Below are positions 1-64,000 of a stretch of 64,000 nt of DNA, one piece after another. Numbering within the stretch: position 1 is the first letter of the stretch; every line of letters starts with the position of its first letter. The position numbers and the translations under genes are program-made. The stretch lies in contig JAFSTX010000065.1 in the NCBI GenBank assembly GCA_017445585.1, forward strand, positions 48,128 through 112,127. Reading direction: 5' to 3'. The notes under the pieces are model-generated. The model did no database searches and was not told the DNA's origin. It was given only the letters and a program-made list of their open reading frames with translations. The stretch is from Lachnospiraceae bacterium. Its GTDB lineage: Bacteria > Bacillota > Clostridia > Lachnospirales > Lachnospiraceae.

Positions 1-374
1 ATATAATTGTTGCGGCCTTCCTCCAGGCTCTGGCTGTTCACATTCGTGCCCGGAGTGACGATGCGTATCACCTCGCGTTTCACCAGGCCCTTGGCGGTCC
101 TGGGGTCTTCCACCTGCTCGGCTATGGCTACCTTGTAGCCTTTTTCCACCAGCCTGTCTATATAGCTGTCCGCGGCATGGAAGGGTACCCCGCACATCGG
201 AGCGCGCTCCTCGAGCCCGCAGTCCTTGCCCGTAAGGAACAGATCCAGCTCCCTGGATACGAGCAGAGCGTCATCAAAAAACAGCTCGTAAAAATCTCCG
301 AGCCTGTAAAAGAGCAGACAGTCGGGGTTCTGCTTCTTCGTCTCCAGATAATGCTGCATCATAGGTGAAAGCAT
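1..374 (-). CDS. mutS: DNA mismatch repair protein MutS, N-terminal fragment (continues beyond window start)
   Basis: Not in the ORF track because it runs off the window. Reverse-strand translation from the ATG at 372-374 gives [45 protein letters not shown]..., the canonical MutS domain I start. It lies directly downstream of miaB. Confidence 0.85.
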
Positions 375-1790
375 CTATTCTTCCATCCTTCCGATATAAT
401 AGAATCCACGCGACTCTGTAAGCCTCACGGGTACGATCCTGCCTATGAGGGAGGCATCTCCGCTGAAATGAACCATGAGATTATTGGACAGCCTGCCTGT
501 AAGACCGCCTTCTGTATGATCGTCTCTCTCCTCCACCAGGACTTCCCGAACACTGCCCAGGTCTCTGGCGCAGACCGTGGATGCGGTCTCCTGCACGAGA
601 TCAAGCAGACGGTTGAAACGGTCACGGATCACGTCCTCCGGAACCTGGTCCGGCATGGACGCGGCAGGAGTACCGTCGCGTTTTGAATAAATAAATGTAA
701 ACGCACTGTCATAGCGTACACGTCTTACCACATCCAGAGTCTCTTCAAAATCCTCCTCGCTTTCCCCGGGGAAGCCGACTATGATATCGGTAGTCAGCGC
801 GATGTCGGGAATGCGCTCTCTGATGCGCTCAACGAGCACCAGATATGACTCCTTGGAATAGTGCCTGTTCATAGCCTTAAGTATACGGGTAGAGCCGGAC
901 TGAAGCGGCAGATGCAGATGGCGGCAGATCTTTGACGATCCTGCCATGGTCTCTATGAGCTCGTCCGAGAGGTCCTTGGGATGGGACGTCATAAAACGTA
1001 TCCTCCGCAGTCCCTCTATCTGCTCGATCTCCCGCAGAAGCGCGGCAAATGACATCGGTTCCGGCAGGTTTCTGCCATAGGAATTCACATTCTGTCCGAG
1101 CAGCATGACCTCTACTACGCCGTCGTCCACAAGGCGCCTGATCTCTGCAATGATGTCTTCCGGCCTGCGGCTGCGCTCGCGCCCCCTGACATAGGGCACT
1201 ATACAGTAGCTGCAGAAATTGTTGCAGCCGAACATGATGTTCACGCCGGATTTGAACGGATATTTGCGTACCGAAGGCAGATCCTCAACGATCTGCTGCG
1301 TGCCCTCCCATACGTCGACGACCATGCCGCTTCCGTTCATGCGTTCATACAGAAGCTGAGCCAGCTTGAAGATATTGTGCGTACCGAAAACGATGTCTAC
1401 AAAGGGATATTTTTCACGCACACGGGTCACTTCGGCTTCTTCCTGCATCATGCAGCCGCAGATGGCTATGAGGGTATCCGGATGCTCTCTCTTGTATGCC
1501 TTCATATGTCCGAGGCGTCCGTATACACGTTCGTTTGCGTTCTCGCGCACCGTACAGGTATTATAGAGTACGAAATCCGCCTGCTCTGTGTCCGCTTCGA
1601 CAAAACCGGCATCCAGAAGTATGCCCATGAGTTTTTCGGAATCACGCGCGTTCATCTGGCAGCCAAAGGTCGCGATATATGCAGTCAGAGGCCGTCCGAT
1701 ACGCTCGGAGCGCTCTCTGACCATCCTGCGCACCTTTTCCGTATATTTTCTCTGAAGCAGGGCTTCGCCCTGAGGATCTGTCATGTTCAT
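375..1790 (-). CDS. miaB: tRNA-i6A37 methylthiotransferase MiaB (radical SAM)
   Basis: 471-aa ORF with a UPF0004 N-domain (ATFGCQMN), a radical-SAM CxxxCxxC (FGCNNFCSYCIVPY) and a C-terminal TRAM-like region. ATGA overlap with the upstream gene. Confidence 0.9.
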   Translation of the reverse strand: MNMTDPQGEALLQRKYTEKVRRMVRERSERIGRPLTAYIATFGCQMNARDSEKLMGILLDAGFVEADTEQADFVLYNTCTVRENANERVYGRLGHMKAYKREHPDTLIAICGCMMQEEAEVTRVREKYPFVDIVFGTHNIFKLAQLLYERMNGSGMVVDVWEGTQQIVEDLPSVRKYPFKSGVNIMFGCNNFCSYCIVPYVRGRERSRRPEDIIAEIRRLVDDGVVEVMLLGQNVNSYGRNLPEPMSFAALLREIEQIEGLRRIRFMTSHPKDLSDELIETMAGSSKICRHLHLPLQSGSTRILKAMNRHYSKESYLVLVERIRERIPDIALTTDIIVGFPGESEEDFEETLDVVRRVRYDSAFTFIYSKRDGTPAASMPDQVPEDVIRDRFNRLLDLVQETASTVCARDLGSVREVLVEERDDHTEGGLTGRLSNNLMVHFSGDASLIGRIVPVRLTESRGFYYIGRMEE

Positions 1791-2023
1791 CAGCTCAGCT
1801 TTCCGTTTCTGTTTTTGCCGTATTTTTCACCGAGATTGACTCTGCTGCCATCCGGATAGACCACAGTCGTGGCATCCAGACTTCCCCTCAGGTTCTCTCT
1901 GATGGCAGCGATATAGCGCTGGCGCAGTCCGTCGTGCTCCGCTATCTCTTCGGTAGTTGCTGTACCTTCTTTTCTCTTATGGTAAAGCTCATTGATCCTC
2001 TTGATATCGTCTTCTGTCAGCAT
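1790..2023 (-). CDS. DUF896 (UPF0291, YnzC-like) small protein
   Basis: Internal start MLTEDDIKRINELYHKRKEG...RQRYIAAIRENLRGSL matches the DUF896 pattern. The longer ORF-track start would overlap the upstream gene by about 100 nt. Confidence 0.7.
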   Translation of the reverse strand: MLTEDDIKRINELYHKRKEGTATTEEIAEHDGLRQRYIAAIRENLRGSLDATTVVYPDGSRVNLGEKYGKNRNGKLS

Positions 2024-3603
2024 GGTCTGTATCTCCTTATGATCTCTTCCGCTACACGCATTCCGTCCATCGCTGCCGAGGTGATGCCTCCTGCATATCC
2101 GGCGCCTTCTCCGCATGGGAAGAGTCCCTTGATATTACTTTCATAGTCGTCTCCGCGCAGGATTCGAAGCGGCGACGAGGTGCGTCCTTCCACGCCGGTC
2201 AGCACCGCATCCGCTCTGTCAAATCCGCCGATGCGTCTGCCGAAGATCCTGATTCCCTCGGCAATATCCGCTGAGAGTTCCCCGCCGAAGATCCCATCTA
2301 CGCGTCCGAAGCTCCATCTGCCGCAGATATCGCTCTCCACGTCTCCAAAAGCATCCGAGACGGCTCCCCTGCAGAAATCCCCGTAGAGCTGCAGCGGAAT
2401 GGCGCCTCCTCCCATCCGGAAGGCTTTTTGCTCGAGCGCTCTCTGCCAGACTACTCCTGAAAGCGGGCTCTCATCTCCGAAATCCGAAGTCCTGACCGTA
2501 ACGATCATGGCGCTGTTTGCGTTTCTCCCGTCCCGCAGGCTGCGGCTCATACCGTTAATACAGATACCTCCCTCTTCGGTAGAGGAATCCACGACCTGTC
2601 CTCCGGGACACATACAGAAGCTGTAAATACCTCTGCCATCGCCGCACCTGGCTGAAAGCCTGTAGTCCGCCACGGGAAAATGCTCATAGTCGACGCAGCC
2701 GTACTGCGACTGCTGGATCATGTCCTGAGGATGCTCAATGCGTACACCTACTGCAAAATCCTTTGGCTGCATGGCCGCGCCCCGATTCAGGAGCATCTCA
2801 TAGGTATCCCTTGCGGAATGACCGATCGCCAGAATGACGCTGCATGCGTCAATATTTTTCTCACCCTCGGGAGATCTCAGAGTCAGTTCGGGTCCCGAGG
2901 CGCCGCTCTTTATGTCGGTAAGCTTTGTCTCAAAGGCGAATTCACCTCCGAGCCTTATGATCTCTTCTCTGAGATTCCTGACCACGCGCCGCAGGACGTC
3001 GGTCCCTATATGCGGCTTGTGCCAGTAAGTCACGGACGGATCTGCGCCCATATCTGCAAAAGTCTGAAGTATAAAAGCTTCTCTGCCGGCCTCATCGCGA
3101 ACTCCGGTGGTCAGCTTGCCGTCAGAAAAAGTCCCGGCTCCGCCCTCACCGAAGCACACATTGGAATCCGGATCGGGTCTGCCGCTTTGCCAGAATTTAT
3201 CCACATCCAAAGCACGCTGCTCCACCTGTCTTCCGCGCTCTATGATCAGGGGCCTGTATCCGCAGCGCGCGAGCATCAGCCCGGCAAAGAGCCCCGCAGG
3301 CCCGGCTCCGATGACTACGTGCCTTCCGGCAGCCTCTCTAAGGCCGTATTCTGGCTCCTGATAGCTTCTGATCTCCGCGAAGGAACATTTTCTCCCCAAT
3401 CTCCCAAACGAGCGGAAATCCGGCTTAAAAGCCACGGAATAGATGTATCTGATCGCCGACTTGTCTCTGGCGTCCAGAGACTTCCTGATGATCGAATAAT
3501 CATCAGGAGTGCAGCGCACGCCTTCGCGGTAAAGCAGAGCGGTCAGCTTTTCAGGCGGATCATACGGGCTTAGCCTCAGATCCGATACGACAAGTCTCTT
3601 CAT
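2017..3603 (-). CDS. FAD-dependent protein (COG2509-type uncharacterised dehydrogenase)
   Basis: Rossmann motif VVIGAGPAGLFAGLMLAR, and C-terminal PCGEGAGYAGGITSAAMDG typical of this family. Start chosen at MKRLVV (ATG ending at 3603), which forms an ATGA overlap with the upstream stop. Confidence 0.7.
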   Translation of the reverse strand: MKRLVVSDLRLSPYDPPEKLTALLYREGVRCTPDDYSIIRKSLDARDKSAIRYIYSVAFKPDFRSFGRLGRKCSFAEIRSYQEPEYGLREAAGRHVVIGAGPAGLFAGLMLARCGYRPLIIERGRQVEQRALDVDKFWQSGRPDPDSNVCFGEGGAGTFSDGKLTTGVRDEAGREAFILQTFADMGADPSVTYWHKPHIGTDVLRRVVRNLREEIIRLGGEFAFETKLTDIKSGASGPELTLRSPEGEKNIDACSVILAIGHSARDTYEMLLNRGAAMQPKDFAVGVRIEHPQDMIQQSQYGCVDYEHFPVADYRLSARCGDGRGIYSFCMCPGGQVVDSSTEEGGICINGMSRSLRDGRNANSAMIVTVRTSDFGDESPLSGVVWQRALEQKAFRMGGGAIPLQLYGDFCRGAVSDAFGDVESDICGRWSFGRVDGIFGGELSADIAEGIRIFGRRIGGFDRADAVLTGVEGRTSSPLRILRGDDYESNIKGLFPCGEGAGYAGGITSAAMDGMRVAEEIIRRYRPC

Positions 3604-4811
3604 CAGCTCCTGCGGCTCCCTATCTCGCACCTCTCAAACAGAGCCCTGTGCTCATCGCTTATCTCCATCCCGGCAAAAGTTCTGCCGGTGGCCGCGCTAA
3701 ACCCAGCCATGACGCCGCTGGCCCAGGCAAAATGAAGATTATACCCGCCGCACAGACCATCCACATCCAGTATCTCTCCGGCAAAAAACAGTCCCGGCAC
3801 GATACGGGAGGCAAAGGTCGCGGGGTCAGTTTCGGAGAGCTCCACTCCACCGCTGGTGACATGAGCATTATCAAAGCCGGACGTCCCCTCCGGTATCAGG
3901 TTATAGTTCTTTGCAGATGCGGCAGGGTCAGCCTCCTGTGAAAGTACAGCCGCGAGTCTGGCCGGGACGAGCCCGGAAAGTCCGCAGCGGGTACCTGACA
4001 CGCTCCTGATCTCGTCTTCCGTCAGATTAGGTACGAAATCAGCGCAGATACGCAGATCGCTGCCTTTATTCCTGCTTATGATCCTGGCAAGGCTCATGGC
4101 AGGGATACCGGATACGCCATAATCCGTGATCTGTATCTCTCCGCGCGTAATGCGCAGGAGTCTTTCTCCGGCATACAGACCGAGCGAAGCCGTAACCCGG
4201 GATCCTGAAGCCGAAGTGATCGGGCTTTTGCACACTATTCCGGACAGTCCCGGTGAGAGACTGCTCACGTGATGCCCCAGCGATCTGACGATCCCGTAGC
4301 AGCTTCCGTCCGTCCCGAAGACAGGTGATGCCTTGCCGCCGGCAGCTATTATGACGCGGTCCGCCCTGTAGGTATATCCTTCTGTCTGTATATCGAATCC
4401 GTCACCGGTACGGACTATCCCAGTGACAGTGGTATTGTTATGTATCCTGACGCGCCTTTTTTCACACTCGGCCAGCAGTGCGCCGCGTACAGACGCCGCC
4501 TCCTCGCTGCGAGGGTAGACGTAGCCGTCCCTGATCACCGGCAGCAGCCCCATGGAAAAAAAGAATTCCAGAGCAGACTCCGGAGGAAAAACTCCCAGAA
4601 AAGCGGATACATACTCGCTGGGACAGTCGTAATAACTGTCCCGGTCCATACGCATATTTGTAAAATTGCAGCGTCCGCCGCCTGTGGCGAGTATCTTGCG
4701 GGCGGGCTTTTCACTGCGTTCGATCACCGATACGTCCGCGCCCTCCCTGGCAGCTGCTATGGCTGCGGCCAGACCTGCCGCGCCGCCGCCTATCACATAT
4801 ATCCCGCTCAT
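3603..4811 (-). CDS. HI0933/YhiN-like flavoprotein (aminoacetone-oxidase family FAD-binding enzyme)
   Basis: N-terminus VIGGGAAGLAAAIAAAREG...ATGGGRCNFTN and C-terminus FFAGEILDVDGLCGGYNLHFAWASG are hallmark HI0933-like motifs. Confidence 0.75.
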   Translation of the reverse strand: MSGIYVIGGGAAGLAAAIAAAREGADVSVIERSEKPARKILATGGGRCNFTNMRMDRDSYYDCPSEYVSAFLGVFPPESALEFFFSMGLLPVIRDGYVYPRSEEAASVRGALLAECEKRRVRIHNNTTVTGIVRTGDGFDIQTEGYTYRADRVIIAAGGKASPVFGTDGSCYGIVRSLGHHVSSLSPGLSGIVCKSPITSASGSRVTASLGLYAGERLLRITRGEIQITDYGVSGIPAMSLARIISRNKGSDLRICADFVPNLTEDEIRSVSGTRCGLSGLVPARLAAVLSQEADPAASAKNYNLIPEGTSGFDNAHVTSGGVELSETDPATFASRIVPGLFFAGEILDVDGLCGGYNLHFAWASGVMAGFSAATGRTFAGMEISDEHRALFERCEIGSRRS

Positions 4812-4814
4812 CTG

Positions 4815-6455
4815 TTACCTCATAAGCTTTATTTTCTTAAGCATACGGACCATCTTTCTGCCGATCTCGACACGGTTCAGATCCTTTTCCACGATGCCGC
4901 CGGTCAGTATCAGAGCTTCCAGATAGATGATCACACCCAGCAGCACAGCCAGAAGAACCGAAAGCGCGTTGCTGCCGCTTACGGCGTGCACACCCAGATA
5001 GATCAGCCATGCGGCCAATCCCATGATCGCAGACGATACCAGAGGACTGACAAAGGTCTTGTAGATATTCTGACGGTACCCGATCTTACGGCTGAGACTG
5101 ATTATATTAAGTACTGACATCACGATATAGAAGAAGATATTCGCGATTACCACGCCGTAGATCCCCGCATCGAATACCCAGAGTATCAGGGCCAGGAAAG
5201 CTATATGACTGACCAGCGCGATCGCTGCGTTTCTGACAGGAATCCAGATATTGCCCATGCCCTGGAGCACCGAATTACCGATAGTGGAGAGAGCGGTAAA
5301 GAGTATCGCCGAAGAACCGGCCATCATAAGCCCGGCGGCCAGAGTATTATCCGAGGAAAAGAGCATGTCCATAATTGGTCTTGCGAGCACTGCCATGCCC
5401 ACGGTTGCAGGAATGGCGATAAACATGTTGAAGCGTATCGCAAGTCCGCTCTTCTTTGCCAGATCCTTGCTGTCGCGTTTGGCTGCAGAAGCTGCAAGCG
5501 CCGGTATCACAGCCGAGCCCAGAGCTGACGCGATCGCCGTGGGCACATGGATAAGCACTGTATATTTGCCGCTGTAGGCACCCCATATGGATTTGTAATC
5601 GGTCTGTATATACGCTCCGAATATACCCTGATCGATGATGGAGCTGATCTGGTATACGGTAGAACTCAGGAGCACGGGGAAGATAGTCATTACCAGAGCC
5701 TTCATCAGCAGAGGATAACGCTCCGTGCTGCCGCTCCCGTCCCTGACGCACCTTTTCAGAGCCGGTCTGCGCTGCAGGGTATAGAGTACCGTACAAAACA
5801 TGAAAGCCGTAGCCGCTCCGGCCCCGGTACCGATCGTACCGCCGGCTGCACCATACGCGGAGCTGTAGTAATCACCTGTCCCCTGAGCCAGATCCATTGC
5901 GGCTCCCTGTCTGAAAAGCAAAAGCCCCGCGATGATACTGACCGCGGCGTTAACTATCTGTTCAAATACCTGCGACTGGGCTGTCGGGATCATGGTCCCA
6001 TGTCCCTGGAAATAGCCTCTCAGTACTCCGAGGAACGCCATGATAAAGATCGTCGGAGCCAGAGTTTTTATGGCGAGAGCAGCCTGAGGCATATTCATGA
6101 GCGCAGCAAAGCTGTCAGCACCTAAGAAACAGATGATGCCCATGATCCCGCCTGAAACCAGCGCAAAGAAACACGCGCAGATAAAGATGCGGCGGGTATT
6201 TATATACTGCTTAAGAGCCAGTCTTGAGGCCACGAGCCTCGATACGGCAAGAGGCAGCGTATAACTGGAAATGAGCAGAAGGATATTGTAGACGCTGTAA
6301 GCCGTGGAATACACGCCGATACCGCCCTCGCCGATGATATTCGTGAGGGGTATGCGGTAGAGCAGACCGATGATGCGGACTACTATGCCCGCGATCGCCA
6401 GGATACTGCCCTGTACTATAAAGCTGTCACTTTTGATCCTTTTGCCCATCTGCAT
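4815..6455 (-). CDS. MOP-superfamily flippase (polysaccharide biosynthesis / SpoVB-MurJ-like membrane protein)
   Basis: 546 aa with about 14 predicted hydrophobic helices. The N-terminal pattern GSILAIAGIVVRIIGLLYRIPLTNIIG..G.GVY is typical of the family. Confidence 0.75.
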   Translation of the reverse strand: MQMGKRIKSDSFIVQGSILAIAGIVVRIIGLLYRIPLTNIIGEGGIGVYSTAYSVYNILLLISSYTLPLAVSRLVASRLALKQYINTRRIFICACFFALVSGGIMGIICFLGADSFAALMNMPQAALAIKTLAPTIFIMAFLGVLRGYFQGHGTMIPTAQSQVFEQIVNAAVSIIAGLLLFRQGAAMDLAQGTGDYYSSAYGAAGGTIGTGAGAATAFMFCTVLYTLQRRPALKRCVRDGSGSTERYPLLMKALVMTIFPVLLSSTVYQISSIIDQGIFGAYIQTDYKSIWGAYSGKYTVLIHVPTAIASALGSAVIPALAASAAKRDSKDLAKKSGLAIRFNMFIAIPATVGMAVLARPIMDMLFSSDNTLAAGLMMAGSSAILFTALSTIGNSVLQGMGNIWIPVRNAAIALVSHIAFLALILWVFDAGIYGVVIANIFFYIVMSVLNIISLSRKIGYRQNIYKTFVSPLVSSAIMGLAAWLIYLGVHAVSGSNALSVLLAVLLGVIIYLEALILTGGIVEKDLNRVEIGRKMVRMLKKIKLMR

Positions 6456-6464
6456 GATCCGTTT

Positions 6465-6965
6465 CTATCTGCTGATCCCCAGTTCATCGAGGATCTCTCG
6501 CTGCCGATCCTCCATTACCAGTCTCTCGCTGTCGTTCTCATGATCGTACCCGAGCAGGTGCAGCATACTGTGCGCCACGAGAAACGCAAGCTCTCTCTCC
6601 CGGCTGTGTCCGTAGCTCTCCGCCTGTGACTTGACCTTCTGTACCGAGATCGCTATATCTCCCAGCAGCAGTTCGCCGGTACCCGGATGGAAATAAAAGT
6701 CAGAGAGCTCGTCCTCGAGAGCTTCGTATCCGGCAGGCCGCTCCCAGTCCACCATGGGGAAGGAAAGCACGTCCGTGGTCTTTTCGATATACCGGAATTT
6801 TGTATTCAGTTCCTTTATGCGCTCATCGTCAGCCAGGAGCACGTTTACTTCCGCCTCGTAAGGACATTTTTCGTGTTTGAGAACGCCGCGGACGACCCTG
6901 TCTATTATGTTCTCATACTCAAGGTCAAGCGGCTCTTTTGCTTCGTATTCTATCTCAATATTCAT
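6465..6965 (-). CDS. ybeY: rRNA maturation RNase YbeY
   Basis: 166 aa with the zinc motif HSMLHLLGYDH. ATGA overlap with phoH-like, matching the classical phoH-ybeY order. Confidence 0.9.
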   Translation of the reverse strand: MNIEIEYEAKEPLDLEYENIIDRVVRGVLKHEKCPYEAEVNVLLADDERIKELNTKFRYIEKTTDVLSFPMVDWERPAGYEALEDELSDFYFHPGTGELLLGDIAISVQKVKSQAESYGHSRERELAFLVAHSMLHLLGYDHENDSERLVMEDRQREILDELGISR

Positions 6966-7969
6966 AATCTCTTCTTCTTTTCGTAGGATTCTTTGCGTTT
7001 GGCCCTGTAGTCTTCTTTTTTCTCGTATTTCTCGTAGGCCTCGACGATCTTCTGGACCAGCGGATGCCTCACCACGTCGCGGTTCGTAAGCTCGATTATG
7101 GCAATATCCTCCACATCCCTAAGGACTTTGAGCGCCACGTCCAGACCCGAAACGGTCCCTGCAGGCAGATCCTTCTGAGTGATATCTCCCGTGATGATGA
7201 CCTTTGATCCAAAACCTATACGCGTCAGGAACATCTTCATCTGAGCCGGGGTCGTATTCTGGGCCTCATCGAGGATGATAAAAGCATTGTCCAGAGTGCG
7301 TCCGCGCATGTAGGCCAAAGGAGCGACCTCTATCGCACCCTTCTCGTAATTGTGCTGGTAGCTCTCCGCGCCCATGATCTGATAGAGGGCGTCGTACAGA
7401 GGACGCAGATACGGGTCGATCTTGCTCTGAAGATCGCCCGGGAGGAATCCAAGCTTCTCACCGGCTTCTATGGCAGGGCGCGTCAGAATCATCCGGTTCA
7501 CATCGCCGTCCTTAAAAGCCTGAATAGCCATCGCCATGCCCAGATACGTCTTTCCGGTGCCGGCCGGGCCGAGCCCGAAGCAGATCATATTATTCCTGAT
7601 GGCGTCTACGTACTTTTTCTGACCTGCGGTCTTGGGCTTGATCGGTTTGCCGTTGATCGTGCGGCAGACGATGTCGGAGTCCAGGTCGACTGCGTGCAGC
7701 TTCATGCCTTCGAGAGCTGTCGCTATAGTATAGTCCACGCTCTGCTCGTCGATCTCGCTGCCGCGGCTGTGCAGGGAAGCAAGCTCGCTGATGACTTCGG
7801 TTGCTTTGTCCGCAGCATTTTCGTCACCGATCACTTTCACACCGTCACCCCGGGCTATGATGCTGACCCCAAATGCCCTCTCGATCTTTTTGAGATATCT
7901 GTCCAGCTGACCGCTTACTGCCTTGAGAGCGTCTGCGGGAATGTCTATGGTCTTATGATGTTCTTCCAT
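6962..7969 (-). CDS. phoH: PhoH-family ATPase
   Basis: Walker A GPAGTGKTYLGMAMA and the PhoH signature ILDEAQNTTPAQMKMFLTRIGFGSK. Start set at MEEHHKTIDIP because the ORF-track extension runs through the rpsU terminator. Confidence 0.85.
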   Translation of the reverse strand: MEEHHKTIDIPADALKAVSGQLDRYLKKIERAFGVSIIARGDGVKVIGDENAADKATEVISELASLHSRGSEIDEQSVDYTIATALEGMKLHAVDLDSDIVCRTINGKPIKPKTAGQKKYVDAIRNNMICFGLGPAGTGKTYLGMAMAIQAFKDGDVNRMILTRPAIEAGEKLGFLPGDLQSKIDPYLRPLYDALYQIMGAESYQHNYEKGAIEVAPLAYMRGRTLDNAFIILDEAQNTTPAQMKMFLTRIGFGSKVIITGDITQKDLPAGTVSGLDVALKVLRDVEDIAIIELTNRDVVRHPLVQKIVEAYEKYEKKEDYRAKRKESYEKKKRL

Positions 7970-8040
7970 ATGGCATAATACTCCTTTATAACAACATGAT
8001 ATTTTACCATCTTTTGTGTCATTAGGAAATACGGAAAACC

Positions 8041-8070
8041 AAAAAAAATCCCGCACATAAGGTGCGGGAT
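8041..8070 (-). terminator. Rho-independent terminator of rpsU
   Basis: Minus strand reads ATCCCGCAC-CTTAT-GTGCGGGAT followed by TTTTTTTT, 16 nt after the rpsU stop. Confidence 0.75.
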
Positions 8071-8085
8071 AAATGCTCTGAATAA

Positions 8086-8259
8086 TCAATACTTGCGCTT
8101 GCGGGCTGCCTCAGACTTCTTTTTACGCTTTACGCTGGGCTTCTCGTAATGCTCTCTCTTACGAATCTCCTGCTGGATACCGTCCTTCGCACAGTTTCTC
8201 TTGAATCTGCGAAGTGCGCTATCTAAAGTCTCGTTCTCTTTGACGATAACGGTTGCCAT
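8086..8259 (-). CDS. rpsU: 30S ribosomal protein S21
   Basis: Not in the ORF track (57 aa). Manual translation gives [68 protein letters not shown] upstream. Confidence 0.9.
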
Positions 8260-8315
8260 GTCTACTACCCTCCCTCCAGCTTAGAGATTATGCCGGAAAA
8301 CGCGGCACGTGCTAT

Positions 8316-8343
8316 ATTTTATCAAAAGCATAAAAAAAGTCAA
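8316..8343 (-). promoter_or_regulatory. Candidate sigma-A promoter of rpsU
   Basis: Minus strand has TTGACT (8343-8338), a 16-nt spacer, then TAAAAT (8321-8316) with TG two nt upstream of the -10. Confidence 0.5.
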
Positions 8344-8431
8344 GATGTAATTTGCAGACGCGCAGGACCTGAATCTGCCGTGAATCTGCCGGTGTGCGCC
8401 GCGTCGAATCAAAAACGCTCCTTTGCCTGTA

Positions 8432-9793
8432 TCAGTAGATCTTCTCCCCTTCCAGAGCAGAGGATCCGTCCAGCAGGATGTTATCTCTGGCAGAGATGCC
8501 GTAGGAGGTACCGCGCCTGACTATATAGTATTCTTCATCCTGATCGATTACGATTATGACCTTGAATACGGCGTAGCCTTTGTTCACGGAGAGAACTCCC
8601 GGAAGCGGTTTGACGGCGGATACGGCGAAGCGTTCCTGTGAATCGGGCATGACGACAATGCTGCCCAGATCCAGCTGATCTTTAGGCACGTATGCATAGG
8701 TATCATCCCTGAAGAATATCTCCGCTTCCACGAATTTGGCAGTCGTCCCGTCCACCGTCACAGTCTCCGTAAAGAAACCCTCGCTGTCGGTATTGCCGCC
8801 CTTTGCGATATACTCCAGAGGTATGACGAAGAAATCCTTGCTCGTTACGGCGCTGACCGGGATCTTAAGACCCTGCTGCGCGTTTTTCTCGATGGTCACC
8901 GACAGATATCTGGACTCGGCATACTGTATCATATATTTGGACAGAGTCATAATGCCGTACTTACCCCCGTCAGAACCGGTAAATTCCTCAAAAAGCACGG
9001 TCGTGGATATGCCGGACTCATTGAAAGTGACGTTGACCCGCTCTGCATCCTTCAGATCGTCTGCATCCTGCTCGGAGAGGGGCACCACCACCGACCAGGA
9101 CTCGGAATCTATCAGCTTGTACACGGGAGAACCGGCAGAGACGGCTTCACCGCTGCGGTAATTCTTCTTTTGATACTTCTCGGTATCGAAGTCTTCGGCT
9201 GTAATGTCGGTATAGACAAATCCCTCGTATCCGTCCGAATAATACTCGACAATTCCGATATGGTCGGAAGAATAAGTATGAAAATATGTCTCACTGATAC
9301 CGAGCGACTCCAGGCCTTCCGCAGAGTTGATGTTCAGAAAGCTCAGGAGCCGGTATTCGAGATTGTCCTTGAGGGTATATACGTCGTCGAATTCAGCAGG
9401 GTCATATCCGAGTGAGAACTGCGAGAGGGTCGATGTAAGCTGTGAGAGATTCTCTGTGGAGAGACCGCTCGTGCCCGCACGGGAGGCAAGGAGGTTATTG
9501 AAACTGCCGTTCTCGTCTATGGAATAGATCACGTTCGTCGTAGAGCAGCGGCCGCCGTTCTCAACGTAATAATTCACATACCCGCTGCTCTCCGAGGGAA
9601 TGAGCCTCTCGCTGCGAAGGATCAGCCCCGTATAGGTCGGGTTGCGAGTAAGCGTGACCTCCTCTCCTACAGTATATACAGACACCTTCTCTCTGGTGAG
9701 ATAAGAGATCATGTGGTAGGAAAGGTATATCAGCACCAGCGCAAAAAGTATCACACCGATGGATATTCTGCGGTGTCCGGTGCCTTTGGCCAT
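8432..9793 (-). CDS. Membrane-anchored conserved protein, possibly HlyD-like (barrel-sandwich adaptor fold); function unknown
   Basis: 453 aa with a single N-terminal TM (ISIGVILFALVLIYLSY). The C-terminal beta-rich region resembles periplasmic adaptor proteins. The family assignment is tentative. Confidence 0.45.
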   Translation of the reverse strand: MAKGTGHRRISIGVILFALVLIYLSYHMISYLTREKVSVYTVGEEVTLTRNPTYTGLILRSERLIPSESSGYVNYYVENGGRCSTTNVIYSIDENGSFNNLLASRAGTSGLSTENLSQLTSTLSQFSLGYDPAEFDDVYTLKDNLEYRLLSFLNINSAEGLESLGISETYFHTYSSDHIGIVEYYSDGYEGFVYTDITAEDFDTEKYQKKNYRSGEAVSAGSPVYKLIDSESWSVVVPLSEQDADDLKDAERVNVTFNESGISTTVLFEEFTGSDGGKYGIMTLSKYMIQYAESRYLSVTIEKNAQQGLKIPVSAVTSKDFFVIPLEYIAKGGNTDSEGFFTETVTVDGTTAKFVEAEIFFRDDTYAYVPKDQLDLGSIVVMPDSQERFAVSAVKPLPGVLSVNKGYAVFKVIIVIDQDEEYYIVRRGTSYGISARDNILLDGSSALEGEKIY

Positions 9794-9794
9794 A

Positions 9795-10160
9795 TCAGTT
9801 TTCTCCCGGGATGGTCTCTATGAGCTTTCCGTCCCTCCAGATGCGCTCCAGATCGTAAAATCTGCGGTCCTCGCGTGAGAAAACGTTGATGATGACGTCG
9901 CCGTAGTCCATCAGGACCCAGTTGGCGGCGTTGTATCCTTCGGTGGATCTGGGCGTAAAGCCGGCTCTGCCGAGCTTTTCATCCACGTTGTCCACGAGAG
10001 CGTGGACCTGGTTGGGATTTTCGCCGTTTGTGATAATAAAATAGTCCGCTATCGTCGAGATACCGGATATATCGATGACCTTGATATCTGCGGCCTTCTT
10101 TTCGGAAAGAGCCTCGCAGGCAAGGTCGACCATCTGTTTTATCTTTTCCTGTTCTGTCAT
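9795..10160 (-). CDS. rsfS: Ribosome silencing factor RsfS (iojap family)
   Basis: Start at MTEQEKIKQMV. Motifs ADYFIITNG.N..Q..A and WVLMDYGDVIINVF...R.FYDLERIW. Follows nadD/yqeK as in B. subtilis. Confidence 0.85.
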   Translation of the reverse strand: MTEQEKIKQMVDLACEALSEKKAADIKVIDISGISTIADYFIITNGENPNQVHALVDNVDEKLGRAGFTPRSTEGYNAANWVLMDYGDVIINVFSREDRRFYDLERIWRDGKLIETIPGEN

Positions 10161-10191
10161 AAATGCTCCGTTTGCAAAAGAGCCAATCGGC

Positions 10192-11298
10192 TCAACAGTA
10201 GAAACTGTATTTATTATAGACGCTGAGAGTGGCCTCGTCAATTGACTTGCCCTTTTCTTTCAGGTGGCTGAGCGTTGACGCGGCGCAGGCAAAAACCGCC
10301 TTTTTTATGTCCGAATAGGCCAGCTCCCGAAGGCGCTCCAGATCCGGTATCCCCTCGCGCCCGGGCTCGATCATATCGGCTACATAGACTATCTCTTCGA
10401 GCAGGCCCATGTCCGGACTTCCCACGGTATGGTGGGCTATAGCAGACAGGATCTCTTTATCCTCTATACCGTAGTATTTCTCTGCTATCGCAGCTCCGGC
10501 CGCTGCGTGTCCGAGCGCGCCTCCGTAAGGTTTTCCCACATCGTGAAGCAGCCCGGCAAGATATGCCCTGTCCGGGTCTTCGCCGTATATGCAGGCCATA
10601 TCGCAGGCAGTATCGGCCACTCCGAGACTGTGGATAAACCGCGAGGGCTTGAGCTCCCTCCGGAGCCTGGCTTTCATCTGCTCAAGTGACGGATGCGGCC
10701 TGTAAAGCCCGATCTCGCGTATATATTCGAGCACTGCCGCCGGCACCTCGTCTTCGGCTTCATCCTTCGCCGCTCTCTCGCGGATCTCGGTGGAGCTGGT
10801 TTCAAAGCCGTCCCAATCTACGAGATGGATCCTTGCGCCAAAGCGCTCCCGCAGGCTGTCTATCTCGGAAGAAAGCCTTTCGTCTCCGGTCTGATCTCTG
10901 CGTCCAAAGACCGCCAGAGACGCCAGATCGCAAATCTTTTCAGGCTCGTGCCACGTGGAAAACTGGACGAGCGTGTCGGCGCCGAGTATGAAGAAAAGCT
11001 CATCGCCGGGATATTTCTCCGAAAGCTCTTTGAGAGTATCGGAGGTATACGTCTGCCCTTCTCTTGCTATCTCCATATCCGAAGCTTCAAAAGCCGGCTC
11101 TCCTTCGATCGCAAGCTTTGTCATGTTCAGGCGGTGGACGGCGAGAGATATATTCTGCGAGCCCGATTTGAAATACGGATCGCCAGCCGGTATGAAAACG
11201 ACCTTATCCAGCCACAGGCCAGATAAGGCTGTCTTCGCCATCAGAATATGTCCCTTGTGTATGGGATCAAACGTCCCGCCGAGGATACCGAGTCTCAT
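10192..11298 (-). CDS. nadD: Fusion of nicotinate-nucleotide adenylyltransferase NadD and the HD-domain Ap4A hydrolase YqeK
   Basis: N-terminal half has GILGGTFDPIHKGH (the NadD HxGH motif) ...SSTEIR. C-terminal half has RFIHSLGVADTA...LLHDVGK...IAHHT, the YqeK HD motifs. One uninterrupted 368-aa frame. Confidence 0.85.
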   Translation of the reverse strand: MRLGILGGTFDPIHKGHILMAKTALSGLWLDKVVFIPAGDPYFKSGSQNISLAVHRLNMTKLAIEGEPAFEASDMEIAREGQTYTSDTLKELSEKYPGDELFFILGADTLVQFSTWHEPEKICDLASLAVFGRRDQTGDERLSSEIDSLRERFGARIHLVDWDGFETSSTEIRERAAKDEAEDEVPAAVLEYIREIGLYRPHPSLEQMKARLRRELKPSRFIHSLGVADTACDMACIYGEDPDRAYLAGLLHDVGKPYGGALGHAAAGAAIAEKYYGIEDKEILSAIAHHTVGSPDMGLLEEIVYVADMIEPGREGIPDLERLRELAYSDIKKAVFACAASTLSHLKEKGKSIDEATLSVYNKYSFYC

Positions 11299-11595
11299 CT
11301 ATACCTCTATTCCTATCTTACGGTCTTTGGGATCCTTTGCCGGACGGTAGAGGACGATCTTGCGCCCTATGACCTGTACCAGCTGGCTGCGCGTGCGCTC
11401 TGCGAGGGTATTCCCCAGTTCTCTCAGATCATCCATGCAGTTCTTGTTTACGTCGATCTTGACCAGCTCGCGCGCGGCTATGGCCTCCTCGACCGACGCG
11501 GTAAGCTCCGGTGTCAGAGACGCTTTCCCTATGTGAGCCACAGGCTCTATCTTCTGTGCCAGACTCATAAGTCTGCTTCTGTCTTTGCTTGTCAT
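11299..11595 (-). CDS. yhbY: YhbY-family (CRM domain) RNA-binding protein
   Basis: Start at MTSKDRSRLMSLAQKIEPVAHIGKASLT...ELVKI...IGRKIVLYRP. The ORF-track extension would overlap obg. Confidence 0.8.
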   Translation of the reverse strand: MTSKDRSRLMSLAQKIEPVAHIGKASLTPELTASVEEAIAARELVKIDVNKNCMDDLRELGNTLAERTRSQLVQVIGRKIVLYRPAKDPKDRKIGIEV

Positions 11596-11605
11596 AAGTG
11601 CTCCG

Positions 11606-12886
11606 TTATTCGTAGTAATCAAATTCATGTCCGTACATACGAACCGTATCTCCCTGCTGTATGCCGGCATCCTCGAGGGCCTTCTGTATGCCGCGTTCCT
11701 TTATGAATTTCTGGAAAAACGCGAAGCCTCTCTCGCTCTCCAGATTCGTATATCCAAGCATCTTCTCGATCAGCGGGCCCTCTACCACGTAAACGCCCTT
11801 CTCAACGGTAACGTCAAAGGGCAGGTCCTCGATCTGCTCGCCGAATACGAATTCGCGTTCAAAGCGCACCGGCTTGTCCGGCAGAGTCTTACGAAGGTTA
11901 TTGATGGCGTAGAGAAACTCTTTGATGCCGGCTCCGGTCGCTCCCGATATGGGATAAACTTCTATGCCGAAAGGCTGCGCAGCGCTTTTTAGTCTTGCGA
12001 TGGCCGCATCCCTGTCCTCCTCGCTCATCAGATCGCATTTATTTGCTCCGATGATCTGAGGAAGCTTTTCCAGATCCTCGTTGTAGGCCTTAAGCTCATG
12101 CATGATCGCGGAAAAATCCTCTACCGGATCGCGCCCCTCAAGGCCCGAAATATCGATCAGATGCACCAGCAGCCTGGTACGCTCTATATGGCGCAGGAAG
12201 GTATGTCCCAGGCCGACGCCCTCGGACGCTCCGTCGATAAGCCCGGGAATGTCCGCGATGACAAATCCGTCGCCGTCCGGCAGGTCCACGACTCCGAGAT
12301 TAGGAGCAAGCGTGGTGAAGTGATAGTTTGCGATCTTGGGGCGCGCATTCGTAACGCGCGAGAGGAAAGTGGATTTACCGACGTTCGGGTAGCCCACAAG
12401 TCCCACGTCCGCGATGCTCTTGAGCTCGAGGATCACCTCCAGCTCCTGACCGGGTTTGCCGGGCTTGGCGTATTTTGGAGCCTGCATGACGGCGGTGGCA
12501 TAGTGCATATTGCCGATGCCTCCGCGCCCTCCGTATAGGATGATCTCGCGCATGTTATCGCCCGACATATCGGTGATGACTTTGCCGCTTTCGGCCTCTC
12601 TGACGACCGTGCCTTCAGGCACCTTGATAACAAGATCCTCGCCGTTTGCGCCGTGGCAGCGGCGTTTGCCGCCCTCCTGTCCGTTGCCGGCGACGTATTT
12701 TCTCTTGTGTTTGAAGTCGGTCAGGGTATTGAGGCCCTTGTCTACTTCGAATATTATATCTCCGCCTTTTCCGCCGTCACCGCCGTCGGGACCGCCGTCG
12801 GGCACGTAAAGCTCGCGGCGGAAACTGATATGTCCGTCGCCGCCGTTTCCGGATCTGATATATATCTTTGCGTAATCAGCAAACAT
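11606..12886 (-). CDS. obg: GTPase Obg/CgtA
   Basis: MFADYAKIYIRSGNGGDGHISFRRE... Obg fold, G-domain GYPNVGKST / DIPGLI / NKCD, and a C-terminal OCT domain. Start trimmed to the conserved MF.D. Confidence 0.92.
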   Translation of the reverse strand: MFADYAKIYIRSGNGGDGHISFRRELYVPDGGPDGGDGGKGGDIIFEVDKGLNTLTDFKHKRKYVAGNGQEGGKRRCHGANGEDLVIKVPEGTVVREAESGKVITDMSGDNMREIILYGGRGGIGNMHYATAVMQAPKYAKPGKPGQELEVILELKSIADVGLVGYPNVGKSTFLSRVTNARPKIANYHFTTLAPNLGVVDLPDGDGFVIADIPGLIDGASEGVGLGHTFLRHIERTRLLVHLIDISGLEGRDPVEDFSAIMHELKAYNEDLEKLPQIIGANKCDLMSEEDRDAAIARLKSAAQPFGIEVYPISGATGAGIKEFLYAINNLRKTLPDKPVRFEREFVFGEQIEDLPFDVTVEKGVYVVEGPLIEKMLGYTNLESERGFAFFQKFIKERGIQKALEDAGIQQGDTVRMYGHEFDYYE

Positions 12887-12956
12887 ACTTCCCTCACAGT
12901 TGTTAAAGTAAAGAAAAAGCGGCGCAATCAATACGCCGCTGATAGTCTGTTGAAAC

Positions 12957-13217
12957 TTAAGCCTCCTGGGGATAAACAGAAACCTGCTTCTTGTCTCTGC
13001 CCTTCCTCTCGTAACGAACGATGCCGTCCGTCAGAGCGAACAGGGTGTCATCACCGCCGCGGCCGACGTTGTTGCCGGGATGGATCTTGGTCCCGCGCTG
13101 ACGATAGAGAATGTTGCCGGCCAGGACGAACTGTCCGTCAGCTCTCTTTGCGCCCAGGCGCTTCGCCTCGGAATCTCTGCCGTTTTTGGTAGAGCCGACA
13201 CCTTTTTTATGAGCCAT
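12957..13217 (-). CDS. rpmA: 50S ribosomal protein L27 (no N-terminal pro-peptide)
   Basis: [29 protein letters not shown]... An AGGAGGTG SD lies upstream, and an in-frame TAA immediately precedes the ATG. Confidence 0.95.
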
Positions 13218-13259
13218 TAAAAAACACCTCCTAACAATTTACGGTTGGATCCTGACGGA

Positions 13260-13568
13260 TCACTTAACGATAGACTCGATCTTGAAAGCGGTAAAGGGCT
13301 GTCTGTGGCCGTTCTTTTTGTGATAGCCGCTCTTCGGCTTATACTTGTAAACGATGACCTTTTTGCCCTTGCCCTGGCCAACTGCGGTGGCCTTGACTAC
13401 TGCGCCTGCTACTGTAGGATTGCCTACTGTAAGCTCGCCGTCTGATACCGCCAGGACCTGATCAAACTCGTAAGCAGCGCCTTCCTCGACGTCAAGCTTC
13501 TCTACGCGGATAACATCGCCTTCGGAAACCTTGTACTGCTTACCGCCTGTTGCAATAATAGCGTACAT
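13260..13568 (-). CDS. rplU: 50S ribosomal protein L21
   Basis: [25 protein letters not shown]...[19 protein letters not shown]. Confidence 0.95.
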
Positions 13569-13693
13569 GAATGACTCCTCCTTTGTTTCAATCTCGCCAA
13601 TTACGGTGGCCCGAAAGGACTCTTAAACCTTTTTGCGCGGCATGTGCCCAAAAGCACCAATAGAATATAACATTTTACCTGCGTTTATGTCAA
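13569..13693 (-). promoter_or_regulatory. rplU promoter plus structured 5' leader of about 95 nt (possible L21-leader type element)
   Basis: Minus strand has TTGACA (13693-13688), an 18-nt spacer, then TATATT (13669-13664). The leader contains GGTG...CACC and GTCC-TTTC-GGGC pairings. Leader identity was not verified against a covariance model. Confidence 0.4.
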
Positions 13694-13703
13694 GCACTAT
13701 TTT

Positions 13704-14828
13704 TCACGCGAGCTGTTCCTTAAGGCTGCGCAGCATCTTCTTTCTCGTGACCTCCACGAGGTTAAGCTTTGTCACATCCACAAAGCTGGCCTTGACGGGG
13801 TCGTTAAACAGCTCCTTTTTCAGTACGGAAACGAGCTCGTCCAGATGTCCCTTGGATTTCATATCTATAAAATCTATAATGATCATTCCGGAGATATTGC
13901 GCAGACGCAGCTGGGCAGCGGCCTCCCGCGCGGCCTCGAGATTGGTCTTGAAAAAGACCTCTTCCATCTTGCCTTTTGTGTCGTTTTTCCCGGTATTTAC
14001 ATCGATGACCGTCAGGGCTTCGGTCTCGTCGATCACAAGATATCCGCCGCTCTTTAGCCAGACCTTTCTGGCAAGCGCATCCTCGATAGCGCTTTCGATC
14101 CTGTAAAGCTTTACGAGGCTGAGCATTTCATCCTGATAAAACTCGGCCTTGATCTCAGGGAACGAGCTGAGGATATCCTCGTATATTTCCCTTACGTCCG
14201 TGACGGCGCAGATCTCGCCGCGGTGATCCCTGAGCTTGTCCGAATATACGCTTGAGCCGGAGTAAAGCTTTTTAAACGGCACGCTGTGGGAAGCGCTCTC
14301 CCTCAGAGCGCGAAGCATCTCCATATGCGCCCTGGCTTCCTCGAGAATGACCTCGTTTTCGGCTTCAAGAGCATTGGTCCTGATGATGAAGCTGAATTCG
14401 TCGTCGTAAGAAAATTCCACGTCAAAGAGCTGCTGGAGCTCGAAGCGCCTGGGCCCGTCAGGGATCTTGGAGGAGATGCCGAGGCTGTATATACCCTCGG
14501 TCACGACCACATATTTTCCCGGTATCGACAGACGAATATCGCACTCGGCGTCCTTTGTCTTGACGGCCTCGCGCTTTATCTGGACCGGAAGCTCCTGCCC
14601 GATCTTCAGCTTTTCGTCCGGCTTCATCTGATAAAAGCATTTGACTCCGTCGGCGACTTCTATGAAGGCGGCCTTGATATTCTCGGCGATGCTCTCCACT
14701 CTTCCGGTATAAATATCATCTATACGCACACGGCCGCTTTCTTCAAAACTGATGTCGAGTATGCGCTTTTCATCGGTCTCGGCAGTCATGATCCTCCCGT
14801 TGTACTGCGTGATTATGATCTTGTTCAT
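13704..14828 (-). CDS. rng: Rne/Rng-family ribonuclease (RNase G-like, short form)
   Basis: S1-like N-domain (IYTGRVESIAENIKAAFIEV) and catalytic core (GGYLVIDETEALTVIDVNTGK ... NISGMIIIDFIDM). Confidence 0.8.
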   Translation of the reverse strand: MNKIIITQYNGRIMTAETDEKRILDISFEESGRVRIDDIYTGRVESIAENIKAAFIEVADGVKCFYQMKPDEKLKIGQELPVQIKREAVKTKDAECDIRLSIPGKYVVVTEGIYSLGISSKIPDGPRRFELQQLFDVEFSYDDEFSFIIRTNALEAENEVILEEARAHMEMLRALRESASHSVPFKKLYSGSSVYSDKLRDHRGEICAVTDVREIYEDILSSFPEIKAEFYQDEMLSLVKLYRIESAIEDALARKVWLKSGGYLVIDETEALTVIDVNTGKNDTKGKMEEVFFKTNLEAAREAAAQLRLRNISGMIIIDFIDMKSKGHLDELVSVLKKELFNDPVKASFVDVTKLNLVEVTRKKMLRSLKEQLA

Positions 14829-15544
14829 ATCTCTTCTCCCACCTCTCCGAGTGATGTCAGCTTGTCTTTATCCCCGGTAAACTGGTCAAGGCGCTCTATT
14901 CTGACTGTTCCGGTCTTAAAAGCCTGCTCGCCGCTAAGCGGAATGCCGCTGCTCTCAAAAAACGCGCTGAGCACGGCAACGGCTTTTACACTTTCGACAC
15001 TGCCCGCGGCAAGCAGCAGTCTGAGCTTTCCGGATGAAAACCCGGAATCCAGGATAAGAGGCCTCAGGTCTGTCTCAACAGTCTGCGTCTTGGTCTTTTT
15101 GATAACGGGGATGGAATCCCTCGATATAAAGCGCTGCCACATGCCGCAAAGGTCATACTCCGCCGCAAAGCTTTCGTCAAAGCTGACCATGTAGCTGCAG
15201 GCGGTAAGAGCAGCCATGGCGTTGTATTTGCCTTCATCCGGTATGCGCCTGACGCCAAGGACCCGGATCCCCTCGGTCATGGCGCCGTTTATCGCCTCAA
15301 GCAGCTCCCGTCCGCTCCCGCAGCTCTTAAGCTCCGCGTCAAAATACTCTCCCTGCGAGGTCATTCCCAGTCCCAGCGGAGAGGCAAACGAAAGTATCTG
15401 ATGAGGGTTGAATCCCTGTGAATAAGCTACGTCTATATGCGCGCGGCGGATGGCCTTCTGAAAGAATCTCATCATATCGAGATGCCCGAGATAACACGTC
15501 TCGCCTTCTTTGGAAAATCTGAATCTAACCTTCAAAGCAGACAC
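14825..15544 (-). CDS. TIGR03936-family radical-SAM-associated protein (DUF2344)
   Basis: N-terminus KVRFRFSKEGETCYLGHLDMMRFFQKAIRRA is the family signature. Always paired with the TIGR03960 enzyme upstream. Confidence 0.8.
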   Translation of the reverse strand: MSALKVRFRFSKEGETCYLGHLDMMRFFQKAIRRAHIDVAYSQGFNPHQILSFASPLGLGMTSQGEYFDAELKSCGSGRELLEAINGAMTEGIRVLGVRRIPDEGKYNAMAALTACSYMVSFDESFAAEYDLCGMWQRFISRDSIPVIKKTKTQTVETDLRPLILDSGFSSGKLRLLLAAGSVESVKAVAVLSAFFESSGIPLSGEQAFKTGTVRIERLDQFTGDKDKLTSLGEVGEEI

Positions 15545-17387
15545 CTCCTCCGTATACGCGCGCTCCGCAGCCGGCGCACTTTTCGCGGCAGTTGGGAGAG
15601 ACCTCGCCCCTCAGCGCCTTCTCCCACTCGCGCCTAAGAAAGCTCTTTGATACTCCGGTGTCTATGAAATCCCAGGGCAGGATCTCGTCGAGAGAGCGGG
15701 CGCGCACATTATAGAAATCCACGTCTATGCCGCACTCGGCAAAGGTCTCCATCCACAGATCATAGTTGAAATATTCGCTCCATGCGTCGTATATCTGACC
15801 CTTTTTATATGCCTCGAGGATCGCGGGCGCAATACGCCGGTCTCCTCTGGCAAATATCCCCTCGAGGATCGTTATGTCAGCGTCGTTGTACTGATAGTGG
15901 AGCGCGCGTGAATTGCGCGTGTTTTTGAAGCTGTCCTTGACTATATAGGCGCGCTCGAGATATTCGTCCTTGTGGAGCATCGTCGCCCACTGGAAGGGCG
16001 TAAAGGGCTTTGGCACAAAGAAAGACGAACTGGCGTTGATCTGGATCCTGCCCTGACGCTCCTCTTTGGGGATCTCGTCGTAATACTTCATGGCGACCTT
16101 TTCGCAGAGGTCCACGAGGCCGAGCAGGTCCTCGCGCGTCTCGGTGGGCTGCCCGAGCATAAAGTAAAATTTGACCTTGTTCCAGCCGGCCTTAAATGCC
16201 GCAAGGGCTCCGTCCAGTATATCTTCTTCGGTCAGGCCCTTGTTTATGACATCGCGCAGGCGCTGGGTCCCGGCCTCGGGCGCAAAGGTGACGGAGCTGC
16301 TGCGAACGTCGGTGAGAAGCTTCATTACTTCAAGCGAAAACTCGTCTATACGCAGTGAAGGCAGGGAGATATTGACCATACGGCGGTTGCACTCGTCTAT
16401 CAGGCCGCGGATCAGCGGCTCGATCTGGCTGTAGTCGCTGGAGCTGAGCGAGCTGAGGCATATCTCCTCCTGCCCGGTCTCATCGAGCATCCTGCGAGCC
16501 AGATCCATCAGCCAGTCCAGATCCTTCTCACGCTGTGGTTTGTAGACGCTTCCTGCCTGGCAGAACCGGCAGCCACGTATGCAGCCCCTCATGATCTCGA
16601 GGGTCACGCGGTCCTGGATAATGCGCATAAAGGGAACGATGGGCTTTTCCGGATAGTAGCTGCCGGTCAGATTCATCTCGACTACGCGCTTCACCTTTGC
16701 CGGCGCCTCTGGGCAGTTGGGCGTAAACGAGGCGATGGTACCGTCACCGCCGTAAGTGACGTCATAGAGCGAGGGGACGTAGATGCCGGGGATGGAAGCT
16801 GCGCGGCGCAGGTACTCGCGCCTGCCAAGGCCCTTTGCGCGGGCGGCTTTATATTCATCCACCACGTCATACATATTTGTCTCGGCCTCGCCGATATAGA
16901 ACATATCAAAAAAGTCCGCCATGGGCTCGGGATTGTAGGTGCAGGGGCCGCCTCCGATCACGATCGGGTCGTCCTCTCCCCGGTCCTTTGCGAGCAGCGG
17001 AATTCCCGCCAGATCCAGGACCTGCAGGATATTCGTATAGCACATCTCATACTGGAGCGTGATCCCCAGGAAATCGAAATCCCTGACTGGATCCTGGGAC
17101 TCCAGAGCAAAGAGCGGGATATGCCTCTCGCGCATGATCCTGTCGAGGTCCGGCCACGGGCTGTAAAGCCGCTCGCACCATATGTCCTCGCGGCGGTTGA
17201 GCATCTCGTATATTATCGGCAGGCCGAGGTGGCACATGCCCACGTCGTAGACGTCGGGGAAGCACATGACGTATCTGACCATGCCGGGTTTCAGATCCTT
17301 GTGCACGGAATTCAGCTCGTTTCCCAGATATCTGGCCGGTTTGTCGACGCTCATGAGCACGTCATGCGGAAGGGCTAATTTTCTCAT
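15525..17387 (-). CDS. TIGR03960-family B12-binding-domain radical SAM protein
   Basis: 620 aa with the radical-SAM cluster motif RGCIRGCRFCQAG and an N-terminal B12-like domain. Conserved partner gene downstream. Confidence 0.85.
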   Translation of the reverse strand: MRKLALPHDVLMSVDKPARYLGNELNSVHKDLKPGMVRYVMCFPDVYDVGMCHLGLPIIYEMLNRREDIWCERLYSPWPDLDRIMRERHIPLFALESQDPVRDFDFLGITLQYEMCYTNILQVLDLAGIPLLAKDRGEDDPIVIGGGPCTYNPEPMADFFDMFYIGEAETNMYDVVDEYKAARAKGLGRREYLRRAASIPGIYVPSLYDVTYGGDGTIASFTPNCPEAPAKVKRVVEMNLTGSYYPEKPIVPFMRIIQDRVTLEIMRGCIRGCRFCQAGSVYKPQREKDLDWLMDLARRMLDETGQEEICLSSLSSSDYSQIEPLIRGLIDECNRRMVNISLPSLRIDEFSLEVMKLLTDVRSSSVTFAPEAGTQRLRDVINKGLTEEDILDGALAAFKAGWNKVKFYFMLGQPTETREDLLGLVDLCEKVAMKYYDEIPKEERQGRIQINASSSFFVPKPFTPFQWATMLHKDEYLERAYIVKDSFKNTRNSRALHYQYNDADITILEGIFARGDRRIAPAILEAYKKGQIYDAWSEYFNYDLWMETFAECGIDVDFYNVRARSLDEILPWDFIDTGVSKSFLRREWEKALRGEVSPNCREKCAGCGARVYGGGVCFEG

Positions 17388-17917
17388 TCTCTCTCAAGTA
17401 TGTCCTTTTGAAGATTCGGTAAAAAGTGTATGTTCAGGCTGTTTTCGGCGGGAATGCGGCCCGTCTTGTCCATCTCATCGTAGGTGAAGCTCTTGCGCCC
17501 ACCGGCCTCTGCCCGGTCCCAGAAAAGCTTCATATCCCGGTAGGGCATATAGTAGAACTCATTTTTATGGGCGTAGTAGATGATAAAGAAAGCGATCCCC
17601 TGCTGTTTTTCGAAGTCGTCCATAAAAGCGATCTGGTGCTCCTGGACGTTCTGAAGAGAAAAAGTATCCACGTGGACTTCTTTTGCGTCAAAGCATATCG
17701 GTATGCCCTGCACGACCCCGAGATAGTCCACGGTGCTCTTCTGATCGAAGTATGCGAGGGTGATGTGCTTTGTCGCAGAATCGATGTTTACGGGCGTGAT
17801 CGGAGTCGGGATCTTCTGTATCAGCGCCAGACCGGCGTCCCTGTAGCGGGTTATCGTGTAATTGATGAGGTCTTCAAGCGTGGAGCCGCGAAGGCCGTGT
17901 TTTCCCCATGTCGCCAT
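17384..17917 (-). CDS. recU: Holliday junction resolvase RecU
   Basis: GSTLEDLIN.T...Y...GLALIQKIPTPI ... VDY.G...G..I.FDAKE ... EHQ pattern of RecU. Confidence 0.85.
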   Translation of the reverse strand: MATWGKHGLRGSTLEDLINYTITRYRDAGLALIQKIPTPITPVNIDSATKHITLAYFDQKSTVDYLGVVQGIPICFDAKEVHVDTFSLQNVQEHQIAFMDDFEKQQGIAFFIIYYAHKNEFYYMPYRDMKLFWDRAEAGGRKSFTYDEMDKTGRIPAENSLNIHFLPNLQKDILERE

Positions 17918-17919
17918 AT

Positions 17920-18858
17920 CTACTCTCCCATGGAAAGCCCCAGAAGGGCCGCCGTATCGGTAAAATCCTTTGGCGGAGCCGCAATAAAGCGCTCGCCGGT
18001 ATCCTTGAATACGAGCTCGTAAGAGTGCAGCAGCTGCCTGCGCGCGCGAGACAGATCGGCCGCTCCGTATTTCTTGTCTCCGACTATCGGATAGCCGAGG
18101 TACTGCATCGTGGCCCTGATCTGGTGGGTCTTGCCGGTCAGGAGCTTTACGCGGACGAGGCTGTAGCCGCCTTTTGTATCGAGAGGATAGATCTCCGTCG
18201 ATACGTGTTCCCCTCCGGATGATCCGTCTGTGCCAAGGCTGACGGTATTTGACGCGGCATCCTTGGTCAGATAACCGTCAAAGCCCGTATTTTGGCTTAA
18301 TTCACCCCTGACTATCGCGAGGTAATACTTGTCCGCCTTTCGCTCGCGGAAGGCCTCTGAGAGGCTCTGGAGGCCTCTGAGCGTCTTGCCCGCCGTGATG
18401 AGTCCGCTCGTATTGCGGTCAAGCCTGTTGCATACGCCCGGAGAAAAGACTTTTCTGCCATCCGCGGCATCCCCGCGTCTGTCGGCGAGATACGCAGCAA
18501 GATACTCGCACAGCGAGATATCTTCGGGACGTGCCTTCTGGGAAAGCATCCCGGCTGGTTTGTTGATAAATATCACGTCATCGTCCTCGTAGATAATATC
18601 AAGGTCGATGCGCGGGATCCCGGAAGCCTTATCTGCACCGGCGGTAAACTTTTCAAGAGTCTCGTCGGAGAAAAAGAGCTTTATATGGTCTCCGCTTTGA
18701 AGTATCTCGGATCCGTCGGCTTTTGCTCCGTTAAGGGTTATGTTCTTTTTCCTGAGCATCTTATAAAGAAAAGACCTGCTTGCCTGACGCAGGTATTTTC
18801 CCAGGTATTTATCAAAGCGGCCTCCGGCCTCGCCGGGACTGATGATTATCTCTCTCAT
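17920..18858 (-). CDS. RluA-family pseudouridine synthase (S4 domain + catalytic domain)
   Basis: S4-like N-terminus (RFDKYL...), catalytic HRLDRNTSG variant (CNRLDRNTSGLI), and KTHQIR near the C-terminus. Confidence 0.88.
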   Translation of the reverse strand: MREIIISPGEAGGRFDKYLGKYLRQASRSFLYKMLRKKNITLNGAKADGSEILQSGDHIKLFFSDETLEKFTAGADKASGIPRIDLDIIYEDDDVIFINKPAGMLSQKARPEDISLCEYLAAYLADRRGDAADGRKVFSPGVCNRLDRNTSGLITAGKTLRGLQSLSEAFRERKADKYYLAIVRGELSQNTGFDGYLTKDAASNTVSLGTDGSSGGEHVSTEIYPLDTKGGYSLVRVKLLTGKTHQIRATMQYLGYPIVGDKKYGAADLSRARRQLLHSYELVFKDTGERFIAAPPKDFTDTAALLGLSMGE

Positions 18859-18859
18859 A

Positions 18860-19426
18860 TCACATGCAGGTAAGGATCAAAGTCTCTTTGATCAGCTCTG
18901 CCCTCTTCTCGTCCGCGCAGGGTTTAAGTCCGTTCACTGCCTTGAGGAAGCCGTCAAAGTCCTCGTATATCCTGAACGAGGTCGTTACGCCGCGTTTTTT
19001 GAGCAGGTCGGTTATATGGGCCTCAGGGCGGAAGCGCTCCTTCAGCCTGGCAGGGGCGTACGCGGCGATCCCCGAGGCGTGGATTATGGCAAAGGCAAAA
19101 AAGAAGCGCTTGCCGTCGCCGTCCACGACCACCAGATCGGAAAGGAGCATGCCGGGCTCTTCAAAATTGCGGACCATAGAATACTGATCCGCTCCGGCGC
19201 TGTGAATCCTTATGAGCGCGGCAAGGTTTGCAAAGAAATTCGCGAACGGAATAACGCACAGCAGAGCCGGGACCATGAGCAGATTCTTCACGGTGCCGAA
19301 TATGAGAAGTCCCGCCGTGATCAGCGCGGCGATAAAAAAAGCCAGCACCAGCGAAAACAACGCCAGCTTGCGCTTTTTATAATCTACATATCCGTATGTG
19401 CCCGGTCTGAGTCTGTCGGAAAGCAT
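18860..19426 (-). CDS. Hypothetical membrane protein
   Basis: 188 aa with two N-terminal hydrophobic helices. No motif recognised. Tightly packed behind the rluA-family gene. Confidence 0.55.
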   Translation of the reverse strand: MLSDRLRPGTYGYVDYKKRKLALFSLVLAFFIAALITAGLLIFGTVKNLLMVPALLCVIPFANFFANLAALIRIHSAGADQYSMVRNFEEPGMLLSDLVVVDGDGKRFFFAFAIIHASGIAAYAPARLKERFRPEAHITDLLKKRGVTTSFRIYEDFDGFLKAVNGLKPCADEKRAELIKETLILTCM

Positions 19427-19453
19427 CTCTCCTCCTGCAGAAAGTGAATTTCA

Positions 19454-19480
19454 GAAAAAAAGGGGCGCCACAGGCGCCCC
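19454..19480 (-). terminator. Rho-independent terminator
   Basis: Minus strand has GGGGCGCC-TGT-GGCGCCCC followed by TTTTTTTT, 8 nt after the stop at 19488. Confidence 0.75.
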
Positions 19481-19487
19481 GGAAAGA

Positions 19488-20063
19488 TCACATATTGTAA
19501 TCGAGATCGTCCTGCTCGGGAGCTGCGACGGCTCCAAGCTGTCTTCTGTTGGAGTCGACCACCTCAAGGCAGTCGGAAAGCTGCTTCATAAAGCCATTGT
19601 ACCGTGTCTCGGTATTGGTCATGGCATTGCCGAGAAGATTCTGGAGCATCATGAGCTGATTATCGGTGTAGTTGATCGCGCCCTCGCGGATATTCTGCGC
19701 ATCGGAGGCGGCCTGATCGAGGATCTGCTTGGCCTCCGACTGAGCATCGTCGATGATGCGCTGAGCATTCTCGGTAGCTATGCGTGTGATCTCATGCTCG
19801 CTCACGATGAACTCGGTCTGCTTGTTCGCATCGTCGATTATGGTATCTGCCTTGGCCTTCGCATCGGCCAGTATGGCGTCCTTATTGGAGATGATCTTCT
19901 GGTATTTCTTGACCTCCTCCGGAGTCTGCATGCGAAGCTCTACCAGCATCTCGTCCATCACGTCCTTCTCGACAACTATCTTCTTGTTGCCGGAAAAGAC
20001 CTGGGGCTTACAGCTGTCAAGGTACATCTCTATCTCACTGATTAACTGTTCTATCCTGCTCAT
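19488..20063 (-). CDS. Coiled-coil protein of unknown function (V-ATPase subunit G/H-like repeats)
   Basis: 191 aa, A/Q/D/E/K-rich heptad-like sequence ([17 protein letters not shown]...[19 protein letters not shown]). ATGA overlap with coaD. Confidence 0.55.
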
Positions 20064-20557
20064 GACTTCTCCTTGCTATACTTTTCTTTGACAAGCGGGA
20101 TGATCTGCTCCGGAAGGAAATCTTCGATCTTGCCGCCGTATGAAGCAACTTCCTTAACTATACTGGAACTCAGATACGCATATCTGATGTTCGTGGTGAG
20201 GAATATGGTATCGATCTTCGGGCACATGATGTTGTTTGTCTGGGCCATCTGAAGCTCATACTCGAAATCCGAAACGGCTCTGAGACCTCTCACCAGGACT
20301 CTGGCTCCTACGGATTTGGCAAATTCCACTGACAGACCCGAGAATGACCTGACTTCCACGTTAGGGATGTCTCCCACTACACATTGAATCATTCTAACAC
20401 GTTCATCCACAGAAAACAACGGATTTTTTGCATTGTTGATAAGCACTGCAACGATGAGCCTGTCAAAGATCGACGAGGCTCTGCGTATGATATCCTCATG
20501 TCCCAGAGTGATGGGGTCAAAGCTTCCCGGATAAAGGCCTATCCTTTCTTCGCTCAT
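20060..20557 (-). CDS. coaD: Phosphopantetheine adenylyltransferase
   Basis: [18 protein letters not shown]...LVRGLR.VSDFEYE.QMA..N. Confidence 0.92.
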
Positions 20558-21126
20558 TTGTCCTCCTTGTCTGCAAGCCGCAGAAACACATGCTTGTTGG
20601 TCTTGTAGATCTTCTCCCGGACCACGGACAGCCCCGCGCTCACGGCAAAGGAAAAGTCCGTCTCTTTAAGGGCTTCTGCTACAATCAGAGTATCCCTGTC
20701 GGTCAGAGAGCTGCCGGCTATCCATTCCAGCGTCTTCTCGTAATATCCCGCCTCATACGGCGGATCCAAAAAGATAATCCCGAACGGCTTCTTCTCCGAA
20801 TCGAGCCTGCGCAGCGCACTGAATACGTCGCCTTCTATAAGCCTGCCCCGGTCAAAGAGTCTGGTCCTGCGGAGATTCTCCTTGATACAGGCGATGGCAT
20901 CGCGTCCGTTCTCAACAAAGACAGCCTCCGCCGCTCCGCGGCTGAGCGCCTCGATGCCTATACCGCCGCTTCCCGAGAAAAGATCGAGGAAACGCGTGTC
21001 ATAGAGATCGGGGGCGAGGATATTGAAAAGCGTCTCCTTGATGCGGTCCGTAGTGGGTCTGGTAAAATCTCCTCTGGGGGTTACCAGCTGGATCCTCCTT
21101 GCCTTCCCGGCGATCACACGCATCAT
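20554..21126 (-). CDS. rsmD: 16S rRNA (guanine966-N2)-methyltransferase RsmD
   Basis: [28 protein letters not shown], the SAM motif [18 protein letters not shown], and DPPY. Confidence 0.88.
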
Positions 21127-21127
21127 A

Positions 21128-21439
21128 TCAGATAAACTTTACGGCAGTACCGTACGCCATTACTTCAGCGGCGTTCTGCATTATGCTTGCGCTTGAATAA
21201 CGTACGCCGACTATGGCGTCCGCTCCGAGAGCGCCTGCCTCGTTGACCATGCGCTGGGTTGCCAGATTACGTGCCTTTTCCATCATTTCATTGTACTTTG
21301 TAAGCTCACCGCCGACCAGGGTTTTGAATCCGGCTCCGATGTCTCTGAAAGCGTTGACCGTCTGGATCGTACTGCCCTTAACAAGGCCCAGCATTTCGAG
21401 TTCTTTTCCGTTGATCTTGTTTGTAGTAGTAAGTATCAT
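21128..21439 (-). CDS. YbjQ-family (UPF0145) protein
   Basis: 103 aa. The pattern ...GGE...Y......AR..A..RM...A..LGA.A..G.R....... matches UPF0145. Confidence 0.85.
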   Translation of the reverse strand: MILTTTNKINGKELEMLGLVKGSTIQTVNAFRDIGAGFKTLVGGELTKYNEMMEKARNLATQRMVNEAGALGADAIVGVRYSSASIMQNAAEVMAYGTAVKFI

Positions 21440-21454
21440 GGTATCCTCCTATCT

Positions 21455-24400
21455 TCAGACGGCATGTGAATCTCCGTCATTCTTGATCCTGTATGTCTTG
21501 CCGTCGCTGCTAAGGTAAGTATTCTCAGCAGAATAGGGCTTGAGCTTGCCTGCGGCAATCAGGTCTATCACCACCCTTGAGATGCTCGGGTCAAACTGCG
21601 TACCGGCGCAGCGGGTAAACTCGCCGGTGATCATATCCAGTGAATACGGCTCCTTGTATACACGTTTCGACGCCATGGCATCAAAGCAGTCCGCGCAGCA
21701 GATGATCCTGGCAACGAACGGGATATCGTCTCCGCTGAGCCCTTCGGGATAGCCGGACCCGTCGTACTTCTCGTGGTGGGACTTGGCGCCTTCCACTATA
21801 TGGGGGATAGTTGAGATTCCTTTGAGGATATTCGCTCCGCGCGTCGTGTGGCTCTTCATCACGGCGAACTCGCTGTCGGTCAGTCTGCCGGGCTTGTTCA
21901 GGATGCTGTCAGGGATAGCGATCTTGCCTATATCATGGAGCAGGGCGATATAGTAGATGTTGTCCACCTCATCCGAACTCATCCCCATGTTCTCTGCGAT
22001 GACCCTGGAGTAGTATCCCACTCTGATGGAGTGACCGTTCGTATACTCGTCCTTTGCGTCGATGGTGCGGGCGATAGCCTGGATGGACTCCAGAGTGATG
22101 TTCTTGTACTCGAGCTGGCGCTTTAACGACTGTCTGGTCTTATATCGGATGACCAGGAAAGAGCCTGTAAAGACGGCCGCCGCAGCCAGCACAAAAAGGA
22201 TGCCCCAGAACCACCACTGCTCAAAGATCTTCTTTTCCTTGTCCAGATGGATACTGATTACGTTTGACGACTGACCGTATTCATCTTCAACGTAAATATG
22301 AAAGTCATAGCTTCCGCCGGGAAGGTTCGTATAGTTTATACTTCTGTTATCGTCTGAATAAGCGGTATAATCGTCGTCTACTCCGTCCATCTTGTAATAC
22401 GTCGTATAGCCGTTATTGGGCCGGAATCCGAGGACAGAGTAATTAAAGACGACACGGTATATATCCTGATCGACAGCGATGCTTTCTCCAAAGGACTGCA
22501 TTCCGTCAAGCTCTACTGAAGAAACGGCGATCTTTACGGGTGCGGGCACGTTTCTTGTCAGATTGAAATCGTAGACAAAGATGCCGTTCGTGGACTGGAG
22601 ATAATACTTCTGGCTCTCCTCGTCATAGAATCCGGAGGTGTTCGCTATGACGGGCTGCAGACCGTTCGTTGCATCGTATGATTCGTAATCCGTAAGACGG
22701 TCGCCAGCCAGCGAGTCGGTTATATAGAGCTGTGTCTGGCTGCCTATGACGTATTTGAATTCGGGATTTCCGTCCTTTGTGCCACAGCTGATCTTGGCGA
22801 GCTCGACGATAGAGCCCTTGATATAAGGGATGGCAATCTCCTCTGAGACGCCCAGTCCGTCAGCGGTATTGGTCCTGAACAATCTGCTGTTCAGAGTATA
22901 GTACAGATTATCTCCGTCTACCAGGAATTTCAGGCGGTTTCCTGTAACCTCTTTCTCAGTAGGAATCTCGGTCGCTTCAGTAAAATCGTCGTCTATGACA
23001 AAAAGGCCCTGAGTGCGGTCAAACATGATCTTGCCGTCGTTTGTCTTATTGATGTAGAGGACGTTCGACCCGATGTTCATGATGGAGAACGAGGTACCGT
23101 CAAAACGCATTATGCCTCTTGTGTATCCGAGTACCAGATAATCGTCAAAGTTCCTCATCGAACGGATGGAGGACACCAGAGCGAGATCGGGATCACCGAC
23201 AAGCTTGTCATAATGAGTGCTGATATAATCCTGATCAAAGATCAATACATCTTCCGTAACGGGATCATACTCGATAAGACCAATACCCGAAACGGCAAAA
23301 TATACCTTGTCCCTGAATATCTCGACGTCCTTTGGAGCAAATGAAAACTCGAAATTATTGTCTCCCTGCGCTTTGCCATCACGGGTCTTATCGGCGGCAT
23401 ATTCATTGACAGTCTGCATAATGGAGTTATCCGGCAGTATCTCATTTGTATTAAGGTCATATCTGTAGATCTTTGTAGCTGCAACGATATACAGGATATC
23501 GCCGTACCTCTCAACGGCGTATACGTTTCTGTCAAATGCGGGCGGAGCGCTGAGTGACTGCCAGATCGGATCGTCATACAGAAGCTCCGAAAGAGCGTTC
23601 CTTGTAATAATGGAAACTCCCGACGCACCGATATAATGCGATGCAACCCAGAGGTTACCTTCATAATCAATCATCAGGTCTACAAGCTGGCTCCTGTTTT
23701 CCAGATCGCCCGCAAGTGTGACGACAGGCTCCGGAGAACTCAGATCGACGCAGTAAATGCCGTTCTTCTCACAGGCGACGAACATTATCTGATCAGCCTC
23801 CGAATACAGCATTTTGTTGACCTGATCCGGTATGGTGATATCGCTTATCGCAGATCCTTTTTTCATATCATAGCGGTGAACGATACCCGTATCCTCCGCC
23901 ATAAAAAGTGTGGAACCATAGGAATAGATTTCGATGATCCTTGAATTCTCAAGGATCTGCTTTCCGTCTTTGTCGAAGATTCCCTCATCTATCTGATAGA
24001 AATAATCTCCGCTTTCGAGATTTATCGCAATATCACGGACTATGCCGTTCTCGGTCCCGGAGATATTACTGGCGCTTCCTGCGGCAAGATCATATATCAG
24101 GCCGCCCTTGTCCAGAGTGGAGACATAGAGCAGATCCCTGACATCGTCCAGTATAATGTCGGTAACGACACCGATATCCATAAGAAGCGGCTCGAATTGA
24201 TCGTCCTTATGTACGTATACGTGTTCGGAAGTGGCAATATATAGGGTATTTTCCTTTGAAGCGAGAGCGCGGACATTAATAATGGGACAGACGGCGTCGT
24301 CATATTCGAAGCTCCTGTATGTTACAAATTCACTTGAATCGTAACGCGTCAGACCTGAATACTGAGCTATCCATACGTAGCCGTCATCTGTCTGGCAAAG

Positions 24401-24547
24401 GGCTTCGGCGCCGGAGACCTCAAGCTCCACGGGAATCTCGGTCTTATTGCTCATGTATGAGGCAGCGTGGGATTCCGTCCCGTATGCGGGAAAAACAGAC
24501 GCAATGATCAAACAGGTTATAAAAATACAAAAAATCCGTTTATTCAT
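21455..24547 (-). CDS. Membrane sensor: extracytoplasmic beta-propeller/Y_Y_Y domain + TM + HD-GYP c-di-GMP phosphodiesterase domain
   Basis: Start at MNKRIFCIFITCLIIASVFPAYG (signal peptide). About 830 aa of propeller-like repeats end in a Y_Y_Y-like segment (YYKMDGVDDDYTAY...GSYDFHIYVEDEYG). A TM follows (WWFWGILFVLAAAAVF), then HD-GYP motifs LLHDIGK ... HHEKYDGSGYPEGL. The ORF-track N-terminal extension overlaps the tmRNA palindrome and was trimmed. Confidence 0.85.
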   Translation of the reverse strand: MNKRIFCIFITCLIIASVFPAYGTESHAASYMSNKTEIPVELEVSGAEALCQTDDGYVWIAQYSGLTRYDSSEFVTYRSFEYDDAVCPIINVRALASKENTLYIATSEHVYVHKDDQFEPLLMDIGVVTDIILDDVRDLLYVSTLDKGGLIYDLAAGSASNISGTENGIVRDIAINLESGDYFYQIDEGIFDKDGKQILENSRIIEIYSYGSTLFMAEDTGIVHRYDMKKGSAISDITIPDQVNKMLYSEADQIMFVACEKNGIYCVDLSSPEPVVTLAGDLENRSQLVDLMIDYEGNLWVASHYIGASGVSIITRNALSELLYDDPIWQSLSAPPAFDRNVYAVERYGDILYIVAATKIYRYDLNTNEILPDNSIMQTVNEYAADKTRDGKAQGDNNFEFSFAPKDVEIFRDKVYFAVSGIGLIEYDPVTEDVLIFDQDYISTHYDKLVGDPDLALVSSIRSMRNFDDYLVLGYTRGIMRFDGTSFSIMNIGSNVLYINKTNDGKIMFDRTQGLFVIDDDFTEATEIPTEKEVTGNRLKFLVDGDNLYYTLNSRLFRTNTADGLGVSEEIAIPYIKGSIVELAKISCGTKDGNPEFKYVIGSQTQLYITDSLAGDRLTDYESYDATNGLQPVIANTSGFYDEESQKYYLQSTNGIFVYDFNLTRNVPAPVKIAVSSVELDGMQSFGESIAVDQDIYRVVFNYSVLGFRPNNGYTTYYKMDGVDDDYTAYSDDNRSINYTNLPGGSYDFHIYVEDEYGQSSNVISIHLDKEKKIFEQWWFWGILFVLAAAAVFTGSFLVIRYKTRQSLKRQLEYKNITLESIQAIARTIDAKDEYTNGHSIRVGYYSRVIAENMGMSSDEVDNIYYIALLHDIGKIAIPDSILNKPGRLTDSEFAVMKSHTTRGANILKGISTIPHIVEGAKSHHEKYDGSGYPEGLSGDDIPFVARIICCADCFDAMASKRVYKEPYSLDMITGEFTRCAGTQFDPSISRVVIDLIAAGKLKPYSAENTYLSSDGKTYRIKNDGDSHAV

Positions 24548-24634
24548 ATGATCAGTATTCCCTCTCATGTATAAAACAGTCCACGCGCCGATATGCATGC
24601 AGTCCGAACGATGACTTACCCCATATCCCCGCTC

Positions 24635-24663
24635 ATTGTATATTTTTTCGGTGAATCGGTCAA
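24635..24663 (-). promoter_or_regulatory. Candidate sigma-A promoter of the HD-GYP sensor gene
   Basis: Minus strand has TTGACC (24663-24658), a 17-nt spacer, then TACAAT (24640-24635). Confidence 0.5.
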
Positions 24664-24701
24664 CTGAATCTTTACTGGTGTTTCTGCCCTTTTGCAGCCG
24701 C

Positions 24702-24791
24702 GGCGTTCGACTCCCCCCCAGCTTTCCATACGCAAACAGGCAGGACGCTGTCCTGCCTGTTTGCGTATGGAGCTGAGGGGAGTCGAACCCC
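24702..24791. repeat. Imperfect inverted repeat (arms about 44/42 nt) that duplicates the tmRNA 3' end in inverted orientation
   Basis: Left arm is GGCGTTCGACTCCCCCCCAGCTTTCCATACGCAAACAGGCAGGAC. Reverse complement of the right arm is GGGGTTCGACTCCCCTCAGCTCCATACGCAAACAGGCAGGAC. The inner 19-bp perfect stem also serves as the tmRNA terminator hairpin. Confidence 0.8.
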
Positions 24792-25114
24792 TGTCCGAAA
24801 ACCAATCCGCCAAAATTTCTCCCATTACAGTCGTTCTATTAGAATTCCCTTACCTCATGCCGGACGACAGGCTAAGAGGCTCGGTAGCTTCATAAGATCC
24901 GTTCAGCCCTCAAAGCTTTGGGCTGACAGTGCCTCACAGTTCATGACGCCGCATACCGGTGGTTGTGAGCAGCCCCCGGAGCGACGAGCAGCCATCAGGC
25001 TGCAAGTGCAACTTTGTTGTTTGCGTTTATATTTAGTTTCCGTTTTTATACGCAGTCACGGTCTGCGAATGGCTATTCTGGTATCACGATCCCCGTCGAA
25101 ACCGTTACAACCCC
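24768..25114 (-). ncRNA. ssrA: tmRNA (SsrA), one-piece, about 347 nt. Tag ORF ANNKVALAA-stop at 25024-24995
   Basis: 5' end GGGGTTGTAACGGTTTCGACGGGG, and 3' end GGGGTTCGACTCCCCTCAGCTCCA. The acceptor stem GGGGUUG/CAGCUCC has the G3-U Ala identity pair, and CCA is not encoded. The resume context AAAUAUAAAC-GCA AAC AAC AAA GUU GCA CUU GCA GCC UGA parallels E. coli. Confidence 0.9.
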
Positions 25115-25137
25115 TTTTGCGGCGTCAGCCGCTTATA

Positions 25138-25869
25138 TCATTCCTCTTCCCAGTTGTGCCAGACGTTCTGCACGTCATCGTCATCATCCAGGAAATCGAG
25201 GATACGGTTCATGTTCTTTATATCAGCCTCATCCGTCAGAGTCACATATGTCTGAGGGATCATAGTCACGTCGGCAGACACCATCGGAATGCCCTGCTTT
25301 TCGAGGTTTTCGCGGACAGTGCTGAACTCGTCCGGATCAGTAATGATCTCGTAGGAGTCATCCTCGTCCGAGATATCCTCGGCTCCCGCATCAAGCGCGA
25401 TCATCATCAGATCGTCGAAATCAGTCTCGTATTCCTCCTTGTCGATAATGATCTGTCCCTTCTTGTCAAACATAAAGGAAACGCAGCCCTGGGTTCCGAT
25501 ACTGCCCTGTCCCTTTGTAAACGCGTTGCGGACATTGGACGCGGTACGGTTCTTGTTATCCGTAAGTGTCTCCACGATGATGGCAGTGCCCTTGGGGCCG
25601 TAGCCCTCGTAAGTGGCCACGACGTAGTTCACGTCATTACCATCTCCGGCAGCCTTTTTGATACTGCGGTCGATAGTATCATTGGGCATGTTGTTTGACT
25701 TTGCCTTTGCGATGCAGTCGCGCAGCTTGGAGTTGTTTGCGGGATCGGGCCCGCCTTCCTTTACGGCTACGGCGATCTCACGGCCGATACGGGTAAAGAT
25801 CTTGCCCTTTGCGGCGTCATTCTTTTCTTTCTTGTGCTTGATATTGGCAAATTTTGAATGTCCTGACAT
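25138..25869 (-). CDS. yebC: YebC/PmpR-family transcriptional regulator
   Basis: [42 protein letters not shown] is the family N-terminus. Confidence 0.92.
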
Positions 25870-26131
25870 ATATATCTCCTGTTATCTGTAATATATTCTC
25901 TGCGTTCTCGGATTGATCCCGCAGACAAACTCATAGCTGAACCTGCAGCAGATGGCGGAGAGCTACTCTGCCGGAACGGTAGCCATGAGAGAATCTCTCT
26001 GGAAATTCCGTATGATTATAGCCTATTCGCGCACCTTTTTCCAGTCTTTTTATAAACGATCCCGCTTTTTATGGAAATCGTCGAATACTCATCAACTTCT
26101 CCCGAGAAATCCGGCGCAGACGCGCCGAAGA

Positions 26132-26761
26132 TCAAAGATTATTTTGAAGTCTGTAGGAAAGCTGCATCAGGCTGTCCGAAAGATGCACGTTCTCCACATA
26201 TGCGTCATCGGGCAGCCGCAGATCCACATGAGCAAAATTCCAGAACGCCCTGATACCGTAGCCGTAGAGTTCCTCGGCGATGTCTTTCGCCTGATCTTTG
26301 GGCACGGTCAGTCCGGCTATTGAGATATCGTTCTCGTCGATAAATCTCTTCAGTTCGCTCATAGGCATGATCGTGATACCGCGAACCACGTCCCCCACCA
26401 GATCGGGGTTATTGTCGAAAATGCCTTTTATATGAAAACTCCGGTTATCGAACTTATCGTACCCTGCTATGGCGCGGCCCAGATTGCCTGCGCCGATCAT
26501 GATCATATTGTGAGGGGTATCGAGTCCGAGGATCTTTGCGATCTCATCCTTGAGGTGCTCGACATTGTAGCCGTAGCCCTGCTGGCCGAAGCCTCCAAAG
26601 CTGTTAAGATCCTGCCTCACCTGCGATGCCGTGGCGTGCATCATGCGGCTCAGCTCCTCAGACGATATCCTCTCCACGCCCTGATCGAGCAGGTCTCTGA
26701 GATATCTGAAATAACGGGGTAATCTTTTAATTACTGCGCTTGAAATCTTCTTTTCGCTCAT
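26132..26761 (-). CDS. rex: Redox-sensing transcriptional repressor Rex
   Basis: IKRLPRYFRYL (winged helix), SSEELS...ASQVRQDL..FG.FGQQGYGY, and the Rossmann motif IGAGNLGRAIA. Confidence 0.9.
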   Translation of the reverse strand: MSEKKISSAVIKRLPRYFRYLRDLLDQGVERISSEELSRMMHATASQVRQDLNSFGGFGQQGYGYNVEHLKDEIAKILGLDTPHNMIMIGAGNLGRAIAGYDKFDNRSFHIKGIFDNNPDLVGDVVRGITIMPMSELKRFIDENDISIAGLTVPKDQAKDIAEELYGYGIRAFWNFAHVDLRLPDDAYVENVHLSDSLMQLSYRLQNNL

Positions 26762-26836
26762 CGCTTGCCTCCAGACCCATAAAAGAATACCATTTCACTT
26801 GATAAAAGTCAAAGGATTTGAGTTTCCGATATGTTA

Positions 26837-26865
26837 TTGCCCAAAACGAAAGCGGGTTATATAAT
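26837..26865 (+). promoter_or_regulatory. Candidate sigma-A promoter of the ABC-F gene
   Basis: TTGCCC (26837-26842), a 17-nt spacer, then TATAAT (26860-26865). A GGAGG SD follows, 6 nt before the ATG at 26884. Confidence 0.55.
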
Positions 26866-26883
26866 ACTTTACCGGAGGTATGT

Positions 26884-28809
26884 ATGCTGCTCGCCTGTCA
26901 TCACTTGTCCAAATCATTCGGAACTGACGTCATCATCCGTGACGCCACTTTTTTAATTGAAGACAAAGAAAAAGCTGCCATTGTGGGAATAAACGGCGCC
27001 GGCAAGACCACTCTCCTCGAGATGATCACCGGTTCTCTGTCACCTGACAGCGGCGAGGTGGTCACCTCACGCGATGCTGTCATCGGATATCTCTCACAGC
27101 ATCAGGGACTCGACTCCTCCGGCACCATATATGACGAAGTCTTCTCATCTAACCGCAGGCTTCTGGATATGGAGAGCGCTCTTCGGGATCTTGAGGAAGC
27201 CATGAAAAGTGCGCCTGAGAGCCGCGCCGCTGCTCTGGCCGATGAATATGCGGCGCTGAATCACAGCTTTGAGCTCATCGGAGGCTATTCCTACCGCAGC
27301 GAAGTGACCGGAGTCCTCAAGGGACTCGGCTTTACAGAGGCAGATTTCGATAAAAGATGCAGCCAGCTTTCCGGCGGTCTCAAGACCAGAATAGCGCTGG
27401 CAAAGCTCCTGCTGCTTCGTCCTGATCTGATCATACTCGACGAGCCCACGAATCATCTCGACATATCATCCGTCAAATGGCTCGAGGACTACCTTCGCTC
27501 CTATCCCGGAGCAGTCCTCATAGTCGCGCATGACAGATATTTCCTTGACCGCATCGCATCAAAGATAATAGAGATAGACAACGGCGCCGTCACCGTCTTT
27601 TCCGGGAACTACACCGACTACGCCATTAAAAAGGAAGCACTCCGCCTCGCAGCTCTCTCAGCATACGAGAATCAGCAGTCATATATTAAACATCAGGAAG
27701 AAGTAATCCGCAAGCTGCACTCATTTAATCGTGAAAAATCCGTAAAACGGGCGAGAAGCCGCGAAAAGATGCTCGAAAAGATGGATGTGCTCGAGCGCCC
27801 CACGCAGGTCAGATCAGATATGAGTCTGAGCTTTTCCACCGGCGGTGTGCGCAGCGGCGATGACGTGCTGACCGTCAAAGATCTGGCCAAAGCCTATGGC
27901 GGCAAGAAGCTCTTTGAGCATGTAGATCTCGATATAAAACGCGGCGAAAGCGTGGCTGTCATTGGTGAAAACGGCACAGGCAAAACCACTCTGCTCAAGA
28001 TCCTGAACGGTCTCGTACCGGCCGATCATGGCACCTTCAGACTCGGTACGAACGTCACCATAGGGTATTACGATCAGGAGCAGCAGCTTCTCTCCAATGA
28101 TAAAAACGTCTTTGACGAGATACAGGATGCGTACCCAAAGATGACGAATACCGAGGTGCGAAATGCCCTCGCACTCTTCCTCTTTACCGGAGACGACGTC
28201 TTCAAACCGGTATCTGCGCTCAGCGGAGGTGAGAGAGGCCGGCTGTCTCTGGCCAAACTGATCCTCTCTCCCTGTAATTTTCTGATACTCGACGAGCCTA
28301 CGAACCATCTCGATATCGTCTCAAAAGAGGTTCTCGAAAACGCACTGGAGACCTACGAAGGCACTCTTCTTTTCGTATCCCACGACAGGTACTTTGTCAG
28401 CAGACTTGCCGGCCGAATAATAGAGCTGGAAGGCAGGCGTTTTATCGACTATCGCGGTGATTACGAGTACTATCTCGAGAAGAAGGAAGCCGCAGCACTG
28501 ATTCCTCAGCGCTTCACTCCTTCCGAAAAGCCTGCCTCTTCATCCAGGGATGACTGGCAAAGAAAGAAAGATCTGGAAGCCGCGCGGCGCAAGCGCGAAA
28601 ATGACATGAAAAAGATCGAAGATGCCATTTCCGGGCTGGAAGCGCGCTGCGAGGAGATAGATACCTTGTTGACAAAGGAAGAAGTATTCACCGATAATAG
28701 CAAGTGCATGGAACTTACCGCCGAACAGAGCGATATCAGAGCACAGATCGACGAGCTCTTCGAGAAATGGAGCGAGCTCGAAGAAACGAAGGATCCGGAG
28801 GGATTATGA
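26884..28809 (+). CDS. ABC-F family ATPase (two ABC domains, no TM; YdiF/Uup-like, C-terminal coiled coil)
   Basis: Two Walker A motifs (GINGAGKTT, GENGTGKTT), two signature motifs (LSGGLKTR, LSGGERGR), an inter-domain linker and a K/E-rich C-terminal extension. Start at MLLACHHLSKSFG, which has the SD. Confidence 0.88.
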   Translation: MLLACHHLSKSFGTDVIIRDATFLIEDKEKAAIVGINGAGKTTLLEMITGSLSPDSGEVVTSRDAVIGYLSQHQGLDSSGTIYDEVFSSNRRLLDMESALRDLEEAMKSAPESRAAALADEYAALNHSFELIGGYSYRSEVTGVLKGLGFTEADFDKRCSQLSGGLKTRIALAKLLLLRPDLIILDEPTNHLDISSVKWLEDYLRSYPGAVLIVAHDRYFLDRIASKIIEIDNGAVTVFSGNYTDYAIKKEALRLAALSAYENQQSYIKHQEEVIRKLHSFNREKSVKRARSREKMLEKMDVLERPTQVRSDMSLSFSTGGVRSGDDVLTVKDLAKAYGGKKLFEHVDLDIKRGESVAVIGENGTGKTTLLKILNGLVPADHGTFRLGTNVTIGYYDQEQQLLSNDKNVFDEIQDAYPKMTNTEVRNALALFLFTGDDVFKPVSALSGGERGRLSLAKLILSPCNFLILDEPTNHLDIVSKEVLENALETYEGTLLFVSHDRYFVSRLAGRIIELEGRRFIDYRGDYEYYLEKKEAAALIPQRFTPSEKPASSSRDDWQRKKDLEAARRKRENDMKKIEDAISGLEARCEEIDTLLTKEEVFTDNSKCMELTAEQSDIRAQIDELFEKWSELEETKDPEGL

Positions 28810-29849
28810 GTGAATATACACTTAGCGAAATAAAGCAGACAGACCGCCGCGCCAACCGTCTCATGGATGAGCTTCTTATAAAAGAAGGAATACAGCGCGA
28901 CGGCAATCTGGACTATTCTCTGGGACTATTCGACGAAGATTATAAACTCGTCGCCACCGGCTCGTGCTTCAAAAACACTCTTCGCTGCATGGCTGTAGAT
29001 TCGTCCCATCAGGGCGAGGGTCTGCTTAATCAGATAGTGACCGCGCTGATGGACCATCAGTCAGCTATTGGAAATCACGAACTTTTCCTCTATACCAAAT
29101 GCGACTCGGCCAGATTCTTCGGTGATCTCGGTTTTCACGAGATTACCCGCGTAGACGGCAAGGTTGTCTTCATGGAGAACAGGCGCGACGGCTTTGCGCG
29201 ATATCTGGATTCGCTATCCGCGTTTAATTCCGGCAAAGAGGCCGGCGCGATCGTCATGAATGCCAATCCATTTACCAGAGGGCATCTTTATCTGGCCGAA
29301 ACCGCCGCCTCTCAGTGCGAGCAGCTCCATATATTTGTGGTATCCGAGGACGCATCTCTTGTTCCCTTTGAGGTACGCTACGAGCTGGTCCGCCGCGGAA
29401 CGAGTCATCTTAAGAATGTGACCCTGCATCCGTCAGGGAACTATATCATCTCCTCTGCTACCTTCCCGTCGTATTTTCTCAAAGACAGCGAGACAGTGAT
29501 AACCTCCCATGCACGCCTTGACATACGGATCTTTGCGCGGATCGCCGCCGCCCTCGGTATAGACAGACGCTTCGTCGGAGAAGAGCCTCTGAGCCAGGTG
29601 ACCGGTATATATAACAGAGTCATGGCCGACGAGCTGCCTTTATCCGGAGTGCAGGTCACTGTGATCCCTCGTCTGGCAGAAGGAGGATCTGCCATCAGTG
29701 CCTCCACAGTGCGTTCTCTGATAAAAAAAGGAGACCTTGCGGCCATAAGGCCACTGGTCCCCGAATCCACATACGAATACTTCACGTCTCCCGCCGCCGC
29801 ACCGGTCATCGAGCGGATACGATCAGCCGGTGAAGTCATCCATTACTGA
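28806..29849 (+). CDS. citC: [Citrate (pro-3S)-lyase] ligase-like protein (CitC family: GNAT-like N-domain + cytidylyltransferase-like domain)
   Basis: Start MSEYTLSEIK forms an ATGA overlap with the ABC-F stop. Contains MNANPFTRGHLYLAE (nucleotidyl-transferase HxGH-type motif) and ISASTVR near the C-terminus, as in CitC. Confidence 0.75.
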   Translation: MSEYTLSEIKQTDRRANRLMDELLIKEGIQRDGNLDYSLGLFDEDYKLVATGSCFKNTLRCMAVDSSHQGEGLLNQIVTALMDHQSAIGNHELFLYTKCDSARFFGDLGFHEITRVDGKVVFMENRRDGFARYLDSLSAFNSGKEAGAIVMNANPFTRGHLYLAETAASQCEQLHIFVVSEDASLVPFEVRYELVRRGTSHLKNVTLHPSGNYIISSATFPSYFLKDSETVITSHARLDIRIFARIAAALGIDRRFVGEEPLSQVTGIYNRVMADELPLSGVQVTVIPRLAEGGSAISASTVRSLIKKGDLAAIRPLVPESTYEYFTSPAAAPVIERIRSAGEVIHY

Positions 29850-30477
29850 TAAAATGCCCTATAAAGCTCCTGCGATGTATTTCGCAGGGGCCTTTTTCTT
29901 TTATTGCATTGATATGAACCGCCGTACCGTAACCCTTGTGCTGGGCAAAACCGTAATCCGGATAGAGTTCGTCGTACTTCATCATCAGACGGTCCCTCGT
30001 GACCTTGGCGAGGATGCTGGCGGCAGCGATGGACACGCTCTTCGCGTCGCCCTTGACTATAGGTACCTGACGGATATCCACATCCGGGATACGTACTGCG
30101 TCGTTCAGCAGGATCTGAGGCTTTACGGAAAGCTGCGAGATGGCCTGACGCATCGCTTCGTATGTTGCCTGGAGTATATTGATCTCGTCGATGACCTTTT
30201 CGGAGACTATTCCGATCCCGTAAGAGACCGCCTTTCTGACGATCTCATCGTAGAGCATCTCGCGGCGTTTCTCCGACAGTTTCTTGGAATCATTAAGAAA
30301 AAGGATCTCGCAGTCCTTTGGCAGGATACAGGCCGCAGCCACCACGGGGCCGGCCAGAGGCCCCCTGCCTGCCTCGTCTATACCGCAGATCAGATCGAAC
30401 TCGCTGTATTTATTTTCATAGATTCGCATTCCGGCGAGTCTTGTGCGTTCGGCCTCGATATCGAATTTTTTAGCCAT
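29836..30477 (-). CDS. rnhB: Ribonuclease HII
   Basis: GIDEAGRGPLAGPVVAAA, DSKKLS, and HR.SF at the C-terminus. Its 3' end overlaps the convergent citC-like gene by 14 bp. Confidence 0.9.
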   Translation of the reverse strand: MAKKFDIEAERTRLAGMRIYENKYSEFDLICGIDEAGRGPLAGPVVAAACILPKDCEILFLNDSKKLSEKRREMLYDEIVRKAVSYGIGIVSEKVIDEINILQATYEAMRQAISQLSVKPQILLNDAVRIPDVDIRQVPIVKGDAKSVSIAAASILAKVTRDRLMMKYDELYPDYGFAQHKGYGTAVHINAIKEKGPCEIHRRSFIGHFISNG

Positions 30478-30486
30478 TTTTCTCCT

Positions 30487-31299
30487 TTATCCGAGCATCA
30501 GGAAGCCGGCCATGTCGCCGCGCTTTCCTCCGGTAACTCTGTGTGAAAAGAATATATCAGGATTGCAGCATGTGCACAGCTGCGAAATCTCCAGATGATC
30601 GTCACGGATCCCGGCTTCCTTCATCGCAAGAGCATTAAAGCCCCACAGATCAACGAGATATTTGCCGTCGCCGCGCCTTTTGATAAGTTCCGGATCGGAG
30701 CCCGGGAAAGCTGAAGCAAAGATTTCGGCCACCTCCGCTCCCACCTCAAAACAGTCTCTGCAGATACCGGGGCCGATACATGCGAGGATATCCACTGGAT
30801 CCGAACCGAAAGCCTGCGTCATCGCTTTTACCGTCGCACACGCCATCTTTCCGGCAGTGCCCCTCCATCCGGAATGTGACAGCCCTATCGCCATTTTTAC
30901 CGGGTCCAGAAAGAACAGCGGTATGCAGTCGGCATAGCGGCAAACCAGTGCCAGACCAGGTGCATTCGTGATGAGGCCGTCGCAGCCGGACAGATCCGAA
31001 GGACAGGTTATTCCCTTGCCGGCGTCATCTGCCGAAACCCGCTTCACCACTGTCCCATGCTCCAGAACGGACATGACCATCTGCTCAGGCTTTATCCCCA
31101 GAGCGCGCCCCATACGGCGGTAGTTCTCATTGACACGGTCCGGATCGTCGCCCTTAAGAAAGCCCAGATTCATCGACGAAAGGTGCCCGCTGCTGACGCC
31201 TCCGAAACGTGTGGAAAAGCCGTGCTTCACCAAACCGGTCTCTTCGAGAAGATCAAAGGTCAGATAAGGTACTTTATACTTTGAAAAAAGTCGCATCAC
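30487..31299 (-). CDS. pgeF: Peptidoglycan editing factor PgeF (YfiH/DUF152, laccase-domain protein)
   Basis: GFSTR.GGVS...SMNLG, ADC.P, SHSGWRGT, CIGP.IC..C.EVG. Confidence 0.88.
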   Translation of the reverse strand: MMRLFSKYKVPYLTFDLLEETGLVKHGFSTRFGGVSSGHLSSMNLGFLKGDDPDRVNENYRRMGRALGIKPEQMVMSVLEHGTVVKRVSADDAGKGITCPSDLSGCDGLITNAPGLALVCRYADCIPLFFLDPVKMAIGLSHSGWRGTAGKMACATVKAMTQAFGSDPVDILACIGPGICRDCFEVGAEVAEIFASAFPGSDPELIKRRGDGKYLVDLWGFNALAMKEAGIRDDHLEISQLCTCCNPDIFFSHRVTGGKRGDMAGFLMLG

Positions 31300-31649
31300 A
31301 TACCTCCGAAAGCGTTTGCAAAGTGCCTGATCTCTCCGTCAGCAAAACACGCTATCACGTCAAATCTGCAGAGCGTGGTCTCCGGCAGTCCTCTCATCAT
31401 AAGATAGATTCTCGCAGTATTCATAATGGTACGCTGTTTGGCTGCTGTCACGGCTTCCTGAGGATATCCCATGACATTTGTCGTACGGTACTTTACCTCA
31501 GCGAAAACGAGCGTGTCCCCATCGAGCGCCACGATATCTATCTCACCGTGGCGTGACCTGAAATTCCTTTCGAGCACACGGATGCCCGCTGATTCGAGAT
31601 ATTCGCACGCTCTGCTCTCATATTCCGTTCCGACGCTTCTCCTGTTCAA
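31296..31649 (-). CDS. yraN: YraN-family (UPF0102) endonuclease-like protein
   Basis: G.E.E..A..YL...G...L.RN.R...GEIDIVA......VF.EVK.R. Confidence 0.85.
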   Translation of the reverse strand: MNRRSVGTEYESRACEYLESAGIRVLERNFRSRHGEIDIVALDGDTLVFAEVKYRTTNVMGYPQEAVTAAKQRTIMNTARIYLMMRGLPETTLCRFDVIACFADGEIRHFANAFGGM

Positions 31650-32515
31650 GCCCGAATTTCCTCCGGAACCTCCAGTGTAAATCTGCCCGTCCTGGATGAG
31701 CGAAGATCATCGAGAAAGAGCCTTGCCGCCCTCAGCGTATCCGGTGCGGCACCGGACTTTACCAGGTTGCGGTGCCTGGCTATATCAGTGAGCACTTCAT
31801 AGCTCATGCCTTCTTCACAGGCTCCGTATCTGGCGTTTATCACACCGGGATAATTGGAAACGAGGTATTTGATGCCCTCACAGGCAAGCTCTTCCGCATC
31901 GAGTATATTATCATTTATCGAACCTATAAGCGCAAGTTTCACTCCTACCATCGGATCCTCAAATCTGGGCCAGAGGATACCCGGAGTATCGAGAAGCTCT
32001 ACGCCCCGGCCTATGTTTATCCACTGATTACCTTTTGTGACTCCGGGTTTGTCACCCGTCTTTGCAGCAGTCTTCCCGGCCAGTGAATTGATCAATGTGG
32101 ATTTCCCTACGTTCGGTATACCGGCGATCATGACCCTGAGCGGGCGGTTCATGATACCGCGTGCACGGTCACGTTCACTCTTTTTTTGCAGTGCCGTACG
32201 GATCTGGGCCTCGATTGCGGATTTGTCACGTCCGTTTCTGGCGTCGGTGACCACCACGGCAAGTCCCTTTGCCTCGTAATAAGCTCTCCATCGGTCGTTG
32301 GCCTGCGGATCAGCCAGATCAGCCTTGGTCATCAGCAGGAATCTCGCCTTGCCACGGCAGAGTCCGTCCAGATCGGGATTACGGCTGGACAAAGGCACTC
32401 TGGCGTCGATAAGTTCTATGACGAGGTCTATCAGCTTCAGATCTTCCTTCATGCTGCGCACTGCCTTCGTCATATGGCCCGGGTACCAGTTTATCTTTGC
32501 TGTCGTTTCACTCAT
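31646..32515 (-). CDS. rbgA: Ribosome biogenesis GTPase A (YlqF/RbgA, circularly permuted GTPase)
   Basis: INWYPGHM.KA, DARVPLSSRNP, TKADLAD, GIPNVGKSTLIN, and DTPGILWP. Confidence 0.9.
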   Translation of the reverse strand: MSETTAKINWYPGHMTKAVRSMKEDLKLIDLVIELIDARVPLSSRNPDLDGLCRGKARFLLMTKADLADPQANDRWRAYYEAKGLAVVVTDARNGRDKSAIEAQIRTALQKKSERDRARGIMNRPLRVMIAGIPNVGKSTLINSLAGKTAAKTGDKPGVTKGNQWINIGRGVELLDTPGILWPRFEDPMVGVKLALIGSINDNILDAEELACEGIKYLVSNYPGVINARYGACEEGMSYEVLTDIARHRNLVKSGAAPDTLRAARLFLDDLRSSRTGRFTLEVPEEIRA

Positions 32516-33083
32516 TTCCTATGAACCCTATCTCGCTCAATGGCGCAATCCTGATCCAGACCCGCCCTTCGATATTATCCGAAGTGACTGTCCCCACGGC
32601 CAGAAAGCGGCTGTCCTCGCTGGAGTCTCCGTTGTCTCCCAGTACGAAGTATTCGTCCTGCAGGAGCGTCACCGTATCCTCAGCAAGCCCCGGCACGTTA
32701 TATACGGCTTCACCGTAAGGAAAATCGAGAAGACTGTCGTTAATATACACGCTGCCGCCTGTGATCCGGACCCTCTCACCGGGGAGGCCTATGATACGCT
32801 TTACCGATGTCCTGCCGTCACCGTAAGTAAAACTGACCACGTCAAAACGCTCTATATCATGAAATCTGTATCCCAGGCGATCGATCAGCACCGTATCTCC
32901 GTCACTGAGAAGCGGAGTCATGGAGTGTCCGTCCACGCTTACTCTGTTGCCGAAGGCCCAGATGAGCATGGCGGCCAGAGCCACGGCGATGACCACGCCG
33001 ATGACCCATTTTGCAATCTCTGATACAAATCTCGGTGACTGAAGATCCATGTATGCTCCCACGACGGCCTTAGCCTGGTTCAT
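32508..33083 (-). CDS. lepB: Signal peptidase I
   Basis: N-terminal TM, catalytic GHSMTPLL, VKRIIGLPGERV, and GDNGDSSEDSRF (S26 boxes). Confidence 0.88.
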   Translation of the reverse strand: MNQAKAVVGAYMDLQSPRFVSEIAKWVIGVVIAVALAAMLIWAFGNRVSVDGHSMTPLLSDGDTVLIDRLGYRFHDIERFDVVSFTYGDGRTSVKRIIGLPGERVRITGGSVYINDSLLDFPYGEAVYNVPGLAEDTVTLLQDEYFVLGDNGDSSEDSRFLAVGTVTSDNIEGRVWIRIAPLSEIGFIGNE

Positions 33084-33156
33084 TCCGCGCGGAAACGCGT
33101 CCAGGTACCGCCTCTGTCCGAATATGATACCATATTTTCAGCAGGGATTGAACAGC

Positions 33157-33192
33157 AAAATATAGAAAATGGGACAGCCGACTGGCTGTCCC
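33157..33192 (-). terminator. Rho-independent terminator of rplS
   Basis: Minus strand has GGGACAGCC-AGTC-GGCTGTCCC followed by ATTTTCTATATTTT. Confidence 0.75.
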
Positions 33193-33198
33193 GGGTGA

Positions 33199-33543
33199 TT
33201 ATCTGAGTACTTCCTTGACCTTAGCGGCTTTGCCGACACGGTCACGCAGATAGTTGAGCTTGGCTCTTCTGACTTTACCGCGTCTGACGACCTCGATCTT
33301 GGCGATCAGGGGAGTATGCAGAGGCCAGGTCTTCTCGACGCCGACTCCGTTAGAAGTCTTGCGTACGGTGAAGGTCTCTCTGGCGCCGCCGCCCTGACGC
33401 TTCAGGACTGTTCCCTCGAATACCTGGATACGCTCGCGGTTGCCTTCTTTGATCATGGCATGCACGCGTACGGTGTCGCCTACGTTGAAGTCGGCAACTT
33501 CACGAAGCTGCGCGTCCTCGATCTTCTTGATAATCTCGTTCAT
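33199..33543 (-). CDS. rplS: 50S ribosomal protein L19
   Basis: Start at [14 protein letters not shown]...[31 protein letters not shown] lies upstream. Confidence 0.95.
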
Positions 33544-33644
33544 GATAATCCTCCTCGTATATACAATGTCCATGTCCGGAGGACTTTCCTTACCGGCAGC
33601 GGGCCATTTGATCACGCAAGTTGGTACTTTAACATATCATCGGT
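33544..33644 (-). promoter_or_regulatory. 101-nt trmD-rplS spacer, possible L19-leader-type regulatory RNA
   Basis: Contains GTCC-TCC-GGAC. A CCTCC tract could pair with the GAGGAGG SD. Not checked against a covariance model. Confidence 0.3.
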
Positions 33645-34346
33645 TTATTTGCAAGCCTTTTTTTGTTTGTCCAGCAGATCCGGGCGTCTCTGGCGTGTAC
33701 GCATCAGAGACTGTTCGCGGCGCCATGCCGCGACCTTCGCATGGTCTCCCGACAGCAGGATCTCCGGCACTTTCATGCCCTGATAATCCGCAGGCCTCGT
33801 ATACTGGGGATATTCCAGCAGGCCATCGGAGAATGATTCCTCAGTCCCTGACTCTGCATTCGTAAGCACTCCCGGAACGTTGCGCGATATCGCATCTATC
33901 ATGACCATCGCGGGAAGCTCGCCGCCCGTCAGTACATAATCTCCTATAGAGACATTATCCGTCACGATCTTTTCGAGGATACGCTCATCCACACCTTCGT
34001 AATGCCCGCAGAGAAAAACGAGATCCTCCTCTGACGCGAGTTCTTTGGCCATGGCCTGATCAAAAACCCTGCCCTGAGGAGTGACGTATATCACTCGCAC
34101 ATCGTGATCCAGCCCCCGGCGGATGCTCTCGTAGGCCCGGTCTATGGGTCCTGCCTGCATCACCATGCCCGCTCCGCCGCCGAAGGGATAGTCGTCGATG
34201 CGTCCTTTGCGCCCGGGATCGGCAAATTCGCGGATATTTACGAGGTCCAGGCTGATATGGCCGGCCTTTACCGCGCGTCCGATGATGCTCTCATTCAGGC
34301 AGGCATCCATCATCTCCGGAAAAAGTGTCATAACGTGGTAAGTCAT
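33645..34346 (-). CDS. trmD: tRNA (guanine37-N1)-methyltransferase
   Basis: TLFPEM....L..SI.GRA......L...NIR.F.......DD.P.GGG.GMV, and GHYEG.DER. Confidence 0.93.
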   Translation of the reverse strand: MTYHVMTLFPEMMDACLNESIIGRAVKAGHISLDLVNIREFADPGRKGRIDDYPFGGGAGMVMQAGPIDRAYESIRRGLDHDVRVIYVTPQGRVFDQAMAKELASEEDLVFLCGHYEGVDERILEKIVTDNVSIGDYVLTGGELPAMVMIDAISRNVPGVLTNAESGTEESFSDGLLEYPQYTRPADYQGMKVPEILLSGDHAKVAAWRREQSLMRTRQRRPDLLDKQKKACK

Positions 34347-34855
34347 AGATCCTCCAGCCCGTCCAGCAGATGGACACAGATGATATCCGTATCAGTATCG
34401 ATACTGAGTACACAGTCCGGTATGACAGGGATCAGGAGCTCACGCTCTCCTCTGTCCACTACATACACATCATTCGCACCTGTAGTCATTACATCCTTAA
34501 GAACTCCGAGTTCTCTGCCGGAATCCTCGATAACTTTCATGCCGATAAGATCCGCCACATAGTGTTCGCCCTCGTTCAGAGGTATGGCATCCTCGCGGCT
34601 CACCAGCAGATCGCAGCCCTTATATTCCTCTATATCTTCTATACGATCCATACCTGACAGTTTCAGGATAGCCATTCCCTTAAAATACTTTACGCCTTCC
34701 ACACTGCAGGTCAGATGTCCTTTTTTCGTATCAATGATAACGGTTTTGAGCGTATCAAAACGATGCAGATCCTCCGTAGTGGGATAAACTTTGATCTCGC
34801 CTTTGATACCGTGTGTATTTACAAATATTCCGACTCTGAAATAATCCTGTTTCAA
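34343..34855 (-). CDS. rimM: 16S rRNA processing protein RimM
   Basis: GI.G..KV.P.T... N-terminal beta-barrel plus a C-terminal PRC barrel. ATGA overlap with trmD. Confidence 0.9.
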   Translation of the reverse strand: MKQDYFRVGIFVNTHGIKGEIKVYPTTEDLHRFDTLKTVIIDTKKGHLTCSVEGVKYFKGMAILKLSGMDRIEDIEEYKGCDLLVSREDAIPLNEGEHYVADLIGMKVIEDSGRELGVLKDVMTTGANDVYVVDRGERELLIPVIPDCVLSIDTDTDIICVHLLDGLEDL

Positions 34856-34959
34856 GGAATCACCTCACCGGATGATCACGCCGAGGTCACGCGGGCCCTG
34901 CGCATCATCCATTATTTATGATCTCGGGGCTTTCACCCGAAGGCGAAAGCCCCGAAGCC

Positions 34960-35187
34960 TTACTCGATGTCGAGAGTCACGTGCTTGTCCTCTTTTGTCG
35001 CGGCAACCTTGAGGATCGTACGGATAGCCTTGGCTATACGGCCCTGTTTGCCGATGACCTTGCCCATATCGGCAGGTGCGACGCTGAGGGTGAGACTGGT
35101 CTCACGATCATCAGAAGCTTCCGTGACCACAACCTGATCCGGCTCGCTGACGAGAGCCTTTGCGATCACCTCTACCAGTTCCTTCAT
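34960..35187 (-). CDS. ylqC: KH-domain RNA-binding protein (YlqC/UPF0109)
   Basis: 75 aa with the GKVIGKQGRIAKAIRTI (GxxG KH) motif. Located between rpsP and rimM. Confidence 0.85.
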   Translation of the reverse strand: MKELVEVIAKALVSEPDQVVVTEASDDRETSLTLSVAPADMGKVIGKQGRIAKAIRTILKVAATKEDKHVTLDIE

Positions 35188-35202
35188 AACCCGCCTCCTA
35201 AC

Positions 35203-35445
35203 TTATTCAAGGCCAGCAATCTTAAGGATCTTGGCAACAGTTTCAGTGGGCTTCGCGCCGTTGGCGATCCACTCCTTGGCTTTGTCCACGTCAACTTTGA
35301 TGACGCTGGGATCTACGTTGGGATCATAGTATCCGATCTCCTCGATAAATCTTCCATCTCTGGGAGAACGGGAATCGGCTACGATGACTCTGTAGAAAGG
35401 TGCTTTCTTCTGTCCCATTCTTCTAAGACGAATCTTTACTGCCAT
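35203..35445 (-). CDS. rpsP: 30S ribosomal protein S16
   Basis: [42 protein letters not shown]. Confidence 0.95.
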
Positions 35446-35468
35446 GATTATGTACCTCCTTATAATCT

Positions 35469-36812
35469 TTATGAAAAGGGGAATTTGAATTTACCGAAAC
35501 GGTTCTTCTTTCCCATCATTCCCGACATCTGTTTCATCATCTTGCGGCTCTCTCCGAACTGCTTGATGAGTCTGTTCACATCGGCTATATCCACTCCGGC
35601 GCCGCCGGCGATTCGCCGTCTGCGGGTCGGTCCGATATCATCAGGATGAGTCCTCTCGTATGGAGTCATTGACATGATAATGGCCTCCACTCTGCGCATC
35701 GACTTCTCATCCGGAAGCTGAGCTCCCTTGAGCTGACTGCCCATACCCGGAATCATCGCGAGCAGCTCGCTCATATCTCCCATCTTGCGCAGCTGTGCAG
35801 ACTGCTCGAGGTAATCATTGAAATCAAACTGCGCCTTTGACATCTTTTCCGCCATTTCCCTGGCAGACTTTTCGTCGTAGGCTGCCTGTGCCTTTTCGAT
35901 GAGAGTGAGCACATCACCCATACCGAGGATCCTCGAGGCCATGCGGTCCGGATAGAACTGTTCAAGATTCTCCGGCTTTTCGCCCATTCCTATGAAGTAG
36001 ATGGGTTTGCCTGTGACAGAGACTATGGAGAGTGCGGCACCGCCCCGGGTATCGCCGTCGAGCTTCGTAAGTATGACTCCGTCAATGCCGATTTCCTGAT
36101 CAAATGTACCGGCGACGTTCACCGCATCCTGTCCGGTCATGGCGTCCACCACGAGCAGACGGCAGTTCACGCTTACAGCCTTCTCGACGTCGCGCAGCTC
36201 CTGCATCATCTCTTCATCTATGTGAAGACGCCCGGCGGTATCCAGGATCAGCAGATTAAAGCCGTTCTTTCTGGCATGCTCCACTGCCGCTCTGGCTATA
36301 TCCGCAGGCGCATGTCCGGTACCTATGGAAAAGACTTCGACGCCAAGCTTCTCTCCGTTCACACGAAGCTGCTCTATGGCAGCCGGTCTGTGTATATCCA
36401 GCGCGACGAGCAGCGGTCTGCGTCCGGCTGAGCGATATTTGGCGGCGAGCTTTGCGGCAGTGGTGGTCTTGCCGGCGCCCTGAAGTCCACAGAGCATCAG
36501 AGTAGATATCTCACCGGCCGGAAGAAGCCCGGGTTCTCTCGTCTCGCCTCCCATAAGCCTGATCAGTTCTTCGTTGACGATCTTGATCACCTGCTGTCCC
36601 GGAGTCAGACTCTCGAGGACGTCGCTGCCGATGGCGCGCTCAGTGACCGAATTCACGAACTGTTTCACGACCTTAAAATTGACGTCGGCTTCTAGGAGCG
36701 CCATCTTGACTTCCTTCATGGCTTCCTTTACATCAGCCTCACTAAGTCTCCCTTTGCCGCGCAGATTGCGGAATATATTCTGAAGTTTTTCTGATAAACT
36801 CTCAAGTGCCAT
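35469..36812 (-). CDS. ffh: Signal recognition particle protein Ffh (SRP54)
   Basis: Start at [21 protein letters not shown]. Has the G-domain [22 protein letters not shown], and a Met-rich M-domain. Confidence 0.95.
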
Positions 36813-36838
36813 TATATGTTTCCCTAACAGTCGTGGGC

Positions 36839-37177
36839 TCAGTCCTCCCGAAGTTTCAGACACAGTGAACGGATGACGGCAAGAGCGTTTTTATCTCCGT
36901 CCGCGAGCCTGACGGCAGCTTCTTCGATCTCTTCGGTAATGAGACGCAGCTCGTTATGTCTCTTTACGAGACCGAGTTTAGCCTCATAATCGGCCAGCGT
37001 CCTGCCTGTGCGCCTGAGCATGTCGTGGATGCCCTGACGGCTGATACCCTCGTCCTCCGCAACCTCGCTTGGACTGTAGTCATCGAAATATACTTCCTGG
37101 TATATCTTGCGCTGCTGCTGTGTCAGCAGTTCACCGTAATAATCAAACAGCAGTGCCTGCTCGATCAGATCATCCAT
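36839..37177 (-). CDS. ylxM: YlxM (UPF0122) putative DNA-binding protein
   Basis: LFDYYGELLT..Q......YY.DD.S..EIAE..GISRQ...D is the family signature. Immediately upstream of ffh. Confidence 0.85.
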   Translation of the reverse strand: MDDLIEQALLFDYYGELLTQQQRKIYQEVYFDDYSPSEVAEDEGISRQGIHDMLRRTGRTLADYEAKLGLVKRHNELRLITEEIEEAAVRLADGDKNALAVIRSLCLKLRED

Positions 37178-37230
37178 GACTCTACCTCATCGCCGTACGG
37201 CCGTGTCCGTTCCGCCTTCTGTAAAGTAAA

Positions 37231-37275
37231 GATCCTTTACATGCAGCCTGAGTATAATACTACATGCAAAGGATC
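37231..37275 (-). terminator. 16-bp hairpin, likely terminator of the upstream cyclodeaminase-like gene, overlapping the ylxM promoter
   Basis: Minus-strand RNA GAUCCUUUGCAUGUAG-(13 nt)-CUGCAUGUAAAGGAUC pairs over all 16 positions. Two of the pairs are G-U wobbles, which would be A-C mismatches on the opposite strand. Followed by UUUACUUUAC. Confidence 0.45.
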
Positions 37276-37282
37276 GTGTCAA
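37254..37282 (-). promoter_or_regulatory. Sigma-A promoter of the ylxM-ffh operon
   Basis: Minus strand has TTGACA (37282-37277), a 17-nt spacer, then TATTAT (37259-37254). Confidence 0.6.
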
Positions 37283-37343
37283 GTGCTTTTGCTTTACAAA
37301 AAATCGATAATAAAACGGATCATTAAATTCGCGCAGATACGGA

Positions 37344-37970
37344 TCAGATAAGCAGACGGACCTTATCGAATATATCGTCCGAAAGCTCCTGCGCACGCAT
37401 CAGCAGCTCTTCACCTTCAGCGCGGTATCTGCCGGCCAGAGCGGTATCCTTCATGGAATTGATATTTATCAGGACGTTAAGCCAGGCGCCCTTTACCGTA
37501 GCATACAGATTTACGGCAGCCACACCTAAATCGCTGATGGCCGCTCTGGTCGTATGTCCCACGAGAACCGCTGTCAGTTCCAGAGCCTCCATGGCTATCT
37601 TCATAAGCTCCATAGGCGGCTTTACGCAGATGAGCAGTGCTTCCTGCATAGCCTGACGGCGTGCGTTTTTTTCTTCTTCCGTGTTTTTGGGCATACGGAA
37701 AACCGCTCCCATACTTTCAAAAGCTTCGGCATCCCTGTCCATAGCAGCCAGCAGTCTGGCTGCAAGCTGCCTGCACTCCTGTTTCCAGCTTTCGGTCTGT
37801 TCTTTCTGATCGGCAAATTTAGGATTTGTGACAGTAAGCGAGCAGACCATCTCGGACAGCGTCATGCCTATCGCCCCGGTGAGTGCCGCCGCAGCGCCGC
37901 CTCCAGGCGCAGGCGCGTCAGAACCGAGCAGTTCCAGAAAGTCATCTATACGGTAATCTTTGAATTCCAT
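37344..37970 (-). CDS. Cyclodeaminase/cyclohydrolase family protein (FTCD C-terminal domain-like)
   Basis: Start at MEFKDYRIDDFLELLGSDAPAPGGGAAAALTGAIGMTLSEMV, the family signature. SD GGAG lies 6 nt upstream. Confidence 0.8.
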   Translation of the reverse strand: MEFKDYRIDDFLELLGSDAPAPGGGAAAALTGAIGMTLSEMVCSLTVTNPKFADQKEQTESWKQECRQLAARLLAAMDRDAEAFESMGAVFRMPKNTEEEKNARRQAMQEALLICVKPPMELMKIAMEALELTAVLVGHTTRAAISDLGVAAVNLYATVKGAWLNVLININSMKDTALAGRYRAEGEELLMRAQELSDDIFDKVRLLI

Positions 37971-37986
37971 CGTATTCTCCTTTTTT

Positions 37987-38021
37987 AAAAATCCCCCGCC
38001 TGTAAGGGCGGGGGAAAAAAA
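37987..38021 (-). terminator. Rho-independent (bidirectional-looking) terminator after the EF-G paralogue
   Basis: The CCCCCGCC-CTTACA-GGCGGGGG stem is flanked by a T-run on both strands. It lies in the 62-nt gap between the stop at 38033 and the next start at 37970. Confidence 0.65.
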
Positions 38022-38032
38022 CAGACTTTGCA

Positions 38033-40123
38033 TCAGTCTTCGTCGTCCATAGCCTTGCGGGCTGCGATCTCCTTTTCCTGAATATCGGCGGGAGCCTGCT
38101 CGTAACGGGCGAATTCATAAGAGAACTCACCGATACCGCCGGTCATGGAGCGAAGATCCGTGTTGTATCCGAAGAGCTCGGACATAGGTACTTCGGCTTC
38201 CACAATCTGATTCCCCTTGTGGTCGGGATTCATGCCGAGCACACGGCCGCGGCGTTTGTTAAGATCACCCATAATGTCACCGGTAAACTTATCCGGTACT
38301 CTGACCTTAAGAGAGGCAATCGGCTCAAGCAGTATGGGCTTTGAGGCAGGGTCTGCAAAGGCAGCCTTTACAGCCAGATGAGCGGCAAGCTTGAATGCCA
38401 TTTCAGAAGAATCAACAGGATGATAGGAACCGAATACGAGGTCCGCTTTCAGGCCTACGATGGGATAACCGGCCAGCGGTCCCTTCGGTATCATCTCCTG
38501 GATACCCTTCTCGACGGCAGGGAAGAAGTTCTTAGGTACTACGCCGCCTACGATATGCTCTTCGAAGACGTAAGGAACTTCAAGATCGCCCGTGGGTTCG
38601 AACTCGATGGTGACGTCACCGTACTGACCATGTCCGCCGGACTGCTTTTTGTGCTTGCCCTGTACACGGACCTTGCCGCGGATAGTCTCACGGAATGCCA
38701 CTCTGGGCTTCTCCAGAGTGACCTCTACCTTGTAGCGGTTCAGAAGCTTGCTGACCGTGATATCCAGCTGCTGATCACCGATACCGTAGAGCAGGAGCTG
38801 GCGGTTTTCCTTATCGTTAACAGATTTAAGAGTCAGATCCTCTTCCATCAGCTTTGAGAGTGCACCGGCGATCTTGTCGTCGTCGCCTTTGTTGACTGCG
38901 CGGTAAGCCATGGAGGTGTAAGGTTTGGAAATATCAAGAGCGGGATACAGGATGGGAGTGTCCTTGGCAGCAAGACTGTCGCCCGTAGTGGTGACAGTAA
39001 GCTTGGAGATGGCGCCGATATCGCCAGCGCGAAGCTCGGGGACCTCGATAGCCTCCTTGCCGCGGAGGACATACAGCTTGCCGACCTTCTCGTCGGTATC
39101 CTTGGTGACATTAAGCATCGTAGAGTCGCCCTTAAGAGTGCCTGAGCAGACCTTTACGAAAGAGTACTTGCCGATGAAAGGATCCACGAGAGTCTTGAAC
39201 ACTCTGGCGCTTACAGCCTTTGAGGCATCGTAATCTGCTTCAAAAGCGGAATCATCCCTGGTGTTCGTACCGCTGATCTTAGTCTCATTGGGGGCGGGGA
39301 AATACTTCATAAGGACTTCCATAAGTCTCAGACCGCCGTTGCCATTGATACCGGTACCGCAGACCACGGGTACGAGCTCTCCGGCATGGATGCTGACAGA
39401 GAGTGCGCTCCTGATCTCTTCGAGCGTAAAGCTCTCACCCTCAAAGAAGCGCTCCATAAGCTCCTCATCTGTCTCGGCTACTGCCTCCATCAAAGTATTG
39501 CGGAGCTTGTCGAACTCATCCTTGAGTGCATCGGGTATAGGGCACTCAGTGACGTTGCTCTTTTCGGTATATTTGTAGCCTTTCTCCTGAACTACGTTAA
39601 CGTAACCTATGAATTTATCGTTCTCGCGGATGGGCAGCTGGAAAGGAGCGATCTTACCGTGATAGAGCTCCTCAAGAGTATCCACGACGCCGTCGTAGTC
39701 CGCGTTCTGATCGTCCATGTTCGTGACAAAGAATATACGGGGAAGTCCGAATCTCTCGCAGAGCTGCCAGGCCTTCTGGGTACCTACTTCAACTCCGGCC
39801 TTGGCGTTTACTACGATCACGGCCGCTTCCGCAGCGGTCAGAGCCTCCTCGACCTCGCCTACGAAATCAAAGTATCCGGGAGTGTCCAGGAAATTGTACT
39901 TGATGCCGTTGGCTTCGATGGGGACTATCGTGGTGGACAGTGAGAACTGGCGCTTGATCTCCTCTTTGTCAAAGTCGCTGATAGTGTTGCCGTCTGTGAC
40001 CTTGCCCATGCGGCTGATCACGCCGGTAATATATGCCAGAGACTCGACGAGTGTGGTCTTGCCGCAGCCGCCATGTCCGAGGACCGCAACGTTACGGATA
40101 TTCTTTGTCTCATAAACATTCAT
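38033..40123 (-). CDS. Elongation factor G paralogue (EF-G-II-like translational GTPase)
   Basis: Start at MNVYETKNIRNVAVLGHGGCGKTTL. Has G motifs DTPG and NMDD, and all five EF-G-like domains by length (696 aa). The P-loop GHGGCGKT differs from the canonical EF-G AHIDAGKT. Confidence 0.8.
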   Translation of the reverse strand: MNVYETKNIRNVAVLGHGGCGKTTLVESLAYITGVISRMGKVTDGNTISDFDKEEIKRQFSLSTTIVPIEANGIKYNFLDTPGYFDFVGEVEEALTAAEAAVIVVNAKAGVEVGTQKAWQLCERFGLPRIFFVTNMDDQNADYDGVVDTLEELYHGKIAPFQLPIRENDKFIGYVNVVQEKGYKYTEKSNVTECPIPDALKDEFDKLRNTLMEAVAETDEELMERFFEGESFTLEEIRSALSVSIHAGELVPVVCGTGINGNGGLRLMEVLMKYFPAPNETKISGTNTRDDSAFEADYDASKAVSARVFKTLVDPFIGKYSFVKVCSGTLKGDSTMLNVTKDTDEKVGKLYVLRGKEAIEVPELRAGDIGAISKLTVTTTGDSLAAKDTPILYPALDISKPYTSMAYRAVNKGDDDKIAGALSKLMEEDLTLKSVNDKENRQLLLYGIGDQQLDITVSKLLNRYKVEVTLEKPRVAFRETIRGKVRVQGKHKKQSGGHGQYGDVTIEFEPTGDLEVPYVFEEHIVGGVVPKNFFPAVEKGIQEMIPKGPLAGYPIVGLKADLVFGSYHPVDSSEMAFKLAAHLAVKAAFADPASKPILLEPIASLKVRVPDKFTGDIMGDLNKRRGRVLGMNPDHKGNQIVEAEVPMSELFGYNTDLRSMTGGIGEFSYEFARYEQAPADIQEKEIAARKAMDDED

Positions 40124-40199
40124 AGATATTTCCTCCTTATCGGAACCGCGGACGGCCCCGTTTATTTGCATGTGCGCGTTCAGCGCAGTTACTCAAAGT

Positions 40200-40228
40200 A
40201 TTTTACTAAAAACGCATCTGATATGCAA
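40200..40228 (-). promoter_or_regulatory. Candidate sigma-A promoter of the EF-G paralogue
   Basis: Minus strand has TTGCAT (40228-40223), a 17-nt spacer, then TAAAAT (40205-40200). AAGGAGGAAA SD lies before the ATG. Confidence 0.55.
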
Positions 40229-40243
40229 GTAAATTGTTGGATT

Positions 40244-41812
40244 TCAGCCGTCATTTTCACCATTTTTTTCAGGACCGCCACCGTCTGTGTCCTGATCGCC
40301 GCCGTCACTCTCTCCGGCCTGGCCGTTCTGAGTGTCTTTTGAGTTGTCTGCCGGCTCAGTGGCAGCTTCAGTGGGCTTGGGCTTGACGCCGACATGGACC
40401 TTGGCCTGCGACGGCATATAGTAATCGCTGTGAACCACCTCCCGCGAGTACTCCGCACCGTCCACGTATACGACCTTTTCAAGTCTCGACCATATCTCGT
40501 CATGCGTGGCGCCTTCCGTTTTTCTCTCACCGACAAAAAGCTCCTTATCTTCGATGACGATATCCTCCGATACGACACGTTTTTCCTCTATGGCTTCAAA
40601 GCTGACTTTTCTGTTCGCGGGGCGATACTCTTCACCGTAGATCCTGAAGAAGACCTCATAGCCGTCAGTCTCACCGTAGATATATATAGGGTATTCGAGA
40701 TTGTTCGTGAATACCATATCCTTGGAACCGACGGCGATGGCTGCATCCTCCGAAGGCAGCACATAAGAGACGTTCATCGAGTGATTATATCTCTTGTCTA
40801 TCTGGATCTCAGCGCGGAGCAGGGCATTGTAGAGAGTCGTCGATACCTGGCAGACACCTCCTCCCACTGCATCCTCGATCTGTCCGTTCACGTACTGACC
40901 GCCCATCGCATAGCCGTTCTCCACATTGCGCTCCTTCATGGCATCGCTGGCTGAAAGGCTCTCACCCGGCATCAGCAGAGTCCCGTTCAGATATGCAGTA
41001 GCGACCTCCACATTAATGCAGCGGTCTGTGCGTCCGTTCTCGGGTTTTCTGTATCTGGTGGAAAAGGATCCCAGGCGGTCCTTAACGTGCGAGAGGATCT
41101 CGGAAGTGATCTCCGGAAAGACCGTTTTGATGATGACCGAAGCGGTAAGGCTCTCGCCTTCTCCCATCTCGTGGAACCGGTCCATAATGATTCCCGCGGT
41201 ACTGTCGATATCGGCTTTTCTGCCTACTCTGCCGTCCGTGATTTTAAAGCCGTTGTCTGTATATTCTATAGCCGCGTTCACGGGAGCCTGATCAAACACG
41301 GCTGAGATGTTGGTTCTGATGAACTCGACTACTTTATCACGGTCCAGAGATTTGCTCAGATCAATATGATAAGTCCCCAGAGCGAGATCTCTGGAGGTCT
41401 TGTAGCGCTGCGTGATTCCTCCGCCTCCGGCAAGGGTGATCGCGCGGTTTATAGCTCTGTTTACGCCCCAGGCAGCTCCCAGATCGTTCAGGGTGGTATT
41501 TACCGTCTGCTGCTCCCAGTAGATCCTGACAGTCTGATTCTCCGGCATGGAATACACAGTCTCAAGCCTGCTGCGCGCAGCCTCCTTTGTAAGACCTCCG
41601 ACATATTCGGTCCCGATATATATTCCCTCGGCTATCCTGACGTCATCGGCATATCCGTCAGTGTCTGTCCGTGCCGTAAAATCTACAGGTACGGGGGCAT
41701 CCTTTCCGGACAGGGCAACGCACAAAACCAGAATAAGCACTGCTGCTATCCCGGCGATGATCAGGTGTTTCTTTTCTATTCTAAAGCCGATTTTGCTTTT
41801 GCCTTTTTTCAT
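40244..41812 (-). CDS. VanW-family protein (membrane-anchored, extracytoplasmic)
   Basis: N-terminal TM (LIIAGIAAVLILVLCVAL), VanW core GGGVCQVSTTLYNALLRAEI...R.NHS, and a low-complexity acidic/Gly tail. Confidence 0.85.
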   Translation of the reverse strand: MKKGKSKIGFRIEKKHLIIAGIAAVLILVLCVALSGKDAPVPVDFTARTDTDGYADDVRIAEGIYIGTEYVGGLTKEAARSRLETVYSMPENQTVRIYWEQQTVNTTLNDLGAAWGVNRAINRAITLAGGGGITQRYKTSRDLALGTYHIDLSKSLDRDKVVEFIRTNISAVFDQAPVNAAIEYTDNGFKITDGRVGRKADIDSTAGIIMDRFHEMGEGESLTASVIIKTVFPEITSEILSHVKDRLGSFSTRYRKPENGRTDRCINVEVATAYLNGTLLMPGESLSASDAMKERNVENGYAMGGQYVNGQIEDAVGGGVCQVSTTLYNALLRAEIQIDKRYNHSMNVSYVLPSEDAAIAVGSKDMVFTNNLEYPIYIYGETDGYEVFFRIYGEEYRPANRKVSFEAIEEKRVVSEDIVIEDKELFVGERKTEGATHDEIWSRLEKVVYVDGAEYSREVVHSDYYMPSQAKVHVGVKPKPTEAATEPADNSKDTQNGQAGESDGGDQDTDGGGPEKNGENDG

Positions 41813-41924
41813 AACAGATAGATATTATAATCCGCCCCAAAGGTTTTATCCACAGGTTTTTGAGTCTTATTAAATGCAGATAGTTATATTTCGTCTTAAG
41901 CAGCCGAAAGCATGTAATCGTCCG

Positions 41925-43970
41925 TCACAGACTCAAATGATCAAGACTGTCCGACATATATGAATCCAGTTTTCTCTCCAGCAGAGGAAAGCTTCCTTTG
42001 TGCGCAAGCACATAGTCGGCTGCTTCGGCAGCCTCTGAAAGTATCCTGCTGTCGGTAAAGATATCACCCAGTGCAAAGCTCAGCGCCCCGCTCTGGCGCA
42101 GCCCGAAGATATCTCCTGGGCCTCTGAGTTTCAGATCCTCTCCGGCTATATAGAATCCGTCGTTTGAGTGATTCAGCACATCCAGCCGCTGCTGCTTCTC
42201 GGGATCTCCGGATCCGTTGATAAAAATGCAGTATGACTGACTGCTGCCACGCCCGACACGTCCGCGCAGCTGATGGAGCTGTGCGAGTCCGAAGCGTTCG
42301 GCGTCCTCTATCATCATAACGGTGGCGTTTGGCACGTCCACTCCGACTTCAATCACAGTCGTCGATACCAGGACCTGTATTCTGTTCACCAGGAACTCCT
42401 CCATGATCAGATTCTTCTCGGCAGCTTTCATCCTTCCGTGAAGGTACTCCACGCGAATATAGGGAGGCAGCGCCTCGCGCAGCTTGTCCGTGTAGTCTAC
42501 CACGTTCTCCCCTTCGTCCTCCTCACCTTCTTCGACCTTGGGGCAGATCACATAGGCCTGATGGCCGAGACGCACCTGATCCCGGATAAAGTCATACGCC
42601 CGGGCACGGTAGTTTTGCCCGACCACGCAGTTCTTTATAGGCAGCCTGTGAGCCGGGAGCTCATCTATGACCGAAATATCCAGGTCTCCGTAAAGGATTA
42701 TGGCCAGAGTCCTTGGGATGGGAGTAGCACTCATGACTATGACATGCGGAGCGCCGCCTTTATCCGACAGTGTATCCCTCTGTCTGACGCCGAAACGATG
42801 CTGCTCGTCAGTGACGACCAGCCCGAGCCTGTCATATGTCACACCCTTCTGGATCAGTGCATGCGTACCTACTATGATATCCGCACCGTGCGCGGCGATA
42901 TCTTCATACACGCTGCGTTTTTCTCCGGCGCTCATGCTTCCGGTAAGAAGGACGGCTCTGTAGGGAAGAGAGTATTCTCTGAGCATCCGCGAGATATTCT
43001 CGAAATGCTGCCTTGCCAGTACCTCTGTCGGAGCCATAAGTGCCCCCTGATATCCGTTCTGAGCCGCGGAGATCAGAGACAGGATAGCCACTATCGTCTT
43101 ACCGGAACCCACATCTCCCTGGATCAGGCGGTTCATGAGCAGTGGACCGGACGTATCGCGTCTGATATCATCAAGGACTCTCCTCTGGGCACCGGTCAGT
43201 TCGTACGGAAGCGACTGTATAAGTCTGTCGGCGTCGGAATTATCCCTGATCACATATCCGTTTGCAGAAGCCTTATTCTCTGTCTTAAGCGCCCTTACTG
43301 CAAGTATGAACAGCAGAAACTCTTCAAATACCAGCCTTCTCCTGGCCGGAATAAGGCTTTCGTGATCCTTCGGGAAATGCATGCTTTTCAAGCATTCGAG
43401 CCTGTCGCCCAGCCCGTATTTGTCCCTGAGTATATCAGGGATGAAATCCTCATCAGGGACAAGATCAGTAAATGCATCTGCTATGGCAGTACGAAGCTTG
43501 CCCGTGGTAATCCCTTCGCTGAGCCTGTAGACGGGCCAAAGAGATCCTGCCATCCTGTCATACTCATCCGACGAGAAGACCATCGCCTGATCCATACTGT
43601 AGCCATAGCGGTTCCTGAGGAGTTTACCTCTGAAGACATACTGCTCTCCTTTATGGAGTCTGTTCCTGATATAAGGCATATGAAACCACGCCAGATTGAC
43701 CGGAATGCCATCTGCCGAGGCTGTAGCCGTGATAATAGAAAGTGATCCTTTTCTGCGAATCAGCGGGGAGGTGGCAAGTCTTGCGGAAAAAGCGATGACG
43801 TGTCCTGTAAGCTCCGGAACGACATTTACCGGAAAAGAATAATTATCATAGCGAAGGGGCAGATGCATAAGAAGATCTCCTATGCTCTCTACCCCTGCTT
43901 TTCTCAGAGCCTGCGAGGATTTTTCACCTATCCCCTTCAGGCTTGTTATACTGTCTGATTCCCTGTGCAT
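41925..43970 (-). CDS. recG: ATP-dependent DNA helicase RecG
   Basis: Wedge domain, helicase motifs GDVGSGKT, DEQHRFG, MSATPIPRT, QLHQLRGRVGRG. Confidence 0.93.
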   Translation of the reverse strand: MHRESDSITSLKGIGEKSSQALRKAGVESIGDLLMHLPLRYDNYSFPVNVVPELTGHVIAFSARLATSPLIRRKGSLSIITATASADGIPVNLAWFHMPYIRNRLHKGEQYVFRGKLLRNRYGYSMDQAMVFSSDEYDRMAGSLWPVYRLSEGITTGKLRTAIADAFTDLVPDEDFIPDILRDKYGLGDRLECLKSMHFPKDHESLIPARRRLVFEEFLLFILAVRALKTENKASANGYVIRDNSDADRLIQSLPYELTGAQRRVLDDIRRDTSGPLLMNRLIQGDVGSGKTIVAILSLISAAQNGYQGALMAPTEVLARQHFENISRMLREYSLPYRAVLLTGSMSAGEKRSVYEDIAAHGADIIVGTHALIQKGVTYDRLGLVVTDEQHRFGVRQRDTLSDKGGAPHVIVMSATPIPRTLAIILYGDLDISVIDELPAHRLPIKNCVVGQNYRARAYDFIRDQVRLGHQAYVICPKVEEGEEDEGENVVDYTDKLREALPPYIRVEYLHGRMKAAEKNLIMEEFLVNRIQVLVSTTVIEVGVDVPNATVMMIEDAERFGLAQLHQLRGRVGRGSSQSYCIFINGSGDPEKQQRLDVLNHSNDGFYIAGEDLKLRGPGDIFGLRQSGALSFALGDIFTDSRILSEAAEAADYVLAHKGSFPLLERKLDSYMSDSLDHLSL

Positions 43971-45664
43971 TACTCGACGGAAATGATGTAGTAATATACA
44001 GGCTGTTTACCGGAATTGACTTCAACGTCCATATCCGGGTAAGCTGCCTCGAGCTGGCAGCCAAGTCTCTCAGCTTCATCCTCTGTGATCATATCACCGA
44101 AATAAACACTGATGACCGAGCTGTCTTCATCAACCATCGCGGCGACGACCTGCTTTGCAACCTCCTCGATATCGTTACCCACTGCGAGCAAAGTCGAATG
44201 ATCACCGAGGCCCATGATGTCATTTTCGTGGATCTCCTTGCCGTCTATGGATGTATCTCTGACCGCATATGTGATCTGTCCGGTCCTGACTGCTGCGATA
44301 GCTTCAGTCATAGCTTCCAGATTCTCATCCGCGCTCATGCCCTCATCAAAGCTGATCATTGCAGTAATGCCCTGCGGCACTGTCTTAGTAGGGACGACCT
44401 TTACAGTCTTGTCTGAGACCAGATAAGTCGCCTGCTCGGCTGCAAGAATGATATTGGAATTGTTCGGAAGCACATAGACCACGTCGGCGTTCACGCCTTC
44501 GACGGCTTTAACTACGTCTTCCGCACTCGGATTCATGGTCTGTCCGCCCTCGATGATGCCGTCGGCCCCAAGATCAGTAAAGATGGCAGCAAGACCGCTT
44601 CCGGGTGCTACAGCCACAAAACCATAGGGCTTGTGAGGCTTGTTCACGGGAGTCTTTAAGGTGCTGGCTTCTGCAGCATTCTTTTGTTCCTTTGCGATTT
44701 TCGAAGCCTCGCGGATGAGCTTCTCTTCATGCTCCTCACGCATGTTGTCGATCTTCATCCTGGACAGGCTGCCATAAGATAGGCCCTTCTGTATGGCCAG
44801 TCCGGGATCATTCGTATGGACATGAACTTTGATGATATCGTCATCTGAAACGACCACAACGCAGTCTCCGATAGATTCGAGATACTGCTTGAAGCTGTAC
44901 TCTTCGAGTTCGTCATAAGGCTTTTCGACATTAACCAGAAACTCGGTACAGTAAAGGAAGGTAATATCGCCCATATCAGACGTCTCGGCAAAATCAAGCG
45001 CAGCTCCGCTGCCTTCGTGCTCTGCGATCTCATTTTCATCAAACTGTCCGGTCAGTGCCGCATATGCGCCCTTGACAAGCTGCATAAGTCCCTGTCCGCC
45101 GGAATCCACGACGCCGGCCTGCTTGAGCACGGGCAGAAGCTCCGGAGTATGCTCCAGAGTGACGTCACCGTGTTCGATAATGGCGGCTATAAAATCCTCC
45201 AGTGAAAGATCAGGATCGGAGGACAGCTCTTCTGCCTTTTCCGACATACCTCTTGCAACTGTAAGTATAGTGCCTTCACGCGGTTTCATGACTGCCTTAT
45301 ATGCGGTCTCTGTAGCCCTTTTCATGGCCGCCGAGATAGCAGCCTTGTCAAGCTCGGTATGCTCGGTCATCTCTTTGCAGAGGCCGCGAAAAAGCTGCGA
45401 CGTAATAACGCCGGAATTGCCTCTGGCTCCGCGGAGAGAGCCGGAAGAAATAGCTTTGGCCAGCGTCTCGAAGCTGACCTCCTCCAACGCCTGGATCTCC
45501 TTCACTGCAGAAAGAACTGTAAGGGTCATATTAGTACCGGTATCACCGTCAGGAACAGGAAATACGTTCAGATCGTTGATCCAGCTTTTGTTGCGTTCCA
45601 GATTAGAGGCAGCGGCAAGGAACATTGTCTTAACAGTTTGAGCATCAAGAATCATTGTAGACAT
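43970..45664 (-). CDS. yloV: DAK2-domain fusion protein YloV
   Basis: N-terminal Dak2 (DGDTGTNM, GARGNSG) plus the C-terminal DegV-like/YloV domain. TAATG overlap with recG. Confidence 0.9.
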   Translation of the reverse strand: MSTMILDAQTVKTMFLAAASNLERNKSWINDLNVFPVPDGDTGTNMTLTVLSAVKEIQALEEVSFETLAKAISSGSLRGARGNSGVITSQLFRGLCKEMTEHTELDKAAISAAMKRATETAYKAVMKPREGTILTVARGMSEKAEELSSDPDLSLEDFIAAIIEHGDVTLEHTPELLPVLKQAGVVDSGGQGLMQLVKGAYAALTGQFDENEIAEHEGSGAALDFAETSDMGDITFLYCTEFLVNVEKPYDELEEYSFKQYLESIGDCVVVVSDDDIIKVHVHTNDPGLAIQKGLSYGSLSRMKIDNMREEHEEKLIREASKIAKEQKNAAEASTLKTPVNKPHKPYGFVAVAPGSGLAAIFTDLGADGIIEGGQTMNPSAEDVVKAVEGVNADVVYVLPNNSNIILAAEQATYLVSDKTVKVVPTKTVPQGITAMISFDEGMSADENLEAMTEAIAAVRTGQITYAVRDTSIDGKEIHENDIMGLGDHSTLLAVGNDIEEVAKQVVAAMVDEDSSVISVYFGDMITEDEAERLGCQLEAAYPDMDVEVNSGKQPVYYYIISVE

Positions 45665-45678
45665 CAGGCTTCCTCCGC

Positions 45679-46035
45679 TTAATCTATGACCCTGATTCCC
45701 TCGACGAAAACGTCAACCTTGTCGACAGTAGCGCCGGTGAAATCCTGGACCTTGTATTTGACAGTTTCTATTAGATTATTGGATACAGCCTGAATGCTGA
45801 CGCCATATGCAACTACTACGTGAAATTCAAGAGATATCTTATCCTCTTCAACGGTAACCCTGATACCGTTTGCATAGTGGTCTTTTTTCAGTAGATTGAC
45901 TATACCGTCGCGCATATTAACGGAAGCCATCCCAACTATTCCGAAACACTCGACGGCAATGGTGCCGGCATAGGTAGCAATCACATCGCTGTCTACTACT
46001 ATGTCGCCCATTTTCGTACTCATACGATATTTCAT
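45679..46035 (-). CDS. Asp23/Gls24-family envelope stress protein
   Basis: Start MKYRMSTKMGDIVVDSDVIATYAG (AAGGAGG SD 7 nt upstream). Typical Asp23 pattern ...V.V.V..G..I..V...L...V...V...TG..V..V.V.V. Confidence 0.88.
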   Translation of the reverse strand: MKYRMSTKMGDIVVDSDVIATYAGTIAVECFGIVGMASVNMRDGIVNLLKKDHYANGIRVTVEEDKISLEFHVVVAYGVSIQAVSNNLIETVKYKVQDFTGATVDKVDVFVEGIRVID

Positions 46036-46074
46036 AGTACGCCTCCTTGTCATTTTTTGTGACATACGGAGGGT

Positions 46075-46103
46075 ATTATAATCTTTTTTATTCAGATTGT
46101 CAC
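46075..46103 (-). promoter_or_regulatory. Candidate promoter of the asp23-yloV-recG unit
   Basis: Minus strand has GTGACA (46103-46098), a 17-nt spacer, then TATAAT (46080-46075). It abuts the stop codon of the last pilus-locus gene. Confidence 0.5.
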
Positions 46104-47026
46104 TATTTTTTTATCCCTGGCAAAACACCCGCAGCGCACTTATCAAATGCCATCATACTCGTGCAATCAGTGAAACCGGTCTCCACTGAATAGTAATAAG
46201 GTTCATCTGAAAGGAAATCTTCGTCTGATACAACAGCCGAATTGACTTCCCGTATCATTTTTCTAAGATCCTCCACGGAAGCCGGCATCTCTTCGGGAAT
46301 CACTATAGCTTCATGGATCGATGAAGGAATTACAAAAAAACCATCCCCAACATATTCCTGTATCTGCTTTATGCATGAAGTAAATGTAACGTATGAAAAG
46401 CCGTATACACCCATCTCGGAAGTAATGAAAAGCGGAGTACTTTCCTTTCCCTCTTCGGGTTCGCCATTTATAGAACCTATTTTGAGAGGATAATTCCGAA
46501 GTGTAGTTTCCTCGGCTGCAGAAAAAAGTTCATCCGCATCCAGACCCCATGTTTCCATCAGTTCGTCCGAAACGGCGCATCCTGCAAAAGATCCGGAATT
46601 CCCCGGTTCGGTACATATTATGTACACTATCTGTGCCAGATCGCCTGCCGGCCTGCGATGAGGCAGTTTTTTCAAGATATCTTTATTACGCGTATGATTG
46701 ATCGTCTTTATTGTCAGCCTGTCTCTGACAGTATCCCAGACGTTTATGCCTGCGATAAGCTCAGGATCAGGCAAAGGCTCCTCGCGGATAACTCTGTCGA
46801 TCTCGCACAGAATCCTGTCCATTGAAGCTCCTCTCAGGTAGCACCAGAACATATCGTCCATGTCAAAAACAGGACTCACGAGACCTCTGACCACCTCCAT
46901 TCCGGTATAAGTCCTGTTTGGCTTCTCGACCTGTCTGATCATAGTTTCCAATGACCATCTGTCGGCTATATGCATCCGCACGGTTTCCATAAATTCGTTT
47001 TTGTTCATCCCGTTCATGTTCGTCAT
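46103..47026 (-). CDS. DUF5688-like hypothetical protein
   Basis: 307 aa. The C-terminal pattern FFVIPSSIHEAIVIPEE....E.L..MI.EVN...V..EDFLSDEPYYY resembles DUF5688 as I recall it. Not verified by search. Confidence 0.5.
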   Translation of the reverse strand: MTNMNGMNKNEFMETVRMHIADRWSLETMIRQVEKPNRTYTGMEVVRGLVSPVFDMDDMFWCYLRGASMDRILCEIDRVIREEPLPDPELIAGINVWDTVRDRLTIKTINHTRNKDILKKLPHRRPAGDLAQIVYIICTEPGNSGSFAGCAVSDELMETWGLDADELFSAAEETTLRNYPLKIGSINGEPEEGKESTPLFITSEMGVYGFSYVTFTSCIKQIQEYVGDGFFVIPSSIHEAIVIPEEMPASVEDLRKMIREVNSAVVSDEDFLSDEPYYYSVETGFTDCTSMMAFDKCAAGVLPGIKK

Positions 47027-47042
47027 CTCCGTTTTGCATTCT

Positions 47043-49049
47043 TCAGTCCGAGTTAAAGACAGCTATAAGTCTGATCTCGCCGTCGTTGACAAATGTTCCG
47101 TTAGAAACTACAGATGCTATCTCTCCGGGCAGCACCTTTCCCGAGGAATCTGTGATCTTTTCTCCGAGTACCGGCAGTCCCGCCGCATCCTCTCCCAGGC
47201 ATATATAGTATCCGTCAAAACTGCCCCGGTATCTGGCCGGGACCGGTACGGCGACCGTAGTATGATCACTTATATCACACGAGACGAATAAGCTGTTTTC
47301 ACCGTACTCGCTCCACAATACCCTTGTATCATCTGCTCTGATCCACGAGGCATATAAGCTGATACTGCTTTTATCCGAATCACTGATCCTGATCTTCTCT
47401 CCTCCTGTATAGGATGCAGGCCCTTCTGTACTCGTGCTCCATCCCGAAAAAGCAAAGCCTGTGCGTTTTGGTTCGCTGCCATGTGACAGAGTCTGTACCG
47501 TATGCGTCTCCCCAAAGACAAGCTCACTGGACAGGATATGATCATTCCCGGGCCAGCTGCCGCCGTTCACATCATAGCTTACAGTCACTTTAAGCGGATC
47601 ATAGCTGATGGCAAATGTCCCGCACAGGACCTGATTGGACGAACCTGACGACGTCTTCTGCTTTGAGCAGAAGGTCAGCACTATATAGTCATCACCTTTT
47701 GCAGTTACAACAGCTGTAAAATCCAGAAACGGATCCCTGCCAAAATCCCTGTATACGGCTTTTCTGACTTCAATGCAGCTGACTTGAAGCACCGAGCTTA
47801 TAGACAAAATGAAATCTCTCATATACTCGGAGCTGTAGTCAGTGATATCTGCTGTAGACATGTCTATTCCGTAATCTGCGTTGTACGTCGATCTATAGAC
47901 ATTCTGTTTGGTACCGTTATATGTCCCGGTCACGTAGTCTTCAGCCGCTTGTCCGTCATGCTCTACCAGCGAATCATAGAAATCCTCCTGACCGGGAGCC
48001 GAACCTGCCACAGACTGAACATAGCTTCTCAGAGCACCTCTCTTTGTATTTACACCCTTTGCGGTAAAATCCACATAATCACCTATCCTCGCCGTCCCGA
48101 TCCATACACCCGCGTCCGCCGTAATCGCATTCTGAGATGTGCTGAGCGCGTAGGCATCAGTGCTTCCAAACAGGCTCTCTGCTATCACCGACAGTATCCC
48201 TCTGTCATTTTCTCTGCTGCAGATCCGTAAATCAAAAACATTTGCCGGAGAGAGTGCGATTCTAAGCATACCCTGTTCAAAAGTATACAGATCCGGACTC
48301 AGCGCCACTCCGGAACCGTTGACATAAATTGCCGGATCACCTGAAAAAAGCGCTGTCAGATCGATATCCTGAGACCTTGCATTAATTATGATCTCAGGAT
48401 CATATACGGACTGATTGTGTATCAGCTCGGCTTCGTCTTCTGCCTCGATATGGATATCTATCTCTGTCCGGTCAGACCTGTACGCCCTCAGCAGCTGCAG
48501 CTGGACATAGTCTGTCAGTATCTCATCTCCATCATGCGAGTAAAGATCGGTTTTTTTTACATATACCACGCCGGAATCCCTGTCAAAGATCTCGTCATCA
48601 AGCAATATTCCCTCATAATTGTTCTCTGCAAATGCAGCGTCAGATACTCCTCCCGGCGATGAGATATCTATCAGCCCCACAACATACTCCGAGTATTCTC
48701 CTGGATCAAACAGGGGTATCGAAGTCTCGGCAGTCAGTATATATCCATCCGGAAATCCGGTGCTGCGCACATGGTCATAGTATCCGTCAAGTGTGCCGCC
48801 GGTCTTTCTGACAACACTCTCGCGGACATATGTGTCTTTGAGAGTGAGACTCGCAACTTCTGTCAGTGTTTCAGGCGAAAGTTCACTGATTCCTATGATA
48901 TCCCTGTCAATCCTTGAGGAGAGTGTCTCCTGCATCTCACGTGAAACTGAATATACTTCCCCCGATCCGGACGCAACCGCATACGCGGAAAGGATAAGCA
49001 AAGCAAAGGTTAGAACTGCCGCTGCAATCCTCAAACTGTTTTTAATCAT
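47043..49049 (-). CDS. Secreted large protein with a Listeria-Bacteroides (InlB B-repeat/Flg_new-type) repeat region
   Basis: Start at MIKNSLRIAAAVLTFALLILSAYAVA-SG (Sec signal). Contains VTVSYDVNGGSW...RTGFAFSGWSTSTEG...YTGGEKI and a second ...FDGYY... unit. No LPXTG and no prepilin motif. Confidence 0.65.
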   Translation of the reverse strand: MIKNSLRIAAAVLTFALLILSAYAVASGSGEVYSVSREMQETLSSRIDRDIIGISELSPETLTEVASLTLKDTYVRESVVRKTGGTLDGYYDHVRSTGFPDGYILTAETSIPLFDPGEYSEYVVGLIDISSPGGVSDAAFAENNYEGILLDDEIFDRDSGVVYVKKTDLYSHDGDEILTDYVQLQLLRAYRSDRTEIDIHIEAEDEAELIHNQSVYDPEIIINARSQDIDLTALFSGDPAIYVNGSGVALSPDLYTFEQGMLRIALSPANVFDLRICSRENDRGILSVIAESLFGSTDAYALSTSQNAITADAGVWIGTARIGDYVDFTAKGVNTKRGALRSYVQSVAGSAPGQEDFYDSLVEHDGQAAEDYVTGTYNGTKQNVYRSTYNADYGIDMSTADITDYSSEYMRDFILSISSVLQVSCIEVRKAVYRDFGRDPFLDFTAVVTAKGDDYIVLTFCSKQKTSSGSSNQVLCGTFAISYDPLKVTVSYDVNGGSWPGNDHILSSELVFGETHTVQTLSHGSEPKRTGFAFSGWSTSTEGPASYTGGEKIRISDSDKSSISLYASWIRADDTRVLWSEYGENSLFVSCDISDHTTVAVPVPARYRGSFDGYYICLGEDAAGLPVLGEKITDSSGKVLPGEIASVVSNGTFVNDGEIRLIAVFNSD

Positions 49050-52020
49050 AAAACCACCCCCATCCTGAATAGAATGTGATCCGCTGTCTCTGTTTTTCAA
49101 AACATACCTCTACCGGTCCGTAACTGCCGTATTCTGATCTGTATACCCCGTCATACACGTATGCCCTCAGAGTATATGTCCGCACACCGATATATTCATC
49201 AGGCCCTATTGAAAAAATATCCACAAGCCAGGATCCGTCGCTCTTTTCGGTATCACTGTCCAAAGTGCGGTCCACCGAGCGTACGATACAGTCATCACAG
49301 CCTTCCTCATGGCAGCTGATCTCATAATGGATACTGATGCTTCCGTCATCCGGATACATTTCGGCTGCGAGTACCGGCAGCAGTGCGGTATCATAGTGAT
49401 AGCTGTATCTTCCTCCGCCGGGGAGGGACACCTCCGGTGGAAGAAGACCTGATGCACTGCATACGAGATCCAGATCCTCAAGCCCCGCAGTGATCACGGA
49501 CAGCTCTGTGTCCGGATGTTCGATTTCTTCAGGCAGACCTGTTATCCTGGTTCCGCAGTATCCCGGTCTGCGGAGGATCTTGAGATACTCCAGCCGGATT
49601 TCCTCCCCGTACTCAAAAGTCTTACGTATGGTGCCGCTGTCCGTATCCCATTCATCCGCTCCGAGGGACTCTATACCTCTGCCCGGAGCGATACTTACTG
49701 TGCATACCGGCAGGGTATCCTGCCAGTCACCATAGTGATGCCCAAGTTCCGTCATATCCGGATACGGGTAACGCTTACCCTTCAATCCTTCTGAGACCGG
49801 ATATGTCTCGGATGCGTCGAGCAGGAGGCCTTCATACAGCTCTTTCAATCCTCTTAAGGATGATCTGATACCGCGGCTGTCTGTCTGAACATCTTTATTC
49901 GAATAAACCTCATCGAAGAAGCAGTCTGCAAATATGGAGTTTATCGCCTCATCACTGTCCGCAGCTTCAACTGTTCCGATGATCCCGCCGGCGAATACCC
50001 TGTCCCCTCCGACTATGACAGGAGCAGTATGATAGCTCATCTCATCAAGCTCGATATGAATGCTTTCTCCTACGACACATCCTATGAATCCCCCTATACG
50101 GATCTCTCCGCAATCATCTGTCATGACAGCCTTTAGTGACTGAACAGAATATGACGATCCAACGCATACTTCCGTATCCAACCCATCATCTCCGCACATT
50201 CCGGCAAAGCCTCCCATGCAGATCGCAGCACATCCCGAGCCTTTCGTATCCAAATTGCCAAATTCATGATCATACATCCCGCCGGGCGCATACCCTCCGC
50301 AGTAGCTTCGCCGTATATCCAGATACTCACCTGCCTTTCCAATAAATCCTCCGATGCACACATTATCCGGCAAACTGCTTTTCCCCGAGATTCTCATCGT
50401 GGAGTAGCATTCCGATATCTTCATCATCCCGGCACTGCCTGCAAAAGCACCTGCGCAAACCGTATCGGGCTGAAGGTACAGCAGCGGAGTCGACAGCGCC
50501 AGACCCGATCCCACGATGCCCAGCGATGTGATCTCCAGATCCTCTGCCCTCCCGAATAACCCTTGGCACGACATGAATCCGCCGCCTATGCACAGGTCAT
50601 ATATCTTCCTTCCGCATCCGGCAAGGTTCACCTTGCATACGCAGTCTATCGGCACAAATGCGTCTTTTCCGCTGCCGTCCTGCATACAGATACCGTAAAG
50701 AAGATCACAGTAGTCTCGCGTCACCTGATCGTTCTCAGGATACCTGCCGGAGTACGAAAGGTCTTCTCCGAGTATTACCCGAAGAGTCTTCCCTCCGGAA
50801 TAAACTCCCGGATCAAATCCGCTGACAGCTCCGGAGATGTTCTGAAGATGCCTTATTGCGGTGACCTCCAGCGTCCCGTTTACGGCGCGTTCAAACAGAG
50901 AGTTCACAGTTACCTGGCTGCAGACCGGAAGAGCCAGATAATCACCGGCCGGCGATACCGTAACGCTGATACAGAGATCTTCCCCGGGGATAAAACCGTC
51001 CCCCATGATCTCAGAGATATGACAACCTTCTGTTTCCGGTTCGTTTCCGCTGTTTCCCAGGAAAACAAGTGAATCCAATACTATTCCGGTCTCAAATATC
51101 CCGTCCTCGTCAAATCGTGCGTATTCTATCTCTAAAGGAGTCCCGTCAGAGGTCAGTGCGCAAAGGCCAATCCTTCTGTCAGTATCTCCGCTTTTCAGCA
51201 TGCAGCTATTCTTGTCTATAGAAAATTCCCTGCTGCATCCACTCTGTACTCCGACGATCTTAAACGATAAATCCGTACCTGCTGTATTCGGATCATAGAT
51301 TTCCAGCATCAGATCCTCTCCGTTTGATACAGACACGACCGGAGCATCAAGGCTGATACTCTTTACATCTGAAACAATCCCTCCTCCGTAGTATCCCAGG
51401 ATCACCTGCTGATCTCCGCTGACATATGTCTGTCTGTAATGCCTGGCGTCCTTTTCGCTGATGTCTCCGTTACGGCGACCGCCCCGATTCAGGTATGCGG
51501 CCACATGAGCATAATCCAGAGGCGCATCCGTATCAGCGTATATCACTCCGTACACGGCCATTGCCTCTGCATTATATTCGATAAAGAATCTGTCGTCCCC
51601 ACTGCGGCTTACAAGCACGCTGCTGCCGTCCAAAAGTGTGCCGTCTACGAAAGCAGAATCCTCTTCATCCATACTGTCCAGAAACCGGCAGTTGCCTGTA
51701 TCGCCGAAAGTGTATTCTATAAGAGCTGCTCTGTCGTATCCTGAAACATCAGACCAGTAGTCAAAATCAGACGGTGTCTCATCCATAGTATGCCCGTATC
51801 TTTCCATGCTTTCTCCGGAATGGTTCAGACGTAACTCTCCGATTCGATTCTGTGCCGTGATATAGATATTCCTGGCAGTCTCATCCGCTTCACGCGTACG
51901 GCTCTCAAGCCTGATACTGCGAAGTGAGACCGCGGCAAGAACCGACAGAATCGTGATCACAGATACCGTTATCAGCATTTCCGCAACAGTGAATGCCCGC
52001 CTGTATACAGACGTTCTCAT
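49042..52020 (-). CDS. Giant (992 aa) prepilin-like protein with GLUG-like repeats, a putative pilus-associated adhesin
   Basis: N-terminus MRTSVYRRA-FTVAEMLITVSVITILSVLAAV is a class III signal (F+1, E+5) but has Ala at -1. Recurring GGF[IA]G / GGIIG units (IGGFIGKAGE, MGGFAGMCGD, IGGFIGCVVGE, AGGIIGTVEA). ATGA overlap with the pilO-like gene. Confidence 0.7.
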   Translation of the reverse strand: MRTSVYRRAFTVAEMLITVSVITILSVLAAVSLRSIRLESRTREADETARNIYITAQNRIGELRLNHSGESMERYGHTMDETPSDFDYWSDVSGYDRAALIEYTFGDTGNCRFLDSMDEEDSAFVDGTLLDGSSVLVSRSGDDRFFIEYNAEAMAVYGVIYADTDAPLDYAHVAAYLNRGGRRNGDISEKDARHYRQTYVSGDQQVILGYYGGGIVSDVKSISLDAPVVSVSNGEDLMLEIYDPNTAGTDLSFKIVGVQSGCSREFSIDKNSCMLKSGDTDRRIGLCALTSDGTPLEIEYARFDEDGIFETGIVLDSLVFLGNSGNEPETEGCHISEIMGDGFIPGEDLCISVTVSPAGDYLALPVCSQVTVNSLFERAVNGTLEVTAIRHLQNISGAVSGFDPGVYSGGKTLRVILGEDLSYSGRYPENDQVTRDYCDLLYGICMQDGSGKDAFVPIDCVCKVNLAGCGRKIYDLCIGGGFMSCQGLFGRAEDLEITSLGIVGSGLALSTPLLYLQPDTVCAGAFAGSAGMMKISECYSTMRISGKSSLPDNVCIGGFIGKAGEYLDIRRSYCGGYAPGGMYDHEFGNLDTKGSGCAAICMGGFAGMCGDDGLDTEVCVGSSYSVQSLKAVMTDDCGEIRIGGFIGCVVGESIHIELDEMSYHTAPVIVGGDRVFAGGIIGTVEAADSDEAINSIFADCFFDEVYSNKDVQTDSRGIRSSLRGLKELYEGLLLDASETYPVSEGLKGKRYPYPDMTELGHHYGDWQDTLPVCTVSIAPGRGIESLGADEWDTDSGTIRKTFEYGEEIRLEYLKILRRPGYCGTRITGLPEEIEHPDTELSVITAGLEDLDLVCSASGLLPPEVSLPGGGRYSYHYDTALLPVLAAEMYPDDGSISIHYEISCHEEGCDDCIVRSVDRTLDSDTEKSDGSWLVDIFSIGPDEYIGVRTYTLRAYVYDGVYRSEYGSYGPVEVCFEKQRQRITFYSGWGWFYD

Positions 52021-52637
52021 ATCCGCACCTCCTTTCCTTTGCCTGCAGTTCCGACAGCCCCAGTATAACTATCGGCATACTCAATAAAAAACAAAGATAA
52101 AGTCACAGATACACAGCATTTCCCGGAGATACTCCGATCTGTCAGGTCTGCCTGTGGTTCGGGATCCACCGCATTGACCGCGATAGATCTGAATACCGTC
52201 CTGCACGGAGATCCGATGATAAGTCCCATTATCTTTCTCGCTTCGGTATAGTTTTCCGCCTTGAAATCTATACTGACTCCGCGCCTTATATATGCGCCGT
52301 CCGGTCCTGACGGTTCATCAAATGCGATATCGTATGTGATAGCCTGTTCCATTACAGACGACAAATAGGCCAGTTCCTCCTCGGCGCTGTCATATCTGAA
52401 CACCTTTTTTCCGAGTGACATGCCTTCCGCTATCTCACTTTTCATCTGTGCCAGTCTGGCTGCGCGCAGTTCCTCGGCAGATCTGTCCTGTTCTATCTGC
52501 GTCAGCTCTGCCTCAAGTCCAGCCTTCTGACCGTCTATATATGAGTCAAGCATACTAAAGCAGGTTATGCCCGCTAAAACGACGAACAGAAACGAGACTG
52601 CGGATATAACGATCAGTTTTTTCTTTCTTTCCTTCAT
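52017..52637 (-). CDS. PilO-like pilus assembly protein (bitopic, coiled coil)
   Basis: 206 aa with an N-terminal TM, then a coiled coil (LEAELTQIEQDRSAEELRAARLAQMKSE). Assignment rests mainly on position after the pilM/pilN-like genes. Confidence 0.45.
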   Translation of the reverse strand: MKERKKKLIVISAVSFLFVVLAGITCFSMLDSYIDGQKAGLEAELTQIEQDRSAEELRAARLAQMKSEIAEGMSLGKKVFRYDSAEEELAYLSSVMEQAITYDIAFDEPSGPDGAYIRRGVSIDFKAENYTEARKIMGLIIGSPCRTVFRSIAVNAVDPEPQADLTDRSISGKCCVSVTLSLFFIEYADSYTGAVGTAGKGKEVRI

Positions 52638-52646
52638 TCGGTCATC

Positions 52647-53222
52647 TCACTCCCTGTCTGCAAAACAGACTTTAAGTTCAATCGTCGGAACACGGACCGG
52701 TTCTCTTCCTGCGCCGTTACTGTATACAGCCATATTACTTGCTGTCCTGGTCGCCGCATATGATATAAGCTCATCAGCGGTCAGAAGCCCGATCATATCC
52801 GAAGCTCCCCAAAGCGATACATCAAATACAGTAGCCGAAAGATCATTGCCTGAAAGACGATATTTCATGACAGCACCGTTGGAAATGATGTATTCGTCGA
52901 TCTTGTCCAGCACTATGTCTCTGTCAGCAAGCATGCGCTCATCGTCCGTCAGATAGCCTGTCCCGTACTCGGTATACATAGCTGCGACATCACCGAAATC
53001 TGCATTAGCCTCCCGCAGGGCCTCCAGTTCTCTCAGTGAGGATTCTCTGTGAGATCTGAGCCCGGAGAGTGAATTATACGCAGGGATCATCAGGAAATAG
53101 ACTGCAGTAAGTACTGCAGCCAGAAGCGCCAGAAAAGACAGAATGATTGCTATCTCTGCGCGAAAGGAGCTGTTTTTCCTGACAAGATTGATCGAATGCG
53201 CGGTATGTACTTCTCTCTTCAT
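52647..53222 (-). CDS. PilN-like pilus assembly protein (bitopic)
   Basis: 191 aa. Short cytoplasmic N-terminus (INLVRK...), a TM, then a coiled coil. ATGA overlap with pilM-like. Positional/topological call. Confidence 0.45.
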   Translation of the reverse strand: MKREVHTAHSINLVRKNSSFRAEIAIILSFLALLAAVLTAVYFLMIPAYNSLSGLRSHRESSLRELEALREANADFGDVAAMYTEYGTGYLTDDERMLADRDIVLDKIDEYIISNGAVMKYRLSGNDLSATVFDVSLWGASDMIGLLTADELISYAATRTASNMAVYSNGAGREPVRVPTIELKVCFADRE

Positions 53223-54079
53223 ATCGCTGCGCCATCCGCCGAGACCACACCTATCGCAGAGAAAAGCAGCGATGCGTCATCACTGTCTATGGCGCACCCG
53301 AGCAGATTCCTGACGGAATAAATACTTCTGCCCAATTCCTTCTTAAGCGATCTGAGCGTGCTCTTTACGGTAGCTCCTTCCCCGTATACATAGACGCCGG
53401 AGCTGTCGCTGTCGGCGATATTGTTCTCATCGTAATAATCCAGAGTGCCCTTGATCTTTCCTATCTGATCCTCCACGCTTCCCGCATCCGAATTGATCTC
53501 ATGCTGTGCTATGCACTCACTTCCGCTGTAGACACGTATCAGTGTCCTCCTGGGATTCAGATCTACAAAGATCGGATTCTCCTTTGACAGTCCAGAGTTC
53601 CTGACTATATTGCCTATAGCCACGCATTCCGGTATCAGATAGTCCAGTCGGAGATTGTTCCTGACAAAGGCAGCCTGATAATCCGTGACCAGTGAACGCC
53701 TGGTGATTACACATAGATATTCGTTATCGCTTCCCGTGACTTGCTGACAGTCGAATACATAGTCCTCATCGTCGTTCATACGCATTTCTTCACCCAGACT
53801 TTCCATCAGCTTGCGGAAGATCCTGTCACGATCACCCAGGTCGTCCCTGACTGTCCTGAATATGCACTGCTCATCTGATATGATCGTCCCGGCAGAACAG
53901 TTCCTGACGCCCTCTTCCCGGAGCATCGCGCCTACCTTTCGCATATTTGAATCACACAGCCCGCTTCCGGGCTCGATAGCTATGGTCATCGTCTTCCTGA
54001 TCTCATTTCCCGCAAGGACGGATACATATATTTCCTCTTCACCGGGCTTTACAATGACTGTTTTTCTCATAATTGCCAA
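53219..54079 (-). CDS. PilM-like (actin-fold) pilus assembly protein, divergent
   Basis: 286 aa, cytoplasmic, no TM, located between pilD and the pilN-like gene. Sequence motifs are weak, so the call is by synteny. Confidence 0.45.
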   Translation of the reverse strand: MAIMRKTVIVKPGEEEIYVSVLAGNEIRKTMTIAIEPGSGLCDSNMRKVGAMLREEGVRNCSAGTIISDEQCIFRTVRDDLGDRDRIFRKLMESLGEEMRMNDDEDYVFDCQQVTGSDNEYLCVITRRSLVTDYQAAFVRNNLRLDYLIPECVAIGNIVRNSGLSKENPIFVDLNPRRTLIRVYSGSECIAQHEINSDAGSVEDQIGKIKGTLDYYDENNIADSDSSGVYVYGEGATVKSTLRSLKKELGRSIYSVRNLLGCAIDSDDASLLFSAIGVVSADGAAI

Positions 54080-54876
54080 ACCTCCATATTAAATATGCCT
54101 AGATAAATACTGATAAGCGTCGGCCCGAACACAGAACATACAAATGTAGACAGGCAGATAGACGGCACGAAAGCGAAACTCCTGTCTGTCGCATCCCGCC
54201 TGAATGCCGCATACAGCAGTCCGAACAGACACATAAGAACGATGTTAAGCAGGCTGCCTGCAAGCCCCAGAAACAGTCCCGTGGAGAACAGAAGCTTTAC
54301 GTCAGCTCCTCCGAGGCAGTCCTTTTTGAGTATCATTTTCAGGGCAATAGCCGCTGCAAGTATGAGTGCAGGTATCAGCAGCCCGCCCAAAGCCGCGTTT
54401 ATCAGGTATTTTGACGTATCCTTCTCAAAAGGTATCATCGCCGTCCAGATCAGGGCCATTAGTACAAAGAAAATGTTAGGCACGGTCCTGGTATCCAGAT
54501 CGGTCAGCGACGCCGGAATAAGAAGCGAGAGCATCACCAGAGCCTTTGCCAGCTGAAGTCCGTATCCCAGATACAGATAACACAGCAGAAATGACGCAGC
54601 CGTAAATAGTTCTGTCATAAAATGTCTGACAGGAATACGCTCTTTGCAGTATCTGCACCTTCCGCGCAGTATCAGATAACTCGCTATCGGCAGCAGATCT
54701 GCGGCCGACAGCAAATGCATGCAGTGGTCACACACACTCCTTTTTCCCGACAAAGCTGTATCGGCATTGACATATCTCCATGCGCAGCAGTCCAGAAAGG
54801 ACCCCATGACAGCACCTGAGATAAAGAATAAAAATGCGGAAAAAATCTTAAATCCCAAAAGATCGGTAATCTCCAT
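54067..54876 (-). CDS. pilD: Prepilin peptidase (A24 family, PilD)
   Basis: Start at MEITDLLGF. Has the N-terminal Cys pairs CDHC...CRYC, catalytic-Asp contexts LTDLDTR and GGADVKL, and is polytopic. Confidence 0.88.
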   Translation of the reverse strand: MEITDLLGFKIFSAFLFFISGAVMGSFLDCCAWRYVNADTALSGKRSVCDHCMHLLSAADLLPIASYLILRGRCRYCKERIPVRHFMTELFTAASFLLCYLYLGYGLQLAKALVMLSLLIPASLTDLDTRTVPNIFFVLMALIWTAMIPFEKDTSKYLINAALGGLLIPALILAAAIALKMILKKDCLGGADVKLLFSTGLFLGLAGSLLNIVLMCLFGLLYAAFRRDATDRSFAFVPSICLSTFVCSVFGPTLISIYLGIFNMEVWQL

Positions 54877-54889
54877 CACATCACCTCCG

Positions 54890-54912
54890 GGGAGAGGGAC
54901 CAGCCCTCTCCC
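54890..54912 (-). terminator. GC-rich 9-bp hairpin just after the short pilin gene (attenuator/mRNA stabiliser candidate; no U-tract)
   Basis: GGGAGAGGG-5 nt-CCCTCTCCC. It lies between the pilin stop (54935) and the pilD SD/start (54876). Confidence 0.45.
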
Positions 54913-54934
54913 GTGTATTGCCCTGAAAACCGGA

Positions 54935-55390
54935 TCAACCTTCCCAAACGAGCTGGATCGTTCCGGTATCATTCATGAAGACCTTGATATACTTGCCTGC
55001 CACAGCGCTGGTACCGGAGTAGGTGGCCTGAGCAACGGTCTCCGAAGGATTGACGACCATATAAAAGTCCTCGCATCCGCCGTCTGTAGCCGTACCTCTG
55101 CCGTAACCGACCGGAACGTCAGCTACAAGCATGCCGGAAGCCGCATCAAAATAGCACGTGGTGCCGGTTGAGGTCAGTGTCTGGTTCTCGAGATCTTCAC
55201 CAGACAGATACATGGCTACTGCAGCGGCCTTTGCCGAGCGCATGTTTGCTATGTCCGTTTCTTCTCGCGCATTCTCAAGTCTCGACCCGAATACCGGGAT
55301 CGCAATGACAGCGAGCACGGCGATGATTGCGACTACGATCAGAAGTTCGGCCAGTGTAAATCCATTCTCTTTTCTTTCTTTTCTTTTCAT
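54935..55390 (-). CDS. pilA: Type IV pilin (151 aa; likely major subunit)
   Basis: MKRKERKENG-FTLAELLIVVAIIAVLAVIAIPVF is a class III signal with G-1, F+1, E+5. Two C-terminal Cys (CYFDAASG...GGCEDF). AAAGGAGGAAATA SD upstream. Confidence 0.88.
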   Translation of the reverse strand: MKRKERKENGFTLAELLIVVAIIAVLAVIAIPVFGSRLENAREETDIANMRSAKAAAVAMYLSGEDLENQTLTSTGTTCYFDAASGMLVADVPVGYGRGTATDGGCEDFYMVVNPSETVAQATYSGTSAVAGKYIKVFMNDTGTIQLVWEG

Positions 55391-55467
55391 TATTTCCTCC
55401 TTTTATATCCCGGCAAAAGCAAGGATGGTCCCAGGGCCTGACCACGTCTTTGCTCCGCCTGTTTCTT

Positions 55468-56562
55468 CTAAAACAACTCATACATCTGAAATAAAGGAAT
55501 ATAGATAGCAAAAACTATAAAGCCTGCTATAATCGCTACAGCTATGAGCAATGCAGGTTCCATAAGGGACAGAAGCTTTTTGACCTGACTGTCGGCTTCG
55601 TCTGAAAAGTGTCTGGCACACATATCCAGCATGTTAGTCAGATCACCGGTCTCCTCCCCGATAATGATCATCTCCGTCAGAATATCCGGAAATACTTCTT
55701 CTCCTCTCATACTCACGCCCAAACCTCTGCCTGTCAGAACTCCCCTGCAGGATCTTGATACTGCTTCCGAAAAAGACGTATTGGTAATAACGGAAGACGT
55801 TATCTCGAGCGCTCTGGTGATCACTGTTCCTGAGGAGAGAAGCATGGAAAGCGTAGACGCGTACATAGATGAATATCTGTTCCTGAGCAGTCCGCCCAGC
55901 ATGGGCAGAGACAGTCTGGCTTTATCTATCTTCCTTCTCCACTGTATCTTCCTTCCCATGGCGATCCTCACCACGATCACAAGAGCGGCTGCGCCCGCGA
56001 TAAGCAGCGCATTTCTGCCGAAGAATCCCGATACTGCAACGATAGCCTTTGTAATCCCCGGGAGCTCGCTTCCCATTCCGTCAAATATCGCTGTGAGCTT
56101 GGGCATGACATACAGCATTACAACGAGCAGTACTGCAATGGCGATCAGGATGACAAACGAGGGATAAATCAGCGCGTTCCGGATCTGTCTCTTCATTCCG
56201 GATCGCTTTCTGTAGTATTCTGCAAGGCTGTCAAATGCTCTCTTAAGCTCTCCCGAGCTTTCACCCGCCCTGACAGTTTCTATGAAGAACGGCTTGAAAA
56301 GCCCCTCGCCGTTATTTGCGAAAGCAGACGCTACAGTACTTCCGGACCGGAGATCCCTGTATACCGACTCAAGAAGCGGACTAAGCTTGCGGTCGGATGT
56401 CTCCCGCTGTATCATCCCGACGCAATCTGTGATCTGCAGTCCGCTCCCGAGGAGTCCCGCGATCTGTGTACACATAAAACTCATGGAATCATCCTTTATT
56501 GCAGGACTGATATCCTTTTTTAATAAGCTTGTTTTTCTATCAGAAACATTCATATCATTCAA
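55468..56562 (-). CDS. pilC: Type IV pilus platform protein PilC (T2SS F family)
   Basis: Two T2SSF repeats (..R.G..L..A........F...F......GE.SG.L) with three TM segments. Confidence 0.9.
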   Translation of the reverse strand: MNDMNVSDRKTSLLKKDISPAIKDDSMSFMCTQIAGLLGSGLQITDCVGMIQRETSDRKLSPLLESVYRDLRSGSTVASAFANNGEGLFKPFFIETVRAGESSGELKRAFDSLAEYYRKRSGMKRQIRNALIYPSFVILIAIAVLLVVMLYVMPKLTAIFDGMGSELPGITKAIVAVSGFFGRNALLIAGAAALVIVVRIAMGRKIQWRRKIDKARLSLPMLGGLLRNRYSSMYASTLSMLLSSGTVITRALEITSSVITNTSFSEAVSRSCRGVLTGRGLGVSMRGEEVFPDILTEMIIIGEETGDLTNMLDMCARHFSDEADSQVKKLLSLMEPALLIAVAIIAGFIVFAIYIPLFQMYELF

Positions 56563-58282
56563 CCGTATTAAAGACTCTGACCGCTTCCGACGAGGTGGTC
56601 ACACCGTCAAAAATCTTGTCAAGGCATACCTGCTTGAGTCTCCTGTATCCCGTACGCAGTGCCATATCCCTGACAGTCTCTATATCTGCCCCCGCAGCAA
56701 TACATCTGCGCAGCTCCCGTTCCATGAGCAGAATCTCAAAGACTCCGCTCCTGCCCTTGTATCCCGTACCTGCACACGCAGGGCAGCCTGTGCCTCGATA
56801 CAGCCTCACCTCGTCTGTGGCATCCTCTCCTGCGGCCAGCTCGGCAAGCTCTCCGGCCTCGGCCTCATAAGACACCCTGCAGGCAGGACAGATTTTTCGG
56901 ACAAGTCGCTGGCTGATTACACCTATCAGCGAGGAAGCGATCATGTATCCCGGCACTCCCATATCCAGCAGACGTTCAAAGGCAGCAACAGCGCTCGACG
57001 TATGGATCGTGCTTATTACGAGATGACCTGTGATAGCCGCCCTCATGGCGATCTCAGCGGTCTCACGGTCACGGATCTCACCTATACAGATTATGTCCGG
57101 ATCCTGTCTCAAGGCTGCCTTCAGTCCTTTGACAAAAGTCATCCCGCTCTTTGTATTGATCTGCACCTGTGAAATCCCGTTCATATGGTATTCGACAGGA
57201 TCCTCCAGGGTTATTATGTTCACGTCCTTACGGTTCAGAGTACTGAGCATTGCATACTGAGTCGTGGATTTGCCGCTCCCTGTCGCACCTGATATCAGGA
57301 TAAGTCCGCTGTGATTGGAAAGGAGCTTTTCGTATTTGGACATATTATCCTGATCCATTCCCAGAGAATCCTTTTCCAGTATCCCGATGCTTTTGCGCAG
57401 CAGCCTGATGACTACCTTCTCGCCATATACAGTAGGCAATGTGGAGATTCGCAGATCCGTCTCCTCTTCGCCGCTGCGCACACTCGTGCGTCCGTCCTGC
57501 GGTACTCGCTTTTCCGCGATATCCATGCCGGCCATGACCTTGATCCTTGCTGTTACGGAAGGGTGCAGTCTCCTCGAAATACGCTGCATCTCTCTGAGCA
57601 GTCCGTCCACCCTGATACGTATCACACACTCACGCTCACCAGGCTCGATATGAATATCCGATGCGCGCTGCTCAAGTGCCATAGTGATCATCGAACTGAC
57701 ATACCTTGCCGTAGCTGAATCGATATCTTCCGTCTCCGCACCGGGATCGGGAGCAGCAGCTGTTTCCATGCTGTGTCCGTCGTGATCCTCTGTCATCTCG
57801 GCTATCGCTCTGTGGCTCTGTTCGACACCGTACACCTCGGTGATACGGCGGTCTATGGCAGACGGGAATGCCGTACAGGGTCTGATCCTTTTCCCCGAGT
57901 ATTCCCTTGCTTTCTGTATGGCCAGCAGGTCCTGAGGATCCTTCATGGCGAGCAGCAGCCACTGATCCGAGATTCTGACCGGAAATATCCCCTGGCTCCT
58001 GCATATCTGCGGCGGAAGGCTTCTGACTGCTTCCCCGTCTGTTTTCTCCGCATCTATATCAGCAAATACTGCCCCGGAAATCTCCGTATATATCCTGACC
58101 ACGTCGGTCTCTGTGAGAATCATCATCTCACACAGATACTCAGCCAGAGTCCTTCGGATCGTCTGTTTCTCGCTTCCTGAAAACCTGAGTGCTGTCTCTG
58201 CTTCCTCGAGCTGCTGTCTGCTGACAAGGTTATGCTGCAGGACGTATTTCCTGAAACTGATCTGCTCCATCATTTCCTCCAA
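56555..58282 (-). CDS. pilB: Type IV pilus assembly ATPase PilB (GspE family)
   Basis: T2SSE_N domain, Walker A GATGSGKSTT, Asp box, Walker B, His box, and tetracysteine CPAC...CPACAGTGYKGR. The ORF-track start is TTG. An ATG at 58270 with GGAGG 5 nt upstream is the more likely start. Confidence 0.92.
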   Translation of the reverse strand: MEEMMEQISFRKYVLQHNLVSRQQLEEAETALRFSGSEKQTIRRTLAEYLCEMMILTETDVVRIYTEISGAVFADIDAEKTDGEAVRSLPPQICRSQGIFPVRISDQWLLLAMKDPQDLLAIQKAREYSGKRIRPCTAFPSAIDRRITEVYGVEQSHRAIAEMTEDHDGHSMETAAAPDPGAETEDIDSATARYVSSMITMALEQRASDIHIEPGERECVIRIRVDGLLREMQRISRRLHPSVTARIKVMAGMDIAEKRVPQDGRTSVRSGEEETDLRISTLPTVYGEKVVIRLLRKSIGILEKDSLGMDQDNMSKYEKLLSNHSGLILISGATGSGKSTTQYAMLSTLNRKDVNIITLEDPVEYHMNGISQVQINTKSGMTFVKGLKAALRQDPDIICIGEIRDRETAEIAMRAAITGHLVISTIHTSSAVAAFERLLDMGVPGYMIASSLIGVISQRLVRKICPACRVSYEAEAGELAELAAGEDATDEVRLYRGTGCPACAGTGYKGRSGVFEILLMERELRRCIAAGADIETVRDMALRTGYRRLKQVCLDKIFDGVTTSSEAVRVFNTVE

Positions 58283-58844
58283 GGATCATTGATTCGGGCC
58301 ATACTCTGAAGCAGCCGTCAAGGATGGCGCTGCCTTCATCATCCGTGATCCGGACGGACAGATCGACAGCTCCGTCCGGCCCCAGACTGTAGTCCAGCGA
58401 TGTATTCAGAGTCACAGGCCTTATCGCGGTAAGAAACCTTGCGCGTTCCGGACAGAGACTTACCAAGTCTCCTCTTTCACTGCAGAATCTGATACTTCCG
58501 TTCACGCTCTCCAGATATCCCCTGCAGCCCCTGCTGCGGCTGGCAAACGTCAGTTTCCCGCTCACCGGATCTTCTGTGAAATCCTCCGCTGATTCAAGTT
58601 CATGCATCAGGGCGTATTCATAGTCAAAAAGGATCGCTCTCGCATTTGCCTTTGCCGTGCTTTCCGCGTAGACAGAAACTCCGGAATATATGGCGGCGAC
58701 GGCTATCAGACCGCTCAGCGCCGCAAAAAAAAGCGCGGTAAGTGACTCAGCCAGCGTAAAGCCGGCTTTTCTCCTGTCAGCCCTTATATCTGTAGCCGCA
58801 GAAGCCTCCCGTTTCCGCAAAAAACGTTTCCACCGTGATCTCAT
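58230..58844 (-). CDS. Minor prepilin-like protein (204 aa)
   Basis: ...RRKAG-FTLAESLTALFFAALSGLIAVAAI is a class III signal with E+5. Overlaps its neighbours on both sides. Confidence 0.7.
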   Translation of the reverse strand: MRSRWKRFLRKREASAATDIRADRRKAGFTLAESLTALFFAALSGLIAVAAIYSGVSVYAESTAKANARAILFDYEYALMHELESAEDFTEDPVSGKLTFASRSRGCRGYLESVNGSIRFCSERGDLVSLCPERARFLTAIRPVTLNTSLDYSLGPDGAVDLSVRITDDEGSAILDGCFRVWPESMILGGNDGADQFQEIRPAA

Positions 58845-59082
58845 CCCTTATCCCGTCCTCGCTTTCCGTATAAAGTATGCAGGTTCCGTTTGCATCATTC
58901 TTCCCTGATATAAAACTCCTGACTTCGCTTATCGAATCGCAGAGTCTTATCCTTTGATCTGTCGACGAACTGCCTATCCTCGTTCCCGTCAGTGTGCACG
59001 TCAGAAAAAGCACCGAAGAAAGTACTGTGATCAGGAATGCCGCAAGTGATTCTGCAAGCGTCTCGCCCCGGGAGCTTCTCAT
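58777..59082 (-). CDS. Minor prepilin-like protein (101 aa), degenerate signal
   Basis: MRSSRG-ETLAESLAAFLITVLSSVLFL has G-1 and E+5, but E instead of F at +1. ATGA overlap with the upstream gene. Confidence 0.5.
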   Translation of the reverse strand: MRSSRGETLAESLAAFLITVLSSVLFLTCTLTGTRIGSSSTDQRIRLCDSISEVRSFISGKNDANGTCILYTESEDGIRDEITVETFFAETGGFCGYRYKG

Positions 59083-59645
59083 GTGTAGGTTCCTCCCGTG
59101 AATGAGAGCATCCTTTCCCCGCCTTCATTTGCACTCTCATACAGATCGGCACCAAATAAAACGGTTCGTTTGCTCGGAAGCGGCATTTCTTCTCCATCTC
59201 TTTCTATCTTTCTCACGCTGACGCTCACACTGTAATCGGAGCTTGAAATCCTGAAGATCAGTCGCATGACTATCTTCTGACTGCTCAGACGCATGATGAA
59301 CGGAAGCTCGTATTCGTGCTCCGGTTCGGCACACAGCCTGTATAGTCCGTGCGCAAGGTATTTGTGGAACACACCTGTCCCGGCTTCCTTGGTCCGCATC
59401 TCCAGCTCGGCAAGCCCCATATTCTCAGAGTAGCAGACTTCCTTTCCGGAAATGCTGTCCGAGATCAGTCTCAGCGCCGACTCGGTAAAGAGTTTCGATT
59501 CGTATTCGTCGTTCATTTTTGTGTTTCCTCCTGATAAAGCAGATGAATTAGCTATAATCATAAGCCCCAGTGAGCTGCATATGAGCAGCATGAAAAGGGC
59601 TGCCGCGAGCGATGCGCCGCGATCTTTTCCTGTTCCTCTCATCAT
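59079..59645 (-). CDS. Minor prepilin-like protein lacking Glu+5 (PilX/GspK-class candidate, 188 aa)
   Basis: MMRGTGKDRG-ASLAAALFMLLICSSLGLMII has a hydrophobic pilin-type helix, but +5 is Ala. ATGA overlaps at both ends. Confidence 0.45.
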   Translation of the reverse strand: MMRGTGKDRGASLAAALFMLLICSSLGLMIIANSSALSGGNTKMNDEYESKLFTESALRLISDSISGKEVCYSENMGLAELEMRTKEAGTGVFHKYLAHGLYRLCAEPEHEYELPFIMRLSSQKIVMRLIFRISSSDYSVSVSVRKIERDGEEMPLPSKRTVLFGADLYESANEGGERMLSFTGGTYT

Positions 59646-60907
59646 GGCCTGACATACCTGACCCTGTAGCGAAGGCCGTTGTCCAGATCGTTTTCGAGCC
59701 AGTAATAATTCGCGAACATGTTTATTCGTCCCGATATATCCTGGTCAAAGCAAGCTCCCGATGCTCCTCCGATCTTCTGAGCAGCGCTGAAATAAAACGT
59801 ACAAGCGTATACGCCTCCCGAGGTCATCGAAACACCGCGTTTGCCCGTTATGCAGATGTCACCGTCGTTCTCAGATGTGCAGTCTCTCACCGTAAGTCCC
59901 GACAGAGTGCACTGACAGTCCTCAGCCAGAACCAGAGCGGCGCCCCTTGAGGCGGTGCAGTTCACTATAACTGCTTTTCCCGTCGTGCCGAACATCTTCC
60001 CGTCCGAATAGATTGCCCCGCCGCCTGCGTCAGAAGAATTGTGTCCGTTAGTAAGAGTGATATTGCCTATATACATGGTGCCATGATTGGCGATAAGCGT
60101 TCCGCCGCCTTCGTCAAAGCTGCCGTCAGCTCCGACGATGCTGCCGCCTCCCGCTGTATCGTCTATATCGAGCCGGTTGCGTGAAGCATTCTCTATAAGC
60201 CTCATTGGCTTTTTTGCAGAGATCGTATGCCCCTGAAGATAAAGCTTGAGCGTGATCCCTGAAGGGCTGTCAGGATTTGTGACCAGAGTGCTTCCGGACG
60301 CGGGGATGGCGATATCCTGCTCCAGATAAAAAGTCCCGCCCCTTCTGAATGCCTCAACGAGCTGACTGTATGTATAGACCCGTCCCTGCCTGAAGCCCTG
60401 AGCATACCGGACCGGGGTGATCTCGGTGCCTGCCCTGGTTTCTCCGTCCTCATTGACCCACCTGAGCGAATGCACTCCCGAATCATTCAGATAGACCTCC
60501 AGCACACAGCCTTCCACGTCGTTGTCGGAGCGGTAATACTCCCTGTCAAAGTACTCAAGGGGATCCGTAATGAGACAGAAATCCTCGCATCCTCCTTTCA
60601 TGGAAGTACCCCTGCCATAAGGCGCAGGCATCTCTCCCACGATCGAGCCTGAGGCAGCATCAAAATAGCAATAGACGCCTACATCATCCAGCATCTCTCC
60701 CCCGGGACCGCGTCCGGAAAAGATCATGTCCTCGGCCGCAGCCTTTGCGCTCCTCATGTTTGCGATATCGGCCGCCTCCCGCGAGCCTTCGAGCGAAGAG
60801 GCAAAGACAGGGATCGCTATCACTGTCAGTACAGCTATCACCGCAACCGTGATGAGCAGTTCACCTAGAGAAAAGCCGTATGCAGATGATAATCCATGTT
60901 TTCTCAT
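59642..60907 (-). CDS. Modular type IV pilin: PilA-paralogous pilin domain + C-terminal beta-helix-like (Pmp-type) module of about 250 aa
   Basis: Start MRKHGLSSAYG-FSLGELLITVAVIAVLTVIAIPVF, with AAAGGAGGAATGTTAC before the ATG. Residues 1 to about 170 parallel the 151-aa pilin, including both Cys. The remainder has AGGGSIVG, EGGGTLIANHG, DAGGGAIYSDG, NCTASRGAAL. Confidence 0.75.
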   Translation of the reverse strand: MRKHGLSSAYGFSLGELLITVAVIAVLTVIAIPVFASSLEGSREAADIANMRSAKAAAEDMIFSGRGPGGEMLDDVGVYCYFDAASGSIVGEMPAPYGRGTSMKGGCEDFCLITDPLEYFDREYYRSDNDVEGCVLEVYLNDSGVHSLRWVNEDGETRAGTEITPVRYAQGFRQGRVYTYSQLVEAFRRGGTFYLEQDIAIPASGSTLVTNPDSPSGITLKLYLQGHTISAKKPMRLIENASRNRLDIDDTAGGGSIVGADGSFDEGGGTLIANHGTMYIGNITLTNGHNSSDAGGGAIYSDGKMFGTTGKAVIVNCTASRGAALVLAEDCQCTLSGLTVRDCTSENDGDICITGKRGVSMTSGGVYACTFYFSAAQKIGGASGACFDQDISGRINMFANYYWLENDLDNGLRYRVRYVRP

Positions 60908-61130
60908 GTAACATTCCTCCTTTACTGTTTCAGCCGGCTGCTCACGCGCCCGTGCGGACTTCTGCCGCATCAGGGTGAACTTAACAGACCGGCGGTCCAT
61001 CCCGGATCCCGGCTGTAATAACATATTCATGTACCTTCCCGTTCCGGACCGAACCGGTCCGATATAAGACAGATACTTCATCTGAATCAGGTCTCGCCTG
61101 CTGTAATAAAACTGTATCACAAAGGCAGTG

Positions 61131-61189
61131 GACATAAAAGGCCGTCATCGGTGACATAATCTGCCATTTTTTATGACATAACCGGACAT
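61131..61189 (-). repeat. Phased direct repeats GACATAA (plus-strand reading) between the regulator gene and the modular pilin gene
   Basis: GACAT starts at 61131, 61153, 61175 and 61185. The first three copies are GACATAA at exactly 22-bp spacing, and the fourth (GACATTT) is 10 bp further on. Confidence 0.7.
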
Positions 61190-61205
61190 TTTCCGAACGT
61201 CTTTT

Positions 61206-61673
61206 TTATCCAAAAACCGCCTTTTTATGCGGTCTCTCGGTGTGCACCCTCTTCCTGACATTACTCATATATGCATAATTCTCATAATTTATGCTCAAAA
61301 TCGATCGTGCATTATCGATCAGTCGCTTGATCTGCCGCGTGGAATATTCCATGAGTTCCGCTGTCTCACTGATGCTCATCCCGTCTACGTAAATGTGAGT
61401 TATCACATCTATCATCTCTCTGCGCGGCAGATCTCTGATCATGAGATAGAGCACCTTTTTCATGCGGCTCTCCTCTTTTACGAGCCTCCTGATCTCCTCG
61501 TAGTATTCACGGATCTCTCTGACGTCCGCATCGGCGAAGGATGGCGCCTCGCCTCCGTATCCGCAGTGCGCCACCCCGGCTTCCCTCATAAGCGCCTTGA
61601 TATGCCTGAGTTCCCTCCCCAGGTACTCTATCCTCGAATCGACTGCCGCTATCTCATGTAACAGATCCATCAT
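61206..61673 (-). CDS. Small sigma-70-region-4-like / ArpU-RinA-like transcriptional regulator
   Basis: Start at MMDLLHEI (GGAG SD). The C-terminal HTH LPRREMIDVITHIYVDGMSISETAELMEYSTRQIKRLIDNA resembles sigma region 4, with an N-terminal coiled region. First gene of the pilus locus. Confidence 0.55.
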   Translation of the reverse strand: MMDLLHEIAAVDSRIEYLGRELRHIKALMREAGVAHCGYGGEAPSFADADVREIREYYEEIRRLVKEESRMKKVLYLMIRDLPRREMIDVITHIYVDGMSISETAELMEYSTRQIKRLIDNARSILSINYENYAYMSNVRKRVHTERPHKKAVFG

Positions 61674-61979
61674 TTTTCTCCATATCATATGTATTTCGCT
61701 TTTTCTGCAGGTCCGCCCGGAACCGGGCAAATAAAAAAGATCCGTCATCGACGGATCTGCTCAGACATATTCAGATAAATACATGGAAAACCCACATCAG
61801 TAAGAACAAATAATCTTACTGTCAAAAGCTGCCTGAAGCAGACCTGCGATATGGTGTTTTCCTGCTTTGGCCAGACATGAGAGAGGCCTCCACAACCCTG
61901 AAGCGAGTGAGAAAAGTATATCAGAACATATAAAAACCGCAAGACTTTTTTTAAAAAAAGCGGATGGGATTATTTCATT

Positions 61980-62007
61980 AAAAAAGCCGGAACCATCGGA
62001 TTCCGGC
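61980..62007 (-). terminator. Rho-independent terminator of plsC
   Basis: Minus strand has GCCGGAA-TCCGATGG-TTCCGGC followed by TTTTTT. Confidence 0.75.
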
Positions 62008-62057
62008 ATAACAAAGCAAATTCAGCTACAAGGATTACGATTCTGTATTAACCGTCT

Positions 62058-62810
62058 CTATCTGAAGGGCTCTGACACGTACTGCTCGTATGTGTGCTTT
62101 ATCTCATCCTCCACCTGCTGATGCACGGCGCGCAGACCCTCTCTGTCAAGCCCGGCGGTATCGACAGGTTTTCCGAAGACGATGATCGGCTTTGTCGGCA
62201 GAATGAGAGGCGACTGCTTTTCATAACATTCTTCCATGTGTATAAAGGTAACGGGCACGACCATGCATCCCGCTTTGTCTGCTATCTTGAAGCTTCCCTC
62301 GTGAAACTCCCCAAGCCCCTCGTGACGCACTCTGGTACCCTCGGGACAGATCCACATGGACGTTCCGTTTTTGATCTTTTCGGCGGCTGCATTTATGGAT
62401 TTCATTCCCTCTCTGGGATTCTTCCGGTCAACAAAGATGCAACCGAGCCACAGAAGCCAGATCCTGAAGGGCAGGATCGAGGCAAATTCCTTTTTGGCGA
62501 CAAAGCCGAGAGGGCGCTTCATGATCGGATAAACGCAGATCATGTCGAAAAAGCTTTTATGATTGCTGATAAAAGCTGCTGTCCCGGCCGGAACGTTCTC
62601 AAAGCCTATGACCCGCGCTTTCACGCCGAGCACGGCGGTTATGATCCGCAGTGCGGTCATGGCGATGGCGCGCACTGCCCGATCCCTTGCCTTTTTTGAA
62701 AAAAGGCCGGTTATCCACAGCAGAGGCAGTGTGACGAGACTCCAGACCGAGAAAAACAGTCCTACGAGTATATACGCGATAAACGATCTCAGGCAGGCTA
62801 TTACCTTCAT
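62058..62810 (-). CDS. plsC: 1-acyl-sn-glycerol-3-phosphate acyltransferase
   Basis: N-terminal TM, HxxxxD box (NHKSFFDM), and PEGTR box. Confidence 0.88.
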   Translation of the reverse strand: MKVIACLRSFIAYILVGLFFSVWSLVTLPLLWITGLFSKKARDRAVRAIAMTALRIITAVLGVKARVIGFENVPAGTAAFISNHKSFFDMICVYPIMKRPLGFVAKKEFASILPFRIWLLWLGCIFVDRKNPREGMKSINAAAEKIKNGTSMWICPEGTRVRHEGLGEFHEGSFKIADKAGCMVVPVTFIHMEECYEKQSPLILPTKPIIVFGKPVDTAGLDREGLRAVHQQVEDEIKHTYEQYVSEPFR

Positions 62811-62820
62811 CCCGTACTCC

Positions 62821-64000
62821 TTATGAGCGTGTCTTGATGCTTCCGAGAAGCTCGTGCTTCATGGCGTAAAGGCGGTCCGACAGATCCACGTGTGCCTCAT
62901 GGGGGTTGACCAGACGCCTGGTCTCGTCCCAGAGCGTGGCCAGATCGGCCTTGCAGTAATCCATGATCTCACGAAGCGAAGGCGATTCATATACGCAGAT
63001 ACCATTCTCAAACACGGGTATCAGGAGCTCCCTGAGCTCGTACTGCCCCGCCTTGAGATCCGTATGCTTCCAGGTGTATATCGGGTCAAAAATGGTCATG
63101 TCCCTTGAGGAGTCAAAGCTGTCGTCTACGAGCGAAATCAGGTCGGCGATCATCATATGATTGGAGCTGTCATATATCCTGTATACCGTCTTGTTGCCGG
63201 GGTTCGTGACCTTTTCGGGATTGTCTGATTTCTTGATCTTGGGGATCCAGTTGCCGTCATCATCCATGATCGCGGCGAGCTTGTAGACTCCGCCGAACGA
63301 AGGACAGTCCTTTGAAGTGATGAGATTCGTACCGACTCCCCAGGAGTCGATCCTGCAGCCCTGGAGTTTGAGATCGGCTATCAGATACTCGTCAAGATCG
63401 CACGAGGCCGTGATCTTCGCGTCTGTAAAGCCGGCTTCATCCAGCATGGCTCTCGCCTTTTTCGACAGGTAGGCAAGGTCGCCGGAGTCAAGCCTTATGC
63501 CGATCTTTCCCTTGATACCGGCGTCTCTCATCTCCTTGAAGACCTGAATGGCGTTGGGCACGCCGGAGCGCAGGGTATCGTAGGTATCCACCAGCAGCGT
63601 GCAGGCCGTGGGATAATACTTCGCATACGTACGGAAAGCGGTCAGCTCGTCCGGGAAGCTCATGATCCAGCTGTGGGCGTGCGTTCCCATTACGGGCACG
63701 TCAAATACCTGGCCGGTCAGGACGTTGCTGGTGCCTACGCAGCCTCCTATCATGGCCGCTCTGGCCCCGTATATGCCCGCGTCAGGGCCCTGGGCCCGGC
63801 GAAGGCCGAATTCCATTACTCCGCCTCCCGAAGCCGCCCAGACGACGCGTGAGGCCTTTGTAGCGATAAGGCTGGCGTGATTCACGATATTGAGCAGGGC
63901 CGTCTCCACAAGCTGCGCTTCTATGATGGGAGCCACGACCTTTACCAGCGGTTCTCTGGGAAATACGACCGTGCCCTCGGGGATGGCGTAGATGTTTCCG
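62821..64000 (-). CDS. pncB: Nicotinate phosphoribosyltransferase, N-terminus beyond window end
   Basis: EFGLRRAQG, GTHAHSW, DTYDT, IRLDSGDL. The frame stays open upstream of the ORF-track Met (…GNIYAIPEGTVVFPREPLVKVVAPIIEAQL), so the gene continues past 64000. Confidence 0.88.
   Translation of the reverse strand, partial: GNIYAIPEGTVVFPREPLVKVVAPIIEAQLVETALLNIVNHASLIATKASRVVWAASGGGVMEFGLRRAQGPDAGIYGARAAMIGGCVGTSNVLTGQVFDVPVMGTHAHSWIMSFPDELTAFRTYAKYYPTACTLLVDTYDTLRSGVPNAIQVFKEMRDAGIKGKIGIRLDSGDLAYLSKKARAMLDEAGFTDAKITASCDLDEYLIADLKLQGCRIDSWGVGTNLITSKDCPSFGGVYKLAAIMDDDGNWIPKIKKSDNPEKVTNPGNKTVYRIYDSSNHMMIADLISLVDDSFDSSRDMTIFDPIYTWKHTDLKAGQYELRELLIPVFENGICVYESPSLREIMDYCKADLATLWDETRRLVNPHEAHVDLSDRLYAMKHELLGSIKTRS

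Follow-up and report, generated by a model that had tools for sequence, protein, structure and literature searches.

What does a tightly packed block of fifteen genes build in an uncultured gut bacterium of the Lachnospiraceae, whose host was probably a ruminant, and was the block inherited where it stands or recently brought in? Within the window (the whole 64-kb stretch of DNA that was analysed), the block runs from 61748 to 46103 on the minus strand, as do all features described below, with plsC at one side and asp23 at the other. As the original prediction had stated, its ORFs are co-oriented and mostly overlapping; the junctions mostly overlap or leave gaps of at most 25 nt, and every ORF is intact. 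The two boundary signals named in that prediction are both present. Upstream lies a predicted terminator hairpin of plsC (61986..62007), the point at which identity to relative B falls from ~95% to 45-80%, and downstream, before asp23, lies a sigma-70-like promoter (46075..46103; GTGACA, 17 nt, TATAAT) that agrees with the consensus at 11/12 positions and is a consensus match only. The likely product of the block is a monoderm (Gram-positive) type IVa-like pilus machine specialised for the display of large binding modules, and our results support the earlier view that the locus serves a Gram-positive type IV pilus and includes pilin-like proteins of unusual size.

HMM searches back the original calls of PilB, PilC, PilD and a 151-aa pilin. 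The 575-aa extension ATPase of the PilB/GspE family (56555..58282; T2SSE 1.6e-126, MshEN 9.2e-16) carries in its translation a Walker A motif (GATGSGKST), a His box and a CPAC...CPAC tetracysteine, and the adjoining PilC/GspF platform protein (55468..56562) matches T2SSF over two stretches (2.1e-54). The prepilin peptidase and N-methylase PilD (54067..54972; A24_N_bact 3.4e-24, Peptidase_A24 1.1e-10), which public gene calls start at 54876 to give 269 aa, reads as having intact catalytic motifs (GGADVKL and CxxC...CxxC). As predicted, the PilB-type enzyme is the single GspE-family ATPase of the locus and of the 64-kb window as a whole, and PilT is absent from both; the pilT_fam score of the PilB ATPase is only 186 bits.

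The predicted PilM/N/O-like trio was recovered by indirect routes, with no direct Pfam or NCBIfam match for any of the three. The divergent actin-like PilM (53219..54079) has 13 matches including itself, and thus twelve relatives, among 1.84 billion representatives; six of the ten members of its family match PilM_2, and the family profile finds PilM in the PDB (3jc8, 1.5e-16; 5eox, 1e-11), with GspL at only 0.89. The PilN-like protein (52647..53222; one transmembrane segment, residues 18-52), for which there was also no PDB sequence match, has an N-terminal SINLV motif that resembles the INLLP motif of PilN, and its residues 4-162 can be aligned to positions 365-523 of PilM-PilN fusion ORFs in related loci (1.8e-6 to 9e-6), the two scanned fusions (L007 and L012) matching PilM_2 in their N-terminal halves. 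The PilO/GspM-like protein (52017..52637; one transmembrane segment, residues 5-34) aligns near full length with ORFs that related loci carry between pilMN and pilB (2e-9 to 5e-4); three such ORFs were scanned and gave T2SSM/GspM matches of 4e-7 to 4e-6, about Pfam's cut-off. It is through these bridging homologues that the sequences point to PilN and PilO. PilM/N/O are the components that define monoderm Tfpa systems (PMC6916266).

A six-frame scan of the 64-kb window recovered four prepilin-like N-termini, all inside the block and none outside it, and those of a 204-aa and a 188-aa protein (the latter degenerate) were read by eye. Five are canonical in having Glu at +5 and a G or A at -1, one fewer than the six class III N-termini originally counted, the 188-aa protein lacking Glu5. 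The 151-aa pilin (54935..55390; leader MKRKERKENG, then FTLAE; N_methyl 7.1e-8, TIGR02532 29.7 bits) matches the post-pilC pilins of related loci at up to 8.5e-19, and we infer that it is probably the major pilin.

The modular pilin (59642..60907; leader MRKHGLSSAYG, then FSLGE) had been described as a 497-aa protein; an AAGGAGG ribosome-binding site precedes the ATG at 60907, which is most likely its start and gives 421 aa. It carries a class III signal and matches the 151-aa pilin at 6.4e-44, with 22/30 of the first mature residues identical; by sequence, its pilin module is paralogous to that protein. Its TIGR02532 score of 16.3 bits equals the cut-off, and POMP_repeat matches at 0.028. The C-terminal module (~270 aa) is probably a beta-helix, as suggested by a low-confidence AF2 model (mean pLDDT 47.5; residues 180-330 at ~50-84) whose top fold matches are beta-helix proteins without exception, none of them significant. 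One full-length homologue was found in the searched libraries (P0018, 52% identity). The modular pilin gene, not that of the 151-aa pilin, is the first behind the putative promoter.

Three small proteins complete the pilin set. The 188-aa protein (59079..59645), whose gene begins with an ATG overlapping the stop codon of the preceding pilin gene, has a hydrophobic N-terminus and is a candidate non-canonical minor pilin, its HMM scan yielding nothing except ComGG_2 at 0.062. Motif scanning added a 101-aa minor pilin candidate (58777..59082; leader MRSSRG, then ETLAE) with zero HMM matches, and the N-terminus a 204-aa candidate (58230..58844; cleavage after G, then FTLAE; 196 aa in the gene calls of public assemblies) that weakly matches the 151-aa pilin (1.3e-4).

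Might these genes instead encode a competence (Com) pilus for DNA uptake? The ComGA, ComGB and ComGC models do match, as do ComGG_2 (the score given above) and ComGD (0.077, to the 992-aa protein described below), yet every Com score is under its cut-off and also under the PilB, GspE and GspF scores. To our knowledge, comG operons hold no counterpart of the 421-aa and 992-aa pilins. PilM/N/O, which Com operons lack (PMC6916266), are moreover present here, and we regard a Com pilus as highly improbable.

The largest product of the locus is a 992-aa protein (49042..52020; leader MRTSVYRRA, then FTVAE) with a class III N-terminus. Beyond its alpha-1 helix follow ~400 residues without an assigned fold, a GLUG-repeat beta-helix (~470-700), a YPYP...HHYGDWQ motif and a beta-rich C-terminus that ends with an invariant ITFYSGxGWFY. 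The GLUG repeats had been guessed from the sequence, and the guess holds on the fragment 468-708 (4e-6, 27.3 bits, cut-off 20.5), with a GG[FI][IA]G motif recurring about every 40 residues. The AF2 model is of low confidence, with a mean pLDDT of 47, with residues 450-680 mostly at 57-90, and its best fold match is the pneumococcal IgA1 protease (probability 0.97, E 5.7e-3). The N-terminal part of the protein's profile matches bona fide pilins and, at 0.006-0.14, pilins in the PDB, and TIGR02532 reaches 14.6 bits against a cut-off of 16.3. We thus call this protein pilin-type by the sequence of its N-terminus and its predicted alpha-1 helix, to which helix the claim of a pilin fold is limited. 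It has two relatives besides itself among 5.8 billion clusters and one match in the JGI metagenomes; the 80 genome loci that were fetched contain none.

Translationally coupled to the giant pilin gene is the gene for a secreted Flg_new protein, 668 aa from the ATG at 49049 (47043..49049; Flg_new 1.3e-6) or 685 aa in a longer ORF with its start at 49100. The protein comprises a Sec-type signal with a hydrophobic N-terminus, a conserved N-terminal region of ~480 aa without an assigned fold, and one Flg_new domain; neither a cell-wall anchor motif nor a match among PDB sequences was found. The original reading of a 685-aa secreted repeat protein therefore holds for secretion and not for repeats, as there is a single Flg_new stretch. 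Likewise, two of the three proposed cargo proteins are pilin-type with extra modules, and this third one is an ordinary Sec-type secreted protein. In L086 (4.6e-96) and L088 (6e-79), homologues immediately follow the giant pilin gene, a conserved gene order that suggests its link to the pilus. The last gene encodes, as predicted, a DUF5688 protein (46103..47026; 2.2e-49) without a signal peptide. No terminator is present between it and asp23, and it probably shares a transcript with the locus. L086 lacks it behind the Flg_new gene, as does a relative with 87% FakA identity upstream of asp23, and homologues occur on Butyrivibrio megaplasmids and faecal phage contigs. Its proposed membership of the locus is thus not borne out by conservation, and it is probably a passenger, not a pilus component.

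The Flg_new protein is central to another reading, in which a short, non-retractile pseudopilus of a type II secretion-like system pushes this 668-aa protein, and perhaps also the giant pilin's passenger, through the peptidoglycan, akin to the secretion of TcpF or CofJ by type IVb pili. The best full-length matches of PilB and PilC are to GspE (534 bits, against 515 for PilB) and GspF (280 bits, against 219 for PilC), although all four scores are below their equivalog cut-offs and the Gsp scores are only marginally the higher. GspM is matched by the PilO-position homologues, yet the PilM profile favours PilM over GspL by the wide margin given above. The Flg_new protein is non-anchored and strictly co-encoded with the giant pilin, and PilT is missing from locus and window; however, the protein has its own Sec signal, a single membrane makes a dedicated exporter unnecessary, and the closest homologous loci are classical Tfpa systems with PilT. 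In favour of this reading, a T2SS-analogue has been suggested for certain pilin clusters of C. difficile (PMC9556784). We consider a pseudopilus unlikely and retain the type IVa-like pilus as our reading.

At its 5' end the block has two candidate regulatory elements and a putative regulator. Upstream of the regulator gene lies a non-coding leader (61728..61940) that specifies a conserved, structured RNA of ~190 nt (minimum free energy -69.3 kcal/mol, z = -4.1; 0/200 shuffles as good), the 3' end of which forms a terminator hairpin (61758-61738) with a U-run behind it. Conservation of this region extends to the relative L096, with four compensatory pairs, and no Rfam family matches at E <= 1; we consider it a candidate attenuator or riboswitch. 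The regulator is a 154-aa helix-turn-helix protein (61206..61670), a form found exactly in a public collection and called in public assemblies; a longer ORF of 180 aa starts at 61748 and overlaps the leader terminator. Of the predicted sigma-r4/ArpU-like character, the former is seen at sub-threshold scores (Sigma70_r4_2 1e-4; sigma70-ECF 3.7e-4; both under cut-off), together with phrog_36 'transcriptional regulator' (2.3e-7), and no ArpU model is matched. L096 has a homologue at the same position (51% identical). Between the regulator gene and the first pilin gene, which lie 298 nt apart, are three TTATGTC direct repeats with 22-nt spacing (61131..61181), an arrangement unique in the window and with 0 matches in 100 shuffles. 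Compared to L096, the repeat stretch is 80-96% identical and the neighbouring coding DNA ~60%; we regard the repeats as a candidate operator, or promoter, for the pilus operon.

Was the locus acquired recently? The original prediction called it accessory-looking, with 50-52% GC inside against about 60% in housekeeping DNA, and the very narrow distribution of the giant pilin noted above would fit a genomic island inserted between plsC and asp23. The computed GC, however, is 50.2% for the block and 52.5% for the remaining window, a difference of 2.3 points. Although GC3 is lower in the block (0.54 against 0.61 outside; p 1.3e-4, Mann-Whitney), it is lower still in the adjoining housekeeping gene asp23 (0.48), and weakly expressed surface-structure genes ordinarily show low GC3 and fast divergence. 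Hallmarks of mobile elements were not found: the locus has neither an integrase nor a tRNA, nor is it flanked by repeats. The order pilD, pilM, pilN, pilO, giant pilin, Flg_new protein is seen again in lineage C, and L088 shares the PilO-like, giant pilin and Flg_new genes. Further points that would fit an island are that this distal half adjoins different genes in lineage C, that synteny upstream of asp23 is not kept among relatives, and that the DUF5688 gene, with its plasmid and phage kin, forms one end of the block. At the other end, comparison of the asp23/plsC junction, as had been suggested, shows that in lineage B (~70-75% nucleotide identity in the flanks) plsC is immediately followed by homologues of the regulator and the modular pilin, which have diverged about as much as the background or more, and that lineage B also keeps the 298-nt spacer with conserved repeats. 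The same locus start in a ~75%-identity relative makes a recent insertion unlikely and argues that this start was inherited within the lineage; we accordingly doubt the island.

How might such a type IVa-like pilus work? Prepilins would be processed by PilD, and the 151-aa pilin would be polymerised into a shaft by PilB, PilC and a PilM-PilN-PilO complex. The alpha-1 helix and pilin module of the 421-aa protein are close paralogues of the major pilin and would suit it to the shaft, where it may occasionally take a position and so add its putative beta-helix module to the fibre surface. The priming or tip complex would consist of the 992-aa GLUG pilin together with the three small, divergent minor pilins, an arrangement that would place the ~900-residue passenger at the pilus tip, presumably as an adhesin. 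The Flg_new protein, once exported by Sec, may join the giant pilin to provide a second adhesin subunit. Activation of the operon, via the three TTATGTC repeats, would fall to the sigma-70 region-4-like protein, whose own gene stands behind the structured leader with its terminator. As no PilT is encoded in cis, the pilus would be mainly a static adhesion fibre and not a twitching motor, and may attach to plant particles, other cells or host glycans.

Compared to known systems, individual features of this locus have precedents. Pilins with cargo modules are widespread (>1,200 proteins, 264 architectures) and serve as adhesins (PMC8179133), and in C. difficile the similarity of N-terminal helices has been used to propose shaft and tip pilins (PMC9556784). 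For the giant pilin, PilM and the modular pilin, the searched libraries hold almost no relatives, with two, twelve and one full-length, respectively. The nearest related Lachnospiraceae loci encode a true PilT (TIGR01420, 424 bits) between pilB and pilC, in contrast to the locus described here, which lacks it. The pilus gene cluster is complete but highly divergent, and represents a known adhesion machine in an unusual form rather than a new kind of system.

The block between plsC and asp23 (61748-46103, minus strand) contains 15 open reading frames (ORFs), every one on the minus strand, and most junctions between them are overlaps of 4-8 nt or gaps of no more than 25 nt, which bears out the original prediction of 15 co-oriented, mostly overlapping genes. 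The exceptions are a 298-nt gap after the regulator gene and gaps of ~58-77 nt flanking the gene for a 151-aa pilin, the presumed major pilin; overlaps of 50-70 nt arise at the 101-aa/204-aa and 204-aa/pilB junctions if the first start codons are taken. A 127-kb metagenome-assembly contig contains an identical stretch of 20 kb, where independent gene calls concur except at some start codons, and the block proteins are listed in NCBI as "MAG: Lachnospiraceae bacterium" (locus tags IJS22_07785 to 07845). Because the closest related contigs derive from rumen metagenome-assembled genomes, a ruminant-gut origin is likely, as judged from sample and genome names.

The extension ATPase, platform protein and prepilin peptidase of a type IV filament are all encoded on the minus strand within the block. 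PilB matched T2SSE (1.6e-126) together with MshEN, and reading of its sequence located the Walker A motif, the His box and a CPAC...CPAC tetracysteine motif; PilC matched T2SSF over two stretches (2.1e-54); and PilD matched A24_N_bact (3.4e-24) and Peptidase_A24 (1.1e-10), with GGADVKL and two CxxC pairs recognized by reading. The scores of PilB and PilC lie under the NCBIfam equivalog cut-offs, and in a PilB-anchored genome scan no match among the loci fetched exceeded 45% identity to PilB. At tblastn 1e-5, the accessory proteins of the block had no counterpart in any of these matches, an absence that is not absolute because the scan is based on peptide patterns. Judged by eye, the PilB N-terminus appears not to keep the Arg and Gly positions that are conserved in the c-di-GMP-binding motif of MshEN. 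Overall, the HMM scans supported the earlier calls of PilB, PilC, PilD, the 151-aa pilin, a Flg_new protein and a DUF5688 protein, but gave no direct Pfam or NCBIfam match for a PilM/PilN/PilO trio among the window proteins.

These three proteins were approached through their relatives. The 286-aa protein has only 13 matches, itself counted, among 1.84 billion representative proteins; a profile of this family matched PilM structures in the PDB (3jc8, 1.5e-16; 5eox, 1e-11), and PilM_2 was detected in 6/10 family members. The 286-aa protein is a very divergent PilM. Direct HMM and PDB sequence searches with the 191-aa and 206-aa proteins gave no significant match. Residues 4-162 of the 191-aa protein, however, align to residues 365-523 of the PilM-PilN fusions encoded by the closest pilus loci of Lachnospiraceae, and the 206-aa protein aligns over approximately its full length to the ORF that lies between pilMN and pilB in those loci. 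All three such intervening ORFs that were scanned matched the GspM family, which corresponds to PilO in secretion systems. The 191-aa and 206-aa proteins each have a single, N-terminal transmembrane segment and are probable, though not proven, PilN and PilO.

The GspE, GspF and GspM scores are marginally above the pilus-specific ones, and a secretion pseudopilus is therefore a possible reading of the same genes. It is the less likely one, since PilM matches PilM far better than GspL (1.5e-16 vs 0.89) and the relatives of the locus are classical pilus loci. Additionally, the type II secretion families fall short of their cut-offs (GspE, 534 bits vs 630; GspF, 280 vs 424; GspL, only the 0.89 match), and HMM scans found no secretin-like protein among the 15 ORFs. 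A competence (Com) pilus, which would consist of a ComGA-GG set without PilM/PilN/PilO, is unlikely given the presence of PilM and the low scores of ComGA (273 bits vs a cut-off of 300), ComGB (130 vs 240) and ComGC (28 vs 75). The best reading of the locus is a monoderm type IVa-like pilus displaying large binding modules.

The claim that the locus encodes a single GspE-family ATPase, and hence no PilT retraction motor, not only held for the locus but extends to the 64-kb window, in which no second member of this family was found. In contrast, the four nearest related Lachnospiraceae pilus loci (L006, L007, L008 and L012) each carry a 348-350-aa GspE-family ORF between pilB and pilC, and the one copy scanned, that of L007, is a true PilT (TIGR01420, 424 bits vs a cut-off of 319). 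Because these loci carry PilT, its absence in cis here is a real difference. In L006-L012, the PilB matches span ~2.47 kb for ~540 query residues because tblastn joined PilB to the adjacent PilT paralogue; the ORF map, with separate ORFs of ~570 aa (PilB) and 348-350 aa (PilT), rules out an insertion in these PilB genes.

Six class III N-termini, defined by a short leader, G or A at -1, Glu5 and a hydrophobic alpha-1N, had been proposed. Five of them are canonical (in the 421-, 151-, 204-, 101- and 992-aa proteins), while the 188-aa protein has a hydrophobic helix without Glu5. Matches in a six-frame scan for prepilin-like N-termini fell solely inside the block; the scan caught 4/6, and the 204-aa N-terminus (G↓FTLAE) and the degenerate one of the 188-aa protein were read by eye. 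The 151-aa pilin matched N_methyl (7.1e-8) and TIGR02532 (29.7 bits), and direct HMM and PDB sequence searches with the small minor pilins gave nothing significant. For the modular pilin, originally put at 497 aa, translation most likely starts at ATG 60907, which sits eight bases past AAGGAGG and yields a 421-aa protein with an 11-residue leader. A paralogue of the 151-aa pilin makes up its first ~155 residues (6.4e-44), and 22 of the first 30 mature (alpha-1) residues are identical. The C-terminal ~270 residues have no significant family match (POMP_repeat, 0.028), and an AF2 model of the protein, built from a 5-row alignment, has a mean pLDDT of ~47; its top fold matches are all beta-helix proteins, none of them significant, so that the module is only suggestively a beta-helix.

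The 992-aa giant pilin carries a second, larger module. A profile of its N-terminus matches bona fide pilins, with support limited to the signal peptide and alpha-1 helix, and its middle region has GG[FI][IA]G motifs at a spacing of ~40 residues. The guess that these are GLUG repeats was confirmed on the fragment of residues 468-708, which matched Pfam GLUG at 4e-6 (27.3 bits vs a cut-off of 20.5). The full-length Pfam scan of the 992-aa protein had missed GLUG, which the same library found once residues 468-708 were presented alone; hmmscan filters can conceal short repeats within long proteins. In the AF2 model (3-row alignment, mean pLDDT ~47), the GLUG region is the sole reasonably confident part. 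Its fold matches are weak and all to beta-helix proteins, with the pneumococcal IgA1 protease at the top (7uvl; probability 0.97, E 5.7e-3). The ~600 residues outside the GLUG region are uncharacterised, and a pilin head domain was not seen in this low-confidence model. The arrangement found is that of modular pilins, a pilin module with a class III signal onto which an extra module not specific to pilus biology has been grafted. For C. difficile, pilins have been proposed to belong to the shaft or to the tip according to how similar their N-terminal helices are (PMC9556784). By this measure, we infer that the 421-aa protein groups with the presumed major pilin, and that the three small pilins and the giant one form a separate divergent set, which would fit a priming or tip complex.

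Among 5.8 billion protein clusters, just two are related to the giant pilin (39% and 32% identity), and a metagenome scan with the giant-pilin profile (JGI) added one further fragment, on a single 2.2-kb contig; the modular pilin has one full-length relative (52% identity). In lineage C, two related contigs with the distal half of the locus, the order is pilin, pilD, pilM, pilN, pilO, giant pilin and Flg_new protein, followed by a two-component system and unrelated genes. The PilO-like, giant pilin and Flg_new genes recur in a further relative (L088), where the last two share the same 8-nt overlap. The recurrence in lineage C and L088 argues for a conserved coupling of the giant pilin to the secreted Flg_new protein, as a pair that accompanies the assembly genes. 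The Flg_new domain of this 685-aa partner matched at 1.3e-6, just over the Pfam cut-off, and direct HMM and PDB sequence searches found nothing significant in its N-terminal region. Giant ORFs also lie upstream of pilMN in three of the nearest rumen Lachnospiraceae pilus loci (L007:61-4095, L008:80-5554 and L012:51-7247); they range from >1,344 to >2,398 aa, being cut off at the locus edge before their N-termini. Flg_new-like repeats occur in 3/3 and GLUG-like motifs in 2/3 of them, and the YP..HYGDW motif of the 992-aa pilin is present twice in that of L012.

The last gene of the block (46103-47026, minus strand) encodes a DUF5688 protein (2.2e-49). Downstream of the Flg_new gene, lineage C has neither DUF5688 nor asp23, and DUF5688 is therefore not part of the conserved gene set. 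Homologues of DUF5688 are found on both megaplasmids of Butyrivibrio proteoclasticus B316 and on seven uncultured faecal "Bacteriophage sp." contigs, which hints that the family travels with mobile DNA; no mention of it was found in the literature searched.

At the other end of the block, the first gene encodes a 154-aa regulator. Sigma-70 region 4 models all scored below cut-off, phrog_36 "transcriptional regulator" matched at 2.3e-7, and no ArpU model matched at E <= 0.1 this protein, which had been described as ArpU-like. Upstream of this gene lies a structured leader (61728-61940, minus strand) that is conserved, non-coding and ends in a conserved terminator hairpin. Its fold has a free energy of -69.3 kcal/mol (z = -4.1), and comparison with lineage B, a set of related contigs that share the locus start after plsC, revealed four compensatory pairs, a thin covariation signal from two sequences only. 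An Rfam scan of 44-64 kb in E-value mode for c-di-GMP or other riboswitches gave no family match, and the leader is possibly an unclassified cis-regulatory RNA. In the spacer that separates the regulator gene from the first pilin gene, three TTATGTC direct repeats with 22-nt spacing (61131-61181, minus strand) form an arrangement that is unique in the window, appeared in 0/100 shuffles and is far better conserved in lineage B than the adjoining coding DNA. These repeats are a candidate operator, and a reasonable model is that the leader-controlled regulator would activate the pilus operon through them.

The block had been described as accessory, with a housekeeping GC content of about 60% outside it. 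Neither point stood up: that value is unrepresentative, the computed GC being 50.2% for the block vs 52.5% for the rest of the window, a difference of 2.3 points, and gene calls, HMM scans and a repeat search around the block found no integrase, transposase, tRNA or bounding repeats. GC3 is lower in the block than outside (0.54 vs 0.61, p 1.3e-4), and lower still in the adjacent housekeeping gene asp23. A recent genomic island would be in keeping with the loss of synteny upstream of asp23, the different flanks of lineage C and the extremely narrow family. It is nevertheless unlikely: on the plsC side of the junction, the locus start is kept in lineage B, whose contigs have plsC followed by a 51%-identical regulator, a 298-nt spacer and a 52%-identical modular pilin. 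The shared position after plsC indicates that the locus start was in place before these lineages diverged, and this speaks against a recent insertion. "Lineage-restricted and fast-evolving" fits the locus better than "recently acquired".

One segment beside the locus behaves differently. The ~2.2 kb of pncB (NAPRTase) and plsC, which occupy 62010-64000 and continue beyond the edge of the window (L001:1166-3365), are 90-100% identical to the lineage B contigs (L096, L097 and L098), and identity breaks off precisely at the plsC terminator on one side and at the pncB start on the other. Sliding-window nucleotide identity to lineage B is ~96% over pncB-plsC, 62-78% upstream of pncB and 45-80% downstream; asp23-fakA-recG is at ~75% on contigs from the same two samples. 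The background divergence is thus ~70-75%, and the pilus locus is in line with it. The segment that stands out is pncB-plsC, which most likely results from a recent recombination or exchange of two housekeeping genes between diverged lineages. A hypervariable pilus cassette, which the juxtaposition of a 95%-identical plsC with 50%-identical pilus genes had brought up, was rejected, as the sliding window places the anomaly in pncB-plsC. In another relative (L092, 87% identical in FakA), two tandem partial copies encoding ...NIIKY(F/L)PDGLLDAERRAVRHAEREQGVINSVI... lie upstream of asp23 (L092:28-1021), with an Arg/Lys-rich repetitive stretch further downstream (~1358-1777); nothing in the window locus is related to these sequences, which may be degenerate or repeated DNA.

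As a monoderm type IVa-like pilus, the structure would probably serve adhesion in the gut or rumen, with the giant GLUG pilin and its secreted Flg_new partner placed at the tip, while the paralogue-based modular pilin could occupy the shaft. A far more specific version seems to us improbable: a non-retractile, motorless Gram-positive pilus with an undescribed two-part tip adhesin, in which the invariant C-terminal strand ITFYSGxGWFY of a ~1,000-residue GLUG beta-helix pilin would dock the co-secreted Flg_new protein, the operon being switched by a sigma-like activator behind an unclassified leader RNA, possibly a new riboswitch class.

Both monoderm type IV pili and modular pilins are already established (PMC8179133, PMC6916266). 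New here are two pilin architectures, one with GLUG repeats at ~1,000 residues and one in which a suggested beta-helix is joined to a second version of the presumed major pilin. Also new are the conserved pair of giant pilin and secreted Flg_new protein, the lack of a PilT encoded in cis, assembly proteins that have diverged extremely in sequence, and the regulatory front end. Little study has been given to the type IV pili of Gram-positive anaerobes from gut and rumen, and the way in which simple fibres gain binding specificity is an active question. For these, the locus offers a compact test case in which module grafting reaches an extreme; a second modular pilin built on a presumed-major-pilin copy makes shaft vs tip placement testable, and the conserved secreted partner is a further asset. 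Standard HMM annotation misses PilM, PilN, PilO and every pilin but the 151-aa one in this lineage, so that Lachnospiraceae metagenome-assembled genomes likely contain more pilus systems than have been called. The significance for pilus biology is incremental rather than paradigm-changing.

Like the monoderm type IVa pili of C. difficile (pilA1 cluster), C. perfringens and Streptococcus sanguinis, the locus gathers class III prepilins, PilD, PilB, PilC, PilM, probable PilN and PilO, and several minor pilins in one operon-like cluster, the component set described for these systems (PMC6916266). It differs from characterised monoderm clusters, and from the nearest Lachnospiraceae loci, in having no PilT in the locus or window; from the latter also in having separate rather than fused PilM and PilN; and from the former in its gene order, with minor pilins first and the giant pilin last. 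Whereas a c-di-GMP riboswitch precedes C. difficile pilA1, according to a reference listed in PMC9556784, the front end here is a sigma-region-4-like regulator behind a leader without an Rfam match.

By position and size, the giant pilin and Flg_new genes, which lie alongside minor pilins, resemble the PilY1/PilC tip adhesins of Gram-negative pili and could form a tip adhesin complex; PilY1 has been proposed to act in a tip complex with its minor pilins (PMC8179133). The likeness does not extend to sequence or domains: none of the block proteins was reported to have a PilY1-type domain. The giant pilin, being itself a prepilin, would need no non-pilin adaptor. GLUG motifs and a predicted beta-helix are also found in giant surface proteins of Firmicutes with GLUG/Flg_new modules, such as the pneumococcal IgA1 protease with its beta-helix; HMM scans detected no protease domain here, and in this locus the modules are carried on a prepilin N-terminus.

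A further parallel is with modular pilins such as S. sanguinis PilB (with a vWA module) and PilC (with a lectin module), CofB and ComZ, which likewise join an N-terminal pilin part to a bulky module, probably for binding, and among which ComZ is the precedent for a beta-solenoid/beta-helix passenger (PMC8179133). The catalogue of modular pilins runs to more than 1,200 proteins and 264 architectures, with 860 residues as the greatest length quoted (PMC8179133), an extreme that the 992-aa GLUG pilin exceeds. Unlike the known modular pilins, the 421-aa carrier is a close paralogue of the presumed major pilin, and the giant pilin is accompanied by a coupled secreted Flg_new protein.

Follow-up and report, generated by a model that had tools for sequence, protein, structure and literature searches.

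A predicted modular minor pilin of 992 amino acids from a Lachnospiraceae type IV pilus operon and its family of oversized relatives

The 992-amino-acid protein encoded at positions 49042..52020 (minus strand) of the 64,000-nucleotide stretch of Lachnospiraceae DNA analysed here, hereafter called the window, is best explained as a modular minor pilin which is processed by the prepilin peptidase PilD, belongs to a type IV pilus (T4P) operon and probably acts as an adhesin at the pilus tip. A probability of about 65 % is assigned to this reading. Judged from sequence comparisons, there is little exceptional about the protein within its family, a large group of oversized type IV pilins in gut and rumen Clostridia that has received little study and whose members seem to combine a pilin stem with a GLUG beta-helix.

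Results

The open reading frame and its product

The whole gene (49042..52020, minus strand), the product of which is described here as a modular prepilin, begins with an ATG and has full-length homologues. The ATG is the earliest possible start past the upstream stop codon, is preceded by a strong Shine-Dalgarno sequence (GGAGGTG) and overlaps, as ATGA, the end of the upstream ORF (52017..52637), which encodes a PilO-like protein of 206 amino acids. The original prediction had placed the ORF at these positions, without naming the strand, and had proposed its translational coupling to the pilO-like gene; the ORF is real and lies on the minus strand, and the coupling is seen in the overlap and in the Shine-Dalgarno sequence before it. 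The NCBI entry identical to the protein is a 'hypothetical protein' from a Lachnospiraceae MAG (IJS22_07785), and the same sequence was present on four contigs. The homologues P0002, P0003, P0005 and P0006 could be aligned with the protein from end to end, which contradicts the suggestion that the ORF might have arisen by the merging of separate genes. A scan for promoters and terminators gave a signal no better than that of shuffled sequences.

When the protein itself was scanned against Pfam and NCBIfam, no model exceeded its threshold. The scores were 12.5 bits for PF07963 (N_methyl; cut-off 21.2, E=0.12), 14.6 bits for TIGR02532 (cut-off 16.3) and 12.9 bits for PF07581 (Glug; gathering cut-off 20.5, E=0.16, amino acids 521-545), and the NCBIfam models ComGD and ComGE were matched with E-values of 0.08-0.15. 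Scores below the cut-offs explain the label 'hypothetical protein', and it is hence from the homologues of the protein that its pilin and GLUG assignments derive.

A family of oversized pilins

A word-indexed homologue search returned only three proteins, whether a single sequence or a three-sequence profile was used, and a search for related loci with the three-sequence alignment found only two GTDB loci. The family emerged only in an exhaustive profile search, in which 1927 cluster representatives (clusters at 50 % identity, about 1900) were matched at E<=1e-3. The best 150 of these 1927 representatives are 444-4537 amino acids long (median 1560), and with 992 residues the protein is among the smaller members in this set. 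The size which had been predicted to be unusual for a pilin-anchored protein is thus not so among these relatives.

A recognisable prepilin N-terminus ([KR]-G/A↓F-[TS]-L-x-E, the arrow marking the cleavage site) is present in 138 of the best 150 relatives. Among the aligned members Glu occupies position +5 in 50 of 50 and Phe position +1 in 43 of 48. The N_methyl model was significant (E<=1e-3) in 41 of the 50 aligned relatives and the Glug model in 14 of the 50 (best E=1.9e-11), so that the HMM searches which had been recommended as a check failed on the protein itself and succeeded with these relatives. When compared with the sequences in the PDB, the family profile matched 20 chains, all of them type IV pilins (best E=2.7e-12), a result which speaks against an ordinary signal anchor at the N-terminus. 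These matches cover the pilin N-terminus only, the remaining approximately 900 residues being without a match, and for the conserved N-terminal core of the family (approximately 770 residues) Pfam has a model of the GLUG motif only. In the literature on GLUG in combination with pilins, on giant or large pilins and on minor pilins of Lachnospiraceae, no study of this pilin family was found. An N_methyl-GLUG architecture (IPR012902-IPR011493) is already contained, with six proteins, in Dataset S1 of a published paper (PMC8179133).

The prepilin N-terminus and alanine at position -1

The protein begins with MRTSVYRRA-FTVAEMLITVSVITILSVLAAVSL, in which Ala9 is at position -1, Phe10 at +1 and Glu14 at +5. 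The stretch MRTSVYRRA↓FTVAE represents a signal peptide of class III (prepilin), with a hydrophobic tract of 24 residues, and the pilin-like F+1/E+5 and hydrophobic helix noted in the original prediction are confirmed. The leader (amino acids 1-9; 51994..52020, minus strand) is basic, with three Arg among its nine residues, and ends in Ala; PilD is predicted to cut between Ala9 and Phe10. Alignments of profiles with mature PDB pilins set the register of this cleavage: F1 of the chain corresponds to the Phe of the family and to Phe10 of the protein. The sequence following the cut has the approximately 21 mostly hydrophobic residues, the Glu+5 and the usual Phe+1 of a type IV pilin.

The replacement of the nearly invariant Gly-1 by Ala had been singled out as a peculiarity of the protein. 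Ala9 is indeed present, but it is not remarkable. The leader of type IV pilins by definition ends in 'Gly or Ala' (PMC8179133, PMC7212644), a G-1A mutant of Streptococcus sanguinis PilE1 is processed and assembled normally, like the wild type, and the same has been reported for the G-1A change in P. aeruginosa (PMC6497953). All five ComG pilins of S. sanguinis naturally have Ala-1, and ComG pilins are processed by prepilin peptidase (PMC7212644). Among the 138 prepilin N-termini of the best 150 of the 1927 family representatives, 13 have Ala-1 (approximately 9 % of the 150) and 124 have Gly-1, Ala being the less common residue. The close homologues P0003, P0005 and P0006 have the canonical Gly-1 and the same architecture as the 992-amino-acid protein, and Ala-1 therefore marks no separate functional class. 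Both the window and locus L006 encode an Ala-1 giant pilin beside Gly-1 pilins, and PilD is encoded only once in each. By analogy with the characterized pilins, Ala-1 would be an ordinary, processable variant.

Predicted structure and domain organization

The AF2 model based on a three-sequence alignment was unusable (pLDDT 47), whereas an alignment of 50 sequences gave a model with pLDDT 87 and pTM 0.73. In this model an N-terminal helix of 54 residues is followed by an alpha/beta region and by beta-rich modules, and the structure prediction thereby agrees with a pilin-like beginning of the protein. The alpha-1 helix (amino acids 10-65; 51826..51993, minus strand), modelled as helical from residue 12 to 65, is further supported by the Glu+5 of all 50 aligned members and by the PDB matches to type IV pilins. 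Its hydrophobic part, alpha-1N (amino acids 10-33), includes Glu14, and its amphipathic part, alpha-1C, carries the family motif ExDxxAxxIxIxAQN. The alpha/beta region (amino acids 66-222; 51355..51825, minus strand) was modelled mostly with pLDDT 80-94, has conserved columns in the alignment and contains strands at 111-115, 144-150, 155-162 and 208-212; a conserved GYYGGG motif closes it. From the model we infer that this region is the pilin head fold. The AF2 strands further indicate an Ig-like beta-sandwich domain (amino acids 225-320; 51061..51348, minus strand). A Foldseek search of the PDB with the full-length model gave no match at E<=1e-3 and no pilins, the weak matches being to tandem Ig/FN3 domains.

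The conserved core (amino acids 335-720; 49861..51018, minus strand) consists of a 'mid' region with the near-invariant motifs FIPGED, NSLF and IRHLxN, followed by a beta-helix-like stack with GLUG-type repeats (AGLFG at amino acid 486, GAFAG at 524, GGFIG at 557, GGFAG at 603, GGFIG at 643 and GGIIG at 678). Five units of the form G[GA][FI][IA]G (amino acids 524, 557, 603, 643 and 678) compare with 0.28 expected, and none of 5000 shuffled sequences reached five, which bears out the GLUG-like GGF[IA]G/GGIIG repeats reported earlier. In the family the consensus AGGLxG is repeated 4-5 times. Short, regular strands extend over amino acids 458-685 in the AF2 model (pLDDT mostly at least 90), so that the tandem GG[LIF]xG repeats lie in a stack of beta-strands, and residues ~460-700 are predicted to form a beta-helix-like structure. 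The Glug match of homologue P0004 (2.1e-7) aligns to amino acids ~520-544 of the 992-amino-acid protein, the same repeat as the latter's own match below threshold. Among the matches of the model in BFVD were a phage protein with the label 'putative IgA1 protease', a tailspike and a pectin-lyase fold.

The AF2 model and the alignments place a HYGDWQ motif (amino acids 761-767) and two C-terminal beta-sandwich domains (amino acids 772-885 and 896-975) in the region 49096..49740 (minus strand). The module formed by HYGDWQ and the two C-terminal beta-sandwiches is present in ten copies in P0007, a non-pilin protein of 4449 amino acids. The tail QRQRITFYSGWGWFYD (49045..49095, minus strand), conserved at the very end of the closest homologues, was modelled with low pLDDT and resembles the opening strand of a Listeria-Bacteroides (Flg_new) repeat. 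In this subfamily the C-terminal orphan strand is conserved as ITFxSGxGWFY, the version in the protein being ITFYSGWGWFYD. With the GLUG region, the Ig-like beta-sandwiches and the C-terminal module shared with P0007, the protein joins modules that are not peculiar to T4P to a pilin module, the combination which defines modular pilins.

The type IV pilus operon

The gene lies in an operon with the order pilB-pilC-pilA-pilD-pilMNO, to which it is translationally coupled, all genes being on the minus strand. Farthest upstream are four genes for pilin-like proteins, namely one with AYG↓FSLGELL and a C-terminal POMP-like module (59642-~60907), a ComGG-like pilin of 188 amino acids without Glu5 (59079-59645), and two with SRG↓ETLAESL (58777-59082) and RKAG↓FTLAESL (58230-58844). 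They are followed by the genes for the PilB ATPase (56555-58282) and the PilC platform protein (55468-56562), which are arranged as in locus L004, and for a pilin of 151 amino acids (KENG↓FTLAELL; 54935-55390), recognised by its sequence and by HMM scans and presumably the major pilin. In L004 the Pfam domains T2SSE, T2SSF and N_methyl occur in a gene order matching that of the window (54935..58282). The prepilin peptidase PilD (A24_N_bact and Peptidase_A24; 54067..54972) is the sole one found in the cluster. The PilM-like (53219-54079), PilN-like (52647-53222) and PilO-like (52017-52637) proteins, the last encoded immediately upstream of the giant pilin, gave no Pfam matches; their genes overlap one another, and they were assigned by conserved synteny and by weak similarity to PilM_2 fusion and T2SSM-like proteins of L006. 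No PilT paralogue was found in the 64,000 nucleotides of the window.

At all five independent loci examined (the window, L001, L004, L006 and L007) the giant pilin is encoded in a T4P operon, together with a prepilin peptidase, an assembly ATPase and a platform protein. Downstream of the giant pilin gene in the window, an ORF (47043..49049, minus strand), the ATG of which overlaps the pilin stop codon by 8 nt, encodes a protein of 668 amino acids with a signal peptide and a Flg_new repeat. Such a protein is encoded directly downstream, with an overlapping or adjacent start, in the window, L001, L004 and L007, and in L006 the Flg_new repeats are within the giant pilin itself. In a Rosetta-stone test with phmmer, the 668-amino-acid protein had no similarity to the 150 best family members.

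Discussion

As a modular minor pilin, the 992-amino-acid protein would enter the membrane by way of the hydrophobic alpha-1N helix and be cut after Ala9 by the PilD of the cluster and probably N-methylated at Phe10, after which alpha-1N with its invariant Glu+5 would dock into the filament core. Its most likely position is at the tip, beside the other minor pilins, because an extension of approximately 900 residues cannot pack into the pilus shaft; it may also take part in an assembly-priming complex. A role in the tip or priming complex had been proposed in the original prediction and is plausible for a prepilin-type protein coupled to pilMNO-like genes. The Ig-like domain, the GLUG beta-helix and the two beta-sandwich domains would project from the tip as a slender stalk, which would either be an adhesin itself or hold one at a distance, with plant or host glycans or other cells as candidate ligands, and the co-translated Flg_new protein may be its partner. 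The display of modular pilins at pilus tips as adhesins is an established concept (PMC8179133).

Subunits which cap pili, of the GspK and ComGG types, usually lack Glu5. The giant pilin has Glu14 at this position and is for that reason less likely to be the first subunit, which caps the pilus, and the ComGG-like protein of 188 amino acids appears from its sequence to be a better candidate for that role.

The protein might instead be a pseudopilin or surface protein outside any filament, whose class III signal peptide, either cleaved or, owing to Ala-1, uncleaved, serves only to anchor a long adhesive stalk at the cell surface. Family members of up to 4537 amino acids are in favour of this, since it is hard to picture such proteins being threaded through peptidoglycan on a pilus tip, as are the minority status of Ala-1 (13 of 138) and the fact that filament membership is deduced for every giant pilin; by analogy, class III signal peptides are also described for non-filament (sugar-binding) proteins of archaea (PMC3047682). 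An uncleaved anchor is nevertheless unlikely, since G-1A impaired neither the processing nor the assembly of a pilin in a Gram-positive T4P (PMC6497953) and Ala-1 occurs naturally in ComG pilins (PMC7212644) and in the family. Glu5 is needed for filament assembly and is dispensable for processing (PMC6497953), so its invariance argues for assembly over mere anchoring. The T4P operons at all five loci, the coupling to pilO and the Gly-1 homologues of the same architecture also weigh against this explanation, which we regard as quite improbable. The curated HMM scores and the NCBI label could raise the suspicion of an artefact of annotation or assembly, such as merged genes or a wrong start, or of an ordinary signal anchor which mimics a pilin by chance. 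This is effectively refuted by homologues from independent metagenomes which align from residue ~3 to the C-terminus and by the exclusively pilin PDB matches of the family profile; the four contigs and the strong Shine-Dalgarno sequence at the first possible start also speak against it.

It is also conceivable, although unlikely, that the protein has a core role as a priming or structural minor pilin, its extension serving mainly as a scaffold or spacer without ligand binding, the downstream Flg_new protein being the true adhesin. By analogy with minor pilins which carry PilY1 or secreted partners, the giant pilin would then initiate assembly and carry the Flg_new protein. The conserved position of the Flg_new gene directly downstream, the resemblance of the C-terminal orphan strand to the start of a Flg_new repeat and the fusion in L006 are consistent with it. 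On the other side, the downstream protein has no sequence similarity to family members, and its Flg_new domain looks complete, leaving complementation by the strand without direct support.

The modular minor pilin proposed here most resembles PilB (pilin and vWA) and PilC (pilin and lectin) of S. sanguinis (Raynaud et al. 2021, PMC8179133; PMC9934059), with which it shares a monoderm T4P operon and the expected display at the tip as an adhesin. Far exceeding these in size, it is built from several modules (Ig-like, conserved 'mid', GLUG beta-helix and two beta-sandwiches), has neither a vWA nor a lectin domain and has Ala-1 instead of Gly-1. With the streptococcal ComG pilins (ComGC-GG) it has in common a Firmicute filament-type leader ending in Ala, followed in ComG by F-T-L-x-E (PMC7212644); those pilins, however, are small (~100-150 amino acids), function in DNA uptake and are not similar to it beyond alpha-1N. 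GLUG proteins (PF07581), such as streptococcal IgA1 protease/Zmp and large surface adhesins, have the same GG[LFI]xG...I..(S/C)Y repeats in stacked beta-strands, whereas the giant pilin lacks both a protease domain and any wall anchor, of the LPXTG type or another, and is attached by its pilin N-terminus. The giant pilin resembles GspK/PilX, CofB of ETEC and KilN of Myxococcus (PMC12075869) in that no other pilin-like subunit of its cluster is as large and that its additional domains would be expected at the filament tip, conferring specificity. Unlike GspK-type caps it keeps Glu+5, no sequence or detectable fold relationship was found, and it comes from a monoderm T4P operon, not from a T2SS, T4bP or Tad system.

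A more speculative and rather improbable proposal is that the clostridial giant pilins, as an undescribed family (~1900 clusters, up to ~4500 amino acids, with a pilin/Ig/GLUG core of ~770 residues), make long-reach adhesive harpoons of type IV pili, and that in the subfamily of the 992-amino-acid protein the conserved C-terminal strand docks the Flg_new protein as a cargo adhesin. If true, a pilus tip with a non-pilin cargo adhesin would be a monoderm analogue of PilY1.

For the gene itself, the annotation would change from 'hypothetical protein' to prepilin-type modular minor pilin. T4P operons of rumen and gut Lachnospiraceae routinely encode predicted pilins of 1000 to >4000 residues, far exceeding the size of the modular pilins studied to date, and the family may offer a way into the question of how commensal Clostridia use T4P to adhere to plant fibre, mucus or other cells.

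The giant pilin gene and its relatives

The open reading frame at 49042..52020 was confirmed as real and lies on the minus strand, the sole detail omitted from the original prediction. It codes for 992 amino acids from the first possible start codon, which is an ATG preceded by a GGAGGTG Shine-Dalgarno sequence and overlapping (ATGA) the stop codon of an upstream ORF of 206 amino acids, in agreement with the proposed coupling to a pilO-like gene. The N-terminus, MRTSVYRRA/FTVAEMLITVSVITILSVLAAVSL (the slash marks the cleavage site), has a basic leader of nine residues ending in Ala at -1, Phe at +1, Glu at +5 and a hydrophobic tract of 24 residues, in line with the Ala-1, F+1/E+5 and hydrophobic helix of the original prediction. 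The protein contains 32 cysteines (3.2 %), many of them directly preceding GLUG glycines (VCAGAF, VCIGGF, ICMGGF), which is uncommon in an extracellular protein, although the organism is presumably an anaerobe.

The curated pilin models remained below threshold with this protein (PF07963 N_methyl, E = 0.12, 12.5 bits, cut-off 21.2; TIGR02532, E = 0.023, 14.6, cut-off 16.3), which explains why the identical MAG protein at NCBI is labelled "hypothetical protein". A word-indexed search found only two relatives, P0002 (39 % identity, N-terminus MNGA/FTVSE, also with Ala at -1) and P0003 (32 % identity, MSLGKTG/FSLAE, with the canonical Gly). Since both align with the protein from end to end, the suggestion that the ORF might be an artefact of merged genes was ruled out.

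With E <= 1e-3 as the limit, an exhaustive profile search identified 1927 cluster representatives, of which 1115 had E <= 1e-10 and 119 had E <= 1e-30. In most of the best 150 of the 1927 the match runs from query residue ~5 and lies at the relative's own N-terminus. A class III signal peptide, typically KKG/FTLAELLVVVAI, is unmistakable in 138; the sequences lacking a recognisable one are mostly N-terminally truncated gene calls. Among these 150, position -1 is occupied by Gly in 124 and by Ala in 13, and position +1 by Phe (123), Tyr (10) or Met (4). In a 50-sequence family alignment Glu+5 is invariant and N_methyl is significant in 41 members. The family profile matched 20 PDB chains at E <= 1, all of them type IV pilins (best geopilin, 2.7e-12, and Myxococcus PilA, 9.2e-10; S. 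sanguinis PilE1 was also matched), and F1 of their mature chains falls opposite the Phe of the family, Phe10 in the protein studied here. These alignments give good support to both a pilin relationship and the register of cleavage, the protein itself being sub-threshold. Annotations of named family members, from Lachnospiraceae MAGs, include "type II secretion system protein".

The best 150 relatives range from 444 to 4537 amino acids in length (median 1560), with at least 2000 in 49 and at least 4000 in three. Canonical prepilins (KxG/FTLAELL) of 2000-4537 residues occur within P0021-P0150 and at L006, the locus of one relative (10001-19123); examples are P0057 (4537 amino acids, NCBI MDD3218416.1 cluster) and P0052 (4052 amino acids). 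These giants are several times longer than the 'most extreme case' of a published modular-pilin survey, 860 residues.

Repeats and predicted structure

The GLUG-like repeats of the original prediction were found as five G[GA][FI][IA]G units, at amino acids 524, 557, 603, 643 and 678, compared with 0.28 expected by chance (none of 5000 shuffles reached five), and a sixth, degenerate unit, GLFG, at about amino acid 486. PF07581 Glug matched the protein below threshold (E = 0.16) and was significant in 14 of the 50 aligned family members, including P0004, whose match (2.1e-7) aligns to the repeat carrying the weak one.

AF2 with a three-sequence alignment gave an unusable model (pLDDT 47), and with the 50-sequence alignment pLDDT was 87 and pTM 0.73. 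The latter model starts with a helix, alpha-1 (amino acids 12-65), and an alpha/beta region with four strands (66-222) which is probably the pilin head. Next come a beta-sandwich (225-320), a conserved "mid" region in which FIPGED, NSLF and IRHLxN are near-invariant, and short strands in a regular stack (~458-685) that bear the GLUG units and are interpreted as a beta-helix. The C-terminal part comprises a linker with an HYGDWQ motif, two further beta-sandwiches (772-975) and a low-confidence tail. In the PDB, Foldseek with the full-length model found weak tandem Ig/FN3 matches and nothing at E <= 1e-3. The best BFVD match was 1.3e-9; a phage "putative immunoglobulin A1 protease" was matched at 1e-5, and a tailspike and a protein with a pectin-lyase fold less strongly. 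These full-length, not domain-level, matches fit a GLUG-type beta-helix. Residues P345/E347 (FIPGED), N373-F376 (NSLF) and R390-H391-x-x-N394 (IRHLxNL) in amino acids 335-410 (window ~50791-51018, minus strand), a stretch that includes neither pilin helix nor GLUG repeats, are (near-)invariant across the 50 distant relatives and may form a binding or catalytic site.

The type IV pilus operon

The giant pilin gene (52020-49042) is the second-to-last gene of a type IV pilus operon, all on the minus strand. Four pilin-like genes come first (~60907-59642; 59645-59079, coding for a ComGG-like protein of 188 amino acids without Glu5; 59082-58777; 58844-58230), followed by the PilB ATPase (58282-56555), the PilC platform protein (56562-55468), a pilin of 151 amino acids with a significant N_methyl match (55390-54935), PilD (54972-54067; A24_N_bact and Peptidase_A24 domains) and, in the PilM/N/O position, three small genes that overlap one another (54079-52017). 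The last three had no Pfam or NCBIfam matches; they are syntenic with counterparts elsewhere and show weak similarity to a PilM_2 fusion and T2SSM-like proteins of L006. Being assignable only by synteny and this weak similarity, the alignment-complex proteins are very divergent in this lineage.

The gene at 59642-60907 codes for a second modular pilin (AYG/FSLGELL); the start chosen in the 497-amino-acid ORF call is probably too far upstream. Over its initial ~130 residues the mature protein is very similar to the 151-amino-acid pilin, and the C-terminal ~280 weakly match a polymorphic-outer-membrane-protein repeat (TIGR01376, E = 0.038). The small minor pilin at 58777-59082 has a non-canonical cleavage site, G/E-[TS]-[LF]-A-E, with Glu instead of Phe at +1 and Glu at +5, also found in two other independent clusters (L004 3106-3411, L006 9131-9478).

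A type IV pilus operon surrounded the family member at every locus examined. The order pilB-pilC-pilA-pilD-M-N-O-giant-Flg_new protein is shared by the window, L001/L002 (P0003), L004/L005 (P0005, Gly at -1) and L007 (Lachnospiraceae UBA3774). At L006 the giant, P0032 (3040 amino acids, Ala-1), lies between minor pilins and pilD-pilMN-pilO-pilT and itself contains Flg_new repeats. Both the window and L006 have a single PilD and Gly-1 pilins alongside the Ala-1 giant.

At the loci with the shared order the giant pilin is always followed by a Flg_new protein, which has 668-768 amino acids, a signal peptide and a Listeria-Bacteroides (Flg_new) repeat (window 47043-49049, minus strand, its ATG at 49049 overlapping the giant pilin stop by 8 nt; L001 6218-8482; L004 13123-15360; L007 ~11098-13401). 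The giant pilin tail, ITFYSGWGWFYD (amino acids 976-992; 49045-49095, minus strand), is kept at the extreme C-terminus of the six closest homologues as FEKxRQxITFYSGxGWFYD. It looks like the opening beta-strand of a Flg_new repeat whose remainder is absent, i.e. an orphan strand, with low AF2 confidence; in P0003-P0006 it comes after a seemingly complete Flg_new-type repeat, as judged by eye.

Proposed processing and location of the giant pilin

The original prediction, sound as to the pilin, the GLUG repeats and a tip component, had treated Ala-1 as an anomaly and offered as an alternative a membrane-anchored pseudopilin that PilD could not cleave. Neither view held. By definition a class III leader ends in "Gly or Ala" (PMC8179133, PMC7212644), the five S. 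sanguinis ComG pilins all have Ala-1 (PMC7212644), and Ala-1 is a recurrent minority state in ~9 % of the best 150 relatives, both Ala and Gly occurring among the closest. The most direct evidence is from S. sanguinis PilE1, in which changing Gly-1 to Ala left processing and filament assembly unaffected, whereas Ser blocked both; P. aeruginosa is reported to behave in the same way (PMC6497953). Cleavage does not need Glu5, whereas assembly does (PMC6497953), so its invariance in the family argues for filament assembly instead of mere anchoring. Together with the mixture of Ala and Gly among the closest relatives, these observations make an uncleavable anchor unlikely.

The giant pilin would be a processed pilus subunit, inserted co-translationally through alpha-1N, cut by PilD after Ala9 and methylated at Phe10, with Glu+5 mediating docking of alpha-1N into the filament core. 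Because the extension of ~900 residues cannot pack in the shaft, it would be located at the pilus tip beside other minor pilins, where a slender stalk, formed by an Ig-like domain, the beta-helix and further Ig-like domains, would reach outward and serve as an adhesin or spacer. Retention of Glu+5 speaks against its being the topmost subunit; a more likely cap is the ComGG-like protein, which has no Glu5. Downstream, the Flg_new protein may be a partner or a non-pilin tip cargo, as the conserved tail hints; the two proteins showed no sequence link, and the partnership is therefore speculative.

Among known proteins, modular minor pilins such as S. sanguinis PilB and PilC are closest in kind. 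The N_methyl-GLUG architecture is already listed for six proteins (Dataset S1 of PMC8179133) and no paper on this giant-pilin family was found, so the protein is a new, divergent and under-annotated modular minor pilin. The scale of the family, with pilins of at least 4000 residues, is a more interesting by-product than the protein itself.

Follow-up and report, generated by a model that had tools for sequence, protein, structure and literature searches.

Organization of the pilus locus

The analyzed window, a stretch of 64,000 nucleotides, stems from an uncultured, commensal Lachnospiraceae bacterium and contains a complete type IV pilus (T4P) operon, in which the assembly genes pilB, pilC and pilD were recognized by Pfam within one minus-strand gene string (Table 1). 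The first pilus gene of this operon spans positions 59642-60907 and encodes an uninterrupted protein of 421 amino acids on the minus strand, while translation of the plus strand over the same positions yields many stops. Position and length of the gene are thus as given in the original prediction. Its placement at the head of the operon is likewise accurate as far as pilus genes are concerned, with a gene for a sigma-70-region-4-like protein lying upstream on the same strand. This protein is a possible dedicated regulator of the pilus locus.

Table 1 Features of the pilus locus in transcriptional order (positions refer to the window; slashes separate residues -1 and +1 of pilin-like N-termini)
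Feature	Position	Strand	Remarks
Sigma-70 region-4-like HTH protein	61206..61748	-	~300 nt upstream of modular pilin; Sigma70_r4_2 E 1e-4, below cut-off
Shine-Dalgarno sequence AAGGAGG	60916..60922	-	8 nt upstream of ATG 60907; read from sequence
Modular pilin, leader of class III (prepilin) signal, residues 1-11, MRKHGLSSAYG	60875..60907	-	Predicted PilD cleavage after G11; TIGR02532; G-1, F+1, E+5 read from sequence
Modular pilin, pilin module, residues 12-155	60443..60874	-	Hydrophobic alpha1 helix and globular head; paralogue of operon PilA
Modular pilin, linker or short connecting segment, residues ~156-175	60383..60442	-	No PilA match beyond residue 150; first 6 model residues unstructured, then short helix
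Modular pilin, beta-helix module (PMP-like / pectate-lyase-like adhesive type), residues ~176-355	59843..60382	-	Predicted N-terminal cap helix and ~6-7 coils with GGGSIV, GGGTLI, GGGAIY, RGAAL turns
Modular pilin, C-terminal tail, residues 356-421 and stop	59642..59842	-	Cys-containing; QDIS..I, Y.W..ND and YR kept between two variants; model pLDDT <50
188-aa minor-pilin-like protein without Glu5 (G/ASLAA)	59079..59645	-	Weak ComGG_2 match, E 0.062; 56% identical in variant locus
101-aa minor pilin (G/ETLAE)	58777..59082	-	Start overlaps stop of 188-aa gene (ATGA)
204-aa minor pilin (G/FTLAE)	58230..58844	-	N-terminal motif read from sequence
PilB-type assembly ATPase (T2SSE, MshEN)	56555..58282	-	Pfam E 1.6e-126
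PilC-type platform protein (T2SSF)	55468..56562	-	Pfam E 2e-54
151-aa PilA, presumed major pilin	54935..55390	-	N_methyl 32 bits, TIGR02532 29.7 bits
PilD prepilin peptidase (Peptidase_A24 and its N-terminal domain)	54067..54972	-	Pfam
Three genes in PilM, PilN, PilO positions (286, 191, 206 aa)	52017..54079	-	Assigned from gene order alone
992-aa protein, pilin-like N-terminus (A/FTVAE)	49042..52020	-	TIGR02532 14.6 bits, below cut-off; GLUG sub-threshold

The start of the 421-aa protein at ATG 60907 is backed by its strong Shine-Dalgarno sequence. Additionally, the NCBI call MBQ7247983.1 comprises 421 amino acids, is 100% identical and uses the same start, and the homologue P0002 begins at the matching position. 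Hence, a 497-aa gene model present in some databases (P0001) can be explained as over-extension and was discarded.

Downstream, the ATG of the 188-aa gene overlaps the TGA of the modular pilin gene (ATGA). PilA itself belongs to a large family of clostridial pilins of 140-160 amino acids. For the three genes in PilM, PilN and PilO positions no Pfam match at E <= 0.01 was obtained. The 992-aa protein at the operon end is possibly a second giant modular pilin; homology of this protein to the beta-helix module was considered and rejected (hhalign probability 0.04%).

The pilin module

The N-terminus of the modular pilin, MRKHGLSSAYG/FSLGELLITVAVIAVLTVIAIPVF, combines a short polar leader ending in Gly with about 20 hydrophobic residues and a Glu at position +5 (E16) relative to the G11/F12 junction, i.e. 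all elements of a class III signal peptide. Among the family models, TIGR02532 (IV_pilin_GFxxxE) matches residues 11-32 with 16.3 bits, which equals its cut-off, and Pfam N_methyl stays below threshold (12.3 vs 21.2 bits). The protein thus carries a signal peptide of the prepilin type, and its operon also encodes PilD, the cognate peptidase.

Pairwise alignment by BLASTP matches residues 11-150 of the modular pilin with residues 10-149 of PilA without a gap (74 of 140 positions identical, 53%, E 2e-48), so that its globular head is homologous to that of a bona fide pilin. Similarity to PilA, originally proposed to reach to about residue 170, is borne out by this alignment, but it stops at residue 150, and the pilin module ends at about residues 152-155. 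All segments quoted as shared (ELLI.VA.IAVL.VIAIPVF, DIANMRSAKAAA, CYFDAASG and YGRGT..GGCEDF) are present in both proteins. Both PilA cysteines were described as conserved, and they do align with C80 and C107 of the 421-aa protein; beyond this pair, conservation does not extend to the first Cys, which is missing in the closest PilA relatives P0012 (TTIYFDA) and P0013 (ISVYFDA) and renders an obligatory disulfide doubtful.

Across the entire head, the pilin module displays 50-56% identity to the PilA clade. It groups with the pilin module of P0002 outside this clade; since the two modular-pilin pilin modules group together (63% identity) and away from the PilA clade, concerted evolution of the pilin module with its cognate PilA was rejected. 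It is a full pilin module that arose from a duplicated copy of PilA, the major pilin. In a full-length AlphaFold model, the pilin region shows a helix at residues 14-64 followed by beta strands, with block pLDDT values mostly between 55 and 80 and of about 40 over residues 99-124.

The C-terminal module

The C-terminal 250-260 residues of the modular pilin have no similarity to PilA. As quoted in the original prediction, this part contains the Gly-rich motifs GGGSIV (at 253), GGGTLI (at 267), GGGAIY (at 295) and RGAAL (at 321). Its HMM search against Beta_helix, Pmp and pectate-lyase-like families, proposed there as a check, brought no curated model to threshold: neither the window protein nor P0002 matches Pfam Beta_helix (PF13229), PF20585 or the pectate-lyase models at E <= 10, Chlam_PMP (PF02415) finds nothing in the window protein and reaches E 4.7 for P0002, and NCBIfam POMP_repeat (TIGR01376) gives 14.2 bits over residues 290-304 against a cut-off of 15. 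No CAZy-type family was detected on the module by HMM searches either. The module contains three or four GG[GA]x[ILV] motifs, and FxxN is absent from the window protein, which therefore does not show the PMP pattern of many alternating GGA(I/L/V) and FxxN motifs.

Assignment of the module to the PMP / right-handed beta-helix type, as had been proposed, was instead supported by its remote relatives. In a phmmer search against 1.8e9 proteins, the matches (E 7e-10 to 3e-4) were all large proteins with Chlam_PMP, Beta_helix or Pectate_lyase_5 domains, although per-repeat scores are individually weak (about 20-24 bits) and Gly-rich repeats can inflate the summed scores. The module aligns to the start of the PMP-repeat / right-handed beta-helix regions of these large surface proteins. 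Comparison of the two modular-pilin modules with matched segments by hhalign resulted in a probability of 98.5% and an E-value of 1.6e-15 over 158 columns, for eight segments (five matching Chlam_PMP, two Beta_helix and one Pectate_lyase_5) which had been chosen because phmmer had matched them. Sequence and profile searches of the PDB using the full protein, a two-sequence module profile and a ten-sequence profile returned only the N-terminal pilin helix or chance matches. Genome and metagenome scans yielded no family members outside one species group except for a distant, PMP-type giant protein of 4288 amino acids (L006), whose context is unrelated to that of the modular pilin.

An AlphaFold (AF2) model of the module reached a pTM of 0.78, with pLDDT >90 for module residues 10-100, and displays a short beta-solenoid with a regular pattern of three strands per coil; the alignment underlying this model was assembled from the same remote phmmer matches. 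The last 65 residues of the modular pilin remain below a pLDDT of 50 in this model. The full-length model, based on a five-sequence alignment, has a pLDDT of 48.5 and is too poor for the module or its orientation to the pilin module. All top Foldseek neighbours of the module model are right-handed beta-helices, including the L. reuteri SRRP adhesin, adenovirus LH3, IgA1 protease, rhombotarget A, pectate lyases and tailspikes, with best E-values of 0.067 (PDB) and 0.011 (BFVD); no PDB or BFVD match falls below E 0.01, and TM-scores do not exceed 0.56. According to the module model, the C-terminal module is predicted to fold independently of the pilin module, in line with the original description of a PilA paralogue with an extra C-terminal domain. 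As judged from remote homology and a model of medium confidence, its first ~180 residues represent a putative divergent member of the PMP-repeat / right-handed beta-helix class of surface adhesins.

Two divergent variants of the locus

The modular pilin gene is intact in the window, in the contigs L002 and L003 and in the NCBI metagenome-assembled genome. For this locus type, its frame runs without a break in ENA, Logan and NCBI assemblies that are independent of each other. Within one locus type, its pN/pS amounts to about 0.11. A second variant of the locus encodes a modular pilin of 52% identity, which was found intact in L001, L007, L008 and four more members of the cluster. Nucleotide identity of this variant is only 55-60%, and at least six of its contigs show an unbroken reading frame.

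Between both variants, the C-terminal module is 44% identical compared to 66% for the pilin carrier; this faster divergence is in line with a module that is exposed and binds a ligand. Each variant retains PilA, which shows the highest conservation of all locus genes (74%). Both also keep the beta-helix pilin as first pilus gene and its position among the minor pilin genes. The sigma-70-region-4-like protein (57% identical) diverges along with the pilus locus.

Over the range covered by the contigs, the pilus locus comes in two variants that are deeply divergent and framed by nearly identical flanks. Proteins of these syntenic variants differ by 26-68% in every comparable locus gene, including the cytoplasmic ATPase PilB, while identity in the flanks amounts to 94-100%. 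Within one variant, the pilus locus is less diverged than its flanks. For the population genomics of surface structures, this swap of a pilus locus for a deeply divergent counterpart at a single chromosomal site may be the more interesting lead.

Proposed function and alternative readings

Taken together, the protein is probably a bimodular type IV pilin, processed by PilD, which displays a ligand-binding beta-helix outwards and serves as a low-abundance subunit of a priming or tip complex rather than as bulk pilin. PilD would cleave the precursor after G11, and the hydrophobic alpha1 helix with its Glu5 would insert the mature protein into the pilus, packed in the same way as the helix of PilA. 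The beta-helix module could then project outwards and bind a ligand, which by analogy with other beta-helix adhesins may be a polysaccharide or a surface molecule of a host or partner. Both the adhesin role and the direct display on the fibre are suggested by such analogies, with S. sanguinis PilB and Thermus ComZ as precedents of the proposed reading (PMC8179133, PMC6561018). If identified, the ligand would point to the attachment targets of the pili of these uncultured gut-type anaerobes. A location in the tip or priming complex appears most likely because of the ATGA coupling to the minor pilin gene lacking Glu5, which is followed by two more minor pilin genes, all upstream of pilB. What counts against a tip-only subunit is the pilin module, which is unusually close to the major pilin.

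This closeness, extending over the whole head at the identity to the PilA clade given above, is also the starting point for a different arrangement, in which the modular pilin is scattered over the full length of the fibre, or builds a fibre of its own, so that the pilus would be coated with beta-helix modules. Glu5 is kept, the module is attached to the extreme C-terminus via a linker and not placed within the head as in ComZ, and a location in the filament body is allowed by Raynaud et al. (PMC8179133) if the linker is flexible. Co-polymerization along the shaft is nevertheless unlikely, as the gene sits with, and is translationally coupled to, minor pilin genes and not beside pilA, and as both variants keep a separate canonical 151-aa PilA. 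Moreover, an appendage of 27 kDa per subunit would be sterically demanding, in analogy to the argument made for ComZ (PMC6561018). The carrier being a near-complete copy of the major pilin would also underlie a combined proposal, according to which the pilus is sheathed in beta-helix adhesins along its shaft and the locus acts as an exchangeable "serotype cassette"; this combination is distinctly unlikely.

In contrast to an adhesive role, the module might act as an enzyme, i.e. a polysaccharide lyase, hydrolase or depolymerase with pectate-lyase fold that is presented on the pilus. Its sequence relatives, however, are PMP-repeat regions or regions annotated as "putative pectate lyase-like adhesive domain" and not catalytic families, and a CAZy-type family is lacking. 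Pectate lyases, PL6 alginate lyases, polygalacturonases and phage tailspike depolymerases do occur among the structural neighbours, but TM-scores to the enzyme structures are only 0.2-0.3, and the short helix of about 6-7 coils is modelled without the long loops that usually form a catalytic groove. Hence, although modular pilins predicted to carry a peptidase are on record (Raynaud et al. 2021, PMC8179133), an enzymatic function is regarded as very unlikely.

It is equally improbable, to a high degree, that the protein is not a pilus subunit at all and that its pilin-like N-terminus acts as a PilD-processed membrane anchor or short pseudopilus stalk, comparable to the situation in archaeal sugar-binding proteins with class III signal peptides. 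The sub-threshold N_methyl score would fit such an anchor, which is difficult to reconcile with a complete pilin head that is homologous to the major pilin and under purifying selection, and with the place among minor pilin genes kept in both variants. Finally, an artefactual fusion, in which a frameshift, a misassembly or a wrong start had joined a pilin gene to an unrelated ORF, as the differing 497-aa model might hint, is effectively refuted by the frame being continuous in the independent assemblies and in the 52%-identical variant, together with the Shine-Dalgarno sequence that accounts for this model; no start or frameshift splitting the pilin domain from its downstream region was found.

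Relation to described systems

With a pilin module followed by a domain not specific to T4P, the protein is a modular pilin in the sense of Raynaud et al. (2021). That survey (PMC8179133) catalogued 264 modular-pilin architectures, including pilins with a right-handed beta-helix: the InterPro combination IPR012902-IPR039448 is listed in its Dataset S1 with three proteins, next to a more complex architecture containing IPR039448. In their architecture, these proteins show the same two-part design, with a pilin N-terminus in front of a right-handed beta-helix domain. They carry a Beta_helix signature, whereas the modular pilin described here does not and would therefore have escaped the survey. 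Such cargo, invisible to domain databases, supports the published suspicion that modular pilins are under-counted.

In Thermus thermophilus ComZ (PMC6561018), a pilin bearing a sizeable beta-solenoid domain has been structurally solved and is argued to occupy the pilus tip along with a neighbouring minor pilin. Here, the solenoid is inserted in the pilin head, in contrast to the C-terminal solenoid of PMP / pectate-lyase-like type predicted for the modular pilin. In view of the listed architecture and of ComZ, the novelty implied by the original suggestion that a beta-helix on a clostridial pilin would be a different cargo does not hold. The modular pilin is a further example of a described design: its building principle, the idea of an adhesin at the tip and even a cargo of the beta-helix class have been published before. 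To the modular-pilin concept it contributes a concrete case from a commensal Lachnospiraceae, and the conceptual gain is modest.

The bimodular minor pilins PilB and PilC of S. sanguinis (PMC8179133; PMC9934059) likewise originate from a monoderm Firmicute and are encoded in the T4P operon, and the same role is proposed, namely an adhesin presented directly by the pilus. Their cargo is a vWA or lectin domain instead of a PMP-like right-handed beta-helix, and their pilin module is small and divergent. The pilin module found here, in a protein known from sequence alone, is of full size and closely paralogous (53%) to the major pilin. The tapirins of Caldicellulosiruptor (bioRxiv 10.1101/359786; PDB 6n2c) are adhesins with a beta-helix core that are also functionally tied to a Firmicute T4P locus, but they are separate non-pilin proteins encoded beside it and not fused to a pilin. 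Homology to tapirins was not detected: 6n2c reached E 0.89 and was absent from the PDB profile searches and from the best 50 Foldseek matches listed.

With regard to the cargo itself, Firmicute PMP-repeat and "putative pectate lyase-like adhesive domain" regions (PF02415, PF20585, PF13229) follow a common template with the module, W/Y-x-Q-L-x-x-A ... GG-x-[FIY]-x-L-x-x-D-I ... L-x-L-x-G-H-T-I ... L-x-I-x-D ... GGG coils. The Firmicute surface proteins concerned comprise 600-4000 residues, are secreted or wall-anchored and form many coils, compared to about 6-7 predicted coils on a pilin in the present case. The binding region of the L. reuteri SRRP (5nxk) would be the structural counterpart of such a PMP-type module.

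Gene model and integrity of the fusion

The modular pilin gene is borne out at 59642-60907 and lies on the minus strand; in this interval the plus-strand frame contains many stops, and the reverse strand encodes an unbroken protein of 421 aa. The longest open reading frame reaches 61135 (497 aa) and is carried by some databases as model P0001. The 421-aa reading is, however, the right one, since AAGGAGG lies 8 nt ahead of the ATG at 60907, the homologue P0002 (417 aa) from the second variant of the locus starts at the equivalent position, and NCBI holds exactly this sequence as MBQ7247983.1 ('hypothetical protein IJS22_07840 [Lachnospiraceae bacterium]'); on the same three grounds, the 497-aa start was rejected. 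Public records give no functional annotation of the 421-aa protein. Independent assemblies of the window's type in ENA and Logan have the same architecture (98-99% nucleotide identity), and so does the second type (P0002, 52% identity), where it is complete in contigs L001, L007 and L008 as well as in four more cluster members, and cut off where contigs L004 and L005 end. Hence, frameshift, misassembly and a wrong start are all excluded, and the split between pilin and downstream region considered in the original prediction was not found: the reading frame is unbroken and the 421-aa start supported. The gene is under purifying selection, with 7.5 synonymous versus 2.5 non-synonymous differences (pN/pS ~0.11) between the window and L002, an assembly of the same locus type.

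Signal peptide and pilin module

The N-terminus of the 421-aa protein has the sequence of a class III signal peptide in textbook form: the leader MRKHGLSSAYG is followed by a cleavage site at G11/F12 and some 21 hydrophobic residues, with Glu at +5. The score of NCBIfam TIGR02532 equals its cut-off, and that of Pfam N_methyl is below its own. As proposed, the protein aligns with the 151-aa PilA, the presumed major pilin of the operon (BLASTP: 140 residues without a gap, 53% identical, E 2e-48), and every motif quoted for it is present; the boundary at about residue 170, however, has to be moved, as the pilin module ends near residue 152-155. Likewise, the two cysteines described as common to PilA do align (C80 and C107), but the first is replaced in the nearest PilA relatives, and an essential disulfide is therefore doubtful. 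C111 and C134 in the head are common to both modular pilins and absent from PilA. Identity between the window's type and the second type is 66% in the pilin module and 44% in the cargo module. In a tree, the carrier modules of both modular pilins group together, away from the PilA clade, so that duplication and fusion are older than the split of the two types; no sign of gene conversion between carrier module and PilA was seen in this tree.

Three other clostridial pilins of the same family, P0003 (331 aa), P0004 (249 aa) and P0125 (242 aa), carry differing C-terminal extensions of 100-180 residues in which no Pfam domain was detected; a segment of helical appearance (…R.EAD.D.L…AD.F) is common to P0003 and P0125. 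Repeated acquisition of extra modules seems to have occurred in this pilin family.

C-terminal module

The resemblance to beta-helix and PMP repeats did not translate into a hit to a curated family at cut-off, as Pfam returned no match on the module even at E <= 10 and NCBIfam POMP_repeat reached 14.2 bits (cut-off 15); the PDB contains no sequence relative of the module. An exhaustive HMMER search with residues 160-421 against 1.84 billion representative proteins yielded P0002 (E 4e-59) and then only six others (E 7e-10 to 3e-4), all of 600-1600 aa and matching in several repeated stretches. Half of these six remote relatives carry a Pfam beta-helix-type domain at threshold, namely P0005 (Beta_helix), P0007 (Chlam_PMP, Pectate_lyase_5) and P0008 (Beta_helix, Chlam_PMP); P0006 has Chlam_PMP below threshold only, and P0009 and P0010 carry other surface-protein domains. 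The alignment follows a template consisting, in order, of a cap helix (sW/YsQLxxAf), GGxfyLxxDI, an 'LxLxGHTI' strand, 'LxIxDxxGGGxIxG' and GGG-containing coils. When the two modular-pilin modules were compared, profile against profile, with eight of these segments, the probability was 98.5% (E 1.6e-15, 158 columns, residues ~176-346), which is good but not independent evidence of homology, because the comparison set was chosen from phmmer matches and single-repeat scores are individually weak.

Structure prediction agrees with the anticipated independent C-terminal domain. While the full-length model, built from a 5-sequence alignment, is poor (pLDDT 48.5), the module alone (10-sequence alignment) is predicted to fold separately with a mean pLDDT of 72 and a pTM of 0.78, pLDDT being >90 for residues 10-100, 60-82 up to ~190 and <50 for the last 65 (module numbering). 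Two short N-terminal helices are followed by a periodic pattern of three strands per turn, equivalent to ~6-7 coils. Foldseek hits to this model are not statistically significant (best E 0.067 in the PDB and 0.011 in BFVD, TM-score <=0.56); despite these scores, nearly all proteins listed are right-handed beta-helices, including the L. reuteri SRRP adhesin, adenovirus LH3, IgA1 protease, rhombotarget A, pectate lyases, PL6 lyases and phage tailspikes. The protein thus has a separately folding domain at its C-terminus, which is best read as a beta-solenoid of the right-handed class, the C-terminal tail lying outside this assignment.

Relation to known modular pilins

Modular pilins were defined by Raynaud et al. 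(2021, PMC8179133), who count >1,200 such proteins across 264 architectures and consider their true number underestimated, many modules being without signatures. Dataset S1 of that study includes an architecture of pilin motif and right-handed beta-helix domain (IPR012902-IPR039448, 3 proteins) and a longer one containing IPR039448 (2 proteins), and in Thermus, ComZ is a pilin of solved structure into which a beta-solenoid is inserted and which is proposed to cap the pilus (PMC6561018). The original prediction was right on anatomy, but overstated the novelty of a beta-helix cargo on a pilin. The 421-aa protein is a new, signature-less member of the known class, distinguished by its PMP-like cargo and a carrier closely paralogous to the major pilin. 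It adds a solid, if ordinary, example to a design already known. Tapirins (bioRxiv 10.1101/359786), which are beta-helix adhesins whose genes lie next to a Firmicute T4P locus and are not part of a fusion with it, have no detectable relationship to the module. In searches of 5.8 billion clustered proteins, 1.84 billion representatives, GTDB species genomes and JGI metagenomes, the family of pilin plus module was seen only as two types in one Lachnospiraceae species group.

Operon and probable location of the modular pilin

Genes and features of the pilus locus in order of transcription
Feature	Position	Strand	Remarks
Terminator-like hairpins	62007-61986; 61758-61738		between sigma-like gene and its upstream neighbour
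Sigma-70-region-4-like gene	61206-61748	-	only a region 4-like HTH, below Pfam cut-off
Modular pilin	59642-60907	-	421 aa
Pilin-like protein, 188 aa		-	G/ASLAA, without Glu5
Minor pilin, 101 aa		-	G/ETLAE
Minor pilin, 204 aa		-	G/FTLAE
PilB		-	T2SSE, E 1.6e-126
PilC		-	T2SSF
PilA	54935-55390	-	151 aa
PilD		-	Peptidase_A24
Three genes in PilM, PilN, PilO positions	52017-54079	-	by position only
992-aa protein, pilin-like N-terminus	49042-52020	-	RRA/FTVAEMLITV, Ala at -1, Glu at +5; GLUG motif, sub-threshold
685-aa protein, signal-peptide-like N-terminus	47043-49100	-	Listeria-Bacteroides repeat (Flg_new); directly downstream of pilus genes

As predicted, the modular pilin is the first of the pilus genes, and the sigma-like gene ends ~300 nt upstream on the same strand. 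The stop codon of the modular pilin gene overlaps the start of the 188-aa gene in an ATGA, and the 188-aa and 101-aa genes overlap likewise, which indicates translational coupling. For the genes in PilM, PilN and PilO positions, Pfam returned nothing at E <= 0.01; PilM has an actin-like ATPase fold, and the lack of a match is unusual for it. Further downstream, the 992-aa protein may be a second, giant modular pilin, showing no homology to the beta-helix module (hhalign probability 0.04%), and the 685-aa protein may be a pilus-associated surface protein. Elsewhere, the window carries ordinary housekeeping genes of the chromosome, among them Obg, SRP54, EF-G-like, RecG and FakA.

Within this operon, the modular pilin would be processed by PilD and inserted into the filament through alpha1. 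A location at the tip or in the priming complex appears probable because the gene is coupled to that of a Glu5-less minor pilin, with two further minor pilins ahead of pilB, and because published reasoning for S. sanguinis PilB and ComZ runs alike; PilB is regarded as 'likely to be tip exposed', a filament-body location being kept possible (Raynaud et al. 2021, PMC8179133). Decoration of the shaft, with the modular pilin distributed along the filament rather than at the tip, is a less probable alternative, sustained by the close similarity of carrier and major pilin. The module would be displayed outwards and bind a ligand, which is likelier than its being an enzyme or the modular pilin a mere surface anchor.

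Two divergent variants of the pilus locus

The pilus locus (window ~47000-62050) occurs as two syntenic, deeply divergent variants with 32-74% amino-acid identity per gene. Its upstream flank (NAPRTase, acyltransferase) is 93-99% identical in nucleotides and 94-100% in amino acids between the window and L004 (the GTDB representative MAG of the species), L007 and L008, and identity drops sharply at ~62050. It is low throughout all comparable locus genes: sigma-like protein 57%, modular pilin 52%, minor pilins 56, 32 and 32%, PilB 58%, PilC 50%, PilA 74%, PilD 55% and PilM 65%. Conservation is lowest in the small minor pilins and, unexpectedly, highest in PilA. As the cytoplasmic machinery diverges too, the pattern resembles exchange of the entire locus more than it does diversifying selection acting on exposed parts. 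The sigma-like gene diverges together with the locus (the adjoining acyltransferase is 98% identical) and is thus part of the variable block, of which its product may be a regulator. Between the window (57162-64000) and L002, pS is 0.09-0.12 in the flank (NAPRTase 0.12, acyltransferase 0.09) and 0.01-0.05 in the locus; though counts are small, the more diverged flank fits mosaic exchange and suggests recent spread of the locus type by recombination. In L007 (7060-12288), which is a Logan contig with the second variant, the operon ends inside the third minor pilin gene and is followed by unrelated genes for HTH (HTH_26), HAD, DUF5655 and a Dam-type (D12-class) adenine methyltransferase, a break which could be due to inserted or deleted DNA or to a chimeric assembly.
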